Assembly (NCBI GenBank): GCA_963797555.1
Contig: CAWCPV010000013.1
Location: 1-64,000, forward strand
Reading direction: 5' to 3'
Origin: an uncultured Gammaproteobacteria bacterium
GTDB taxonomy: Bacteria; Pseudomonadota; Gammaproteobacteria; CAWCPV01
Length of the DNA: 64,000 bases
The notes under the pieces were generated by a model. It was not told the origin of the DNA and ran no database searches. It saw only the letters and a program-made list of their open reading frames with translations. The position numbers and the translations under genes were made by a program. Positions 1 through 64,000 of this stretch are shown here, one piece after another. Numbering within the stretch: the first letter of the stretch is position 1; each line of letters starts with the position of its first letter.

Positions 1-198
1 ATGCCACGCAGCTTTGCGAAGGACCTACGTACCCTGTCGGAGGACGAACTCTTGGATCTGCGCCGTCGAGCGGCCGCGGGAGATCGCCAACCGCAAGGCA
101 GGGATCTGCAGCGAACCATGCGCCAGTGGACCGACCTGGCCAAGGAAGCCGGGGTGACGGAGAGGGAGCTGGATATCCTTCTCGGGGGTCGACGGTAA
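1..198 (+). CDS. hypothetical protein (possibly 5'-partial at window edge)
   Basis: 65-aa helical-looking ORF running from base 1 to TAA at 196-198; no recognised motif. Confidence 0.4.
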   Translation: MPRSFAKDLRTLSEDELLDLRRRAAAGDRQPQGRDLQRTMRQWTDLAKEAGVTERELDILLGGRR

Positions 199-281
199 AG
201 GGGAACGTAGCGCACGCGACGGCGGCGCTGTCCCGGCGAGGTGCTTCGAAAGGAAGCGGCGTGCCAGCGCCGATATAGGTC

Positions 282-630
282 ATGACCATCCTCGTCGGCA
301 CCACCTCCTGGACCGACCCCACCCTGATCGAATCCGGCCGGTTCTATCCGCCCGAGGTCCACACCGCGGAGGAGCGGTTGCGCTACTATGCAAGCCAGTT
401 CCCCATCGTCGAGGTGGACAGCTCCTACTACGCCCTGCCCACTGCCCGGAACTCCAAGCTCTGGGTCGAGCGCACCCCCGCAGGCTTCGTGTTCGACGTG
501 AAGGCGTTTCGGCTACTCACCGGCCACCAGACGCCACCCGAGGCATTCCCCAAGGATCTCCGGGATCAGTTGGGACCCACCGACAAGAAGAACCCGCACC
601 ACCGCGATCTGCCGCAGGAGATCCGGGAGG
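282..630 (+). pseudogene. DUF72 family protein, 3'-truncated
   Basis: N-terminus ILVGTTSWTD..FYP..RLRYYASQFPIVEVDSSYYALP..W..RTP.GF.F.VKA is typical of DUF72; similarity ends after ~115 aa and the ORF continues as non-family sequence to 788. Confidence 0.8.
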
Positions 631-775
631 CCGCGCCGGAGCATGCCTTTGCGGATGCCAGATCGGTGTCCGACAGACGCCGGTTTTGCGCTCGGCGGCG
701 AGATGGCTGCCGGGCGCACACTGTCGGTGAATTCGGAAAGGGGTATAACCTACGGCCTTGTCCAAACCGAGTCGG

Positions 776-2566
776 ATGCCCGTCGTGAAGCTACAGGATT
801 CGGATGCGCCGCGGCACGAGGTTTCCCCAGTATCCTTCGCTCTCGTGGCGCTCAGCGTGGGGTGCGTCGCAGGCGGCGGTGCGGTAATCTTTCGCGCCCT
901 TATCGCGCTCGTTCACAACGTGTTCTTCGAGGGAAAACTTTCGCTCTACTACAATACCAACCAACTGGAAGGACTGGGCCTGTTCGGCCCGCTCATCATC
1001 TTGGCACCCGTCATTGGCGGGATGGGCGTGATCTTCCTGGTACGGCGCTTTGCACCCGAGGCCCGCGGTCATGGGGTGCCGGAGATCATGGACGCCGTCT
1101 ATTACAAGGAAGGCCAGATCCGACCTGTCGTCGCCTTCGCCAAGTCGATCGCCTCGGCGCTGGCGATTGGCAGCGGTGCGTCGGTGGGAAGGGAAGGGCC
1201 CATCGCCCAGATCGGGGCGTCCTTCGGCTCGACCGTCGGCCAGGTCTCCAAGCTCGTTCCTTGGCAGACCATTACCCTGGTCGCGGCGGGTGCCGGCGCC
1301 GGGATCGCCGCCACCTTCAATACCCCGCTCGGCGGTGTGCTGTTCGCCGTCGAGCTGCTGATGCCCGAGATCAGCCCACGTACCTTCCTGCCGGTAGTGA
1401 TCGCGACGGGGACCGCGACCTACATCGGGCGCTTGGCCTTCGGGCTCTCGCCGGCATTCAACGTCCCGGCTGCCACGGTCCTGACTGAACCGCCGATTGG
1501 CTTCGCGACGATCATTGCGGCGACTGTGTTCGGGCCCATCTGCGGGCTTGCGTCCTGGGCATTCGTCCGATTGCTGGCCTGGACGGAAGACTTCTTCCCG
1601 CGTCTGCCGGGAAACGAGTATGCCCAGCACGCCACGGGCATGCTGATACTCGGCGCGATGATCTACCTGATGGCGGTGACCACCGGTCACTACCATATCG
1701 AGGGAGTGGGCTACGGGACGATAGAGGCTCTTCTCAACGGCGAGCTGAACTCGGCAACGCTGCTGATTATTCTGTTCGCGGCCAAGCTGCTGGCGACCAC
1801 TATCACGTTGGGGTCCGGATCGTCCGGCGGCATCTTCTCGCCGTCGCTGTTCATGGGCGCCACTCTTGGGGGCTCTTTTGCTCTTCTCGGTGAGACGCTC
1901 TTGCCTGGGACCCTGGGCTTGCACGCTGCGCATTTCGCCATAATTGGCATGGGTGCGGTCGTTGCAGGGGCCACCGGGGCTGCCATGACCGCCATCGTCA
2001 TGATCTTCGAGATGACCCGCGACTACTACATCATCCTCCCCTTGATCATCGCGGTGGCTTTCTCAGTCGGCGTCAGGGAGATCCTTTCGAGGAATACCAT
2101 TTACACAATCAAGCTGGTGCGCCGCGGCCGGCACATTCCCATGGGGCACCAGACCAATATGTACCTTGTCCGTCATGCGGCAGAGGTGATGGACTCCAAT
2201 GTAACTGTCTTACCAGCCGACACGCCATTGGAACATGCGCAGTCGCTGGTGAGCTGTGAGCGTGCGACCGCGCCCTTCATCGTCAGCCGCACAGGCCGCA
2301 TCGTGGGTGTGGCGCGGGTCGCGACGCTCGCCCGACCGCCGGAGGACGCCGCGGCGCCGCTCAAGGTCGGCGATCTGGCCACCAAGGACTTCGTCGTGGC
2401 GTCGGAGAACGACATTCTGAGCGATGTCCTGTCCCGGCTCAGCAAGCGGCGGGGAAGTTTCGCGATCATCGTCCGCGGGACGCGTCGCATACCTCGGGCG
2501 GACGACGTGGTCGGCGTGATCGGGCGGCAGGAAGTGGGGGAGTGTATCTTGCAGACATACCGGTAG
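776..2566 (+). CDS. ClC-family chloride channel / Cl-/H+ antiporter with C-terminal CBS pair
   Basis: Signature motifs GHGVPE, GASVGREGP, FNTPLGG and GGIFSPSLFMG; many TM segments; CBS-like C-terminus. Start taken at ATG 776. Confidence 0.93.
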   Translation: MPVVKLQDSDAPRHEVSPVSFALVALSVGCVAGGGAVIFRALIALVHNVFFEGKLSLYYNTNQLEGLGLFGPLIILAPVIGGMGVIFLVRRFAPEARGHGVPEIMDAVYYKEGQIRPVVAFAKSIASALAIGSGASVGREGPIAQIGASFGSTVGQVSKLVPWQTITLVAAGAGAGIAATFNTPLGGVLFAVELLMPEISPRTFLPVVIATGTATYIGRLAFGLSPAFNVPAATVLTEPPIGFATIIAATVFGPICGLASWAFVRLLAWTEDFFPRLPGNEYAQHATGMLILGAMIYLMAVTTGHYHIEGVGYGTIEALLNGELNSATLLIILFAAKLLATTITLGSGSSGGIFSPSLFMGATLGGSFALLGETLLPGTLGLHAAHFAIIGMGAVVAGATGAAMTAIVMIFEMTRDYYIILPLIIAVAFSVGVREILSRNTIYTIKLVRRGRHIPMGHQTNMYLVRHAAEVMDSNVTVLPADTPLEHAQSLVSCERATAPFIVSRTGRIVGVARVATLARPPEDAAAPLKVGDLATKDFVVASENDILSDVLSRLSKRRGSFAIIVRGTRRIPRADDVVGVIGRQEVGECILQTYR

Positions 2567-2635
2567 GCCGAGTCGCGACGGCATACCATACATCAGGCCG
2601 AGCAACGTACCTCTGGCCAGGAAGACTCACGGACA

Positions 2636-2706
2636 GGTGAGCTGCCCGCTGTGGCGTTGCCTGTCCACGCCCACATGCTCCGCCACGGGTGGGTATGGGT
2701 GCTCTG
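2636..2706 (+). pseudogene. tyrosine recombinase (FimB/FimE/Xer-like) box II relic
   Basis: Reads GELPAVALPVHAHMLRHG, matching the H-x-L-R-H catalytic box; not part of a long ORF. Confidence 0.5.
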
Positions 2707-3370
2707 GAACTGCACCAGCTCGTCCTCCGTGTACCGCTCGACGGGCTGAACACCTTAATGGTGCGCATGGAGTTGTTCGAAGCGGATAGCTTCAGCTACT
2801 CCTGCGACGAGGCAGGGACGGTGCAAAGCACCGAGCCGAGGAGGTAGCGATAGGCGCGGGTCCGGCGGGCTCTGACAACTCGTCGCGAGGGCGACGGCGC
2901 AAGAGGGACTCGGATGTCTTGTTGTGCAGGCCGGGGCCCCCCGACGCAGTCGCGAGATCCAACCGCCCAAAATCCACCATAGGACAAAGAAGGCGGCGGC
3001 AGACGTGATCGCGACGACGTTTGGGTGGCGCCCGACCACCACTCCCTGCCTTCCTATGACCGCTTCCAGGGTTAGAACGGCCGTTCGGCCGCGAAGTCCT
3101 GAATGGCCGATTCCGGTCATCGGAGCCGCTGACTGCAGTGAAGCGATCCCCGAAGCGGGGGTCGGCCCTGCGCCGGCTAGAGGGTGGCGCCGTGGCTGTG
3201 GAGACATCGCGCACGGGAGGCGCACTGAACGGTCGCCGCGATCCCGCTCTAACCCCTTGACAACGTTCCGATCACCGAGCTTCGGGTTACAATGGCTCTG
3301 GTCGGGGGCTTCGATGCCGGCGGCTGAGCCGCAAGCGCAGTCCCTGAAATTTACAGGCGATCATCAGGCG

Positions 3371-3775
3371 ATGGCACAGTTCCAGGCGGGGCAATCGGGC
3401 AATCCCAGAGGCAAGCCCAAGGGCGCCAAGGACAAGCGCACCGGTCTGCGGGCGCTGCTCCAGCCCCATGCCGATGCGTTGGTAAGGAAGGCCGTGGACC
3501 TCGCGCTTGCGGGCGACACTGCGGCCTTGCGCCTGTGCCTGGATCGGCTGATGGCGCCCGTGAGGCCGCGCGATGAGCCGGTGGAGTTGGGCGAGCTGCA
3601 GGGCACCTTGGCCGAGCAGGGCCAAGGCATCCTCGGGGCGATGGGACGAGGCCAGCTCGCCCCCTCCGAGGCGGGGAGGCTGCTGCAGGCGCTCGCCGCA
3701 CAGGCGCGCATTACCGGGGCGGAGGAGCTGGAACAGCGCATCCAGGCCCTGGAGCAGAAGAGCGCGACCCGATGA
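3371..3775 (+). CDS. DUF5681-like protein (terminase-small-subunit-like, phage/satellite associated)
   Basis: Starts MAQFQAGQSGNPRGKPKG; contains A.AGD.AALRLCLDRL..P; coiled-coil end LEQRIQALE. Confidence 0.8.
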   Translation: MAQFQAGQSGNPRGKPKGAKDKRTGLRALLQPHADALVRKAVDLALAGDTAALRLCLDRLMAPVRPRDEPVELGELQGTLAEQGQGILGAMGRGQLAPSEAGRLLQALAAQARITGAEELEQRIQALEQKSATR

Positions 3776-4005
3776 GCCTCAAGACCCGCGTGGCGTGCCT
3801 TGAGGCGGCAGCAGCCCAGCGCTATGCCCAGAGCCACGAGCAGTGGCTGCGGTCACTTAGCGTGGAGGAGGGTAGCCGGGCTGGCGTGTTCTGCGCTTGT
3901 AGAAGCTTATACAGGGCCGATGTGCTGCGATGCGGCCGGGAAGCGTTGGGGCTGCGTGGTTGTGTGTACCCTTCCGTGTATCCAAGGGGGGCGCAGAAAA
4001 GATAG
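3772..4005 (+). CDS. small hypothetical protein coupled to the DUF5681-like gene (3' part may be degenerate)
   Basis: ATGA overlap with the upstream stop; MSLKTRVACLE N-terminus. Confidence 0.45.
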   Translation: MSLKTRVACLEAAAAQRYAQSHEQWLRSLSVEEGSRAGVFCACRSLYRADVLRCGREALGLRGCVYPSVYPRGAQKR

Positions 4006-4106
4006 GCTGTTTTGGCTGTTTCGTGCAAGGCGCCTCGCGCGCGGCTGAGTTTTGGTCGTTGGGCCGGCAGAGCCGCGACATCCCCAACCTCAGGAAGGTT
4101 TCGCCT

Positions 4107-5312
4107 ATGACCAAGTTGCGTGGATTGTTCGGGGCCGCCATCGTCCTGTACTTCATCATCGCCCTTGAGGTGCTGATCATGATCAGCCCCTTCGCCGCGT
4201 TCTTCTATGCCGCCTTCAATCCCGTCCTCCTCTGGTTGGCCCAAGGACCAGCCACACGCTGGTTGGCGGCATTCTTCCTGCCGCACATGATCGTACCCCC
4301 GGGGCTATTCCTCCAGACGGTGCGGGTCGCGGGTTCAGTCCTGTTCGTGGGCGGGACGGCCATTTTCCTCGTCTGCGCCGGGCAAGTGTACTTCCACAAA
4401 TTCCTCCAGCGTGGCCCGGTCCTCGGCGGACTCTACCGGTGGATACGGCACCCACAGTACCTGGCCCTGGCGGCCACGGGGTTGGGTTTGGCCATCCTGT
4501 GGCCCCGGTTCCTCACCATTGTTCTGTGGACGGTCATGGTCGGGCTCTACTACCTCCTGGCACGGGACGAAGAGCGGCGGATGGTGAACCAGTTCGGCGA
4601 CGAGTACCGGCAGTACGTGGCCCGGACGGGCATGTTTCTGCCCCGGGGCCTGGAGCAAGCTGCACAGCGGCTTCTTCCTCAATCACGATGGCTTCGACCA
4701 CTGCTCGGCTTTGCTCTATGCGTTGGGTTTGCGGTGGGTGGCGCCTTTGCCCTGCGAGCCTACACGGTGGCCCGGCTGCCGTTGTGGACGACGGGGCGGA
4801 TCACGGCCATGGCCATCCTCCCGGCCGACTCGATCATGCTCGAACACCGGATGGCCGCAGTCCTCGATCTCCCCCAGGTGCGGTCCCGGCTCGATACGAT
4901 CGCCGGCCCCGTTCTCGTCTATTGGGTCCCGCAGGAATACGTGATGCAGGGAATGATCGCCGACACCGGCTCGCAGTGGCGCCTCTATGAGCATCATCAG
5001 ACGCTGGCGATGATCACCGACTGGATCTTCCATCCCTTCCGGCACCTGGAAGGCGGCCACATGATGATGCATCACGGCGCGGGCGGCACGTCGGCGGCGG
5101 GCATTCTCTCGGTCGGGATGGTCCGTCGGCTGATTTTCCTGCGCATCGAGACCTCGCGGCCGAACCCCACGCCAGGGCTCATCTTCGGTATCAACACAAG
5201 GCGTGTGCCGGAGTTTCTTGCCGACGTCGATATCCCCAACCTGACGCTGCTGGACATCCACTCACTAGGCCCGGGTACAGGATGGGGGCGCGTTCCGACC
5301 CCGATGTTTTAG
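4107..5312 (+). CDS. isoprenylcysteine carboxyl methyltransferase (ICMT/PEMT)-family membrane protein with long C-terminal extension
   Basis: Motif GLYRWIRHPQY...EE..M..QFGDEY.QY..RT..FLP; multiple TM helices; His/Met-rich patch in the C-terminal domain. Confidence 0.8.
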   Translation: MTKLRGLFGAAIVLYFIIALEVLIMISPFAAFFYAAFNPVLLWLAQGPATRWLAAFFLPHMIVPPGLFLQTVRVAGSVLFVGGTAIFLVCAGQVYFHKFLQRGPVLGGLYRWIRHPQYLALAATGLGLAILWPRFLTIVLWTVMVGLYYLLARDEERRMVNQFGDEYRQYVARTGMFLPRGLEQAAQRLLPQSRWLRPLLGFALCVGFAVGGAFALRAYTVARLPLWTTGRITAMAILPADSIMLEHRMAAVLDLPQVRSRLDTIAGPVLVYWVPQEYVMQGMIADTGSQWRLYEHHQTLAMITDWIFHPFRHLEGGHMMMHHGAGGTSAAGILSVGMVRRLIFLRIETSRPNPTPGLIFGINTRRVPEFLADVDIPNLTLLDIHSLGPGTGWGRVPTPMF

Positions 5313-5317
5313 ACCCG

Positions 5318-5383
5318 CGCGTGGAGGTGCTGCTGCATCCCAAGGCTGTTGCACGGCTGGAGCGAAGGGTTATCCCTAGATGA
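5318..5383 (+). pseudogene. 5'-truncated third copy of the RHH-like ORF
   Basis: Reads RVEVLLHPKAVARLERRVIPR*, compared with RVELYLSPAAVAWLD in the next ORF; its TGA overlaps ATG 5380. Confidence 0.5.
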
Positions 5384-5730
5384 GTCAAGCCGAACGGCAA
5401 GCCCGCTGGCGCAAGAGCACCTCGCGCCGCCGGGTGGAACTGTATCTGTCACCCGCGGCGGTCGCATGGCTGGATGCCGCAGCACGAGACGCCGCATGCG
5501 GGCGCGCCGGAGTCATCGAAAGCATGATCAAAGAAAATCTGTCACCGGTAGATGCCAGCCACCTGCGCGGGGTACCCCGCGTCTACGAAGACCACCGTTA
5601 CCTGCGACAAATCCCAACCGGTCGTATTTATATCTGGACCGAAGCCTTGGTGAGACGACCGGACATGGAGAACTACGAGCCGCCGCCTCGCAGTACGGAC
5701 GCAGCCGGTAGACATGCAGTCAAGGGATAA
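5380..5730 (+). CDS. ribbon-helix-helix-like DNA-binding protein, copy 1
   Basis: MSQAERQARWR...RVELYLSP....WLD..A.....GRA.VIE fits a CopG/RHH pattern; unique C-terminal half. Confidence 0.65.
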   Translation: MSQAERQARWRKSTSRRRVELYLSPAAVAWLDAAARDAACGRAGVIESMIKENLSPVDASHLRGVPRVYEDHRYLRQIPTGRIYIWTEALVRRPDMENYEPPPRSTDAAGRHAVKG

Positions 5731-6043
5731 TACCCGCATGAGTCAAGCCGAGCGTCAGGCCCGCTGGCGTGCCAGCACTTCTCGCAAACGAGTGGAGCTG
5801 TATCTGTCGCCCGAGGTGCTGGAATGGCTCGATGCCACAGCACGCCAGTGCAAGTGTGGGCGCGCCGAGGTGGTCGAGAGCATCATCTATGGGACACGGC
5901 TTCCGCCGCTACTGGTAGACATTCGCCGGCGCCTATTGGATGCGTACCGAGCGACGCCACGCAAGCCGCTGCGCAGTAGCTTGGACGAGGCCATGCAGGA
6001 GTTTGCGAAGTACGGCACGTAATCGGTAGACGTGCGGACAAGG
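5692..6043 (+). repeat. imperfect ~35-bp direct repeat at the end of each RHH unit (5692-5725 and 6009-6043)
   Basis: AGTACGG-ACGCAGCCGGTAGACATGCAGTCAAGG vs AGTACGGCACGTAATCGGTAGACGTGCGGACAAGG; 28 of 35 columns identical by manual alignment. Confidence 0.75.
5738..6022 (+). CDS. ribbon-helix-helix-like DNA-binding protein, copy 2
   Basis: First ~50 aa paralogous to 5380-5730; unrelated C-terminus. Confidence 0.65.
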   Translation: MSQAERQARWRASTSRKRVELYLSPEVLEWLDATARQCKCGRAEVVESIIYGTRLPPLLVDIRRRLLDAYRATPRKPLRSSLDEAMQEFAKYGT

Positions 6044-6067
6044 ATTCAGCCGCGCGTTATGTTAAAT
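6040..6067 (+). other. dif-like site with a perfect XerD arm and a degenerate XerC side
   Basis: TTATGTTAAAT at 6057-6067 is identical to the E. coli dif XerD arm; preceded by 6-bp CGCGCG and a poorly matching 11-mer. Confidence 0.5.
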
Positions 6068-6197
6068 GGTGATATACAAGTTTCTCCCCCTCCCGCTGCG
6101 GCCGACCCGCACGCTGGGGACGGTGAACGACGGCGCGGCTTGCGTGGATTTCAGGGTAGCTTTGCCTAATGATTTCGGTTAAATCCGGCGGCTGAGG

Positions 6198-6821
6198 ATG
6201 GGCGGCAAAGGTAGCGGCCGGCGCTGGCATGATGACGCGGCTGAATGTACTGGCGATTACCGCCAGCTCGACGTACGGCGCTGGCAGAGGGAGGGTTTTC
6301 TGATACCGGGCCGGGCCTTCGGCTGGCAGTGGACGAGCGATAGCGAACCCGTGGCCTGGATTCAAGTGCGGGCGGAAACCGATCGGGTCATCCTCACCTA
6401 CCGGTATCAACGGGGCGACGAGGAGTGGAGGGATGAGTGCTACCCGGCGCGCCTGGATTGGACACCTTGCAACTACGGCGGGGCACGGGTGTGGTTTCGC
6501 TGCCCAGCGGTCGGCTGTGGCCGGCGGGTGGCGATTCTTTACTTGGGGAGCGCGATCTTCGCCTGTCGGCACTGTTACCGGCTGGTATATCCAAGCCAGC
6601 GGGAAAACCCTGGCGACCGAGCCATGCGGCAAGCGGACAAAATCCGGGAACGGCTGGGCTGGAAGTCGGGCATCCTGAACGGCGAAGGCTCAAAGCCCAA
6701 GGGGATGCACTGGCGCACGTTCGTGCGGCTGACCGCAAGGCACCACGACCTTGTCATGGCGAGTTGGGCGGACGTGATGCGGCGGTGCGGGCTCTGGCCG
6801 ATGCCTCCCGACGACGGGTGA
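6198..6821 (+). CDS. uncharacterised Cys-rich (putative Zn-binding) 'MGGxGSG' protein, copy 1
   Basis: MGGKGSG start; YGG.R.WF.CP..GCGRRVA.LY....FACRHC..L.Y.SQ; KPKGMHWRTF; GAGG RBS upstream. Confidence 0.75.
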   Translation: MGGKGSGRRWHDDAAECTGDYRQLDVRRWQREGFLIPGRAFGWQWTSDSEPVAWIQVRAETDRVILTYRYQRGDEEWRDECYPARLDWTPCNYGGARVWFRCPAVGCGRRVAILYLGSAIFACRHCYRLVYPSQRENPGDRAMRQADKIRERLGWKSGILNGEGSKPKGMHWRTFVRLTARHHDLVMASWADVMRRCGLWPMPPDDG

Positions 6822-6954
6822 ATCCGTTTCGGGGTTAGTCCCTAGGCCCGGCCGAGGAAGGCGCGCCAGACGCACTGAGAGTCCGTAGGAGCCCATATTG
6901 GACCCGACCGAATAGGTGTCCTGACCCCCCAACCTCTTTCCCAGCTCCCCGGCC

Positions 6955-7183
6955 ATGCGACACATCATCCTCGCCTTTCTGCTGACCCTGCCGGCCCTGG
7001 CTGCGGCCATCGAGTACACGGGCAAGGTCACTTCCGTCCACGACGGCGACACCATTCGCATCCTCTACCACGACGGGGAGTTAAAGGTCCGGCTGGAGTG
7101 CATCGACGCCCCGGAGTTGCGCCAACCCTACGGCGAGCGCTCGAAGCAGACCCTCTCGAACCTGGTCTTCGCCACGGGATACG
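6955..7183 (+). pseudogene. thermonuclease (SNase-like) family protein, 3'-truncated
   Basis: Signal peptide, then V.SVHDGDTI...KVRL.CIDAPEL.QPYG..S...L; similarity stops where the GYD gene's stop codon begins. Confidence 0.8.
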
Positions 7184-7477
7184 CTAGGCCATCTTGCCAA
7201 GAATCCCGTTCATCTCGTCTTTGGAGAAGGCTCGTAGGATCTGCGAGCGAACATTGCCTGCCGCACCAATGGCCAATGCGTACGCGGTTACTGATTCGTC
7301 GTCCGGTGCTTCGATGATCGCGACAAGGTCATAGTGCCCCAGCGTCCAGTAAATCTGCGTCATCTTGGCCCCGAACTGCTTTGCCGCATCCTTGACAGCA
7401 TCGGCGCGTTTCGTTGTGTCCTTAACGTTGCGAATCCCTTGATCCGTAAAGTTCAAAAGCGCGATGTAGGTCGCCAT
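7184..7477 (-). CDS. GYD domain-containing protein
   Basis: MATYIALLNFTDQGIRNVK...YWTLGHYDLVAIIEAPDDE...GNVRSQILRAF. Confidence 0.9.
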   Translation of the reverse strand: MATYIALLNFTDQGIRNVKDTTKRADAVKDAAKQFGAKMTQIYWTLGHYDLVAIIEAPDDESVTAYALAIGAAGNVRSQILRAFSKDEMNGILGKMA

Positions 7478-7597
7478 CACTGCTCTCCTTTAGGTACGCG
7501 GGACCCCCGCGGCGGTCCCGTAACGCTGGCCTAGTTGAGTTGCGGAGCCTCTCGACCCCGCCCCTCCCATGCTACCGCACATCCGGGTCCCGCTTAC

Positions 7598-8233
7598 AGG
7601 GGCGGGCCGGGTAGCGGCAATTGGTACAGGTGGGATAAGCGCGACACCGTGGAGGACTGCAAAGCCCTAGACGTGCGCTACCTGTACCGTCATGGAATGC
7701 TGGCGTCCTTGTGCTGGAGTAACCTGAGCTGGTCGCGGGCTGGCGGGCCGGTCGGCAATATCAGCCTCCGAGCAGACCCGGAGCGCGTGATACTGAATTA
7801 CCGCTACCGGCGATACCATGACGACTGGCAGCCCGTGGAGCAGCCAGTACCTCTGGCCTGGACTTCTTGTCACTACGGGGGACAACGTCCCTGGTTCATC
7901 TGTCCCGGAGTGGTGAACGGGCGCTATTGCGGCCGGCAGGTGGCAGTGCTGTATGCGGCGGGGAGATACTTTCTCTGCCGTCACTGCTACCGGCTGCCCT
8001 ACGCAAGCCAGAACGAAAGCGACCTGGACCGGCTGCAACGCAGGGCACGCAAGCTCAGGCGTCGGGTGGGGGCAGACGACAGGCTTGACGACCCGATCTT
8101 GGGGAAACCAAAGGGGATGCACTGGAGGACCTTCGAGCGGCTGCGGGCCGAAGCGGAGGCCGCGAGCGAGGTGGCGAACGTTATGATATGGGAGAAGCTG
8201 GCAGTGCTGACGAAGATGCGGCGGAGGCAAGTA
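7598..8233 (+). CDS. Cys-rich 'GGxGSG' protein, copy 2 (AGG where the start ATG is expected; no stop before the next gene)
   Basis: GGPGSG...LDVR...YGG.RPWF.CP....CGRQVA.LY....FLCRHC..L.Y.SQ...KPKGMHWRTF; paralog of 6198-6821. Confidence 0.6.
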
Positions 8234-9091
8234 ATGGCGACACTCATGCAGATCGAAGCGAACCGGGCGAATGCTCTAAACTCCACCGGCCCGAAGACCG
8301 GAGGAGGCAAGCGGCGGGTGTCGCAGAATGCCCTCAAGCACGGGCTGCTTTCCCGGCGGCTGGTGTTGGAGGATGAGAGTCCCGAAGAGTTCCAGGCCCT
8401 GGTCGATGACCTGCACAGCGCACTGTACCCGGCAGGCACACTGGAGTTCACGCTGGTGGAAAAGGTCGCCCTGGCGTTTTGGCGGCAGCGCCGGCTCATC
8501 CGAGCGGAGTCCGCCGGTATCGAGCTTCAGCGCCGTATGGATCGACACTCAAACCGCGACAAGATCGAGGCGGCGCTTGGGATGACGGGCTATCGGGACG
8601 GCGAGGTTAGCGAGCAGGACTTGGTCTCACCGGACGAGGACGACAAAGCCCAGGCTGCATGGTGTACCCAGGTGATCGCGGAGTTCGACGCCCTCGACCA
8701 AGGGGTCTTGCGCATCCGGAACGACATGACCCCGCTGAGCGACAAGGCGCCGCTCATCTTCTCACAGCTTCAAAGGGACGCCGAGGAAGAAGACCAAAGC
8801 ATGGTTGCCTACATCGCCAAGTATCCCGGCGGCCTCGCCGCTTACACTGCAGGGCTGATTGCCTGGTGCCGCAATGAGATCACGAAGCTGGAGCGCCGGC
8901 CCACTATCCAGGCGGTTGCGGAGCTGGTGAAGTCCAGCCTATCGGCCCCGATTGAGCAGGACCTGCTCAGCCGCTATCAGGCCGCGCTGGACAATGAGCT
9001 ATACAGGGCGCTCAAAGCCTTGCGGGAGGCGCAGCAGTGGCGCTTGCAATCACTGGATGCGGTGCCCGAGGCCAGTGAGTCCACGGGGTGA
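8234..9091 (+). CDS. uncharacterised protein with an ANR.NA..STGPKT..GK..VSQNALKHGL N-terminal motif (mobile-element associated)
   Basis: GGAGG RBS at 8223-8227 before ATG 8234; C-terminal L.RY...LDNELYRAL..L motif. Confidence 0.7.
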   Translation: MATLMQIEANRANALNSTGPKTGGGKRRVSQNALKHGLLSRRLVLEDESPEEFQALVDDLHSALYPAGTLEFTLVEKVALAFWRQRRLIRAESAGIELQRRMDRHSNRDKIEAALGMTGYRDGEVSEQDLVSPDEDDKAQAAWCTQVIAEFDALDQGVLRIRNDMTPLSDKAPLIFSQLQRDAEEEDQSMVAYIAKYPGGLAAYTAGLIAWCRNEITKLERRPTIQAVAELVKSSLSAPIEQDLLSRYQAALDNELYRALKALREAQQWRLQSLDAVPEASESTG

Positions 9092-9363
9092 ATTGGGTTT
9101 GTTTGGGAACGCATGCGGCGCCCCCGATTCGCTGGGTCATGTCGTGAGTAGATTGACACGGTCGGTCTCACGTCAAAGTGATTCTGTCTCACTCGGGCGA
9201 GCAACGATGGGTGCGGCACTCCATAAGCCATTGCGTGTTCTAGCTGCCGAGCCACGGTTGGAGCGCAGGGCGCCCCGCGGTATGTGACTGCGGACCCCGA
9301 GCACTGGCTCCTTCAGCGTCCGGATGGTGTGCTCGGCGCAGCCACTGCAAGCCGCCTCAAAAC

Positions 9364-9427
9364 GCTACCCAGGGTGCTACCCATGACCGCCAACCGTTCG
9401 TTCCCTTGGCATAAGGTACTGTTTTTA
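9364..9427. other. att-flank signals: GCTACCC direct repeats and an IHF-like site next to the tRNA 3' end
   Basis: GCTACCC at 9364-9370 and 9376-9382 (integrase arm-site-like); minus-strand AAACAGTACCTTA resembles the IHF consensus WATCAANNNNTTR. Confidence 0.45.
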
Positions 9428-9503
9428 TGGTGCCGGCGAGTGGACTCGAACCACCGACCTACTGATTACGAATCAGTTGCTCTGCCAACTGAGCTACGCC
9501 GGC
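9428..9503 (-). tRNA. tRNA-Thr (CGT)
   Basis: GCCGGCGTAGCTCAGTTGGCAGAGCAACTGATTCGTAATCAGTAGGTCGGTGGTTCGAGTCCACTCGCCGGCACCA; 76 nt cloverleaf, anticodon CGT, encoded CCA. Confidence 0.97.
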
Positions 9504-9703
9504 GTGGGCGCGTTGGGTGCGCGGCGGAGTATATCGGAGCCAAGCCCACCGGACAACTCGCGCGAGGGTGGTGCATGCACCGCCGGTACGTAGCTGGCTC
9601 GACAAGCGCGGACAGCACCCCTGGGGATAAGCGGAAGAGCGCCATTCGGGGAATACCACCATTGGAACCCCGAGCGGACACCTATTGTCCCTCTGTGCGG
9701 CTG

Positions 9704-10123
9704 CTATAGCCTACTGCGCACACGGATGATGACATCCACGCCCACCGGAACCGTTCCCTCGGGGGCATCAGGCAGGCCCCCGAGCACGATGTGGTCCGCG
9801 CCGATGTCGATCAGGCTATTGGTGTCTACGTTGTAGAAGTGGTGGTGCTCGCCGGTATTGGTATCGTAAAACACCTTGCTCGGGTCGACGATCACCTCCC
9901 GCAGCAGACCCTTCTTAGCGAAGAGCCCGAGCGTGTTGTAAACGGTCGCCTTGGAGACGATGTGGCGCGCTCCGTTGACCCGCGCGAGGAGCTGGTCGGC
10001 CGACACGTGCTGAGGCCGGACAAACAATGCCCGGGCAATCTCCAGTCGCTGCTGCGTTGGCTGGATGCCATGGGCCCTGAGGAGGCCGACAAGCTCGTCT
10101 CTGGTTGTGGTCTGTGTGTGCAT
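9704..10123 (-). CDS. Fur-family transcriptional regulator (Irr-like)
   Basis: GIQPTQQRLEI...HVSAD...SKATVYNTL..F...GLLREV...YDTN..EHHHF. Confidence 0.9.
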   Translation of the reverse strand: MHTQTTTRDELVGLLRAHGIQPTQQRLEIARALFVRPQHVSADQLLARVNGARHIVSKATVYNTLGLFAKKGLLREVIVDPSKVFYDTNTGEHHHFYNVDTNSLIDIGADHIVLGGLPDAPEGTVPVGVDVIIRVRSRL

Positions 10124-10185
10124 GCTGCAGAAGTGTGAACGGTTTGATTTTATTGTACTCAACGCGCACCGCCCTTACCACCAGG

Positions 10186-11667
10186 AGTCTTTTCCAACAT
10201 GGTATGAGTCTGAACGGTGGTGTGTGTTTCGAGCGAGGTATGAGTCTGAAGCGAGCTGAGTGGATCGATCATCGGGTGCATGGTGATCGACATGAGCGAG
10301 CAGAAGCTGGTCACGCTGACGCAGTTGCGGCAGTTCCTGGAAGGCACTGCGGAGGTCGAGTTTCGGGGATGTGGGCAAGACGAAGACCGCTACCGGCACC
10401 ATCCAGCAGGTGCTGAGGCGCTTCGGCTACAGCCGGCTCAAGCGGGCCGACAAGGGCGTGGTGGTGCGTTATCTGGTGCGTACCCCGGGGTACTCGCGTC
10501 AACAGATCACGCGGCTGATCAAGCGTGCATCGGCCGGAGTGCTGAAGAAGGCGTACCGGGCGCCGAAGCGCGGGTTCGTGCGCCGCTACACCGAGGCCGA
10601 CGTGGCGTTGCTGGCCCAGACCGATACACTGCACGGTACGCTCTCGGGGCTGGCGACACGCCATCTGATGCAGCGCGCCTGGGCCATCTATGGGGATACC
10701 CGCTACGAGCGACTTGCCGCGATCTCGGTGGCCCATCTTTACAACCTGCGCAAGCGCGCCGGCTACATCGAGCGGCGACACGAATGGACCAAGACACGCG
10801 CCACGGCACTTCCCATCGGCGAGCGCCCGCTCCAGAGGGCCGTCCGGGATTCATCCGCATCGAAGCCGTGCATCAGGGCGATCAGGACGGGCTCAAGGGG
10901 GTGTATCACATCAATGCCGTCGACGGCCTCACTCAGTGGGAGCTGGTGGCGAGCTGCGAGAAGCTGAGCGAAGCCTACCTGCTCCCGGTCATCGGCGCGC
11001 TGCTCTCGGGCTTCCCCTTCCGCATCTTGGGCTTTCACGCCGACAACGGCTCGGAGTACATCAACCGCCGGGTGGCCGCCATGTTGGAGAAGCTGCGGGT
11101 GGAATTCACCAAGTCGCGCCCGCGGCACTCCAACGACAACGGCCTGGCGGAGACCAAGAATGCTGCGGTCGTGCGCAAGCACTTCGGCTATGCTCATATC
11201 CCGCAGCGTTTCGCCGCCGAGATCAACGCCTTCTGCGCCGAGCAGCTCAACCCGTATCTCAACTTCCACCGACCCTGCCTGTTCGCCAAAGAGATCACCG
11301 ACCCCAAGGGCAGGTGCCGCAAGCGCTACCCGCAGCGGCTGGTGATGACACCCTTCGAGAGACTCTCCGGCCTCGACAACGCTCAAGCCTTCCTGAAACC
11401 CGGCATCACCCTGGAGGGCCTGCGCGCTCAGGCGCTGGCGCTCTCGGACAACGAGGCCGCCGAGCGGCTCAACCAAGCCCGCCGGCAGCTGTTCCTTTCC
11501 ATCCAACAGCGATCCCGCAGCGTCGCTTGAGACTCACCGCACCACGGGTCTGTGGATTTGTGGACAGTTCGCCTGTCGGCGAACCGGGCGGCTTGCCGTG
11601 GATAACGCTGCGCGTTACCCACCGCGCCGCCCTCTGCCCACAAGCTCCACCTCTATTGGAATTGACT
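10186..11667 (+). mobile_element. IS element with integrase-core (rve/DDE) transposase (ISNCY/IS481-like); 5-bp target duplication CCAGG
   Basis: CCAGG at 10181-10185 and 11668-11672; imperfect terminal IRs AGTCTTTTCCAA / TTGGAATTGACT; 14-bp direct repeat GGTATGAGTCTGAA at 10201 and 10237. Confidence 0.85.
10280..11530 (+). pseudogene. transposase with two compensating frameshifts (~10400 and ~10825)
   Basis: C-terminal FHADNGSEYIN...KSRPRHSNDNGLAETKN DDE core; the HTH-containing middle part is in the 10371-10967 frame. Confidence 0.8.
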
Positions 11668-11977
11668 CCAGGCATGGCACGTGTGTGCTTCTGCCTTCGT
11701 GCCCCCCGTCCCTTGCGACCGGTCGCTCTGTCCCCGTGTCAGAGCCGCGTGGCTTCGACGATCGGACGGGCCTCGCTCCGCAGCGGCACATCTGTCAGCA
11801 CGCGCGCAACAAACTGGGCCACGGCCGCTCCGTTCGGGAACTGCCCCGAGTTCACATCGTGCCCCGAACGGTTGGATCCTCGCCGATGAAGGCAAGACCG
11901 GCCAGGGACTCCGGCGCAGGCTGGCCGAGATCAGCGTGCCGATAAAGCCGCCGTCGACGGAGCATCTGTTCATGTCC

Positions 11978-12418
11978 TCAGCGCTCCGTCTGGAGGAGGA
12001 ACCGGGCGGTCAACCGCCGCCGTGAAGTTTCTACCTCGACCCGGGCTACCCAGTCGCGGCGCCCGGAGGAGCAGACCGGGAGGATGACCTCGCCGGACCA
12101 TACGCCTCCTGACTGGCGTGAGAGTCGGTAGCGGTTCCAACCCATGTTCATCGAGGGCATGGAGAAGTCGACGGTCACGATGTCTGGGTCCAAGCCCGCG
12201 AGGTGCACCGTGACTGGAAATGCCTGGAGGGGTCGGATTGCGGTCCGCGGCTGGAAGGAAAGCTGCACGCCGCTGCCCTTGGCAGGGCAGGCTGCCTTCG
12301 CAGGATTGCACGCGCTATCGAGGTTCAGCTCAAGGGCCACCCGCGTGTCCGGCGGCTGCCGCTGGCAGCCCGCCACCAGCAGAAGTAGTGCCCAAGCACG
12401 GCACCAGCGGCCCGGCAC
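11978..12418 (-). CDS. putative lipoprotein (YtkA/FixH-like Ig fold)
   Basis: Lipobox LLVAGC; motif F.MPSMNMG.NR..L......WSG...LPVC. Confidence 0.65.
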   Translation of the reverse strand: MPGRWCRAWALLLLVAGCQRQPPDTRVALELNLDSACNPAKAACPAKGSGVQLSFQPRTAIRPLQAFPVTVHLAGLDPDIVTVDFSMPSMNMGWNRYRLSRQSGGVWSGEVILPVCSSGRRDWVARVEVETSRRRLTARFLLQTER

Positions 12419-12422
12419 GACC

Positions 12423-13454
12423 CTAGGACGGTTTCCAGAACGAACGAATCCCCGCCACGCCCTGGGCGCCGGCGCGCCAGGCGGTCTCGATCTGCTGCCG
12501 GCCGACACCGCCGAGGGCATAGACGGGCACCGGGCAGGATTCGACCCAGCGCGCGAAGGTGCGCCAACCCAAGGGAGTGCGCTCGGGGTGGGTTGGCGTC
12601 GAGAGGACCGGCGACAGCAGAGCGAAGTCGACGCCTAGCTGGGCTGCGCGGACCAGCTCATCGGGGGTGTGGCAAGACGCCCCCACCCAATGGTCCCGCG
12701 TCAGGGGGCGCTGCGACAGCGCTGCGAGGTGCGCAGACCTCAGGTGAACGCCCGCTGCCCCTAGCTCCAGGGCCTGCTCCGGCTCGCCGTTCAGCAGCAG
12801 TGCGGCGCCGTAGTTTCGGCACAGCAACACGGACTGCCGCGCCAGACAGCGCAACTCGAACGGGCTGAGTCCCCTCGCGCGCAACTGCACCAGCCTAATA
12901 CCAGCCCGCAGCGAGTGCTCCAACGCGAACAGGAATTCCCGCGGGTCCCCCGGCTCGGGTGTGATGAGATACTCCGCTGGCAGCCGCACCGCGGTGCAGA
13001 TAGGACGGTTGGCGGCGGGCATCGCCCAATGAGCGAGATTCTCTGGGGAGACCCAGGCGATCGCCTGCCCCTGCCGCCCCCTGGGAGTACCGCCAAAGGC
13101 TTGCACGCGCCACACATCCAGGTGCACCGCCTTATCCGGATAGCGGTGGGGAACCTGGATGAGGCGACGGTAATCGCCGGGGACGATGCCCAGCTCTTCT
13201 TCCAGCTCACGAGCCAGCGCCTGTTCGGGCGTCTCGCCGGATTCCATCTTACCGCCGGGGAACTCCCACAGCCCCCCCTGGTGCACATGATCCAGCCGGC
13301 GTGCGAGCAGCACTTCGCCGTTCCCGTTGAGGATGGCCGCCGCCACGACGGGTAACGGCTCAGGTGCGATACTCGGCGTTGATGCGCACGTAGTCGTAAG
13401 AGAAGTCACAAGTCCACACGCGGGTGCTCGCCTCTCCGCGCCCGAGGGCGACAC
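12423..13454 (-). CDS. Nudix hydrolase (MutT-like) fused to a thiamine-phosphate-synthase-like domain; start uncertain
   Basis: Nudix box [24 protein letters not shown]; ThiE-like VQLR, GVHL, GASCH and PVYALGG motifs. Confidence 0.9.
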
Positions 13455-14577
13455 GCACTGTCAGGTCGGGGCGGCTCATGGCAGCGACCCCCTGCTCCTC
13501 CCGGTAGCCGGCGGCCCTCTGCCCGTCCTGAACGATACACACCTCATCCAGAAAGATGCACACGCGCCCGATATCCAGCGCTGGGATGCCCGCCCGGCCC
13601 ACCGCCGCCAAGATACGGCCCCAGTTCGGGTCGCCGGCGAAAAACGCGGTCTTCACTAGAGGCGAGTGGGCGATGGCGTATGCCACCAGTGCGCACTCGT
13701 CCTCTGTTTCCCCCCCGACCACCTCGACCGTGACGAAATGAGTCGCGCCCTCGCCGTCACGCACGATAGCCTGCGCCAAGCGCGTCGCTACTTCGGTCAC
13801 CGCGTCGCGCAGCGCAGCATAGCCGGAGTCCTCCGTAGACTCGACGGAGGCGGCACTCTGTCCGGTCGCCGCGAGCACACATGCGTCGTTGGTAGAGGTG
13901 TCACCGTCCACGGTGATGCGGTTGAAGGAGACGAACACAGCCTCCCGAAGACAATGCTCCAGGACTTCGCGGGGCACGTCGGCGTCGGTGGCGATGAAGG
14001 CCAACATAGTGGCCATGTCTGGGCGGATCATCCCGGCCCCCTTGGCGATGCCGGTAACGGTCACGGTCCGTCCCACGAGGTCCGCCTGCACGCTGACACC
14101 CTTGGGCACGGTGTCAGTGGTCATGATCCCCGCTGCCGCTTCGGCCCAGCTGAGCGAGCTGAGGCGCGCGAGAGCATCTGGAAGGCCCGCCTGGATGCGC
14201 TCAACGGGCAGGAACTCCCCAATTACGCCGGTAGAGAAGGGTAGCACCTCTTCGGCTCGGCAGCCGGTGAGATCGCTCAGCATGCCGCAGCAAACGCGCG
14301 CGTCCCGCACACCCCGCGCACCGGTGCCTGCGTTAGCGCAACCGGTGTTGACGAGCAAATAGCGGGGTGCCGCCTGCTGCAAATGCTCGGCTGCAACCAC
14401 CACCGGAGCGGCGCGAAAGGCGTTGCGGGTAAATACCGCGGCGCAAGTGGTGCCCGGGCTGAGATCCAGCACCACCAAGTCCGGCCGACCGGGTTTCTTG
14501 ATTCCAGCAGCCGTGACGCCCAAACTCACTCCGCGTATCGGATGCAGCACTTCGGGGGCTGTCAATCCCACGGCCAC
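13360..14577 (-). CDS. argJ: bifunctional ornithine acetyltransferase / N-acetylglutamate synthase
   Basis: [46 protein letters not shown] and INAEYRT motifs. Confidence 0.97.
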
Positions 14578-14611
14578 GCGCGCGATCTCCGTGTCTGAAC
14601 CGCGCGCCAGG

Positions 14612-17305
<2,694 letters not shown>

Positions 17306-17375
17306 AAGCGCCGTGGCTATCCTCGGTGATGGTAGACTAAGCGCTTACCAGCGCGCATGCCTAGTGGGGAGCCCG

Positions 17376-17846
17376 GTGAGTTACAGACCTTGGGTGCCGG
17401 TCAGCCAGTTGCTGACGGGCGGGACAACCGGGCTAGAACGGTTAGTAATGCACAGCCTCCGGTTGCGCGCCTTGGCGGCCGCCTTGCAGGAGGTGCTGCC
17501 TTCGTCCTTGGCCGAACGCTGTCGACTGCTCAACGTCCGTGGTGACTGTCTCATTCTACAGGTGGAGTCGCCGCCATGGGCAACGCGCCTGCGCTTTTAC
17601 CTACCCACAGTCTTGGAAGCCCTGCGACGCAAACGGGGATGGGAGCACATCCACAGAGCGGACACCAGGATCCGACCGCCAGCGTTGAACCGAATTCTCC
17701 CTCGATCGCGCGGACTCGCCCTCTCGCCTAAGGCTAGGGAGACGATCCGCGCCGCAGCGATCTCAGCCTCCGACCCGGCGCTCGGCAAAGCCCTTCTGGG
17801 ATTGTTGCGCCACAGTGACATGGACCGCTCACGCCAGCCCCGCTAG
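17376..17846 (+). CDS. DciA (DUF721) family protein
   Basis: Divergent from secA and convergent on lpxC; [14 protein letters not shown] motif; GTG start with GGGGAG RBS. Confidence 0.7.
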
Positions 17847-18754
17847 GTCACGTGAAGAGGATGCAGGGAGGGCAAGCCCGCATAGCTCTCGCGGTCGTAG
17901 GTGACATGCTCCCATGCTTGCGTATTGGCGATCAAGGCCCGCAGCAAGCGGTTATTCAGGGCGTGTCCCGACTTGTAGCCAATGAAGGCTCCGACGAGAT
18001 TGCAGCCGAGCAGATAGAGGTCCCCGACCGCGTCCAAGATCTTGTGCTTGACGAACTCGTCCTCGTAGCGCAAACCGTCTTCGTTGAGAATCCGGTAGTC
18101 GTCCACGACCACGGCGTTGTCAAGACTCCCGCCCAGTGCCAAGTTACGTGCCCTTAGCATCTCGATCTCGCGCATGAATCCGAAAGTGCGCGCCCGGCTG
18201 ACCTCCTTCACGAAAGAGCTGCGGGAGAAGTCGATCTGCGCATGCTGTCTGCGACCCTTGAAGGCGGGATGGTCGAAGTCGATGGTAAACGACACCTTGA
18301 AACCGTCGTACGGTTCGAACCGAACCCACTTGTCTCCTTCGTGCAACATCAGGGGACGCTTGATCCGTATGAACCGCTTGGGCGCGTTCTGCTCTTCGAT
18401 GCCCGCGGATTGGATGAGAAATACGAAAGGGCCCGCACTGCCGTCCATGATGGGCACCTCGGGTGCCGTGAGGTCGACGCAGGCATTGTCGATGCCGAGA
18501 CCGGCCATCGCGGAGAGCAGATGCTCCACGGTGGAGACCCGGACACCGTCCTTCACCAAGGTGGTGGACAACTGCGTCTCGCCTACATGGTCCGGCCGGG
18601 CCGGGATGTCGACCGGGACCTTCAGGTCCACGCGGCGGAACACGACGCCGGTGTTCGCCGCCGCGGGCCGCAGCGTGAGATAGACCTTTTCGCCTGTGTG
18701 CAGGCCGATGCCAGTCGCCCTAATCACATTCTTCAGCGTGCGTTGTCTTATCAT
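17843..18754 (-). CDS. lpxC: UDP-3-O-acyl-N-acetylglucosamine deacetylase
   Basis: [38 protein letters not shown]. Confidence 0.98.
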
Positions 18755-18899
18755 TCAGTCCGCGCCATCAGTGGATTTTATTACCGGGTTCTCGGGCATC
18801 GTAACATAGCGACATATGCTGTGAAAAGCACATTATGTGGCCGATACACACCACAACCACCGGCCCTACGAAGTGCCGCCTCCGGGCGGCACTCCCCGG

Positions 18900-20042
18900 C
18901 TAATCCGCGCGGCGTCGCAGAAACGCTGGGATATCCAAGTATTCGAGGTCGGCTTCCTTGGGCGGCGCGAACCGCTCTGCGGAGCCCTGCTGCCGGATGA
19001 CTGTGGGGCGCTCCAGCTTCCCGTAGTCGACCTCGCCGTTGCTGTTCTTCTGCACCAGCCGCACCGTTTTCTCTTCGGGTATCTCCGGCTTGCCCAGTCC
19101 TGTGGCGACCACCGTGACCCGCAGCTCGTCCGTGAGATCAGTGTCGATGACGGTGCCTACCACAATGGTGGCGTTGTCGGCTGCGTAATCCTTGACCGTG
19201 TTGCCAACCTCGTCGAACTCTCCGATGGTGAGTTCGCGGCCCGCCGTGATATTGACCAACACACCGCGCGCGCCAGCGAGGTTGATGTCTTCGAGCAGCG
19301 GACTCGCCACCGCCGCCTCCGCTGCCTGCCTAGCCCGGTCCTCACCGCTGGCGCTGCCCGAGCCCATCATGGCCATGCCCATCTCCGCCATGACGGTACG
19401 GACGTCCGCGAAATCGACGTTGATCAGGCCCGGACGGGTGATCAGCTCGGAGATTCCCCGGACCGCACCCAGCAGCACGTTGTTAGCTGCCTTGAAGGCA
19501 TCCAACAGACTGATGGAGCGGCCGAGAACACTGAGCAGCTTCTCGTTCGGGATGGTGATGAGGGAGTCCACGTACTGCGTCAACTCGCGAATGCCCTGCT
19601 CGGCGGTTTGCAAACGTTTCCTTCCCTCGAATGGGAAGGGCTTCGTCACGACGGCCACGGTGAGGATCCCCAGATCCTTGGCTATCTCCGCCACAACCGG
19701 GGCGCCCCCCGTGCCGGTACCCCCGCCCATACCGGAGGTGATGAAAACCATGTCCGCACCATCGAGCACCTCGGCAAGGCGGTCGCGGTCCTCTAGGGCC
19801 GCCTGTTTCCCGATCTCGGGATTGGCACCCGCGCCTAGACCCTTCGTGATATTACTGCCAAGCTGCAGGATAGTGCGCGCAGACATGCTGCGCAGCGCCT
19901 GGGCGTCGGTGTTGGCGCAAATGAAATCCACCCCCTCGATGTTAGCGGAGACCATGTCTTCCACGGCATTGCTGCCGCCCCCGCCGACACCGATGACCTT
20001 GATGACGGCGTTCTGCTGATAGGAATCGACGATCTCGAACAT
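18900..20042 (-). CDS. ftsZ: cell division protein FtsZ
   Basis: [26 protein letters not shown]; C-terminal LDIPAFLRR. Confidence 0.99.
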
Positions 20043-20078
20043 GACCACTCCTCCTGGTTGTTTGCCACAGCGACAACG

Positions 20079-21308
20079 CTAGAAATTCCCCTGGAACCAG
20101 CTTTTCATCCGTTCCCAGACCCCTCCGCGCTTCATGTGCATCGCCGTCGCGCGGTCCTGGCGATGCTGATGTCCGAACAGCAGCAGTCCCACCCCGGTGG
20201 CGTAAATGGGGCTACGGATCACATCGCTCATCCCACGAACGTACTGCGGCACCCCCAGACGCACCGGCATCTGGAGTACGTCCTGCGCCAGATCGATCAG
20301 GCCCTCGGTAGCCGAAGTGCCGCCGGTCATCACCACCCCCGCCGCAATCAGGTCTTCGAAACCGCTGCGCCGCAGCTCTGCATGAACGAGACCGAGCAAC
20401 TCTTCCAGGCGCGGCTCTACGACCTCTGCCAGGGCGCGCCGCGCCAGCCGGCGGGCCGGCCGCTCGCCGACGCTCGGCACTTCGATGGTTTGGCCGCCAT
20501 CCACCAACCGGGCCAAGCCGCACGCGTGCTTGATCTTGATCTCCTCCGCATGCTGCGTCGGAGTGCGCAGCGCCACGGCGATGTCGTTGGTCACCTGGTC
20601 TCCGGCGATCGGGATCACCGCCGTATGACGGATGGAGCCGTCGGCGAACACGGCGACATCCGTGGTGCCACCGCCGATGTCCACCACGCATGCACCGAGC
20701 TCCCGTTCGTCGTCCGTGAGGGTGGACTGGCTGGAGGCAAGTTGCTCGAGGATGATGTCGTCGACCTCTAGCCCGCACCGCTCCACGCACTTGACGATGT
20801 TCTGGGCCGCGCTCACCGCGCCGGTCACGATGTGTACCCGAGCCTCCAGGCGCACTCCGGACATACCGATAGGGTCGCGGATGCCGTCCTGGTTATCGAT
20901 GATGAATTCCTGGGGCAGGATGTGCAAAATCTTCTGGTCTGCTGGAATGGCGACCGCGCGGGCCGCATCGATGACTCGCTCGACGTCGCCTGAGGCTACC
21001 TCCCGGTCGTGGATGGCGACGATGCCGTGGGAGTTGAGGCTGCGGATATGACTCCCCGCCACCCCCGCATAGACGGAGTGGATCCGGCAACCCGCCATCA
21101 GCTCGGCCTCTTCGACTGCGCGCTGGATGGACTGGACGGTCGCCTCGATGTTCACTACCACACCCTTCTTGAGTCCGCGCGACGGGTGCGACCCCAGACC
21201 GATGACTTCGATCTCGCCGTTCACGTCGATCTCCCCGACCATGGCCACCACCTTGGATGTGCCGATGTCCAGGCTGACGATCAGATCTTTCTCTGGCTTC
21301 TTGCCCAT
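20079..21308 (-). CDS. ftsA: cell division protein FtsA
   Basis: LDIGTSKV, DIGGGTTD; C-terminal amphipathic WERMKSWF. Confidence 0.98.
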   Translation of the reverse strand: MGKKPEKDLIVSLDIGTSKVVAMVGEIDVNGEIEVIGLGSHPSRGLKKGVVVNIEATVQSIQRAVEEAELMAGCRIHSVYAGVAGSHIRSLNSHGIVAIHDREVASGDVERVIDAARAVAIPADQKILHILPQEFIIDNQDGIRDPIGMSGVRLEARVHIVTGAVSAAQNIVKCVERCGLEVDDIILEQLASSQSTLTDDERELGACVVDIGGGTTDVAVFADGSIRHTAVIPIAGDQVTNDIAVALRTPTQHAEEIKIKHACGLARLVDGGQTIEVPSVGERPARRLARRALAEVVEPRLEELLGLVHAELRRSGFEDLIAAGVVMTGGTSATEGLIDLAQDVLQMPVRLGVPQYVRGMSDVIRSPIYATGVGLLLFGHQHRQDRATAMHMKRGGVWERMKSWFQGNF

Positions 21309-21309
21309 C

Positions 21310-22065
21310 TCACTCCCTTTTTATGTGCGGGGCGTCCGTGTCGGTGGTTTGCGGAGCCCGCCAGCGCACGGCAAATCCGTTGCGGTAGCGAAGATCAACG
21401 ACCTCGATACGCCCTACCTGTGTGGCCAGTGCCACCGGGAACACGCGAACGAACCGGGCGAGGCGCTCCATCTCCTGCTTGCGCCCGAGTTCCAGATCCA
21501 GACCGTTGTCCAGCCGCAAGCTCCAGGCCCCTCGCGCATCCCGCGCTAGGCGCACAATGTTGCGTCCTAGCGGCTTCAGAGCGGCACTCATGCGCCGGTA
21601 ACGATCGCCGACCGTACGCTCTGTGCCTTCAGGGCCGTGCCACAGGGGCAACCCGGCAGGAATGGTCGGCGCCGGCGCGGAGAATACGTCGCCCTCCTGG
21701 CTGACCAACCTCCCGTCACCCCAGCGCGCCACCGCCAGCCGTTCGTGCAGGGAGATCTCCAGTCGATCCGGCCACACCCGGCGCACCGAAACGCTACGAA
21801 CCCAGGGGAGGCTCGCCAGCACCTGCCGGATCGCCACCATGTCCAAGGTGAAGAGGCTGCGTCTGAGGAGCGGCTCAAGCACCTGCGTCAGCTGTACCTC
21901 CGTCATGTGCACGAGCTGTCCCCTGATGTCGATGTAGCGCACCGGCACAATCGCCGGGTCCTTCAACAGGTAAGCCCCCCAACCCGCTCCCAAGAACAGC
22001 GCCAGACCAATGAAGGCGGCTCCTAGGCCACGCCAGGGCACCGACCAAGGCTCTCGACGCGCCAC
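21310..22065 (-). CDS. ftsQ: cell division protein FtsQ (start uncertain)
   Basis: Single TM, POTRA-like LPWV..VSVRRVWPD.L.I and DLRY.NGFAV; position in the dcw cluster. Confidence 0.92.
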   Translation of the reverse strand: MARREPWSVPWRGLGAAFIGLALFLGAGWGAYLLKDPAIVPVRYIDIRGQLVHMTEVQLTQVLEPLLRRSLFTLDMVAIRQVLASLPWVRSVSVRRVWPDRLEISLHERLAVARWGDGRLVSQEGDVFSAPAPTIPAGLPLWHGPEGTERTVGDRYRRMSAALKPLGRNIVRLARDARGAWSLRLDNGLDLELGRKQEMERLARFVRVFPVALATQVGRIEVVDLRYRNGFAVRWRAPQTTDTDAPHIKRE

Positions 22066-22087
22066 CCGGACGCGGCGGTTGCTCCTA

Positions 22088-25344
<3,257 letters not shown>

Positions 25345-25355
25345 TTCCACTCCCT

Positions 25356-26473
25356 TTAGCCCTTGGCGATCTGACGCCCCAGCAACCGCGCGGAGCATCC
25401 CATGGCAGCATCGCATGCAGCCGCCACCTTGGCGGTGGCATGCGGCTGGGAGAGCCGTCTCGCCTGGACGGCCATCTCCAGTAGGCGTTGCCGTCCTTTG
25501 CCCAGATCCTGAAGCAGGGCACTCAGCCGCGTTGCAGTGAACTGGCCCTGCGGGACGATAACCGCCGCTCGGCTTTGGGTCAGATAACCTGCGTTCAAGG
25601 TTTGATGGTCGTCCACCGAGTGGGGATACGGGACGAGCACGGAGGCCACGCCTGCCGCGGCGAGTTCTGCAACCGTGAGACTCCCGCACGGCACAACACC
25701 AAGTCGGCCCAGCCATAAGCTTCCGCCATGTCGTCGATGAACGGCGCCAGGCGGGCCACGACGCCACATCCCTGGTAACGCCGGCGCGCCTGGGCGATGT
25801 GCTGCACCCCGGTCTGGTGCCAAACCGTGGGGCGGTCGTGCACATCCAGTAAGGCGACCGCAGCGGGGACCACCTCGTTGAAGATCTGTGCGCCCTGGCT
25901 GCCGCCCAGCACCAATAGCCGTATGGGCTCCTCGCGGGGATTTAGCCGCTCTGCAGGTGGCGGGAGGGCCGCGATCTGGGCACGCACCGGATTACCGGTC
26001 ACCGCTGCACCGTAACGCTTCGCAAAGGTGTTGGGGAAAGCCTCCAGCACCTGCGTGGCAAGCGGAGCGAGCCAGCGATTTGTCAGCCCAGGCAGCGCGT
26101 TCTGTTCATGTACCAGAAGCGGCTTACGCAGCAGCCAGGCGGCGAGCCCGGCCGGCCCGGCGACGAATCCACCCATGCCCAGGACCGCGGAGGGATGTGT
26201 CCGGAGCATGATCACCAGCGCTTGAGCCAGCGCCAGACACAGCCGCGCCGGGGCGAGAAGCCATGTGCCCTTGCCCTTGCCACGCAGACCCCCGATGCTG
26301 ACCCAGTGAATGGGGATTCCGGCATCCGGTACCACGCGCGCTTCCAGCCCATGGCGCGTCCCGAGCCACACGACTTCGACCCCTTGAGCCAGCAGATGCT
26401 TCGCTACGGCGAGTGCCGGGAAGACATGCCCCCCCGTTCCACCGGCCGCGACCATTACCCGCTTCACGCCCAT
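25356..26473 (-). CDS. murG: undecaprenyl-PP-MurNAc-pentapeptide GlcNAc transferase (apparent 1-nt deletion near 25680)
   Basis: [20 protein letters not shown] and CRAG in one frame; LTVAEL...P....DDHQ..NA continues in another. Confidence 0.93.
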
Positions 26474-27612
26474 CAGTCCCTCCCTGGGGCCTCTAAATCG
26501 ATGCGCAATAATAGAGCAACCGCCGCGCAACTCGCTAGCATGCTGGAACCCCCGTAGCTCATGAGGGGGAGCGTCAAGCCCTTGGTAGGCAACACACCCA
26601 TGTTGACCCCGATGTTGATGAATGCCTGCAGGCTGAGCCAGAGCCCGACCCCATAAGCGCAGTAGCTCCCGAACAGATGACCTTTGGATCCCGCCCGCAA
26701 GGCGATGGAAAAGGCCCGCCACATCACGGCGCCGAATAGGGCGATGACCGCTACGACCCCTACGAAGCCCAGTTCCTCGGCCAGCACGGCAAAAAGAAAG
26801 TCGGTATGGGCCTCGGGCAGATAGAAGAGCTTCTGCACGCTCGCGCCCAGCCCAACCCCCAACCAGTCACCGCGACCGAAGGCGATCAGAGCCTGAGTCA
26901 GCTGAAAACCCGTCGCGAACGGATCAGCCCACGGGTCCCAGAATGTCGTCAGACGCTGCATGCGGTATGGAGAGGTGAACGCCAGTCCCCCCAGAGCGCA
27001 AACCCCCGCGACGAGGCCCACGCCGAACGGCCAGACCGGAGCACCGCCGAGAAACATCATCCCGAAGGCGACCGCGGCCATGACCACGGCCGCGCCATAG
27101 TCCGGCTCCATCAGCAGAAGCAATGCGATGAGGACCACCAAGCCGATGGCCCGCAGGAAAGAGGTGGCCGAACGGCGCGTTTCATCCGCGTGCCGGACGA
27201 GATAGCCAGCGAGGTAGACCACCAAGAGGAACTTCATGACCTCCGAAACTTGCAACTGGAACGGGCCGACGATGAGCCAGCGTCGGCTCCCATTCACCTC
27301 CCTGCCAAGCCCGGGAATGAGCACGGCGATGAGCAGCAACAATGCACCCAGGAACAGGGTTTGGCCATGCTTCTCCCAGAAACGCAGGGGGATAGACATA
27401 ATGACCGTGCCGAGGAGCAACCCCATCCCGGCGTACGCACCCTGGCGCAGAAGGTAGTAGAAAGGAGTGCCTGCGCTGCGGTCCGCGATGGCGATGGACG
27501 CCGATGTGACCATGACCAGGCCGATCCCGAGCAGGGCCAAGGCACACGTCAGCAGAACGCCATCGACCCGGAAGGCGGGTCGGCCGTGTCCAACGGTACT
27601 CGTGACCGTCAT
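26473..27612 (-). CDS. ftsW: peptidoglycan polymerase FtsW
   Basis: NGSRRW, LPEAHTDF, LPTKGLTLPLMSYGGSS. Confidence 0.97.
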   Translation of the reverse strand: MTVTSTVGHGRPAFRVDGVLLTCALALLGIGLVMVTSASIAIADRSAGTPFYYLLRQGAYAGMGLLLGTVIMSIPLRFWEKHGQTLFLGALLLLIAVLIPGLGREVNGSRRWLIVGPFQLQVSEVMKFLLVVYLAGYLVRHADETRRSATSFLRAIGLVVLIALLLLMEPDYGAAVVMAAVAFGMMFLGGAPVWPFGVGLVAGVCALGGLAFTSPYRMQRLTTFWDPWADPFATGFQLTQALIAFGRGDWLGVGLGASVQKLFYLPEAHTDFLFAVLAEELGFVGVVAVIALFGAVMWRAFSIALRAGSKGHLFGSYCAYGVGLWLSLQAFINIGVNMGVLPTKGLTLPLMSYGGSSMLASCAAVALLLRIDLEAPGRD

Positions 27613-28976
27613 CGGCCGAGCCCGCTCGCGGCGGCCGGCAGAAGGGCCTGCACGGCGCGCATGAAGACCTCTCCCCGGTGCTCGTAGTTGCGGTACATGT
27701 CGAAGCTCGCGCAGGCCGGCGATAGTAATACGCTGTCCCCGGCGCGTGCCATGCGGCGCGCAGCGCGCACGGCCTCCTGCATGTCGCGGGCGTGGGCGAC
27801 GGGTGTCACGCTGCCGACCGCTGCTTCGATGAGCGGCGCATCCCGTCCGATGAGGACGATCCCACGCGCCTTCTCGCGCACGGCTGCGCGCAAGGGCGAG
27901 AAATCTTGGCCCTTACCGTCACCGCCAGCAATCAGCACCACGCTCCCGTCCATCCCCTGCAAGGCCGCGAGCGTCGCCCCCACGTTGGTTCCTTTGGAGT
28001 CGTTGTACCACTGCACGCCTTGTGAGGACGCCACCCACTGGCAGCGGTGTGGCAGCCCGGGAAAACGTCGCAGGGCCTCGATCATCGGGGACACGGGAAG
28101 ACCCACGGCGCGGCCCAGAGCCATCGCCGCCAACGCGTTCACCAGGTTGTGGCGCCCGACCAGCAGAAGCTCAGAGGCCAGCGCCAGGCGCTCGTCGCCG
28201 TAAGCCAGCCGGGAGTCATGGCCGTGCGGCACCAGCCCGAATTGCCCCCACGAGGGCGGCCCGGCGGTGAACCCACGAGCCTCTTGGGGAGGGACCATGC
28301 TAGCCACCAAGGGGTCATCCAGGTTCACGACCTTGACGCGCGCGCCGGCATAGACCCGCGCCTTGGCGGCACGGTAACGTTCCAGGTCCCCATGACGGTC
28401 GAGATGGTCTGGGGTTAGGTTCAGCACCACGGCGGCAGCGGCGTTCAAGCTGGTCGTCGTCTCTAGCTGGAAACTGGACAGCTCGATCACGTAGAGGTCA
28501 GGCTGCGGACCCTGCTCCACCAAGAGATCCAGGACCGGAGTGCCGATGTTCCCGCCCACGGCGACGCGCCGACCGGCTTGACGGGCCATCTCTCCCAGCA
28601 GGGCGGTCACCGTACTCTTGCCGTTGGTACCGGTGATGGCCACGATGGGCGCCCGCGCGGCCCGCGCAAACAGCTCAACGTCCCCCAGCACGGCCGCGCC
28701 GCGATCATGTGCCGCCCGGATGAGTGGATCCTCCAGCGAGATTCCCGGACTCACCACCAACTGCTCCGCAGCCGCAAAGGCCCCCGCGTCGAATCCGCCG
28801 ACAAAGACCGCCACATCCGGCAAAATCTCCCTTAGCTCACGGAGAGCGGGGGGGCGGACGCGGGTGTCGGTCACAGCGAGCGGCAGGCCCTGTGCGGCAA
28901 GGTAGCGGGCGCAGGAGAGCCCGGTTTTCCCGAGGCCGACCACGAGCGAACGCGGCTTTTGCCTGGCCTGAACCAT
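27609..28976 (-). CDS. murD: UDP-MurNAc-L-Ala--D-glutamate ligase
   Basis: GLGKTG, ITGTNGKSTV, ELSSFQL, NDSKGTN, SPACASFD. Confidence 0.97.
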   Translation of the reverse strand: MVQARQKPRSLVVGLGKTGLSCARYLAAQGLPLAVTDTRVRPPALRELREILPDVAVFVGGFDAGAFAAAEQLVVSPGISLEDPLIRAAHDRGAAVLGDVELFARAARAPIVAITGTNGKSTVTALLGEMARQAGRRVAVGGNIGTPVLDLLVEQGPQPDLYVIELSSFQLETTTSLNAAAAVVLNLTPDHLDRHGDLERYRAAKARVYAGARVKVVNLDDPLVASMVPPQEARGFTAGPPSWGQFGLVPHGHDSRLAYGDERLALASELLLVGRHNLVNALAAMALGRAVGLPVSPMIEALRRFPGLPHRCQWVASSQGVQWYNDSKGTNVGATLAALQGMDGSVVLIAGGDGKGQDFSPLRAAVREKARGIVLIGRDAPLIEAAVGSVTPVAHARDMQEAVRAARRMARAGDSVLLSPACASFDMYRNYEHRGEVFMRAVQALLPAAASGLGR

Positions 28977-29049
28977 TCTTCGTACTCCTCCGTCCCTGTG
29001 TTACAGCGCCCCAGGACCGGCTCGTGGGACACCATCTCACGTAGCGCGG

Positions 29050-30132
29050 CTATCGGATCTTCAAGGTCGCCAGCCCGACGAGGACCAGAATTACCGTAAC
29101 GATCCAGAAGCGCACGATGACCCGTGGCTCTGGCCACCCCTGGAGCTCGAAGTGGTGATGCAGTGGCGCCATCCGGAAGATGCGTCGTCCGGTGAGCTTG
29201 TAGCCAGCTACCTGCAAGATCACCGAGGCCGTCTCCATGACGAACACACCGCCCATGACGAACAGCACCAACTCCTGGCGCACCAGCACCGCCACCACGC
29301 CAAGCGCCGCTCCCAAAGCCAGCGCCCCCACGTCGCCCATGAACACCTGCGCCGGGTAGGCGTTGAACCAAAGGAATCCCAGGCCGGCACCCACTACGGC
29401 CCCGCAGAACACCACCACCTCGCCCACGCCCGCAATGTAAGGAATTCCCAGGTATTGAGCGAACGTCGTGTGTCCGGTGGCATAGGCGAACACGCCCAGG
29501 GCTCCCCCCACCATCACGGTGGGCATGATGGCCAGGCCGTCCAGGCCGTCGGTCAGGTTCACTGCATTGCTCGAGCCCACGATGACGAAATACGACACGG
29601 GCACGAAAACCCATCCGAGCGCGACCCCTACGTGCTTGAAAAAGGGAACGATGAATTCGGTCTCCGCCGGGGTCTGGGCGGTGAGATAGAGGAACAGGGC
29701 GGCACCCAGCCCGATCATCGACTGCGCGCCGAACTTGGCCCGCGCGGTCAGCCCCTTCGACCGCCGGCGGACGAGCTTCAGATAGTCATCCAGCCCCCCG
29801 ACGGCACCGAACAACAGGGTCACCAGCAGCACCACCCAGACGTGACGGTTGCCCAGGTCCGCCCAGAGGAGCGTCGCCGCCGCGATGGCCACCAGTATGA
29901 GAGCGCCGCCCATGGTAGGGGTCCCGGCCTTGGAAGAGTGCGACTGTGGCCCGTCGTCGCGCACGCTCTGCCCGATGTGATGGCGGTTGAGTCCGCGGAT
30001 CATGGCGGGACCGACGAGCAGCGCGATCGACAGGGCGGTGAGGACCCCAAGAATGGCGCGCAGAGTGAGATACTGGAATACGTGGAACCCACTGTGGTAG
30101 GGGACGAGGTACTCACTGAGCTGGAGCAGCAT
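29050..30132 (-). CDS. mraY: phospho-N-acetylmuramoyl-pentapeptide transferase
   Basis: [37 protein letters not shown]. Confidence 0.98.
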
Positions 30133-30139
30133 GGCGCGG

Positions 30140-31531
30140 CTACCCGTGGCCCACCACGCGCATCTGCGGCTCTTCCGCCCGCACCAGGGCCTGCACCACT
30201 CGCTCCATCTGCATGCGCCGTGAGCCCTTGACCAGCACGACCGCATCCGGGTGCAGCAGGGTCGTCTGCAAGGCCGCAACCAGCGCTTGGTGGTCGTCGA
30301 AATGCTCCCCGCCGGCACCGAATGCCTGCACTGCGAAGCGGCTCAGCTCGCCGATCGCCAGCAACCGAGTGAAGCCTCGCTCGCGAACCATGCGCCCCGC
30401 GGCTTCGTGCCATCGCATCCCGTGCTCGCCCAGCTCGGCCATATCACCCAGAACCAGCACTTTCTCTCCAGGCCGCGTGCTCAGGGCCTCCAAGGCGCTC
30501 GCCAGCGAGCCGGGGTTGGCGTTGTAAGTGTCGTCGACGACCAACCCTCCATCGATGCCCGGCAAGGGCTGCAGGCGCCCGCGCACCGCTGTCACAGCCT
30601 CAAGCCCCCGCTTGATGGCCCCGATGGGGACGGCCAGTGCCGCGGCTGCGGCGGCTGCCGCAAGCGCATTGCGGATGTTGTGCTGCCCTCGCAGCGACAG
30701 CACCAAGTCCACGCTGCCCATCGGCGTCACCAGGCGAAAGGCGCTGTCGGACGCGGTCCCGCCGCGAGGCGTTGCCCCGAGCACTGCGGTCACATCCGCG
30801 GCCATCGCCAGACCGAACGTCAAGACCTGCCGCCCAGCCGCCAGACGCTTCCAGAGATCTGCATACGGATCATCGGCGTTGATGATGCAGGTGCCGTCTG
30901 CGGACAGGCCCGAGAAGATCTCGCCCTTGGCGCGGGCGACGCCTTCGATGTCCCCGAAACCCTCGAGGTGCGCGGGTGCGGCGTTGGTCACCACCGCCAC
31001 AGCGGGCCTAGTTAGCTCCGTCAGGGCAGCGATCTCTCCAGGGTGGTTGGCTCCCATCTCCACCACCGCGTAGCGGTGTTCCCGCTCCAAGCGCAGCAGC
31101 GTGAGTGGCACGCCGATGTCGTTGTTGAGGTTTCCCGTCGTCGCCAAGACCGACCCGACCTGGCGCAAGATACTGGACAACATCTCCTTGACGGTGGTCT
31201 TGCCGTTGCTTCCGGTCACCGCCAGCACGAGGAGGTCGAATCGGGACCGCCACTCCCCCGCGAGCCAACCCAGGGCCGAGCGCGTGTCGCTGACCCGCAG
31301 GAGGGGGAGCCTTGAAGTGACGGTGCGGCTGACCAGCGCGGCCGATGCACCCCGTGCTGCCGCCTCGTCCACGAAGCCGTGACCGTCGAAGCGCATGCCC
31401 TCCAGGGCAACGAACAGATTGCCCGGCTCCAAGGTGCGGCTGTCGGTCGCCACCCCCCGAAACTCCCGGTCGCCGGCCCCGCCCTGGGTATGCAGGACCC
31501 GAGCGGCCTCCGCCAAGCTCATCCGGATCAT
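30140..31531 (-). CDS. murF: UDP-MurNAc-tripeptide--D-Ala-D-Ala ligase
   Basis: [43 protein letters not shown]. Confidence 0.97.
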
Positions 31532-33114
31532 CCGACCTTCCTCTCGCAGGGCGCTTCCGAAAGCCTTGAAACGCCTGCCGGTGAAACTTCACGCGAAAAC
31601 GGCGCCCTGAACCCCAAGCCTTGAACATAGTCGCGGTCGCTGAACGGCATTAAGCGTTCCCCGACCTCCTGAAAGACCTCGTGACCTTTGCCGGCGACGA
31701 GCACCACATCCGCCTCGCCCGCAGCCTCGACCGCCCGGTCGATTGCCTGATCGCGCGCCCGCTCCACCCGCGCAGCGCCGGGTCGAGCCATGCCGGACAA
31801 GATGTCTGCGATGATCGCGTCTCCCTCTTCCCCGCGCGGGTTGTCGTCGGTGAGCACCACCACGTCCGCCAAGGCCTCGGCAACAGCGCCCATGAGCGGC
31901 CGCTTGCCCGTGTCGCGCTCTCCGCCGCAGCCGAAAACACACCACAGGCGCCCGCCGCAGTGAGGCCGCAGCGCCGTCAGTGCCTGATCCAAGGCGTCCG
32001 GCGTGTGGGCATAGTCCACGACTACCACCGGGCGACCTGGGCCGCTCACGAAGCGCTCCATACGACCAGGCGCTCCGCCGATACGGCCGAGCCGCGCCAC
32101 GCCTTCCGCGAGCGGAACCCCCTGGAGCAACAGCACACTCAGAGCCGCCAGCAAGTTGTGAGCATTGAAACGACCTAACAGTGGACTGACCAGATCCGCT
32201 TCGCCCCAGGGAGTGTGCACACGCATCTTCAACCCCGCGAACTCGAGCTGCAGGTCGCATCCCCACACCTCGGGAAGTGCCCCGGGTCTCTGACCGACCC
32301 CGTAGCCGATGGCCTGGACCTCGTGTGCCAGTGCCGCGGCAAAGCGCCGTCCTCGGGCATCGTCCAGGTTGATCACCGCCCGCCGCAGGCCCGGATGTCT
32401 GAAGAGAAGCTCCTTGGCGGCAGCATAGGCGTCTATGTCAGTGTGATAGTCCAGGTGATCCCGTGTCAGGTTGGTGAACACGGCACTGTCTATGAACAGC
32501 CCATTGACGCGCGCCTGGGCGAGCGCGTGGGAAGAAACCTCCATGAAGACGTGGGTCGCGCCGCCCGCACGCATCTCCGCAAGCAGCGCATGGATGGTGA
32601 CCGCGTCCGGGGTGGTATAGCCGGTCGCGCGCAAATCGGTTATCCGCCCCTGGCGGCAAAGGCCGTAACCCAACGTACCAATGACCCCTGTCGCGGTCTC
32701 CCTCGCCATAGCCTGAGCCAGGAGGTGGCTGCAGGACGTTTTGCCATTGGTACCGGTAATCCCCACGACCCGCACCGAACGGGAGGGCTCACCGTAGAAA
32801 CGCGCCGCGATTATACCCGCTCTTGCCCGCAAGTCGCAGACGCCCACCACGGACACATCGCCGAGACCCTCCGGGCGCGGCCCGCCCCCGACCTCGTAGG
32901 CGACCGCCACTGCCCCCGCCCGCACCGCCTCGGCCACAAAGTCGTGGCCGCGGGCTCGATTACCGGCGCAAGCCAGGAAAAGGTCGCCCGGAGACACTCT
33001 TCGGCTGTCCAGGGACAGACCGCAGACCTGCCGCTCGGCTACGTCGGCGAGATCGGCGAAGCCATCCAACAGCGCGACGAGACTCTTGGGGCCAACCCGG
33101 CCTGGCCCGTTCAC
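31528..33114 (-). CDS. murE: UDP-MurNAc-dipeptide--meso-DAP ligase
   Basis: ITGTNGKTS, MEVSSH, DHLDYH, DYAHTPD, DNPR, GKGHE. Confidence 0.97.
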   Translation of the reverse strand: MNGPGRVGPKSLVALLDGFADLADVAERQVCGLSLDSRRVSPGDLFLACAGNRARGHDFVAEAVRAGAVAVAYEVGGGPRPEGLGDVSVVGVCDLRARAGIIAARFYGEPSRSVRVVGITGTNGKTSCSHLLAQAMARETATGVIGTLGYGLCRQGRITDLRATGYTTPDAVTIHALLAEMRAGGATHVFMEVSSHALAQARVNGLFIDSAVFTNLTRDHLDYHTDIDAYAAAKELLFRHPGLRRAVINLDDARGRRFAAALAHEVQAIGYGVGQRPGALPEVWGCDLQLEFAGLKMRVHTPWGEADLVSPLLGRFNAHNLLAALSVLLLQGVPLAEGVARLGRIGGAPGRMERFVSGPGRPVVVVDYAHTPDALDQALTALRPHCGGRLWCVFGCGGERDTGKRPLMGAVAEALADVVVLTDDNPRGEEGDAIIADILSGMARPGAARVERARDQAIDRAVEAAGEADVVLVAGKGHEVFQEVGERLMPFSDRDYVQGLGFRAPFSREVSPAGVSRLSEAPCERKVG

Positions 33115-34898
33115 GGCGTCGTCTCTTGCCAAGCCACGCGCACTGCGGGGTCGTCGCGCTCATCGGGCGGGACATCGAGCATCCTCAGCGACTCACCCAT
33201 GACCCGTCGGAATACCGGAGCCGCCACTTGGCCACCGTAGTAGCCCCCGCGCTTCGGGTTCGGATCGTTCACCACCACGGCCAACACCAGGCGCGGGCGG
33301 CTGGCTGGCGCCATCCCCGCGAACACTGCGTAGTATTGGTGTGCCACGTATCCGGACGGGCCCGCCTTGCGGACCGTGCCGGTCTTGCCTGCCACCCGGT
33401 AACCGGGCACGGCGGCGAGGGTCCCGGTACCACCCTCGCGCACTACCGCCTCCATCATACGTCGCACTTCCGCGGCGATGGCGGACTGGATCACCCTCTG
33501 ACCTTGGGGTGGCTTGTCTACCCGCAGCAAGCTCACAGGGCGGCGTACGCCGTCGGCGGCCAATATGGCATAAGCACGCGCCAGTTGCAGGGGCGTCACG
33601 GACAGCCCGTACCCAAAGGCTGCGGTGGCAGTCTCCACCGGCCTCCATCGGTGGAAGTCCCGCAAAACGCCAGTAGCCTCTCCCGGGAAACTGACGCTCG
33701 TTGGGGACCCGAAGCCGACCCTGACGAACATATTCCACAGCCGGCCCGACGGCAAAGAGAGTGCGATGCGACCGGCCCCCACGTTGCTCGACTTCTTGAT
33801 CACCGTGGCGACGTCGATTATCCCGTAGTCGTGGACGTCGTGGATGGTCCTGCTGCCGACACGCAGCAGACCCGGACGTGTGTCGACTAGGGTGCTCGGC
33901 TTGTAGAGACCAGTCTCCAGAGCGCAGGCGATGGTGAACGGCTTGACTGTCGATCCAGGCTCGAAGACATCCGTCACCGCGCGGTTGCGATAGCGAGCAC
34001 CATGCAGATCCTCTCGGCTATTGGGGTTGAAGGCTGGCTGATTGACCACCGCCAGTACCTCGCCTGACAACGCATCAAGGAGCACCGCAGAACCGGCGCG
34101 GGCCCCGTGCTCCAGGACCGCCGCCTTCAGTTCCCGATAGAGGAGGTATTGCAGGCGCAGGTCGACGCTCAGTGCGAGGTCTCGGCCGGCACGCGGCTCG
34201 CGAATGCGTTCCATGTCCTCGACAACGGTGCCGTAACGGTCCTTCATCACCCGTTGGGCACCCGGCTCACCGCGCAGCAACTTATTATAAGCTAGCTCGA
34301 TGCCTTCCTGACCCTCATCGTCTATGTCCGTGAAACCGAGTAGGTGGCCGGTGACCTCCCCGTTCGGGTAGTAGCGGCGATATTCCCGCTGCAGGTATAC
34401 GCCGGGGATCTGCAGATCAGCGACCGCTTGCGCCGTATCCGGGGGGATACGGCGCCGCACGTACACGAATTCTCGGTCCCCGCTGGCGTTAAGGCGGGTA
34501 GCCAGTTCTCGGGGGTTGAGGCCCAGCACCTTCGCGAGCCGTGACCACTGATTGGGCTGCTCCAGCAACACCTGCGGGTTCGCCCACACGGAGGAGACGG
34601 GCGTGCTGATCGCCAAAGGCTCACCCATCCGATCCGTAATCATACCGCGATGGGCGGCTATGCTGTGGACCCGCAGCACACGTGCGTCCCCCTGGTCCCG
34701 GAGGAAGTGGTTGTCCATGATTTGCAGGACCAGAGCACGCCAGACTAGCATGCCGAAGGCGAGGCACAGACCTCCCAGTGCCAGCCGATGGCGCGTGGAA
34801 CACAGCGCCGGGCGCTCCGCCGCATCGCGGGCTGGGCCGTGCCACCAGCGCGGCTCGCCCCAGGTGAGGCAGGCATCGGACCGCACTCCGGCTTTCAT
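33111..34898 (-). CDS. ftsI: peptidoglycan D,D-transpeptidase FtsI (PBP3)
   Basis: EPGSTVKP (SxxK), KSSN (SxN) and GKTGT. Confidence 0.97.
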   Translation of the reverse strand: MKAGVRSDACLTWGEPRWWHGPARDAAERPALCSTRHRLALGGLCLAFGMLVWRALVLQIMDNHFLRDQGDARVLRVHSIAAHRGMITDRMGEPLAISTPVSSVWANPQVLLEQPNQWSRLAKVLGLNPRELATRLNASGDREFVYVRRRIPPDTAQAVADLQIPGVYLQREYRRYYPNGEVTGHLLGFTDIDDEGQEGIELAYNKLLRGEPGAQRVMKDRYGTVVEDMERIREPRAGRDLALSVDLRLQYLLYRELKAAVLEHGARAGSAVLLDALSGEVLAVVNQPAFNPNSREDLHGARYRNRAVTDVFEPGSTVKPFTIACALETGLYKPSTLVDTRPGLLRVGSRTIHDVHDYGIIDVATVIKKSSNVGAGRIALSLPSGRLWNMFVRVGFGSPTSVSFPGEATGVLRDFHRWRPVETATAAFGYGLSVTPLQLARAYAILAADGVRRPVSLLRVDKPPQGQRVIQSAIAAEVRRMMEAVVREGGTGTLAAVPGYRVAGKTGTVRKAGPSGYVAHQYYAVFAGMAPASRPRLVLAVVVNDPNPKRGGYYGGQVAAPVFRRVMGESLRMLDVPPDERDDPAVRVAWQETTP

Positions 34899-35233
34899 GG
34901 CCCGAGCACCACGACCTCACCGGACGGGGGAGGCGCCATGCTGAGGCGCGCCCGTGCGATACGGTCGATGCGGCTGTGGGTGGCGAGCGTGCTTTGCTCG
35001 AGCAGCAGCCTTCCCCACTCCACGTTCAAGTCGTCCCGCTGCTGTTGCACCGATTGAAGCTCAACGAACAACGACCGGCCAAGGTGCTTGCTGTAGATGA
35101 CCGCAACGGCTGAGGCTGTTACCGCCATCGCCAGCACCCCAGGACCCACCACTCGGGCGAGCCGGCTGCGCACCTCCCGGGCGGGGCTCAATGCCTCCTC
35201 TTGATCCCCATTGACGCGGCTCGGTCCGCTCAT
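34895..35233 (-). CDS. ftsL: cell division protein FtsL
   Basis: TM plus coiled coil EWGRLLLEQSTL; lies between rsmH and ftsI. Confidence 0.9.
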   Translation of the reverse strand: MSGPSRVNGDQEEALSPAREVRSRLARVVGPGVLAMAVTASAVAVIYSKHLGRSLFVELQSVQQQRDDLNVEWGRLLLEQSTLATHSRIDRIARARLSMAPPPSGEVVVLGP

Positions 35234-36165
35234 GGCAGCTTCTCCGCCACCCGCAGCACGGCGCTGCGGGCACGGGGGTTGCGCGCGATCTCTCCCGGGG
35301 CCGGGCGGCGCGCCCTGCCCACCGGGCGCATCTGGCGCACCAAGTCCGCCTGCCGCACCGGCAGATCCCGCGGGAAACGGTCCCCCCGCGATTGGTCTCG
35401 AATGAATCGCTTGACCATCCGGTCCTCCAGAGAGTGGAAGCTGACCACCGCTAGGCGGCCGCCGGCCGCGAGCAGGCCGGGGATCTCGGCAAGGCAGCGC
35501 TCCAGCTCCTCGATCTCCCTGTTCACCAAGATGCGGATGGCCTGAAAGGTGCGCGTCGCCGGGTGCTGACCCGGCTCGCGGCCGGGGATGGTCCGTGAAA
35601 CGATCGCGGCGAGCTGGCCCGTCGTGGCGATGGGACCCCGCCGCCGCGCCGCCGCGATGGCCCTGGCCACGCGACGCGCGTAACGCTCCTCGCCGTAATC
35701 GTGCAGCACCGCGGCGATGTCCCGCTCCGCTGCTCGGGCCAGCCACTGCGCCGCGCTCATGCCGCTGCCTGGATCCATACGCATGTCCAGTGGCCCGTCG
35801 TGGAGGAAGCTGAACCCCCTGGCAGGGTCTTCCAGCTGAGGCGATGACACGCCCAGGTCCAGCACCACGCCGTGCACGCGGCCCTCCCAGCCCTGCTTGC
35901 GGACCTCCCGGCCCAGCGCCGAGAAGGGCGAGTGCAGCACGCAGAAGCGCGGATCCTGCCCGAACCGATCCACCGCCGCTCGCACCGCCTCCGGATCCCG
36001 GTCGAGTGCCAGCAGGCGCCCCTGCGGGCCCAAGAGCTGCACGATGCCCGCGCTGTGCCCACCCCGACCGTAAGTGCCGTCCACGTAAAGGCCGTCCGCT
36101 CGTATCGCGAGCGCATCGACCACCTCTTGGCAGAGGACGGGCTCATGCTCTGAGCGCCGGAACAC
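35230..36165 (-). CDS. rsmH: 16S rRNA m4C1402 methyltransferase
   Basis: HEPVL, DGTYGRGGHS, DLGVSSPQL, FHSLEDR, NPRARSA. Confidence 0.97.
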   Translation of the reverse strand: MFRRSEHEPVLCQEVVDALAIRADGLYVDGTYGRGGHSAGIVQLLGPQGRLLALDRDPEAVRAAVDRFGQDPRFCVLHSPFSALGREVRKQGWEGRVHGVVLDLGVSSPQLEDPARGFSFLHDGPLDMRMDPGSGMSAAQWLARAAERDIAAVLHDYGEERYARRVARAIAAARRRGPIATTGQLAAIVSRTIPGREPGQHPATRTFQAIRILVNREIEELERCLAEIPGLLAAGGRLAVVSFHSLEDRMVKRFIRDQSRGDRFPRDLPVRQADLVRQMRPVGRARRPAPGEIARNPRARSAVLRVAEKLP

Positions 36166-36169
36166 GACC

Positions 36170-36622
36170 TCAGAACGATAGGGAATCAAATTCGGAAGGC
36201 AAATCACCTTGCTCCTCCTCGATGCGCCATTTGACTAGCGCATCGCTCCATGTCTGCTCGTCCCAGAGCTCGAATTTCTTACCCTGACCGATCAGGACCA
36301 CGCGCTTATCCAGATGGGTGCAGTCGCGCAGCGGGGGCGGCAGGAGGATGCGGCCCTGTCCGTCCATGTCGGATTCGGTCGCGTGCCCGATGAGCAGTCG
36401 CTGCAGCAGCCGGGCTTGACGGTTCAGGGCGGGCAGGCGCTCCAGTTTGGCCTCTATCGCCTCCCACTCCGGCAGCGGATAGAGCAGCAGGCACGGATCG
36501 TCCCGGTCGATTGTGATGACGAGCTGTCCGTGACAGTGCTCGTCCAGGCGGGCCCGATACCGCGCCGGCACCGTGATACGGCCCTTGCCGTCCAGCGCTA
36601 GTGGGCTGATGCCGCGGAACAC
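36170..36622 (-). CDS. mraZ: transcriptional regulator MraZ
   Basis: FRG....LDGKGR..VP.RYR; second repeat DGQGRILLP. Confidence 0.97.
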   Translation of the reverse strand: MFRGISPLALDGKGRITVPARYRARLDEHCHGQLVITIDRDDPCLLLYPLPEWEAIEAKLERLPALNRQARLLQRLLIGHATESDMDGQGRILLPPPLRDCTHLDKRVVLIGQGKKFELWDEQTWSDALVKWRIEEEQGDLPSEFDSLSF

Positions 36623-36650
36623 ACCCAATCCCCCTCATGCGCCCCCATCT

Positions 36651-36685
36651 CCCACTTCACCCCACTTCAGCCTACTTTATCCCAC
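36651..36685 (-). promoter_or_regulatory. MraZ-binding direct repeats
   Basis: GTGGG (one GTAGG) four times at exact 10-bp period: plus-strand CCCAC at 36651, 36661, 36681 and CCTAC at 36671. Confidence 0.85.
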
Positions 36686-36693
36686 GTCGCCAA

Positions 36694-36723
36694 AATATAG
36701 TTAGCGTTTGTGGGGAATGTCAA
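36694..36723 (-). promoter_or_regulatory. sigma70 promoter of the dcw operon
   Basis: TTGACA (36723-36718), 18-nt spacer, TATATT (36699-36694), directly upstream of the MraZ boxes. Confidence 0.75.
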
Positions 36724-36845
36724 GGCGGTACGCACCGTGCCTGCCCAGTGTCGACACGGGCAGGGGCGAAAGGGTGGGCCGCGCCATTCGGGCATGACCA
36801 GGCTCCTCACTCGAGGCGCTCCCTGCGCCGCCCGCCCTCCGGCGC

Positions 36846-36873
36846 TTGACAAGCGGAGCACCGGGGCTATTCT
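36846..36873 (+). promoter_or_regulatory. putative sigma70 promoter, divergent from the dcw operon
   Basis: TTGACA, 16-nt spacer, TATTCT upstream of the truncated activator. Confidence 0.45.
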
Positions 36874-36937
36874 TCGAAGTCATGCCTGCGACGATTCCAA
36901 CACCCAAGAAGCTCGCGGCGGCTCGAAACAGAGACTC

Positions 36938-37180
36938 GTGGAAGACTTCGCCCGTCTCAATCTCGTTGGGGAGTCCCCCGCTTTTCTTCGCTGCTTGGCG
37001 CTGGTCAGGAAGTATGCGGCTTGCCACGCGACGGTCCTGGTCCGGGGCGAGACAGGTACCGGCAAAGAGCTGGCCGCGCGCGCGATCCATTATCTCGGCG
37101 GGCGCAGCGAGTATCCCTTCATCCCGGTGAACTGTGGAGCGATCCCGGAGACCCTAGTGGAGAACGAGCTCTTCGGCCAC
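36938..37180 (+). pseudogene. sigma-54-dependent activator (AAA+ bEBP), 3'-truncated
   Basis: LVGESPAF...VLVRGETGTGKELAARAIH...PFIPVNCGAIPETLVENELFGH; ends just before the expected GAFTGA motif. Confidence 0.88.
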
Positions 37181-37463
37181 CATCAGCATTCGGGGCTCGC
37201 CCTGTTCACGCCTGCCGATGTGTTCTGCGGGCGTGTCGGGGCACTCCTTGCCACGCGCCAGGCGGCACTCAATGCCGCCTACGTCGCACATCCCGAGCGC
37301 TTCGTGCGCGGACGGCCCGTCGCTGCCCGGCCCCCTAAGGTGGTCGCCATTAACCGCCATTAACCCGATGCTCGCCGAGCAGCACCTGCCCACCGCCAGT
37401 ACCCCGCTCGTCGAGCATGCCGACACGCTCACCCAATGCGAGATGGCGGCAATGACAACTTAA

Positions 37464-39084
37464 CCTTCCAGTTGCATAAGTTCTCGGTACAGGCTGAGCT
37501 AATGCCTTGAGGCAAAGCGGCTCGTGGGGTGTTTCGGTGTGAACGCTGGAATGCACCGGTGGTGAGATCCAGAAAACGCGATAGATAGGGAGTATCGATT
37601 AAAAATAGAAAGCGGTCTTCTCTTCAGGGTAGAATGGTGTCTGCCAAAACCTCCAATATACCCAGAAGGAGACCGCTCGAAATGAAGTTTAGCAGATCCG
37701 AGATTCACCGCAAGACTCACCGCGTCCCGAGTCTGCGCTTCGAAGACCAACAGCTCACTTCGTTTTCTGGGCTGGTCCTGTTTCAGGGTTTGTTTGCCCA
37801 TCTGGGGCTCCTGGAGCCGACTGCGCCAATGCTTCCGCCATCTGGGCGTGAGCCCCATCTTCGGCTACGCCAAGTGCGTGCTGCTGTTGGTGGTGCATCT
37901 GCTGCTCGGTTACCGGGAACTGCGCGACATGCGCTATTACGCCGATGACCCGCTGGTGAAAAGGGTGCTCGGGCTGCGCCGGCTGCCGGATGTGGCGACG
38001 CTGAGCCGAGCACTGGCCGGGGCCGATGCCGAGAGCGTGCAGCGGCTCGCCGCACTGCTGCGCGAGATGGTCCTGGAGCGGCTGGTGGTGCTGGGGCTGG
38101 AGCGCATCACGCTCGACTTCGATGGCTCGGTGATCGGCACCTGTCGGTTCGCCGAAGGCACCGCGGTCGGCTTCAACCGCAGGAAGAAGGGACAACGCAG
38201 CTATTATCCGTTGTTCTGTACCGTGGCCCAGACCGCCCAGGTGCTGGCGGTGCTGCATCGCTCGGGCAATGTGCACGACTCCAATGGGGCAGAAGCGTTC
38301 ATCCGAGACTGCATCCGGCAGGTGCGGGCTGCCTTGCCAAAAGTCATCATCGAGGTGCGCGCCGACAGCGCCTTCTTCAGCGACTCCCTCGTCGGCCTGC
38401 TGCAAAGCGAGAAGGTGCAGTACACGCTGAGTGTCCCCTTCGAGCGCTGGACCGAACTGAAGCAACGCATTGAGACGTGCCAGCGTTGGTTGCCCCTGGA
38501 CGACGAACAAGCCTATTTCGAGGCTCAGTGGAAGCCGAAGTCCTGGCACTTGTATCATCGCTTCCTGTTCATCCGCAGAACGGTGAGGCAACAGTCCAAG
38601 GGCCCCGTACAGCTCGATCTCTTCATCCCTTACCAGTACGGTTACGAGTTCAAGGTGATGATCACCAACAAGCCCCAGCACGCCGCTGAGGTGGTGGCCT
38701 TCCACAACGGCCGCGGTGCTCAGGAGGGATTGTTCGCAGAGCTCAAGTCCGACAACCAACTCGACTATGTGCCCACCCGCACCTGGGTGGGCAACCCGAT
38801 CTATCTGCTCTCGACAGTGCTCGCGCACAACCTCAGCCGGGAGCTTCAAATGATAGCGCGCCCACTACCCCGCCGTGTCTCGCAGAAACGGCCCGCATTG
38901 TGGGACTTCGCCCGTCTCAATACGCTGCGCTGCCGGCTCATCCAGCGCGCCGGTCGCCTGATCCGCCCACAGGGTCGATTGACCCTGTCGATGAGCGCCA
39001 ATTCAGCCGTCCAGCACGAGCTGTTGCATTATCTGCAGGCCCTGCAGAAAGCGGCATGATCAGAAAGGTTTTGCAACGATAGGG
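37464..39084 (+). mobile_element. IS1380-family element with 4-bp target duplication TTAA
   Basis: TTAA at 37460-37463 and 39085-39088; IRs CCTTCCAGTTGCATAA / TTTTGCAACGATAGGG. Confidence 0.85.
37682..39059 (+). pseudogene. IS1380-family DDE transposase with a frameshift near 37818
   Basis: [15 protein letters not shown]-terminus; ITLDFDGS, YYPL, VRADSAF and HNGRGAQE..FAELK motifs. Confidence 0.85.
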
Positions 39085-39396
39085 TTAATTTCCAACCGCC
39101 CCTGTCTCAAAGTCATTGACACGTTCCGTCACTGCAGGCGATCTGGATTAGGCGCGCCTCTTTTCTCCGTTCGGAATCGGGTCTGTCGGCGGTCGCATAC
39201 GCACGCTTACGCTTCTTGCGATCCAACGCCGCTTCAAGACCCTGTTCGACCAGACATTGCCGAATGCTGCAAACCGTGCGCGGGGAACACGAGAATGCCT
39301 CCGCGGCTTGCGCATCGGTCCAGGCCGGGCCATCGGCATCGACCTTCAACAGGACGTTGGCGTGCTTGATCTTATACGCCGCAGCCTTGCCTTTAT

Positions 39397-40741
39397 GGTT
39401 CCTCTCAGGAATCGGTGCACAGTGAGGGGGCTGAGCGTTGAAGGGCATGAGTCTCATCAGGTACTTAGAAGATGCCAATCGTTCTAGGTATCTGGAGAGG
39501 GGACTCATGCTCTTGGGAAGTCTGGTCAAAGCAACGTTGGAATTGCAAGGGTTTCGGGTAGTCACGGTGGGAGGCGACTTAACGGGTCTGGTGGCTGAGC
39601 TTGCGCCGGATGGACGCTACGCGCCTCGGTGCGGGTGTTGTGGTCGAACGGCGAGCTACCGAGACACCCGGGCCGTTCGTCGGTTTCGTCACGTCCCGAT
39701 ATGGGGGATTGCGGTGAGCCTGAGCTACGCGCCTCGTCGCGTCAGCTGCGGGCAGTGCGCCGGTGTGCACGTCGAGGCGATGCCGTGGGCTGTGGGAAGC
39801 AGCGCTTGAGCCGTGCGCTGGTGGTGACGCTTGCCACGTGGGCTCGGGTGCTGCCATGGAGGCAGGTGGCGAGGCTGTTCGGGTGCGCCTGGGGCACCGT
39901 GGCGGACGCCGTTGACGAAGCGCTGGCCTACGGGCTTGCCCATCGTAAGCTCGATGAGCTCACCCACCTCGGCATCGACGAGATCTCCAGGAAGCGCGGT
40001 CATGTTTACGTCACCAATGTCTACGACCTGAAGACCAAGCGCTTGGTGTGGAGCGGCGAGGACCGCCGCCGGCAGACGCTGGAGGCATTCTTCGAGTTCC
40101 TCGGCCCTGAGGGTTGCGCTCGGCTCAAAGGCATCTGCTGCGATATGTGGCAACCCTATATCGATGTCATCAAGGCCAGGGCGCCGAATGCGGTGCTGGT
40201 CTTCGACAAGTTTCACATCGTGCGCCACCTCATGGAGGCGGTTGACCAAGTCCGACGCGATGAGGTCCGCGACAAGGGCGCGGCACACAAGCGCCTGCTG
40301 GCGCGAACCCGATACCTCTGGCTGAAGAACCCGTGGAATCTCACCGAGAAACAGGCCACGCGACTGCGCGACCTGGAGGGGCTGAATCTGAAGATCAACC
40401 GTGCCTATCTGCTCAAAGAGGCGTTCCGAGAACTCTGGAGCTACCGGCGCGCGGGCTGGGCGAAGCGATACCTGGCCCGCTGGTTCTGGTGGGCGACCCA
40501 CTCGAGATTGCCCCCGATGCGCGACTTCGCCTGGATGCTGCGCCATCATGAGCCCGACATCCTTAACTACCTCCGGTTGCCCATCGACAACGGGACCGTC
40601 GAGGGCCTCAACAACAAGGCCAAGCTCGTCATCCACAAGGCATACGGATTCCGCACGCCCAAGAACTACATCCGAAACCTCTACCACTGCCTGGCCGACC
40701 TCCCGCTACCCCAAACCGTGCATACATTTGTGTGAGGAACC
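39397..40741 (+). mobile_element. ISL3-family element with 8-bp target duplication GCCTTTAT
   Basis: GCCTTTAT at 39389-39396 and 40742-40749; IRs GGTTCCTC / GAGGAACC. Confidence 0.92.
39508..40735 (+). pseudogene. ISL3-family transposase with a frameshift near 39795
   Basis: N-terminal Zn finger (RCGCCG...RRVSCGQC); GIDE, CCDMW.PY, FDKFH and NGTVEGLNNKAK...AYGFR motifs. Confidence 0.88.
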
Positions 40742-41004
40742 GCCTTTATTAACCAGCTCCGTGAGCATCGAACGCTCCTCCTCCGTGAGACGCACAACGT
40801 ATTTCTTGTTCATGAGAGCACCTCCTGACTTGAAACATCAAGAAATACCCCCAACACCATGTGTTTGCAAGATTTGATGAAACTGGGTACTAGGTACCCT
40901 CGCGAAACCGGTTCCTATGGGATTCATGGGTTGGCCGAAAGTTACGCATGAATTAGATTAACCGCCTGATTTATACGCGTTGAACTGAATCTTCGGAAAA
41001 CGCG

Positions 41005-44000
41005 TCACAGCGCGCGATTGCCCTGTAATAATCTCATCAGCCATTTGTAAATCCAGCACAAAAAGATTTTTAGCATATCAGGACAATATGGCCAAAACGT
41101 CTTTGCTTTTCCGGTTTTCTTGAAGCCTACGCCAGACACGCTGACACCGGGTGTGGCGAGAGGCTTGAAGTCGCTATCACGCGTACGACCACTTGTGTCG
41201 GTGATGCGGATTGCCGCGGCCGCCTTAAGACCGGCCCGCCTCAAACTAAAGGACTGTGTCGTGCCCGCCGATTTTCCGAGCAGTATCCAAGAATCGCACA
41301 GGCCCCCATGCGCTGCCTCCACGGTATAGGATCGCAGATCCATGTCTGGCCGCACGAAAACGGTGACATCGTCGTCGCCCTGGGCGAGAATCGCTTCCTT
41401 CCGGACGCCGCCCGTCAGCGACCCACGCGCGCCCAGCGACACAAATGTATCCGGCGGCTTCTTTGAGATGTCCCCGAGCGCAGCCTCCGGATTCGCATGC
41501 TGGTTGGCGCCTTGGGCCGCTTCGGCGCCCTTCAGGAATTGGACGACCTTATCCGCCCAGCGCAATTGGCCCACCGGCGGCAGAGTCTGCTGTTGAATCA
41601 CCTGGCCGCCGAAGGACACGCCCAGGACAGGCGTCGCGCCGGGAGCAAACGTCAGTTGGCGGGTGTAGGTGCCATCGAGGTTGCTGACGAGCGGACCGGC
41701 GAAGTTGCCGTCCTGCACGGTCAAGTCAAAGCCGGGGGAGGTGCCCGGATCGACCAGCAACACGTTGCGAAAGCGATCGCCCGGAGCGACCACCACCTGC
41801 GCAGTGCCCGGTTGTCCGAACCGCACGTCAAGGAGGGTGAAAGCCGGATCCGGCCGTACCAAAACGTTGGTGGTGATCTTTGCCTCTCGCCGGAAGCTGC
41901 TTCCATCCTCGGTCACACCGGTGGCCGTAACGTAGAAGGTGCGCATCTCCGGCATGGAGGTGTCCGTAATCGTAGCGCGGTATGTACCGACGCCTCCCGA
42001 ATCGATCATAGCCGTGTTGCTTTGGACTTTGCCGCCCGGGAAGAACATGCCTGCCAGTGCGGCTCCCACTGTCTTGATCAAGAGCGGCGTGCTGTCCCCT
42101 TTTACTTTCTCGGCGGCCTGCTTTAACGCACTAGCCGGCACGTTTAGCCCGGCGAGCCAGTTGGCCTCCGATTGCTGGGGCGCGGTCGTGGACAGGATTA
42201 CCCCGGCGCCCTTGATGGGGCTGCCAGCAGCAGTAAGGCGTGCTGAAACCTGGATCGGATCGCCTGCGTAGAATACCGGCTGATCCAGCCGTAACTCCAT
42301 ACGCAGATCCGAATCCACGATGATGTCATAATCGTAATTTTCCAGGCCCGTTTCACTGTCGCTCAGCTCGGGACTGAGAACACGCAGGGTCCACGTGCCA
42401 TAACGCGGCCGGGTTGGATCGGCGGCGTTCCGCAGGAAGTCCGGACCGACCATATACAGTTGCGATCGATCGCCGCTGGTGAAAGTGACGTCAGGAAACA
42501 CCCCCTGTGCCGCAGCTTCCGGAGTTATTACGTCACAGGCGGGTGTTGTCAGCTCCAAGCGCATTCGTTGTGGGTCGGGCGTGTTCCAGGCCAAAACAAA
42601 GGCTGCCTTGTGATCGTATTTCGTTATCAAGGCAAAGTGGCGCGCCTCGGGCTGGCCGGCATGAAACACCGCCGACGGGTCGCCCGGCGATGACCCCGCC
42701 GTAACCCCGGCTTTGATCGCAGTACGGAACGCGGCTGCGATTTGCGTGCCGGTTAGGTGAGCGTCGTCAACCCGTTGATTCTGCGGCTGGCCGCTCTGCA
42801 GTGAACCGTCCACTAGATGTTGAAGCAATGTCGGATCGACGTTCGAAGCCCCAGTGACTCCATAGCCGATGGCAAACAGTGAGATATTCTGGTCCGCTAT
42901 CGAACTGCCTGCCGCTGCCGTGCCATTTGGAGGGAGGATGAACTCCGTCGGCTGATGGGTGCCGATATTTTGGGCACCATCCGTCATCAACACGAGCCAG
43001 CGCCGGTTCGCCTGCACACTGACGCTGTCGGTGGCGAAGTAGGTGGGAGGCTGGGCAAAGACACGATTGATGCCATCTCCCATCGGCGTGCCCGCAAAAA
43101 ACGGATTCACCCCCGCTATGGCCGTCTGCGCTGTCCCGATACCCGTCGCATCAATGTTGATGGGAGGATTAACCAAGTCAAACGTCGTCGGATCGGCGAA
43201 ATTTGTTTCCGGGAACCGAGCAACGCTGAACTTGCCTCGGTCCTGCCCAAATCCCAAGAGCAGCGGCAGGAAGTTGTTGTTGACCGCGTCCACCAGTTCG
43301 CCCCAGCGCGAGGTCGGCTGCGGTGGCGGCGGCAGCGGCAGAGGTGTGCCGTCGGGGAGCCAACTCATGCTGCCGGAATCGTCCAGCAGCATCACTACCT
43401 CCAAAGCTTGCGTCCTCGCCAATACCTTTAGTTGGTTGTTGTGTCCCACGGTGGTCCCTGCATTGGCATCCGCGGGCGTAATATTGACGGTGGCATTGGC
43501 GGTCGTCCCCCCATCTGGCGGCGGCGGTGCGGCCGGCGCGGTGAAAGTGACGGTCAACGGCTGCGAGTCGCCAGGATTCAACAAGCCGGGCACCGCTCCC
43601 AGGGCAAAGCTTCCGGGCAACGGGGGGTTCACGCTGTTGACGGTGAACGGGGCTGTGCCTCGGTTCGTGATCTGCACGCTTTCGCCCTTCGTTCCGTTGA
43701 TCAATACATCCCAGATGAGGGTGGTCGGCTGCAACGGGTCGATCAAGGGCGGAGTGGGCTCCACATCGATCCAGGGCTGGGCGGTGTTCGTTTCAGTGCC
43801 CGATACCACCCAGATGTAATCGCGTGCCGCCGCATCGTTATTGGTGATGGTGATTGTCCAGGTGTGCGATACGAACGCAACAAACGGGACGAAATCGATC
43901 GAGACGATGAACACGTTGTTGAAGCCAGGATCAGGCAGAATATTTGCGTCGGCTATGTAGGTTGCGCCCGAATAGATTGGCTGCGGTGTCCCGGTTAGAA

Positions 44001-44238
44001 TCGGAGAAGCTGGCCCGCCATCCGCCTGCAGGACGACACCGGGCATGCCCGCGCCGACCAGAGCGCCAACAGGATTCGACACCCCTATGCGGATGTACAT
44101 GAAGTTGTCGCCGTTTATGGAACCGACGGTTGAAGCCAGTTGCTCGATCGTTTTGGGTGCGCTTGTCGCGCCGGCTAGCACGTTGAGGGGTACGTTTGGG
44201 GGTGCGTATGTTAGATCTGGATATACATGCGGGTCCAT
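41005..44238 (-). CDS. large vWA-domain protein with Ig-like domains (last gene of the eCIS cluster)
   Basis: MIDAS motif LLDDSGSMS..GTPMGDG..LMTDG; preceding ITNRGTAPFTV..LNPGDSQPLTVTF (ASH/choice-of-anchor-D-like); no obvious signal peptide. Confidence 0.85.
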   Translation of the reverse strand: MDPHVYPDLTYAPPNVPLNVLAGATSAPKTIEQLASTVGSINGDNFMYIRIGVSNPVGALVGAGMPGVVLQADGGPASPILTGTPQPIYSGATYIADANILPDPGFNNVFIVSIDFVPFVAFVSHTWTITITNNDAAARDYIWVVSGTETNTAQPWIDVEPTPPLIDPLQPTTLIWDVLINGTKGESVQITNRGTAPFTVNSVNPPLPGSFALGAVPGLLNPGDSQPLTVTFTAPAAPPPPDGGTTANATVNITPADANAGTTVGHNNQLKVLARTQALEVVMLLDDSGSMSWLPDGTPLPLPPPPQPTSRWGELVDAVNNNFLPLLLGFGQDRGKFSVARFPETNFADPTTFDLVNPPINIDATGIGTAQTAIAGVNPFFAGTPMGDGINRVFAQPPTYFATDSVSVQANRRWLVLMTDGAQNIGTHQPTEFILPPNGTAAAGSSIADQNISLFAIGYGVTGASNVDPTLLQHLVDGSLQSGQPQNQRVDDAHLTGTQIAAAFRTAIKAGVTAGSSPGDPSAVFHAGQPEARHFALITKYDHKAAFVLAWNTPDPQRMRLELTTPACDVITPEAAAQGVFPDVTFTSGDRSQLYMVGPDFLRNAADPTRPRYGTWTLRVLSPELSDSETGLENYDYDIIVDSDLRMELRLDQPVFYAGDPIQVSARLTAAGSPIKGAGVILSTTAPQQSEANWLAGLNVPASALKQAAEKVKGDSTPLLIKTVGAALAGMFFPGGKVQSNTAMIDSGGVGTYRATITDTSMPEMRTFYVTATGVTEDGSSFRREAKITTNVLVRPDPAFTLLDVRFGQPGTAQVVVAPGDRFRNVLLVDPGTSPGFDLTVQDGNFAGPLVSNLDGTYTRQLTFAPGATPVLGVSFGGQVIQQQTLPPVGQLRWADKVVQFLKGAEAAQGANQHANPEAALGDISKKPPDTFVSLGARGSLTGGVRKEAILAQGDDDVTVFVRPDMDLRSYTVEAAHGGLCDSWILLGKSAGTTQSFSLRRAGLKAAAAIRITDTSGRTRDSDFKPLATPGVSVSGVGFKKTGKAKTFWPYCPDMLKIFLCWIYKWLMRLLQGNRAL

Positions 44239-44257
44239 AATACTAAGCCTCGTGAGT

Positions 44258-45796
44258 TTAGGGTCCTGTAACGGTGAATGTGTCCGTGCTGACAGCCGAA
44301 CCGCCGGCCGTGGTGACGGTAATGTTGACGCCTAGGCTGCCTCCCGCGGCCACCATGTTGGGCGGTACCTGAACCGCGATCTGGGTTGCCGACGGCGCGC
44401 CGCTCAACACGGCGTTCGTGTTCCCGAACTTCACTGTAACCGGCGGGAAGTTGAAATTCTGGCCGAATAGCGTGATCAACGCGTTGCCTATGCCGCTCCT
44501 CGGTATAAACTGCGGCGAGGGAAGGACGGCGAAGGACGGCGCCGGGATGGTCACTTCCGCCGTGAAGTTATCGTCGCTGACCACGGTGCCTGCGGCGGTG
44601 CGCACCGTGATCCTGACGTCGGCGCTGGTGCTGCCGGCTGGCACCAGGCCAGCAGGCACGGGAACCACGATCTGGTTGGCCGTCGGCGTACCGGACGGCG
44701 TGGCCGTCACTGTTCCGAACTGCACTTGCAAACCGCCGGCATTGAAATTGAATCCGTTGATCGTGACCAGAGTGCCCGGCGTGCCGTGGATCGGACTGAA
44801 CTGGCCGCCCGGGTCGGCAAACGCCGGGTTTGGCAATACGGTGAAAGTGTCGTCGCTGACATCCGCGCCGCCGGCATTACGCACCGTGAGCTTGACGCCG
44901 GCTGGGGCGCCTCCTGGGGTCAGGCCAGATGGGACTTTCACTACGACCTGCGTGGGCGAGGGGGCTGCCACAATTGTTGCCGGCATATTGCCGAACAGTA
45001 CCTGGAGCGAACCGACGTTGAAGTTGGTGCCGAAGAGAGTGATCTGCTGGTTGATGACTCCACTCCTGGGCATGAACTGGGGGGTGGGTAGGTTGACGAA
45101 GGCCGGCAGTAGCACGAGTTTCTCCAGCAGACTCAGACGCCGCTCCATATCCGAAACGGTTAGGCGGGATTGGCGGAGGTCGGTGATCATGGCTGCGGTA
45201 ATGGTGTCGCTCCCTCGCGGCCGCTGCAACTGCGCCAGCGGATAATAGACGTGACCGGCAGGAGCAGCGGGAACCGGAACGCCTTCGGCAACCACCACGA
45301 CCCAGACCGGTTTCAACCGGACGGAGGTCTCGATCCCCACGTCCACGCCGTTGTTCAGATCGGAATCGACCGTACTGTCTACTTCGGTGAAAGAAACGTC
45401 GAGGTAGACGATGTCCGTGCGAGGATCCGGCTGCGCGGCCGTGGGAGTTGTCAGGGCGGGCACGCCCGCCTGGGCCTTATAGGTTGTGTTCGCCGGGATG
45501 GCGACTTCGATTCCGCCCACCATGCAGGTGCCCGGGCTTGCAGCTCCAGCCGCAATAACGAAATCCTGGGGCGCTGAGGCTGCGAGCGCTCGTATGGCGA
45601 ATCCGTCCACCCCGGCCGGGATGCCGTTTCCGATGTAGCGGGTAAACACCGAGCGCACGGTAGCGTTGATCAGGTCATGCAGCAAATTCAGATCCCGGTC
45701 CAGCAGCGGCACGCCTTGCTGGATATGGAGGCCCACATACCCTTTCTGCTGGTTCGCAACGAGAACATCTAGCGGCGACTTCGAGTAATCACTCAT
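44258..45796 (-). CDS. putative tail fibre: DUF6519-like N-terminus plus three IPT/TIG repeats
   Basis: Y.GLHIQQGVPLLDRDLN...YLDV...EV...D...ETSVR N-terminus; three P.F...QF.P..G...IT..G.NFN...V.FG repeats. Confidence 0.8.
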   Translation of the reverse strand: MSDYSKSPLDVLVANQQKGYVGLHIQQGVPLLDRDLNLLHDLINATVRSVFTRYIGNGIPAGVDGFAIRALAASAPQDFVIAAGAASPGTCMVGGIEVAIPANTTYKAQAGVPALTTPTAAQPDPRTDIVYLDVSFTEVDSTVDSDLNNGVDVGIETSVRLKPVWVVVVAEGVPVPAAPAGHVYYPLAQLQRPRGSDTITAAMITDLRQSRLTVSDMERRLSLLEKLVLLPAFVNLPTPQFMPRSGVINQQITLFGTNFNVGSLQVLFGNMPATIVAAPSPTQVVVKVPSGLTPGGAPAGVKLTVRNAGGADVSDDTFTVLPNPAFADPGGQFSPIHGTPGTLVTINGFNFNAGGLQVQFGTVTATPSGTPTANQIVVPVPAGLVPAGSTSADVRITVRTAAGTVVSDDNFTAEVTIPAPSFAVLPSPQFIPRSGIGNALITLFGQNFNFPPVTVKFGNTNAVLSGAPSATQIAVQVPPNMVAAGGSLGVNITVTTAGGSAVSTDTFTVTGP

Positions 45797-45817
45797 AACC
45801 CGCTCCTTTCCGCAACC

Positions 45818-47845
45818 TTATGTTTTAATAAAAACCGCTCTTTCTGTGATCGGCAGGAATTCTACCAAGACATTGGCGAGTCTGGAGAGCTTCGCGCTGA
45901 TCTGGTCCGGGTCATCGGTGCCCGTGCCCAGGAATAGTCCAATCGTGTCGCGGGCGATGCGGTCTTCGTTGGTTCGCAACCCGTTATCCCCTGCGTCGTA
46001 GGTATAAGCCAGAAAATCTTCAAACTTTCCCCGCAGCGCGAGCTTCGCGGTGTTGCGGGTGTCAGCCGTGGTTGCGCCGCAGTACCGCCCATCCAGTGTT
46101 TGCGTGGCGCCGTAAACCGTGCTGGTGTAAGCCAGGCTTTCATTCGAGCGGTACACCAGCAAAGTGCCCGCGCCGGTATCCACGGCCAGAGGTGCGCGGT
46201 TGGCGTAGGGCGTATTCGTGAGTTGCTGGGCCGCGCCCCAGGCCAGCGTGCCGATGTCCAAGGGGTCATGCCAGAGCGTCCAGCCGCCGCTCCGGGTGGA
46301 ACTGTAGAAGAGTTCGATGCCACCGTCGGGCGCCACCAGCGGGGACGGTTCGCGCTCGTGGTCGCCGGGCGCGTTCTTGGGGAGCGTGCTAACCCCTGAC
46401 CAGTCCGCCGCGGCCGGGTCGAGCCCCTGCTTGATCCGGTACGCGACAGTCCAGCGGCTCTGGCCGGGAGGCCCCCCCGCTTCGTGCCTGGCCCAGAACA
46501 CCCAGAGCCGCTGGCTGGGGCTGGTCGGATGGAACAGGACGTTGAGGTCGTTTTCGACGCGCGGGTCCTGGCCGCCGTCCGCCGGGAAGTCGAGCGCGGC
46601 CGGCAACCAGTTGGCGCCGTCGTGCCGGTTGTACTTGATTCCCCAGCCGGCAGCGGTTTGTTCCAGCCAGAAAAGCCAAAGCCCGCCGGCATTGTCCACG
46701 GCCGCCGCAGGCATGCGGCGCGCGGTGGCGGAATCGCTGAACACGGCGGCGGACGACCAGAGGCCGGCTGTGCGTGTACGAAAATTGATTCGCCACATCC
46801 GCTCGCCGGGCGGCTGGTTCGGGTCGTAGCTTTCCCAGAAAAGCCACAGACTGCTTCCTTGCAGCGCGGCGGCAGGGTGCATGTCGATGCCCGGTTGATC
46901 CACCACGGGCGCGCTTGGCTGCCATTGGCCGTCAGCAAACCGCTTGGTCCAGATGTCCCAGCCGTGGCGGCGATACGTATGGTAGAAGAGCGAGATTGAC
47001 CCATCGCTTTCGCGAATGCCGGTGGCACGTCCGTTGTAAACGAAATTCAGGGACGCCAGCGCCCGAGCGCCAAAGTTTCCGCCCACAGGCCGCAGGGCGG
47101 ACCATAGGTTCAACCGCTCGGGCTGGTTGGTGCGGGCCACGTTGTGGACGAATTCCTTGGTTTGGCTCTCCCAGTTGGTGATGCGCTTGACCGTGGCCTC
47201 CACGGTGGGGATGACGCCGACGGTCTGGTAGATCGACGGCGCGAAGCGAATCTCGTTGCGCTGCGCCCCCACTTCCAGGCTGTAATCCGTCTGCCAGCCG
47301 ATCCATTGCGCCAGCAGTGGCAGCAGGCTCCCCTCCAAGCGGGCCACGTCGTGCAAGCCCAGCGTCGCACGTGCCAGACTATAGATTTGGTCGAACTGAG
47401 AGCCCGGCAAATCCAGAAACCGGCGCAACTGCCCCTTGGTCCGGTCCTTAGGTGCCACAGCGGCATCCGAGGTAGGCTCCTGTGCTTCGTCGTAGCGATG
47501 GTACAGGGCGGGCAGCAGCGCATACATCTGCCCCGCGAAATCGTAAGGCGCGGTGGCCATGGCAGAGACGCGGTTGTGCGGGTCGATGTCATACTGGGGC
47601 GGGTCGTCGTGGAAAGCAAACAGGCCATAGTAGTAGACCGTCTCGCCTTGCAAGCCGAGGTCGGAAGCCGCGGCCAGGCCGGTGCCGTGCGCCACCACCA
47701 CGCCGTCGTCAGGTGCGAGCGGATGCGTGTCCTCGCGGCGTACCACGCGCACGCCGGGGAAAGCGTTGGGAGCCGGGTTGGTCCAGCTTAAGTCGATCCG
47801 GTTGCCGCCGGGATGGGCGAGGGCCGCGATATCGAGGAGGCGCAT
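45818..47845 (-). CDS. baseplate wedge / phage tail protein (P2 gpI / Afp12-like) with Fn3-like N-terminus and Trp-rich propeller-like insert
   Basis: MYALLPALY.R.D...QLRRFL...LLPLLAQWIGW...R..I..A..IY...G core; C-terminal L.EFLP...R.VF. Confidence 0.75.
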   Translation of the reverse strand: MRLLDIAALAHPGGNRIDLSWTNPAPNAFPGVRVVRREDTHPLAPDDGVVVAHGTGLAAASDLGLQGETVYYYGLFAFHDDPPQYDIDPHNRVSAMATAPYDFAGQMYALLPALYHRYDEAQEPTSDAAVAPKDRTKGQLRRFLDLPGSQFDQIYSLARATLGLHDVARLEGSLLPLLAQWIGWQTDYSLEVGAQRNEIRFAPSIYQTVGVIPTVEATVKRITNWESQTKEFVHNVARTNQPERLNLWSALRPVGGNFGARALASLNFVYNGRATGIRESDGSISLFYHTYRRHGWDIWTKRFADGQWQPSAPVVDQPGIDMHPAAALQGSSLWLFWESYDPNQPPGERMWRINFRTRTAGLWSSAAVFSDSATARRMPAAAVDNAGGLWLFWLEQTAAGWGIKYNRHDGANWLPAALDFPADGGQDPRVENDLNVLFHPTSPSQRLWVFWARHEAGGPPGQSRWTVAYRIKQGLDPAAADWSGVSTLPKNAPGDHEREPSPLVAPDGGIELFYSSTRSGGWTLWHDPLDIGTLAWGAAQQLTNTPYANRAPLAVDTGAGTLLVYRSNESLAYTSTVYGATQTLDGRYCGATTADTRNTAKLALRGKFEDFLAYTYDAGDNGLRTNEDRIARDTIGLFLGTGTDDPDQISAKLSRLANVLVEFLPITERAVFIKT

Positions 47846-47847
47846 GC

Positions 47848-49416
47848 CTAGAATCCCCCTTGGTTGGTGATCACCACGTTGGCGCCCGCGGCGTAAGCAG
47901 CATCGGCGGGCACCGCAGGAACTTCGTTTGCGGCAAGGTTGATCTTCCCGTGGGGCTCAATAACCGGCGTCGCCGTGTCCCCGCGCCGAAATTCACTGAT
48001 GTTTACATACAGCACCCCGGGTATCTGTTCGCTCACCTCGTAGAATTTGCTCAGATAGATCGTCTGGCCGAAAGTGACGTTATCGAACGCGAGCAGCGCG
48101 GCGGCCGCCTGCTGCACCTGCGATTGTATCTCGGAGCGCACGTAAAAGCTCTCCACCCCGATCTCGGCCGTCACGTAGATAGGCACGTAGTCCACGTCCT
48201 GGATCTCGACGATCTGGCTGAGTGTGCGTTTGTCTTCGAAGTAGGCCTTCAGGTTGGCCTCGAGCACGTCGCTCACTTTGCCGCCCCCTTCGGGAGCCAC
48301 ATAAAGCGTTACGGTGTTCCAGCCGGTGGCCCGCGCCTGCACTTTGCCCACGCCTGGGAAACTGAGAGCCAAAGCCTCATAGTCGGCAGCGGTGACGGCG
48401 CGCTTCAGCGAGCGGAACACCGCGGGTGCGTGCTGGACGGCATGCTGGATGGTTTCCCGGTCAGCCCCGCCGGTGGACGGATCGAAGTTGGTCACCTGCG
48501 CCCCCAAGAGCGCCAGTTGCGGCGCACCGACGATGGTTTGTATGGAGCCGGCGGGTGTGTTGCCGACAGCTCCACCGCCTACCCGGTAGGTGGCCAGAAT
48601 TTGCGCGCCGCTGGGCGGGATGTCGCCAAAGCCGCCGTCCCCGAAGACCACGGTCGATTCGTCGTTTTCATCGATCTCGATGACGTAATCCTTCTGGCCG
48701 GCCCGACTGAAGGCTAGGCTCTCTTGCAGGTTCCAGATGTCGATGACCCCTCCCAACTGGGTCAGAAGCACAATGTCGCGGCCGGTCTGCCCTGCCGTGC
48801 CGATCGGACGGAGAATCAGCTCGGGATGGGCGAGCACGAAGCGCTGGTTCGGCGAGCCGTCGGAGGTGCCGATCACCTCTGATTTGATCAGGCGTCCTTC
48901 CTCAACAGGAAGGCCTTTGTAAGTCTTCTTGCCGGTCGCAGGGTCAGCGGCAATCGTGCTGAAGTCGATCACCAGCGGCGCCTCGGGCGTGTATTCAAAG
49001 CGGATGCTGGGCTTGTTTTTCTGGCTCTTCGTCGCGAAGGCGTCGCCCTGACTCACCGTCACCACCGCGTCCACCGTCCCTGGAACGGTCACGTACAAGC
49101 CGGCGGAGGCCGGAACCGCAGTCGCCAACCTATACCCAATCAGACGGAGATGCTCGATGACGCTGCGCCGTGTACGCGCGGTGCCCAGGAAGCTTTCGTT
49201 TGCGACCCGGTCCTGGTAGTAGCTGAGAATGTCACCCATCTGTGCGAACAGTTCCAGCAAGACGTTCCCGAAATCGGCCTCGTTGGCAAAGTCCTTCCAT
49301 TCCGGCAGCTTGGATGGAACGAGAGCGTACATCGCCTGCAGCAGGCTTTCGTAGTCGCGCGCCATGTAATCGACGACCGGACTCCCGTTAATTTGCTTGA
49401 TCTCAGCCATGGCCAA
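47848..49416 (-). CDS. baseplate J / gp6-like protein (Afp11-like)
   Basis: DYMARDYESL, D.G.VLLELFA..GDILSYYQDRVANESFLGTA, FGDGGFG..P, YRVGGG..GN, RAVTAADYE. Confidence 0.92.
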   Translation of the reverse strand: MAMAEIKQINGSPVVDYMARDYESLLQAMYALVPSKLPEWKDFANEADFGNVLLELFAQMGDILSYYQDRVANESFLGTARTRRSVIEHLRLIGYRLATAVPASAGLYVTVPGTVDAVVTVSQGDAFATKSQKNKPSIRFEYTPEAPLVIDFSTIAADPATGKKTYKGLPVEEGRLIKSEVIGTSDGSPNQRFVLAHPELILRPIGTAGQTGRDIVLLTQLGGVIDIWNLQESLAFSRAGQKDYVIEIDENDESTVVFGDGGFGDIPPSGAQILATYRVGGGAVGNTPAGSIQTIVGAPQLALLGAQVTNFDPSTGGADRETIQHAVQHAPAVFRSLKRAVTAADYEALALSFPGVGKVQARATGWNTVTLYVAPEGGGKVSDVLEANLKAYFEDKRTLSQIVEIQDVDYVPIYVTAEIGVESFYVRSEIQSQVQQAAAALLAFDNVTFGQTIYLSKFYEVSEQIPGVLYVNISEFRRGDTATPVIEPHGKINLAANEVPAVPADAAYAAGANVVITNQGGF

Positions 49417-49419
49417 TCC

Positions 49420-49788
49420 TCATCTGAACTGAATGCGAACTGCTTGCCGCGAAAGATCCTTGCGGCTAATGTAAGCCACCTCGATGGTGACGGTTTCGTC
49501 CACTGCTGTCACATTTACCCCGTTCACCACGAGTTGGTCGCCTAGCCAGCGGGTCAGCGCGGCGCCTACCGTAAACTCCATCGCCGCTCCCAGGATGGTG
49601 TTGGCGGGGTCGAAAACCAGGTTGAAAAGACCACACCCAAAGTCAGGGTGGTTCACCCGCTCGCCCGGAGTCGTGAACAACACCTGGATAATTTTCCCCT
49701 GAAGATCGACATCCTCGTCGGGATCCGGAATGATCGCACCCCCCGGCGAGACGGCAAAAGGGAAGCCAAAACCTGTCGCCATCCGCAT
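49420..49788 (-). CDS. gpW/gp25-family baseplate protein (Afp9-like)
   Basis: FPF...I.QVLFTTPGERVNHPDFGCGL..LVF. Confidence 0.92.
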   Translation of the reverse strand: MRMATGFGFPFAVSPGGAIIPDPDEDVDLQGKIIQVLFTTPGERVNHPDFGCGLFNLVFDPANTILGAAMEFTVGAALTRWLGDQLVVNGVNVTAVDETVTIEVAYISRKDLSRQAVRIQFR

Positions 49789-49803
49789 GTCTCCAATTTC
49801 TGC

Positions 49804-50298
49804 CTACGCTGAACAGCTCACGAAACTCTGGCCTGCGGCGGCCACAGTCGAGTTCGCTTTGCCCCCTGTGCCGTCGCAGGTGTCGATCTTGTCGCCATCC
49901 AAAAGCACCTTGACCCCGCCAATCGTCAGCAGAGCGCTGCCGGCAGCGGCGTTCGGCACGCCGATGCCGATCACGTCCTTAATTGACAGGGTGAGCGGGA
50001 TCGGCACGGGCGTTGCTGGCGTGAAACCGCTGCCGGCCGGCCCGGAATGCCCGCCCGCCGGCGGAGCCGCCTCGCCGGGATTCAGCGAACTCTTGCTCGT
50101 CAGCAGTGCGACTGGCTTGCCGCCGATCTTGACGAACGTGCTCAAACCGTCCGTCATCCCGCCCTTGTACACAAAACTGCCGATTCCCGTGTAGGGCACG
50201 GTTGGCGGCGGCGGCGCGGGATTGGTGGCGTTGCCCATCACGTTGTGCTTGTCCGTCCCCTGCACGGCGTCGCCCTGTATCACGACCTTCTTGCCCAT
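49804..50298 (-). CDS. PAAR-like spike tip protein
   Basis: Repeated V.IGG.PVA / LTIGG.KV motifs, candidate His/Cys metal ligands; lies between gp5 and gp25. Confidence 0.7.
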   Translation of the reverse strand: MGKKVVIQGDAVQGTDKHNVMGNATNPAPPPPTVPYTGIGSFVYKGGMTDGLSTFVKIGGKPVALLTSKSSLNPGEAAPPAGGHSGPAGSGFTPATPVPIPLTLSIKDVIGIGVPNAAAGSALLTIGGVKVLLDGDKIDTCDGTGGKANSTVAAAGQSFVSCSA

Positions 50299-50301
50299 CG
50301 C

Positions 50302-51048
50302 TCACCCCTGCTGCAAATCAATCGACGCGCCAACCACCGTCACACTCTGCCCACTGGCATCAATCTTCAGCGGCACTTTTGCTGTAATCGTGAAGGCGCT
50401 GCTCGACATGTCGATGCTGTTCCCCGTGGCGTCGGTCAGCTTGATTCCGTCCGACGTCATCTCAATTGTGTTGCTGTTCGTATCCTGAACCTTGATTCCG
50501 TCCGATGTAAACTGGATGGTATTCGCATTGGCATCCGTGACCGTGATTCCGTTCTGGTCCATGGCCAGGAAGTGCCCCTGGCTGCCCTCCCGAAGCAGGA
50601 TCATCTCGGAGCCGTCGGCGTCTTCGAACTGTAGCGTGTGCCCCTTGGCCGTCTTGACGATCTTCGCTGTCGGAGGGTCTTGAACGTTGCTCTCCTCGGA
50701 TCCGTCGCTGCCCTTGTTCGGCTTGGGCAATTCGCTTTCGAAGTTGGGTTGGCTCCAGAATGTGCCGACCCACAAGGGGAACTCCAAGTCGCCTTCTTCG
50801 AACTCCGTCCACACGCCAGCGCCGATGTCAGGAATAAACAGGAATCCCTGGTCGGCGGCCCCGCCGTAAGGCGCGCAGGGCGTGGCCCATCCGGTGACCA
50901 CATCGCCGCCCAGGACGCTAGGCACTTTCAGCTTCAGTCGGCCGAGCTTCAGCGGATCCTGATTATCGACCACGATTCCGCGGTACTTGCCATAAAACCG
51001 GTGCTCAATCTTTTCCGCCAGATCCGCGACTATACGTTCCAGATTCAT
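50302..51048 (-). CDS. phage baseplate assembly protein V / gp5-like spike
   Basis: FYGKYRGIVVDNQDP...GRLK..VP...W..PC.PY.G...GF..IP.IG..VW.EFE.GD..FP.W.G OB fold; beta-repeat C-terminus. Confidence 0.9.
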   Translation of the reverse strand: MNLERIVADLAEKIEHRFYGKYRGIVVDNQDPLKLGRLKLKVPSVLGGDVVTGWATPCAPYGGAADQGFLFIPDIGAGVWTEFEEGDLEFPLWVGTFWSQPNFESELPKPNKGSDGSEESNVQDPPTAKIVKTAKGHTLQFEDADGSEMILLREGSQGHFLAMDQNGITVTDANANTIQFTSDGIKVQDTNSNTIEMTSDGIKLTDATGNSIDMSSSAFTITAKVPLKIDASGQSVTVVGASIDLQQG

Positions 51049-52172
51049 AAGCCGCCCAGCAGGCCTCCTCCATTCGCGGAAAAGTTCTCCGCTCCGGTGG
51101 GCATCAGGCCGTTGCGCTTCACGCGAAAGCGCTGGATATAGCCGTCCGCATTGAAAATGTGATTGACGTGCGTGGTGTAATAGACCCCGCTGTACGTCTC
51201 GCCAATACCCTTGATCGTCACCGGGGCGCGGGGCTTGAGGATGTTGCCGTACTGATTGGCCGCCACTTCTCCTTCGCCGGTGACGAACCACTCGCCCTCG
51301 TTGTATAGGCCCTGGCACAGCGCCGTCATCTCGGCGCTGCCCGTCGTCACCGTTTTTCCGATATAAACCATGCCCGGCGCCAAGCCCGGGCACAGATAAG
51401 TGTCCACCCCTCTGGCGCCCAAAGCCTGTTGACTGCCAGGAGCGGACGTTGCGTCGAGGACGTCCTTGGTGTCGTGATCAAGCTGGAAGATGCCCACGTT
51501 CACCGTCGACAGCGCGTTCACTTCGAGCTGGAACCGATTGACGTTGGTATCGTCGCCGAACTGGACCGAAAGCACCGGCTGCGGCTCCCCGCTCACCTGC
51601 GGCGGTTGGAAATACCCGGTATCACCATCGACATAGCATTCGTAACCATTGCGCAGGGCGAGCCGCTTGAGGAACTGGATGTCGGTCTCGCGCTGGATGA
51701 TCGTTGAAACCTGCTCGTCGTGAATGAGGTCGGTATCCTCGACCTGCGGCGTCAATCCATAGGTGCCAAAAATCTCGGTGGCGATGTCGCTGTCTTTCCG
51801 GCTGGGCCAATCCTGGAGCTTGTCCTCGCGGTCCATCAGCACGCTGGCGTCCATGCCCCAGATCTCCAGATGGCATTGATCCAGTCCGCTGCCGAATATC
51901 GGCCGGATATGGGTGATGTACCCCAAGATCAACTGCTCCGTATCGTCTTCCAGGCCGGCGGTGACCACCACCTTCTTCCAGATGGCCAGCCGTTCGTCGT
52001 CAATGTAGTTCCACGTGCCGTCGGCCTGGAGCAGAAGCGCCACACTCATGCGAAACATGCCCGCCAGTTCCTCGTCGAGCTCCACTTCGAGGCTGACCAG
52101 GTCGTTGTATAACTCCTGGATTTCGCTTCCTTCGATCTCGATCTTGAGGTTGTCGTGCTGCATGGTGGTCAT
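51045..52172 (-). CDS. phage late-control D / gp27-like hub (VgrG N-terminal equivalent)
   Basis: DSDIA..IF..YGL...QRETDIQFLKRLA.RNGYE...I.GIG..YSG.YY...V.H. Confidence 0.88.
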   Translation of the reverse strand: MTTMQHDNLKIEIEGSEIQELYNDLVSLEVELDEELAGMFRMSVALLLQADGTWNYIDDERLAIWKKVVVTAGLEDDTEQLILGYITHIRPIFGSGLDQCHLEIWGMDASVLMDREDKLQDWPSRKDSDIATEIFGTYGLTPQVEDTDLIHDEQVSTIIQRETDIQFLKRLALRNGYECYVDGDTGYFQPPQVSGEPQPVLSVQFGDDTNVNRFQLEVNALSTVNVGIFQLDHDTKDVLDATSAPGSQQALGARGVDTYLCPGLAPGMVYIGKTVTTGSAEMTALCQGLYNEGEWFVTGEGEVAANQYGNILKPRAPVTIKGIGETYSGVYYTTHVNHIFNADGYIQRFRVKRNGLMPTGAENFSANGGGLLGGL

Positions 52173-52754
52173 CTATCCAATCGGCTTGGGCGGTATGACG
52201 ATCTCCTGGCCCACCTGTTCGAGATCGGCGAAAGGCGCGACCTGGAAACCGGCCGTCTCGATGCTAGTGGCAAGCGTGGCGGACGTCACGTTCAGCCGGT
52301 TGTAAGTGACGAGCACGGCCCGTTGGAATTGCTCCACAAGCGCGGTGATCGTTTGGCCGCCCACCGTGACCTGTTGCGGCGCCAGTTGAATGTCCTCCAC
52401 TATTTCGACGTCCTCGACGCCCAACAATCCCCGCAGGGTGCTGGACAGGACGGCCCAGGGAGGGGTGCCGGATACGGTCACGGGGAAGCGTGTGGTGATG
52501 ACGGCATCCTGGCCGAGCAGAGCCAAGGGAGATAAGAATTCCGGGTTGGCATCGCAGATGTTCCACCATTGCAGCGGTTGGCTGTAGTACTTGTAGGCCA
52601 ACTGATCCAGCCGATCGCCGGAGTCGACCGTATGGCGGAACGTACCGCTTACGTCCGGCAGCAGGCGCAGATCCTTGGCCGCCAGCATCCGCCCTTGCGC
52701 ATCGGGCGCGGTGACGTCGGGTACTTTGCGATAGCGGGAAACCTTGCTGAACAT
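52173..52754 (-). CDS. LysM / tail-X-like baseplate protein
   Basis: SRY...HTV..GDRLDQLAYKYY..P..WW.ICDANP...G..I.IP. Confidence 0.8.
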   Translation of the reverse strand: MFSKVSRYRKVPDVTAPDAQGRMLAAKDLRLLPDVSGTFRHTVDSGDRLDQLAYKYYSQPLQWWNICDANPEFLSPLALLGQDAVITTRFPVTVSGTPPWAVLSSTLRGLLGVEDVEIVEDIQLAPQQVTVGGQTITALVEQFQRAVLVTYNRLNVTSATLATSIETAGFQVAPFADLEQVGQEIVIPPKPIG

Positions 52755-52758
52755 AGGC

Positions 52759-53481
52759 TTATCCGGGAACCACCACGTTGGCGATGCTGGAGAGGTTGGC
52801 CAAGTTCAGGACCGACATGGCTTCGATCATGGCCTTGGAGTACAGGTAAGGCACGCTCTTGCCTTCGATCACCGTGAGATTCACGCCGACGGTGGCACGG
52901 ATCGGATTCAGATCGGTGCTGAACTCCGTCTCTGTGATATTCATGCTGTTGATATTCACGGGCAGTACGCGCTTGCGCCCGAAGATGAACAGAACCAGCG
53001 GAGGATTGGCGCCGCGAGTGAAACTGAAGCCCTTCGACCCGCCCAACAACGCGCCGAGGGCCGCGCCGAGCAAGCTCTCGTCCTTGGGATAGACCATCTG
53101 TTCGAGCGTCGAAATCTGCGGGGCGATGCCAAACTGCTCGCTGATGGTGTCTCCTTCGTTCAGCTTGTCGGTCGCATCCAGCCGGATATCGAAATTGATG
53201 ACCTGCTCCTGCACCGTCACGAGCTGCTGCTTCTGCAGGTCGAGCAGATCCGAGAACTGTCCATGAAACTGGCGCAAGGTCCGCGTCTGCGCCTGGCTCG
53301 CGGCGGCTGCGGTTCCCGGCGGCGGCGGAGGCGGGTTCGGCACGGCAAAGGTCAAGGCGCGGTTGCGCGTCAGTTGCAGCGGGTTGAACTGGAACACCAC
53401 CACCAGCGGCGGCAGGCTCAGCCCAAACTCCACGAACGCGCCGCGGAGGATTTTCGGTTTGTTGGGGAAGCCGTCAGACAT
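52759..53481 (-). CDS. CIS tube initiator-like protein (Afp7-like N-terminal part)
   Basis: FQFNP..LTR...I.LDATD...PP.VLF.FG..RVLPV.I.S..ITE..F...LNPIRA.V...L.V. Confidence 0.82.
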   Translation of the reverse strand: MSDGFPNKPKILRGAFVEFGLSLPPLVVVFQFNPLQLTRNRALTFAVPNPPPPPPGTAAAASQAQTRTLRQFHGQFSDLLDLQKQQLVTVQEQVINFDIRLDATDKLNEGDTISEQFGIAPQISTLEQMVYPKDESLLGAALGALLGGSKGFSFTRGANPPLVLFIFGRKRVLPVNINSMNITETEFSTDLNPIRATVGVNLTVIEGKSVPYLYSKAMIEAMSVLNLANLSSIANVVVPG

Positions 53482-53513
53482 ATCTCACATCCCACGCATC
53501 GGAATGGCCGTTG

Positions 53514-53948
53514 TCACTTGACTATCTCGCTCACAGAGCGGAAATGTAGCCTATTGGACTCGTGGTGTCCGGTTATGACGCCATATGTGACAGTGTTCTC
53601 ATCGGGCTCAATCTCTAGAATAGCACCAATGTCGATTGCGGTTTGCCGGTCGCTGCCGCACTTACTCAGATCCCATGTTCCGTCGTTCAGATCGAAGTGT
53701 TGCAGGTAAGCCTCTCCTGGTTGAATCAAGATTAAATCCGGTATGTTGACAGTCCACCTTTTAGGCATCCTTTTTATGGAGCACCGCTTTCCGTTCTGCG
53801 GCGATACCTGAAAGTAAACGGAATAGTAACCAAAGGAGTAGCTTGGACTCCATATCGAGACAACCGATTGTGATCGGTTAGCGATTGCCAGGTTGAACAC
53901 CTTCTCGATATAAGTGAGATTAAGATCCATAGGAAGCATTTGCGTCAC
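53514..53948 (-). CDS. AT-rich hypothetical protein, candidate immunity/partner of the DUF4157 protein
   Basis: GTG start overlaps the upstream TGA; visibly more AT-rich than its neighbours. Confidence 0.6.
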   Translation of the reverse strand: MTQMLPMDLNLTYIEKVFNLAIANRSQSVVSIWSPSYSFGYYSVYFQVSPQNGKRCSIKRMPKRWTVNIPDLILIQPGEAYLQHFDLNDGTWDLSKCGSDRQTAIDIGAILEIEPDENTVTYGVITGHHESNRLHFRSVSEIVK

Positions 53949-55585
53949 CAGTTAATCGTGATGGTGTCGGTACCACCGATTTGTCGATTCTCGTTACAGA
54001 CGTCAACCACAGAAATCCTGAATCGCATTTGTCCCGTATCCGCGGCAAACATATGTGGATCGTCATGGCCTTCAAACGTCGCGCCGGAAGCTTGAGCCAG
54101 ATTGCCCGCCGCATTCACGTATCGATTTCCAGCCACCCCTCCTCCGAATCCCGTCCTATGGCCGTATCGCTGGGCATTCGCAGCATCTCTATCTTCGATA
54201 AAGGTATCCACCGGTTGCGCCGCCGGGAAGCCGGCATGCGGCACTGGATTCCCCGGGGGGGTCGCCGCGAAGCTGGCTGCCATAGCGGCATCCCACGAGA
54301 TTTCCTGGCGCACCTCACAACAGGACGCGAAAATCCCGTTATCGGGATCGTGGTCGAACGTCGCCGCGAGGGCGAAAGGCACATGCCTTCCCGCTCCCGC
54401 TGGGGCGGTTACTACACCGTGGGGCGTGTAAGTGGGGCCTGTTCTGACCCTTCCCCTTCGCACTAAGCTCGCCAGTGTTTTGGATTCAGCAGACAACCCT
54501 TCCGCCCTCAATTCCCGAAACAACGGGGCCGCCGTGTCAGGCCCGAGTTTGCCATTCTGCGCTAGGTTGTTCGCGGCCTGCCACCTTGCCACCGCGTTCA
54601 CGAAATCCTCATCAATCACCGCCGGATCCTTGCCAATTCCCAGGACGTCTCGCAGAGTCCCGATAAGCGCAGCATCCGCAGCGCCAATTTTTATCGTATT
54701 GTACTGGATGGCCGCCTGCACCTGGGCGGCGGTCAGAGATCCCGCATCGGCCGTTGGATTAGGCGGTTCAATAGCGAAGTCCGCCTGGATGGATGGAACG
54801 CTGGTTTGCCTCTCGGAGTCGTCCCCGTCCTCCGGCGTTCTGACCGACTCCCGGTCGCGTTCCTTGTTGTCATCGGTCTCATCCGCCAACTTGCGCTGCA
54901 ACCCGCCGCCCTGCTGTAGCACGTGCGTCAACTCGTGAGCCAGCAGTTCCCGACCGGAGTGACTATCCGGATTATATTCTCCCTGGCGGAAAAAGATACC
55001 CTGTCCCCTGGTAAAGGCGCGCGCATTGAGAGTACGATTGAGGTCGTCGGCGGAGGCTCCAGTATGCACACGGACACCGCTGAAGTCGTAGCCGAAGCGA
55101 GGTTCAAAAAAGGCGCGAGTCGCTCCGGGCAGCGGCTGGCCGCTTCCAATGGACTGAATTCGGCTCTCTACTTCCGGAGACACAGCAGCGGCGTGGTCAG
55201 TTGCCGCCCGTCTCTGAATAACGTTTACTCCCCATTGCTGCCCCGGTGCCGCCCGTCGTTGCAGGGAAGGTTCCGGCATCCGCATCACCAGCCCGGCCAC
55301 GCGGTCCGCTTCTTGTTCGAAGGAATCACCGGCGGATCCAATCGTCAGTTTGGCCTGTACGTGGCGTGGCGGGCAGTTCCGGCGTCCACCCATGCTGCAG
55401 CCGTTGCGGTCGTGCGTCTCCTGGCCCGGCCCGCAGCAGGCAGTCGCGGTCTGCAGATAGCTGTTACCTAGACCGCGTTGGAGAGACTGTATGGCGTCGG
55501 ATGTTTGACTGGGCGCTGGCTCAGCGCAGTGCTTCACACTTGGCGCCACGTCCAGGGCAACTTCTTTGCTTCGAGATGCAAACAT
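53945..55585 (-). CDS. DUF4157 (eCIS core domain) protein with peptidoglycan-binding-like segment and unknown C-terminal domain; putative effector
   Basis: QAKLTIG...D.FEQEADRVA; GQPLP..TRAFFEPRFG.DFS.VRVH...ARAFT.G..IFF..G...ELLAHELTHVLQQ; AVARWQ..NNL..NGKLGPDT. Confidence 0.9.
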   Translation of the reverse strand: MFASRSKEVALDVAPSVKHCAEPAPSQTSDAIQSLQRGLGNSYLQTATACCGPGQETHDRNGCSMGGRRNCPPRHVQAKLTIGSAGDSFEQEADRVAGLVMRMPEPSLQRRAAPGQQWGVNVIQRRAATDHAAAVSPEVESRIQSIGSGQPLPGATRAFFEPRFGYDFSGVRVHTGASADDLNRTLNARAFTRGQGIFFRQGEYNPDSHSGRELLAHELTHVLQQGGGLQRKLADETDDNKERDRESVRTPEDGDDSERQTSVPSIQADFAIEPPNPTADAGSLTAAQVQAAIQYNTIKIGAADAALIGTLRDVLGIGKDPAVIDEDFVNAVARWQAANNLAQNGKLGPDTAAPLFRELRAEGLSAESKTLASLVRRGRVRTGPTYTPHGVVTAPAGAGRHVPFALAATFDHDPDNGIFASCCEVRQEISWDAAMAASFAATPPGNPVPHAGFPAAQPVDTFIEDRDAANAQRYGHRTGFGGGVAGNRYVNAAGNLAQASGATFEGHDDPHMFAADTGQMRFRISVVDVCNENRQIGGTDTITINW

Positions 55586-55613
55586 AGCTTTTTCCCCTTA
55601 CCTTAACTTAAAC

Positions 55614-57815
55614 TTACTGCTTGAGCCCGCTGATAGAGTGCCGCTCCTTCCATAGCTTGCCGATCTTTTCGAACTCCTGCCGCGCCCCACGCAGAATATG
55701 CTCCATTTCAATCAGACCGCCGTCTCGCGCAGCCGAAAAGGCCGAGTTCAGAACGATATTCTTGATGTTTCCCCCCGCCACCTGAAGATCCCGCGCAAGA
55801 ATCCGGCAATCAACCTCCGACGATACCGGCGCTTCCGCCGGGAAATGCGTCTGCCAAATCCGCAAGCGATTGGCCTCATTAGGAAACGGAAACTCGACGA
55901 TGAAGCGAATGCGGCGCGCGAATGCTTCGTCCATGTTCTCCCTGAGATTCGTCGCCAGAATCACCATGCCTTCGTACTCCTCCATCTTCTGCAGCAGGTA
56001 ACTGGTCTCGATGTTGGCGTAGCGGTCGTGCGCGTCGCTCACTTCGGTCCGCTTGCCGAATAGGGCGTCTGCCTCGTCGAAGAAGAGGATGGCGTTACTG
56101 GTTTCGGCTTCGGCGAAAATGCGGGAGAGGTTCTTCTCGGTCTCGCCAATATATTTGCTGACTACGCTCGACAGATCGACCTTGTACAGATCCAGTTCCA
56201 GTTCGCGGGCCAGAACCTCGGCCGCCATGGTTTTACCGGTGCCCGAGGGCCCGGTGAATAGCACGCTCAAGCCCTTCCCATGGCCCAGCTTCTTCCCAAA
56301 GCCCCAGGTTCCGAAGACGCGGTATTGATGCCGGACCTGGCTGCAGATCTCGCGCAAGTGGGCCAACTTGTCCTCGGGCAGCACGATGTCGTCCCACCCG
56401 TAATGCGGCTCGATCTTGACCGCGAGTTCGCGGAGCTTGTGATTAGACTGCGCCCGACAAGCGGCGGCGAGATCGGAGGCCGATAAGGCGCGCGGCTTCG
56501 ATACAGTAAGGCAGACATTTTGCGCCAGTTCGACCGCCGCCCGAATCTGCGCGGGCGTCAACCGGAATTGTGCCGCCAGTTGGGCGGCCCAAGCCGCCGC
56601 CTCGGCCGTTTGGCCAGCCAGGCAGCGCTCCCACGCGACCGCGCGCGCGGGAACATCGGGCAGCGGCAGCTCCACCGAGTGAAAAAGGCAGTCCGTAAAC
56701 GCCTGTTTGGGAGTCCATGGCGTCGCGGCGCTCAGAAAAACCAGCCAGCCGAATTCCGAGATGGCCGCTTGCAGGGCTTTGAGCAGCGGACGCGCGGCGT
56801 CCCGCAAGAGTACCTCGGCATTTTCCAGGTAAAGAAAGGCCTGCTGCAGCAGCGCTTCTCGAAATGCCAGGCGCAGGAGATCCTCCGCTTCCGATCCCCG
56901 GGCGAGCAATAGTTCCGCGTCTAGGCTCAACAAAAAGCTGTGGAGCCGCCGACAGATGTGCAGCGCGAGTTCGCGCTTGCCGACACCCTGCGGGCCGTGC
57001 AGATGAAGGACCAGCTTGCGCTTGTCCCTGTTCTCCGGAGCCAGGTGGCGGCCAACCAGGTTCTCCACGCCGGCAACGATGAAGGAGTCCATCGGCGGCT
57101 GGTCCGCATGACCGCTGGGTTGCTGGAACTGGGCGTGTCCCGCCAGCCGGGCATCGATCTGGCTGCCGCCCAACAAAAACTGGCAGATCCGGGTGTCCAA
57201 TGCGAGTAGCTGAGCAAGACCGCTGGATCCGGACGGGCTGTTAGAATCATTTACCTTCCGGAGCAGACCGGAGCGCAATAGGGGTGCCGAGTCGCAGAGA
57301 AGCCTTCGGGCCTCCCACTGTTGAGCCTCCGAACCGCACAGCAGCTCCAGCACCAAATCCACGCTGGGCCGCTTGCGCGTGAGGTCGTCCTGTAAATAGG
57401 CGTACAGCCGGTCATACTTGCGTCGCAGTTCGGGGGCGAGACAAATGACGACCACCTCCCGTTCAAAAGCCGACAGGCCAAACAGATGGCCCAGTTGAGC
57501 CAGCGCGGGGAACATACCCTCCTTCAGGCTATGGGCAACCCGGCCGTCGATCTCCGCCCTCAACCGCTCCAGTCCGGCACGCATTTCCAGGACTTCGGCA
57601 TCGCCGGCTTTGGGCGTCCCGCCCTCATCGAGCAGCCACTCGACCTCCGCCGGTGTGATGTAAACTGTCCGCGAAGCCTGCGCCTCGGGCACGGCCTGGT
57701 TCTGCAAGGCCAATGTCCTGGTCCTTAGCCGGATCAGCAGATCGAGCCAGCGCAACTCGTCTTCCAGATGCTCGTAGTTGTTACCGTAAGGACGCATTTC
57801 CGATCCCGGGCTCAT
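55614..57815 (-). CDS. eCIS AAA+ ATPase (Afp15/Pvc15-like)
   Basis: GPSGTGKT, VSKYIGETEKNL, FFDEADALFGKR, DRYAN.E.SYLLQ; N-terminal winged-helix-like region with YAYLQDD. Confidence 0.93.
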   Translation of the reverse strand: MSPGSEMRPYGNNYEHLEDELRWLDLLIRLRTRTLALQNQAVPEAQASRTVYITPAEVEWLLDEGGTPKAGDAEVLEMRAGLERLRAEIDGRVAHSLKEGMFPALAQLGHLFGLSAFEREVVVICLAPELRRKYDRLYAYLQDDLTRKRPSVDLVLELLCGSEAQQWEARRLLCDSAPLLRSGLLRKVNDSNSPSGSSGLAQLLALDTRICQFLLGGSQIDARLAGHAQFQQPSGHADQPPMDSFIVAGVENLVGRHLAPENRDKRKLVLHLHGPQGVGKRELALHICRRLHSFLLSLDAELLLARGSEAEDLLRLAFREALLQQAFLYLENAEVLLRDAARPLLKALQAAISEFGWLVFLSAATPWTPKQAFTDCLFHSVELPLPDVPARAVAWERCLAGQTAEAAAWAAQLAAQFRLTPAQIRAAVELAQNVCLTVSKPRALSASDLAAACRAQSNHKLRELAVKIEPHYGWDDIVLPEDKLAHLREICSQVRHQYRVFGTWGFGKKLGHGKGLSVLFTGPSGTGKTMAAEVLARELELDLYKVDLSSVVSKYIGETEKNLSRIFAEAETSNAILFFDEADALFGKRTEVSDAHDRYANIETSYLLQKMEEYEGMVILATNLRENMDEAFARRIRFIVEFPFPNEANRLRIWQTHFPAEAPVSSEVDCRILARDLQVAGGNIKNIVLNSAFSAARDGGLIEMEHILRGARQEFEKIGKLWKERHSISGLKQ

Positions 57816-58651
57816 GGCATCACCTCGAACAGAAACGTCCTGCGAAACAGGCGCGAGACATCCACACGAATGTCATAAAAGCCTGGCAACGTGCCCGCCG
57901 GAATCGTGGCATTGAAGGTATCGCCAGCCAGGGCCTGCTGGTCGAGCACTGTCTGGTCGCCCACCAAGACAGTAACCTTCCATCCGGCCAGATTCTCGCC
58001 CGTGAAAGTGACCGCGGTGCCGGCAGGCCCGCTGGCGGGTGTCATGTCCAGCACGGCCGGCGGGCTGAAGGGCGCCCGCACGCCGGGAACGCCGATGGTC
58101 CGCACCCGCTTTGGCAGCGGCATCTCTCCCGCCGGCGACATGTCCAGTTGCACGGTCAAGACTTGATAGCGGACCGACAGGCGAAAAGGCTGTGCGAAGG
58201 TGCTCCAAAGACGGCTGAGTTCTTCCGGGTCCAAGGCGTTGTATACAATTCTGAATTCCTCCCTGGCGGTTTTCAGGTCGGTTTCCAGATACTGCTGTGG
58301 GATGACGGAATTCTCGTAGAACACGCGCATGGCCTCACCGAGGATCTCGTGCGCCGTCGAGTTGCCGGTCTGCGGATCGTTGCGCGCGTATGGCGTCACC
58401 AGGTAGTACAGGTTGAGCGACAAGGGCGCGGGCGCCAGCTGATTCGAATTCCCCGGTTTCAACGACCAATCCTGGTTTTTCAGGAAGGTGTTTTCCTCGA
58501 TCTTGTAGAGAAACAGATTGATTCGTTGATCGCCGCCGGCCTCGTCGGGCGCCAGAATCGTCACCGGCACCGCCGGGTTCAACTGCATTTCTCCCACCAA
58601 GAGATTGCGCAGCGATGTGCTGACCAAGCCCAAGGCAGTGGACACGCTCAC
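57812..58651 (-). CDS. DUF4255 / Pvc16-like sheath terminator (cap) with C-terminal IPT/TIG domain
   Basis: INLFLY.I.EN..LKN...L.L.YLVT.Y...LS.LWS.F..P.RLSV.Y.V; C-terminal P.SGPAGT.VTFTG.NL; GTGA overlap with the upstream gene. Confidence 0.88.
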   Translation of the reverse strand: MSVSTALGLVSTSLRNLLVGEMQLNPAVPVTILAPDEAGGDQRINLFLYKIEENTFLKNQDWSLKPGNSNQLAPAPLSLNLYYLVTPYARNDPQTGNSTAHEILGEAMRVFYENSVIPQQYLETDLKTAREEFRIVYNALDPEELSRLWSTFAQPFRLSVRYQVLTVQLDMSPAGEMPLPKRVRTIGVPGVRAPFSPPAVLDMTPASGPAGTAVTFTGENLAGWKVTVLVGDQTVLDQQALAGDTFNATIPAGTLPGFYDIRVDVSRLFRRTFLFEVMP

Positions 58652-59943
58652 CGCCGGATCCTCACGCTCAAGTGAGTTAGATGCCTGCGCTCCCAGAAGG
58701 CGATGGAAGTGGCCATGACGGCGTGGGCGGAATCCTGCTTGACCACAATCACGGAAGCTTGTGTCGACGGCGCGGCGGGCGCATGGTTGGAAGGGAAGTC
58801 CGCCGAACCTTGCTGGCGGGGCTCGGACGACCTGCGCATGCCACTTCCGGAGGTCTGCTCTGGTCGGCGCACTGTAGGGAAGCTTCGTGCCAACGACGCG
58901 GCATTCCGGCCCTGCGGATCGGGCACTTGGTGCCGGCGTGCAGATTGCGCAAGGGTTGGCGCCGCTGGGCACTTGGGCAGGGGCTCGCCTGAAATGGGTT
59001 GTGGATTCTCGGCCGCCGCCAGATGCGGTTCCCGCGCGGCCTGATGCGGTGCCGTGCGACGCAGTGGCGGGATGGCGACGGTGCTTCCGTCCGGGATCCG
59101 TAGGGATGGCGTATCTATCACCTTTGGACACGACTCCTTGGCATTTGCGTGCAAGTCCACAGGCGCGGCCTCACTCAAGGAGATCCCGCCTCGTGTCGCC
59201 GTAAGGCGCTGCCGTTCGTGGAACCCCGGGACACCCGGAATGATCACGTCCTGCTGGGTCAGCGAAACTCCATCGATCCCCCCGGCTCCGATTGTGTCGG
59301 CATCTTTTGCGAAACCTTTGGGGGCATCTAAGTCTCCAAAGGGAGCAGAAAATGGGCGACGGGCTGTCGCACCCGACGGACCGCCCTCGTCCCGCATCGG
59401 CCCCGGCGTGTATTCCTCTTCGCTGCGCACTGCGCCACGGCTCCCGCCGCGGCCGGACGCCCCGTCGGAAGCCGGAGGTCTAGTCTCCGCCCGCGTCGGC
59501 GCCGCAGACGTTGGCAAAATCTCTGGCCCTAGGGACGCTCCGCGCTCATCGGCCTCGCTTCGGTCTCCTTGCCCCTTCGCCGGAGCCGCGCGCTGGTTCG
59601 CTGCGCGCGGGTTGGATGCCCGTTCCCCCTCGTCCGGCATGCCGCGCCCGCGAGGCATCGTCCCATAAGGCGAAGAGCGCGTTTTTTCTTCCATCATGTA
59701 AGCTGGGCCGCGTGGATGGCCCGCCAGGAATTCATCCGAAAAGTCGAATTCACCTGTGAATCGCGGGCGGACGTACCCGAAGTCGGCAACCGGAATCGGT
59801 TTGAAGAAGTTCATCTCGACATCGCTGGACTCGGGAAGGCCGAGCAGCGCCCGAACACGGCAGCGGTAGCGAAACGGCCGGGCGCCGTCCGAGAGCACCC
59901 CGTACAGATAAGCTTTCGCTGCGCCCTCTGTTTTACTCGCCAT
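58648..59943 (-). CDS. low-complexity, probably disordered protein with ordered termini
   Basis: Pro/Ala/Ser/Gly/Arg-rich interior; overlaps both neighbours; ends AFWERRHL.HL.VR..R. Confidence 0.65.
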   Translation of the reverse strand: MASKTEGAAKAYLYGVLSDGARPFRYRCRVRALLGLPESSDVEMNFFKPIPVADFGYVRPRFTGEFDFSDEFLAGHPRGPAYMMEEKTRSSPYGTMPRGRGMPDEGERASNPRAANQRAAPAKGQGDRSEADERGASLGPEILPTSAAPTRAETRPPASDGASGRGGSRGAVRSEEEYTPGPMRDEGGPSGATARRPFSAPFGDLDAPKGFAKDADTIGAGGIDGVSLTQQDVIIPGVPGFHERQRLTATRGGISLSEAAPVDLHANAKESCPKVIDTPSLRIPDGSTVAIPPLRRTAPHQAAREPHLAAAENPQPISGEPLPKCPAAPTLAQSARRHQVPDPQGRNAASLARSFPTVRRPEQTSGSGMRRSSEPRQQGSADFPSNHAPAAPSTQASVIVVKQDSAHAVMATSIAFWERRHLTHLSVRIRR

Positions 59944-60829
59944 TATTCAGCCTCTCAATTTCATCCGCGAGCAGTTCAACGTACATCTGCCGCTTGTTCC
60001 GCGGCATCGCCATGATTTCATGCTCGCTCCAATGATAGTGGTAAGCCAAATAATGCACCTGGCGATACAGCAATTCGCTGTCGGTGCGTAGTTCGCCGAA
60101 AAAAAAGTGGTGCACGTCGAACGGCACCACGAAGGCGCGACCGCATTCCGAACAGTTGGTTTCGATGTTCAACTCGATTTTTGGCGTCACCCGCTCCATC
60201 TCAGCTTCGATTTCCGCGCGTGCGAGAGGCGGCAGTGCCGCCACGTGCTCGAAGTCTGGTGGGGACAGTGGGCCGATACGCTGGATCGTGCGAGCCAGGA
60301 GCAGGGTCAAGGACTTTGCTTCGTTTTCTGCGAGCAAGGCCGAAAGCGCCTCTTGGTCGGCCCCATTGGGCAAGCGGAAGTTGATCTCCCGCCGTGTCAC
60401 CTCCTCTTCAGCGCAGGCGCGGGGCGAAAGGGTCATGGTGTAGAACGGTGCCCGCTCGACGGCTTCCTCGACAGGCACGTCGTCGATGCCGAACTTCATG
60501 GACACCCGCCGCCCACAGTCGGCCCACGGACAGAAGACATCGGCGCGAACCATGTCACCGAACGTGAGCTGGCGCAACTTGAGCAAGAGGTACTGCCGGT
60601 CAGCGACCAGGAATTGACGGGCAACATCCTCAGTGACCGGGCTGATGCCTCCCAGGCGCCGCACACCGCGGCTCAAGACCGCGCTAACCAGAGACGCTGT
60701 TTCCCCCCCCCGAGCCTGGACCAGCAGTTCCTCCTCGCGCCCGGTCAGCACGGCCAGCTCAAACTCGCGGTGCAACGCGCCAGCCGCGTCCCAGTAGCCG
60801 CCTGGGAGCATACCTGTCATTTCTACCAT
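59933..60829 (-). CDS. tail assembly chaperone / T4 gp26-like protein with fused DUF6760-like C-terminus
   Basis: LPGGY.D..G..HREF.L..LTG..EE; L...DR.YLLL.LR..TFG; CxxxxC and CSECG; C-terminal LY..V.YLAYHYHWS..EIM.M....R. Confidence 0.8.
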   Translation of the reverse strand: MVEMTGMLPGGYWDAAGALHREFELAVLTGREEELLVQARGGETASLVSAVLSRGVRRLGGISPVTEDVARQFLVADRQYLLLKLRQLTFGDMVRADVFCPWADCGRRVSMKFGIDDVPVEEAVERAPFYTMTLSPRACAEEEVTRREINFRLPNGADQEALSALLAENEAKSLTLLLARTIQRIGPLSPPDFEHVAALPPLARAEIEAEMERVTPKIELNIETNCSECGRAFVVPFDVHHFFFGELRTDSELLYRQVHYLAYHYHWSEHEIMAMPRNKRQMYVELLADEIERLNNGE

Positions 60830-60966
60830 GGCTTCTCGTAGCTCCAGTTCCCCGCCAAACTTTAGGTGGCGTCACTAAATAATCCTGCGACTTAAGTGTA
60901 ACTGATAGCCATTCTTTGCAAACCATGCGCTCTGGATATCGGCAGAGCCTTTTTGCCACAGTGACT

Positions 60967-61467
60967 TTAGGACTCCTTGGGTTCGGTCACCGAAGTGTCA
61001 CGCACCCAGCCCTCGTTCTCCAGCTTTATGGTGGTTATCATCACGCCATTGCCGGACGCGTCCAGTTGCGGGAGTGCTTGGTATTCCGAAACCCAACAGC
61101 GAAACAGGTTGTACGCCAACACCTTTACACCCTGGGTATTGTAAACCTCGATGCTGATATCCTTGCGAAAGGACGCCAGCGAACTGGCGGCATCGCCCTG
61201 GAAGTTATTTACTTTGTTAGCCCACTGCTCGAACGTTGTATCGTGGGTGACGCCGGCTTCGAGCGTGATGGCGTCATACTTGGTTTTCCCGGGAATCTGG
61301 TGCGGGCCGCTGGAGTCGCCACCCTCGTACCACGGCGTCACCTCGGTGGTCCGCTTCAGGGCGCCGCATTTACTCAGGCCGGCCACGTATTGGCCATCCC
61401 ACTTGAGCTTGAATTTAAAGCCAAGATAGGGGTCGAATCGGGTGCTATTTACGGTGAATTTGGGCAT
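60967..61467 (-). CDS. tail tube protein (T4 gp19 / Afp1-like)
   Basis: RFDPY..FKF...YEGGD......PGKTKY..ITLE.GVT.D..FE.W...RKDI.I...CWVSEYQ..P.LDA. Confidence 0.93.
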   Translation of the reverse strand: MPKFTVNSTRFDPYLGFKFKLKWDGQYVAGLSKCGALKRTTEVTPWYEGGDSSGPHQIPGKTKYDAITLEAGVTHDTTFEQWANKVNNFQGDAASSLASFRKDISIEVYNTQGVKVLAYNLFRCWVSEYQALPQLDASGNGVMITTIKLENEGWVRDTSVTEPKES

Positions 61468-61497
61468 GCAAGTTCTCCTTTCCGGTATGAGATGTCA

Positions 61498-63438
<1,941 letters not shown>

Positions 63439-63476
63439 GGTCTTGCTCCTTTCATATGTGTTCGAGCGCAGTCCGC

Positions 63477-63779
63477 CTAATCGGCGGCTGGGTCAACTTT
63501 GGTCTTGCGTCCGCGCGGACGCGAGTCCCCCTCGTCCTGGCGAGCTGGCTCGGCTATTCCGCCTTCAGTCTCGGTCGGCTTGGCCGCATCGCTCTCTTCT
63601 CCAGCGCGCTCGACAGTAATTGCACGTTGGCATAGCAGCTTGTCAATTTTGGGGTTAGCTTTCAACTCAACATCATGGAACACAGCCGAGATCTCCCCGG
63701 GGGATAAGCGCAAATTCGTCCCACTATTCAGGGGTACGAAAATTGGCCTTGGAGTCAAGTTTCTAATAGCGACGGACAT
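63477..63779 (-). CDS. small hypothetical protein upstream of the sheath gene
   Basis: Strong AAGGAG RBS before ATG 63779; IRNLT.RP..V.LNSG..L.L.PG N-terminus. Confidence 0.7.
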   Translation of the reverse strand: MSVAIRNLTPRPIFVPLNSGTNLRLSPGEISAVFHDVELKANPKIDKLLCQRAITVERAGEESDAAKPTETEGGIAEPARQDEGDSRPRGRKTKVDPAAD

Positions 63780-64000
63780 ACTTAATCTCCTTTGTTTGAT
63801 TGACATCATTCGATTTGGGTTGATTGATTTAGACAAGATTCAACGGGGGTTGTAGTTCAGGCAAAACACTTTAGACCGGCGGCACCATAGGCGCGTGCTT
63901 GGGTAGTTTTGACCACCCGGCATTCGGCCGTTCGGCATGGCCCTGGAGCTTGCCGGAGACTAGAACCTGTCCCTCTAACTGCTTCAGCCGCTCGAGGGCA

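Follow-up and report, generated by a model that had tools for sequence, protein, structure and literature searches.

The superfamily criteria for eCIS and a core list of eight parts were set out by Chen et al. 2019 (PMC6899500), where subtype IIc is represented by loci of Mycobacterium sp. JS623 (pMYCSM01) and Novosphingobium resinovorum (pSA1). Lineage II makes up the bigger half of the family and has received less study; its targeting parts and targets are mostly uncharacterised. Characterised lineage II systems often act in or on their own producer, as described for Streptomyces davawensis (PMC11126660) and reportedly for S. coelicolor. VWA, TIG and Ig domains have previously been reported in eCIS fibres (PMC12923769); for that study's fibre data, one supplementary file carries 7 word matches to TIG and 14 to VWA. 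ATPase-dependent cargo loading via a disordered N-terminus has been shown for AlgoCIS (10.64898/2026.05.27.728243). Here, a locus in a window of 64,000 nucleotides (the whole stretch analysed) from an uncultured Gammaproteobacteria bacterium was compared with these systems. It is predicted to encode an IIc-related variant of a known machine, on a side branch beside IIc, and not a separate kind.

Gene content and class assignment

Nineteen ORFs occupy positions 41005-63779, all on the minus strand and open from end to end, with intergenic gaps of -11 to +137 nt if the spike is taken to start at 51048 and Pvc16 at 58651. The preliminary description had listed 17 co-oriented, closely spaced ORFs without an obvious frameshift; orientation, spacing and intactness (19/19) hold, but the count does not. 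Synteny was seen in just three loci, namely this one, a copy in an Acidobacteriaceae MAG (G031) and a copy on a metagenome contig (L018). The genes, from first to last, are as follows.

63477..63779, minus strand: small first gene, 100 aa, without Pfam match, kept upstream of the sheath gene
61498..63438, minus strand: contractile sheath (Afp2/3/4-like), 646 aa (PF04984 and PF17482)
60967..61467, minus strand: tail tube (Afp1/5-like), gp19, 166 aa (PF06841, 5e-40)
59933..60829, minus strand: T4_baseplate and DUF6760 protein, likely tail-assembly chaperone (PF12322, PF20546; position as in IIc loci)
58648..59943, minus strand: low-complexity protein with conserved ends, 431 aa, without Pfam match
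57812..58651, minus strand: Pvc16/DUF4255 cap-terminator with C-terminal TIG (PF14065, Pvc16_N, 2.7e-37; PF01833)
55614..57815, minus strand: Afp15-like AAA+ ATPase, WHD and AAA (PF22977 and PF00004)
53945..55585, minus strand: DUF4157 cargo candidate (Pfam eCIS_core and PG_binding_1)
53514..53930, minus strand: cargo partner, 138 aa, candidate immunity protein or chaperone, extendable to 53948
52759..53481, minus strand: CIS_tube, tube initiator-like (PF19266 at 5e-5, below cut-off; 85% identical in the Acidobacteriaceae copy)
52173..52754, minus strand: LysM-like baseplate protein, Afp7/gp53-like (weak LysM match; homologs in IIc-type loci)
51045..52172, minus strand: hub, gp27 half of a split VgrG/Afp8 (Phage_GPD PF05954 below cut-off; NF033848 N-part)
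50302..51048, minus strand: spike, gp5 half of the split VgrG/Afp8, gp5 OB (PF04717, 1.7e-21)
49804..50298, minus strand: PAAR-like spike tip (PF05488 at E=0.0036, below cut-off; position; orthologs at 58-63%)
49420..49788, minus strand: gp25 wedge protein (PF04965)
47848..49416, minus strand: single baseplate J (Afp11), 522 aa (PF04865; TIGR02243 over cut-off; tree)
45818..47845, minus strand: Tail_P2_I-like fibre adaptor, 675 aa (TIGR02242 at 5.9e-7, below cut-off)
44258..45796, minus strand: likely tail fibre, DUF6519/DUF4815-like anchor followed by three IPT/TIG domains (PF01833, three matches)
41005..44238, minus strand: Ig-chain/vWA protein, adhesin-like, 1077 aa (44 matches; MIDAS; model)

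All eight core parts (Afp1/5, 2/3/4, 7, 8, 9, 11, 15 and 16) are present, the Afp7/LysM match being weak, and an Afp11 baseplate J stands in one cluster with an eCIS-type tube. The ATPase carries Walker A (GPSGTGKT) and Walker B (ILFFDE) motifs. The first gene has an ortholog at the same place in the Acidobacteriaceae copy (phmmer 2e-11; dN/dS 0.27), and the 431-aa protein has an ortholog in that copy (30% identical; dN/dS 0.39); it is possibly a tape-measure-like spacer. Capsid, terminase and tssJLM families, which the preliminary description had treated as decisive against an eCIS if present past position 64000, were absent from the 29 ORFs of contig C13 between 63.9 and 81.9 kb; neither these nor the scanned ORFs on the left side gave a capsid, terminase or portal gene. 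VipB and DotU/TssL were not found in the genome itself (84.6% complete), while the E. coli control was positive. A prophage or T6SS was rejected, there being no capsid or terminase in the scanned ORFs and no VipB or DotU/TssL in the 84.6% complete genome, and membership of the eCIS superfamily, as first proposed, is borne out.

The further label of an Afp/PVC/MAC-type eCIS was not retained. Trees were built under LG+G4 without a mixture model and included both curated IIc loci (from JS623 and Novosphingobium SA1) together with four unlabelled ones that share their layout. In the sheath tree, from which four long-branch paralogues and one fragment out of 26 sequences were left out, the locus is sister to the IIc-type sheaths (support 100/99). 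The tube, with two over-long ORFs omitted, falls within the IIc clade (98/99). Baseplate J groups with both IIc paralogue clades (100/99; Afp, the Ib protein and one fragment left out of 31), with no settled order among the three. Sheath and ATPase phylogenies had been proposed at the outset, and they diverge: the sheath goes with IIc, whereas the ATPase lies outside the IIc ATPase clade (partial L018 copy left out). The terminal branch leading to the locus is short in all trees. Lineage I (Afp/PVC/MAC) is rejected by these trees, and the locus belongs to lineage II beside IIc, with which it shares the sheath-to-baseplate-J gene order and the slot of the DUF4157 gene. The locus has neither the clade position nor the content of IIa (two Afp11 genes), IIb (no PAAR) or IId (an unsplit VgrG), IIb being represented in the trees by two proxy loci and not by curated records.

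In content, the locus has the split Afp8 (gp27 and gp5 genes) and the PAAR of IIc, the latter below cut-off. It departs from IIc in Afp11: one gene is present here and in both relatives, whereas each of the six IIc-type loci, curated (two) or unlabelled (four), has two. A pre-duplication state of the single gene is a candidate reading: the best tree places it as sister to both IIc paralogues with support of only 61/37, and in the AU test neither alternative placement was rejected (p-AU 0.44 and 0.31). We are confident that the locus encodes an IIc-related CIS. Its layout is undescribed in the literature searched, and dbeCIS/eCIStem may already hold members of the clade under IIc or eBAP3.

Fibre, vWA protein and cargo

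The Tail_P2_I-like gene sits between baseplate J and the fibre gene. Its TIGR02242 match is below cut-off in 3/3 loci, and among 11 homologs four match Tail_P2_I (three over cut-off) and two match BNR_2. The family comprises 314 clusters at E<=1e-30, and no sequence relative was found in the PDB. The N-terminus is likely FN3-like, and a BNR propeller is possible. Directly after this gene, in the fibre position, stands the TIG protein. Atlas matches of its anchor are DUF6519/DUF4815-like at 0.84-0.89 (under 0.9, leads only), a direct Pfam DUF6519 match was not found, and a profile match of 1.6e-6 links it to the fibre-slot protein of an IIc-type locus. By position and domain content it is likely a tail fibre, contrary to the first view that a classical fibre was missing. 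The distal genes are rich in Ig and vWA domains, as had been noted; such parts are not a new feature of eCIS (PMC12923769).

The vWA protein (model pLDDT 86) has MIDAS residues D286, S288, S290, T384 and D420, invariant in 39/39 aligned sequences. Foldseek gave architecture-level matches alone, the best rows including two adhesins of pilus tips, PitA and SpaC (TMq <=0.16), and no whole-fold match. The model ends in an amphipathic helix (1055-1073). A membrane-anchored protein of the CisA kind was rejected, as a hydrophobic C-terminal stretch occurs in just 2/36 homologs. The protein may be a particle-borne adhesin, a reading rated slightly short of even.

The cargo (546 aa) begins with an N-terminus modelled at low confidence, followed by a DUF4157 domain containing HELTH, helices resembling a PG-binding domain and an Ig-like tip (aa 376-546). 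The layout is AlgoCIS-like, with a disordered N-terminus before DUF4157 and a variable domain at the C-terminus. The tip also follows an RHS core and DPYG motif in one RHS fusion (P0122). When the whole 546-aa model was searched, Foldseek gave zero matches for the tip at E<=0.001, and no enzyme-like match was obtained, the best Z of 7.9 going to generic Ig folds. The cargo has 85 homologs and the partner only two non-self ones. One of these two, NTV01_01275, has the cargo homolog NTV01_01270 as its neighbour on a contig of 5017 bp in a Bacteroidia MAG. The effector-partner pair of the preliminary description is plausible. GC3 is 0.63 for the cargo and 0.57 for the partner vs 0.73 for the locus, and the Acidobacteriaceae copy carries another gene in this slot. 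A tip fold shared by that gene's product was not supported, the profile matching the N-terminal motif alone (iE 4.3). Cargo and partner are likely swappable together. Whether they are toxin and immunity protein is evenly balanced; a periplasmic target fits poorly, because the partner has no hydrophobic leader.

Proposed action, alternatives and history of the locus

The locus probably encodes a lineage II injection particle from a sister branch of IIc, with one-J wedges, a TIG fibre and a vWA grip, by which the DUF4157 cargo would be injected. This scheme starts from the observed gene set, gene order, phylogeny, cross-phylum conservation and purifying selection, and its steps are modelled on known eCIS. 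Wedges would likely be built from one baseplate-J protein; the tube would polymerise on the hub/spike/PAAR baseplate and the sheath around the tube, with Pvc16 as cap. By analogy with AlgoCIS, the AAA+ ATPase may thread the cargo into the tube via its disordered N-terminus. No clear transmembrane segment was seen in any locus protein (19-residue hydropathy maximum 1.71), so exit would be expected by cell lysis. Contact with the target would be made through a surface ligand, recognised by the fibre (carried on its Tail_P2_I-like adaptor) together with the metal-binding vWA protein; the contracting sheath would then drive the spike in. The active part of the cargo would be the Ig-like tip, with bacteria as its most likely targets, and in the producer this tip would be neutralised by the 138-aa partner. 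Extracellular action on other cells is favoured with some reserve.

A joint reading that goes further is speculative and rated rather unlikely. It takes the locus as an undescribed, cross-phylum sister lineage of IIc with a pre-duplication single-gp6 baseplate, two-step targeting by TIG fibre and docked vWA protein, and a new polymorphic toxin that is an Ig-fold enzyme. The vWA protein would be a metal-dependent adhesin, encoded separately and docked on the particle, and the tip, shared with RHS carriers, would have an active site of Q427, E464, R473 and nearby His/Asp/Cys, placed in inserted loops.

Among the alternatives, the best surviving, though still unlikely, is an IIc-related CIS that acts in or on its own producer in development, DNA release or programmed death, with the Ig/vWA protein as an envelope or biofilm tether. 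The S. davawensis CIS, whose DUF4157 effector gene also lies beside tube-initiator and spike genes, affects its producer's sporulation; the PG-binding-like domain of the cargo and the terminal amphipathic helix of the vWA protein would suit such a role, and no lysis genes were recognised inside the locus or adjacent to it. Against it, the locus proteins lack a clear transmembrane segment, the fibre-type gene is retained while its TIG number varies (three here, two in each relative), and a cargo that can be swapped and comes with a partner gene fits a role in competition.

Less probable again is an ordinary IIc-related eCIS in which the vWA protein serves the AAA+ ATPase as an adaptor in assembly or loading, much as vWA proteins partner MoxR ATPases, or is a dispensable accessory. 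The invariant MIDAS and the lack of a detected export signal agree with an adaptor, and the vWA family (44 matches) seems far smaller than that of the tail adaptor (314 clusters), databases and methods differing; many related loci may therefore lack the gene. However, the gene follows the fibre gene and is not beside the ATPase in 3/3 loci, the protein has a long Ig chain with the PitA/SpaC rows, similar in architecture only, and the ATPase belongs with Afp15/CDC48, not MoxR.

The layout sought in other genomes was found: the Acidobacteriaceae MAG has 17/19 genes syntenic in blocks of 69-80% nucleotide identity, and the metagenome contig has 11 consecutive genes (ATPase to vWA) with order kept. 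dN/dS against the former is 0.05-0.39 over 17 genes and 0.05-0.21 for 15 of them. Selection on the locus has been purifying ever since it and the Acidobacteriaceae copy diverged; these values reflect a long history and not present activity. We infer that the locus is functional. No sheath above 39% identity was found in 30 same-class genomes, and the full-length vWA protein occurs in 1/401 genomes of the phylum, its own. GC is 60.7% vs 64.6% in the genome (equally low in 3/226 windows) and GC3 is 0.73 vs 0.80 in eight core genes, in agreement with the atypical composition first noted. Because of this low GC, the lack of a close same-class sheath and the restriction of the vWA protein, horizontal transfer is the likely source of the locus. 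No RNA run was listed as carrying the locus. Two DNA sequencing runs (peat, soil) gave short matching pieces, mostly <95% alike, none spanning the locus.

No segment of the locus recurs elsewhere in its genome, so multi-copy IS are absent from it. "IS-free" in the preliminary description is correct for multi-copy elements but fails as a signal: 2089/4915 windows of locus size lack 3-copy repeats, and 66/197 inter-repeat gaps are at least as long as the locus. IS-freedom was rejected as evidence of function, being weak where repeat-free stretches of 22.8 kb are common. Left-flank IS are fragmentary, and a decayed cluster had been reported beside the locus; the right flank, beyond the window, has IS630 and IS66-type elements in multiple copies, many of them full-length and >99% identical. 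Next to the locus, IS have already broken up IIc-type tail genes and DUF6519 fibre genes. No sigma-70-like promoter was found upstream of the locus. A sigma-54 activator gene and small wHTH genes lie ahead of the Acidobacteriaceae copy; no counterparts were recognised here, in a test that is weak for small proteins. A recently silenced passenger, transferred in and deprived of regulator or promoter by IS activity before decay began, would agree with IS on both sides, the broken adjacent tail genes, the unrecognised regulator and promoter and the ordinariness of a repeat-free stretch, but is most improbable given 19 intact ORFs, purine-rich Shine-Dalgarno-like stretches 5' of several of them (including sheath and tube) and the short terminal branches.

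Comparison with known systems

The locus is useful as a compact, unbroken unit of which a second phylum has a close, syntenic copy. Three questions become testable with it: the origin of the two-gene IIc baseplate, the capacity of a stand-alone vWA protein to act as a contractile particle's second binding module, and the role of the widespread, uncharacterised DUF4157/RHS tip domain. Known eCIS mechanism is unchanged unless the vWA or tip results hold.

With Afp, PVC, MAC and AlgoCIS (lineage I) it shares core parts, cargo layout and the ATPase-dependent loading model (10.64898/2026.05.27.728243), but it lies in another lineage; their single VgrG and Afp12/13/14, and the holin and lysozyme genes of pADAP, are unseen here. 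The S. davawensis CIS (PMC11126660) likewise belongs to a cross-phylum clade with conserved synteny and has its DUF4157 effector by tube-initiator and spike genes. That effector, Tme, is a 2247-aa tape-measure-like endonuclease, whereas the cargo here has 546 aa, an Ig-like tip and a partner gene. In eBAP3/eBAP5 systems (PMC12923769), the fibre gene also follows baseplate J and a Tail_P2_I-like gene and has Ig-type tips, and the anchor of the present fibre resembles DUF6519. VWA is there described inside fibres, mainly of eBAP4, whereas here it is a separate conserved gene without a detected anchor domain, and the fibre anchor has no Pfam DUF6519 match.

The nearest system is IIc (PMC6899500). 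The locus shares with it the sheath, tube and baseplate-J clade, the gene order with split Afp8 and PAAR-like gene, and a DUF4157 gene between ATPase and CIS_tube. It differs in having one baseplate J of 522 aa (IIc has two, each about 670-960 aa), a tail adaptor without detected sequence match to IIc adaptors, an ATPase outside the IIc clade, and a short TIG-tipped fibre with an added vWA/Ig gene.

Gene content and flanks of the locus

The assembly of the uncultured Gammaproteobacteria bacterium G000 (5.35 Mb, 20 contigs, completeness 84.6%) carries 19 minus-strand ORFs at 41005-63779 of the window, all unbroken, with intergenic gaps of -11 to +137 nt. In the preliminary description 17 co-oriented ORFs without obvious frameshift had been counted; orientation and integrity were borne out, and the count is corrected. 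Sheath, tube, T4_baseplate/DUF6760, Pvc16, AAA+ ATPase, DUF4157, CIS_tube, a LysM-like protein, split hub and spike, a PAAR-like protein, gp25 and baseplate J were identified with Pfam and NCBIfam; for several small proteins the matches were below cut-off. All eight core eCIS parts listed by Chen 2019 (PMC6899500) are covered by this gene set, in agreement with the earlier view of a complete locus. As predicted from its genes, this is a real, intact contractile injection locus of lineage II that branches beside subtype IIc. Lysis genes were not recognised in a scan of the locus and flanking ORFs, nor was a promoter or regulator for the locus. Upstream of the closest copy, in the Acidobacteriaceae MAG G031, a sigma-54-type activator is read from the sequence.

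Capsid, terminase and tssJLM families, whose presence past 64000 had been named as an argument against an eCIS, were absent from the 29 ORFs scanned there, which comprise IS, DUF6519 fragments and housekeeping genes. Neither VipB nor TssL was detected in the genome, which is 84.6% complete. The locus contains no repeated DNA, as the label "IS-free" had stated; the label is uninformative, because 2089 of 4915 same-size windows are equally repeat-free. About 5 kb past the sheath, on the strand opposite to the intact locus, remnants occupy contig C13 68635-75895 (plus strand):

C13 68635-74441, plus strand: matches to the remains of a standard IIc-type tail gene, IS-interrupted
C13 74461-75865, plus strand: DUF6519 fibre in two frames

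IS630 and an IS66-type element with a DruA-like ORF lie at C13 65730-66900 and 71103-73794. Both are present genome-wide in many near-identical copies, which points to recent expansion. Immediately left of the island is an ordinary dcw cluster that includes lpxC, secA and argJ (window 11978-36628, minus strand), and a truncated sigma-54 activator fragment separates mraZ from the left IS cluster (36710-37363, plus strand).

Composition and relatives

The GC content of the locus is 60.7% against 64.6% for the genome, equally low in 3 of 226 windows, and its GC3 is 0.73 against 0.80 in eight core genes, an atypical base composition. The genomes compared with G000 were related to it at class level at closest. 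Its LpxC gave the highest scores with Pseudomonas entries (about 470 bits; the next group reached about 411), so a gammaproteobacterial host is likely. Among 30 genomes of the same class, only distant sheaths were detected, in 7 (≤39% identity). Of 401 genomes searched in the phylum, only one, G000 itself, yielded the full-length vWA protein, encoded by the last gene; 21 others gave single-domain matches. In G031, 17 of 19 genes are kept in order, with blocks at 69-80% nucleotide identity; between the two copies, dN/dS spans 0.05-0.21 in 15 genes and reaches 0.27 in the first gene and 0.39 in the low-complexity gene. The metagenome contig L018 carries the same 11 genes, ATPase through vWA, and two further metagenome matches were too short or covered just part of the protein. 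The locus has likely undergone horizontal transfer.

Distal genes, candidate cargo and partner

The 675-aa gene after baseplate J has a TIGR02242 match below cut-off. It belongs to a large family (314 clusters at E≤1e-30), and among 11 homologs scanned Tail_P2_I was matched in 4 and BNR_2 weakly in 2. The gene that follows encodes three TIG domains here and two in each relative; the N-terminus of its product resembles DUF4815/DUF6519 clusters at 0.84-0.89, as leads only. A three-locus profile of this TIG protein matches the fibre-slot protein of Streptomyces NBC_01643 (1.6e-6), and that Streptomyces protein itself matches the DUF6519 remnant beyond the locus. The distal genes show exactly the arrangement described for eBAP3/5 fibres in PMC12923769, so the TIG protein is, judged by sequence, most likely the tail fibre. 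The earlier proposal of Ig/vWA parts in place of a classical fibre is accordingly dropped.

The vWA protein gave 44 matches, one of them a shorter record that shares 99% identity with the query. The Pfam VWA domain was detected in 18 of 39 aligned members; the MIDAS residues D286, S288, S290, T384 and D420 are invariant in all 39. Its model (pLDDT 86) is a beta-sandwich chain around a Rossmann-type vWA domain, for which Foldseek returned architecture-level rows only, including the pilus adhesins PitA and SpaC (TMq ≤0.16). Hydrophobic termini are rare among homologs (N-terminus 1/36, C-terminus 2/36), so its synthesis is probably cytoplasmic, as for the particle. VWA has been reported in eCIS before (PMC8213781, PMC12923769); the literature searches returned no account of a conserved vWA gene that stands apart behind a TIG fibre. 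Three genomes of one family (L024-L026) encode stand-alone proteins of ~300 aa that match the C-terminal domain of the vWA protein only (profile positions ~860-1020).

The N-terminus of the DUF4157 cargo candidate (53945-55585; 546 aa) is of low confidence in the model; the protein further contains DUF4157 with HELTH and PG-binding-like helices, and its tip is a confidently modelled beta-sandwich. The layout is that of the AlgoCIS cargo, whose loading requires its N-terminus and the ATPase (10.64898/2026.05.27.728243). The C-terminal half had 86 matches, itself included; across the 71 of these that were aligned, Q427, E464 and R473 do not vary. Fold searches returned nothing more specific than generic Ig folds (best Z 7.9). 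In protein P0122 the tip comes after an RHS core and DPYG motif, the usual toxin position. The 138-aa partner gene downstream (53514-53930) has 2 non-self homologs, one of which (NTV01_01275) adjoins a cargo homolog (NTV01_01270) on a 5017-bp contig. We infer a candidate toxin and a candidate immunity protein. The cargo slot of G031 holds a different gene and its DUF4157 gene is located after the vWA gene, which supports a swappable cassette. That slot gene (L022:17470-18645, plus strand) has an LQRxLGN motif like DUF4157-cargo N-termini, with no DUF4157 and no Pfam match, and is a candidate minimal cargo. A second DUF4157 gene in G000 (C2 265033-265221, plus strand) lies in a 588-aa open frame near the contig end, away from both CIS loci (C13, C3).

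Placement beside subtype IIc

Curated reference loci were Ia, Ib, IIa (n=3), IIc (n=2) and IId (n=3), supplemented by two IIb proxies and by six plasmid loci without a label, of which five entered the trees; subtype labels for plasmid loci are given in Chen 2019 Table S6 (PMC6899500). Sheath and ATPase phylogenies had been proposed as a check. In the sheath tree the locus and G031 are sister to six IIc-type sheaths, with support of 100/99 for all 8 rows and 97/92 for the six, and in the ATPase tree the locus falls outside the four-member IIc clade, its placement not settled. The tube tree recovers the same 8-row clade (98/99). For baseplate J, the locus, G031 and L018 form one clade (100/100), which joins both IIc paralogue clades at 100/99 with the branching order not settled.

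A second CIS cluster in G000 (C3 27100-39300, minus strand; sheath, tube, VgrG-like gene, gp25, one baseplate J) groups in the trees with an IId-labelled Rhodovulum locus and a Paracoccus locus. A gene at C3 39905-41824 (plus strand) has an N-terminus like that of its distal gene.

The locus shares gene order with IIc, including DUF4157 between ATPase and CIS_tube, and its sheath, tube and baseplate J group with those of IIc. However, all six IIc-type loci have two baseplate J copies, whereas the locus, G031 and L018 have one, and two Afp11 (baseplate J) genes define IIc in Chen 2019 (PMC6899500). The locus is predicted to work like IIc, yet it is not a member by the two-Afp11 rule. Its baseplate is simpler than that of IIc, it carries a vWA/Ig protein in addition, and the tip of its candidate cargo is uncharacterised.
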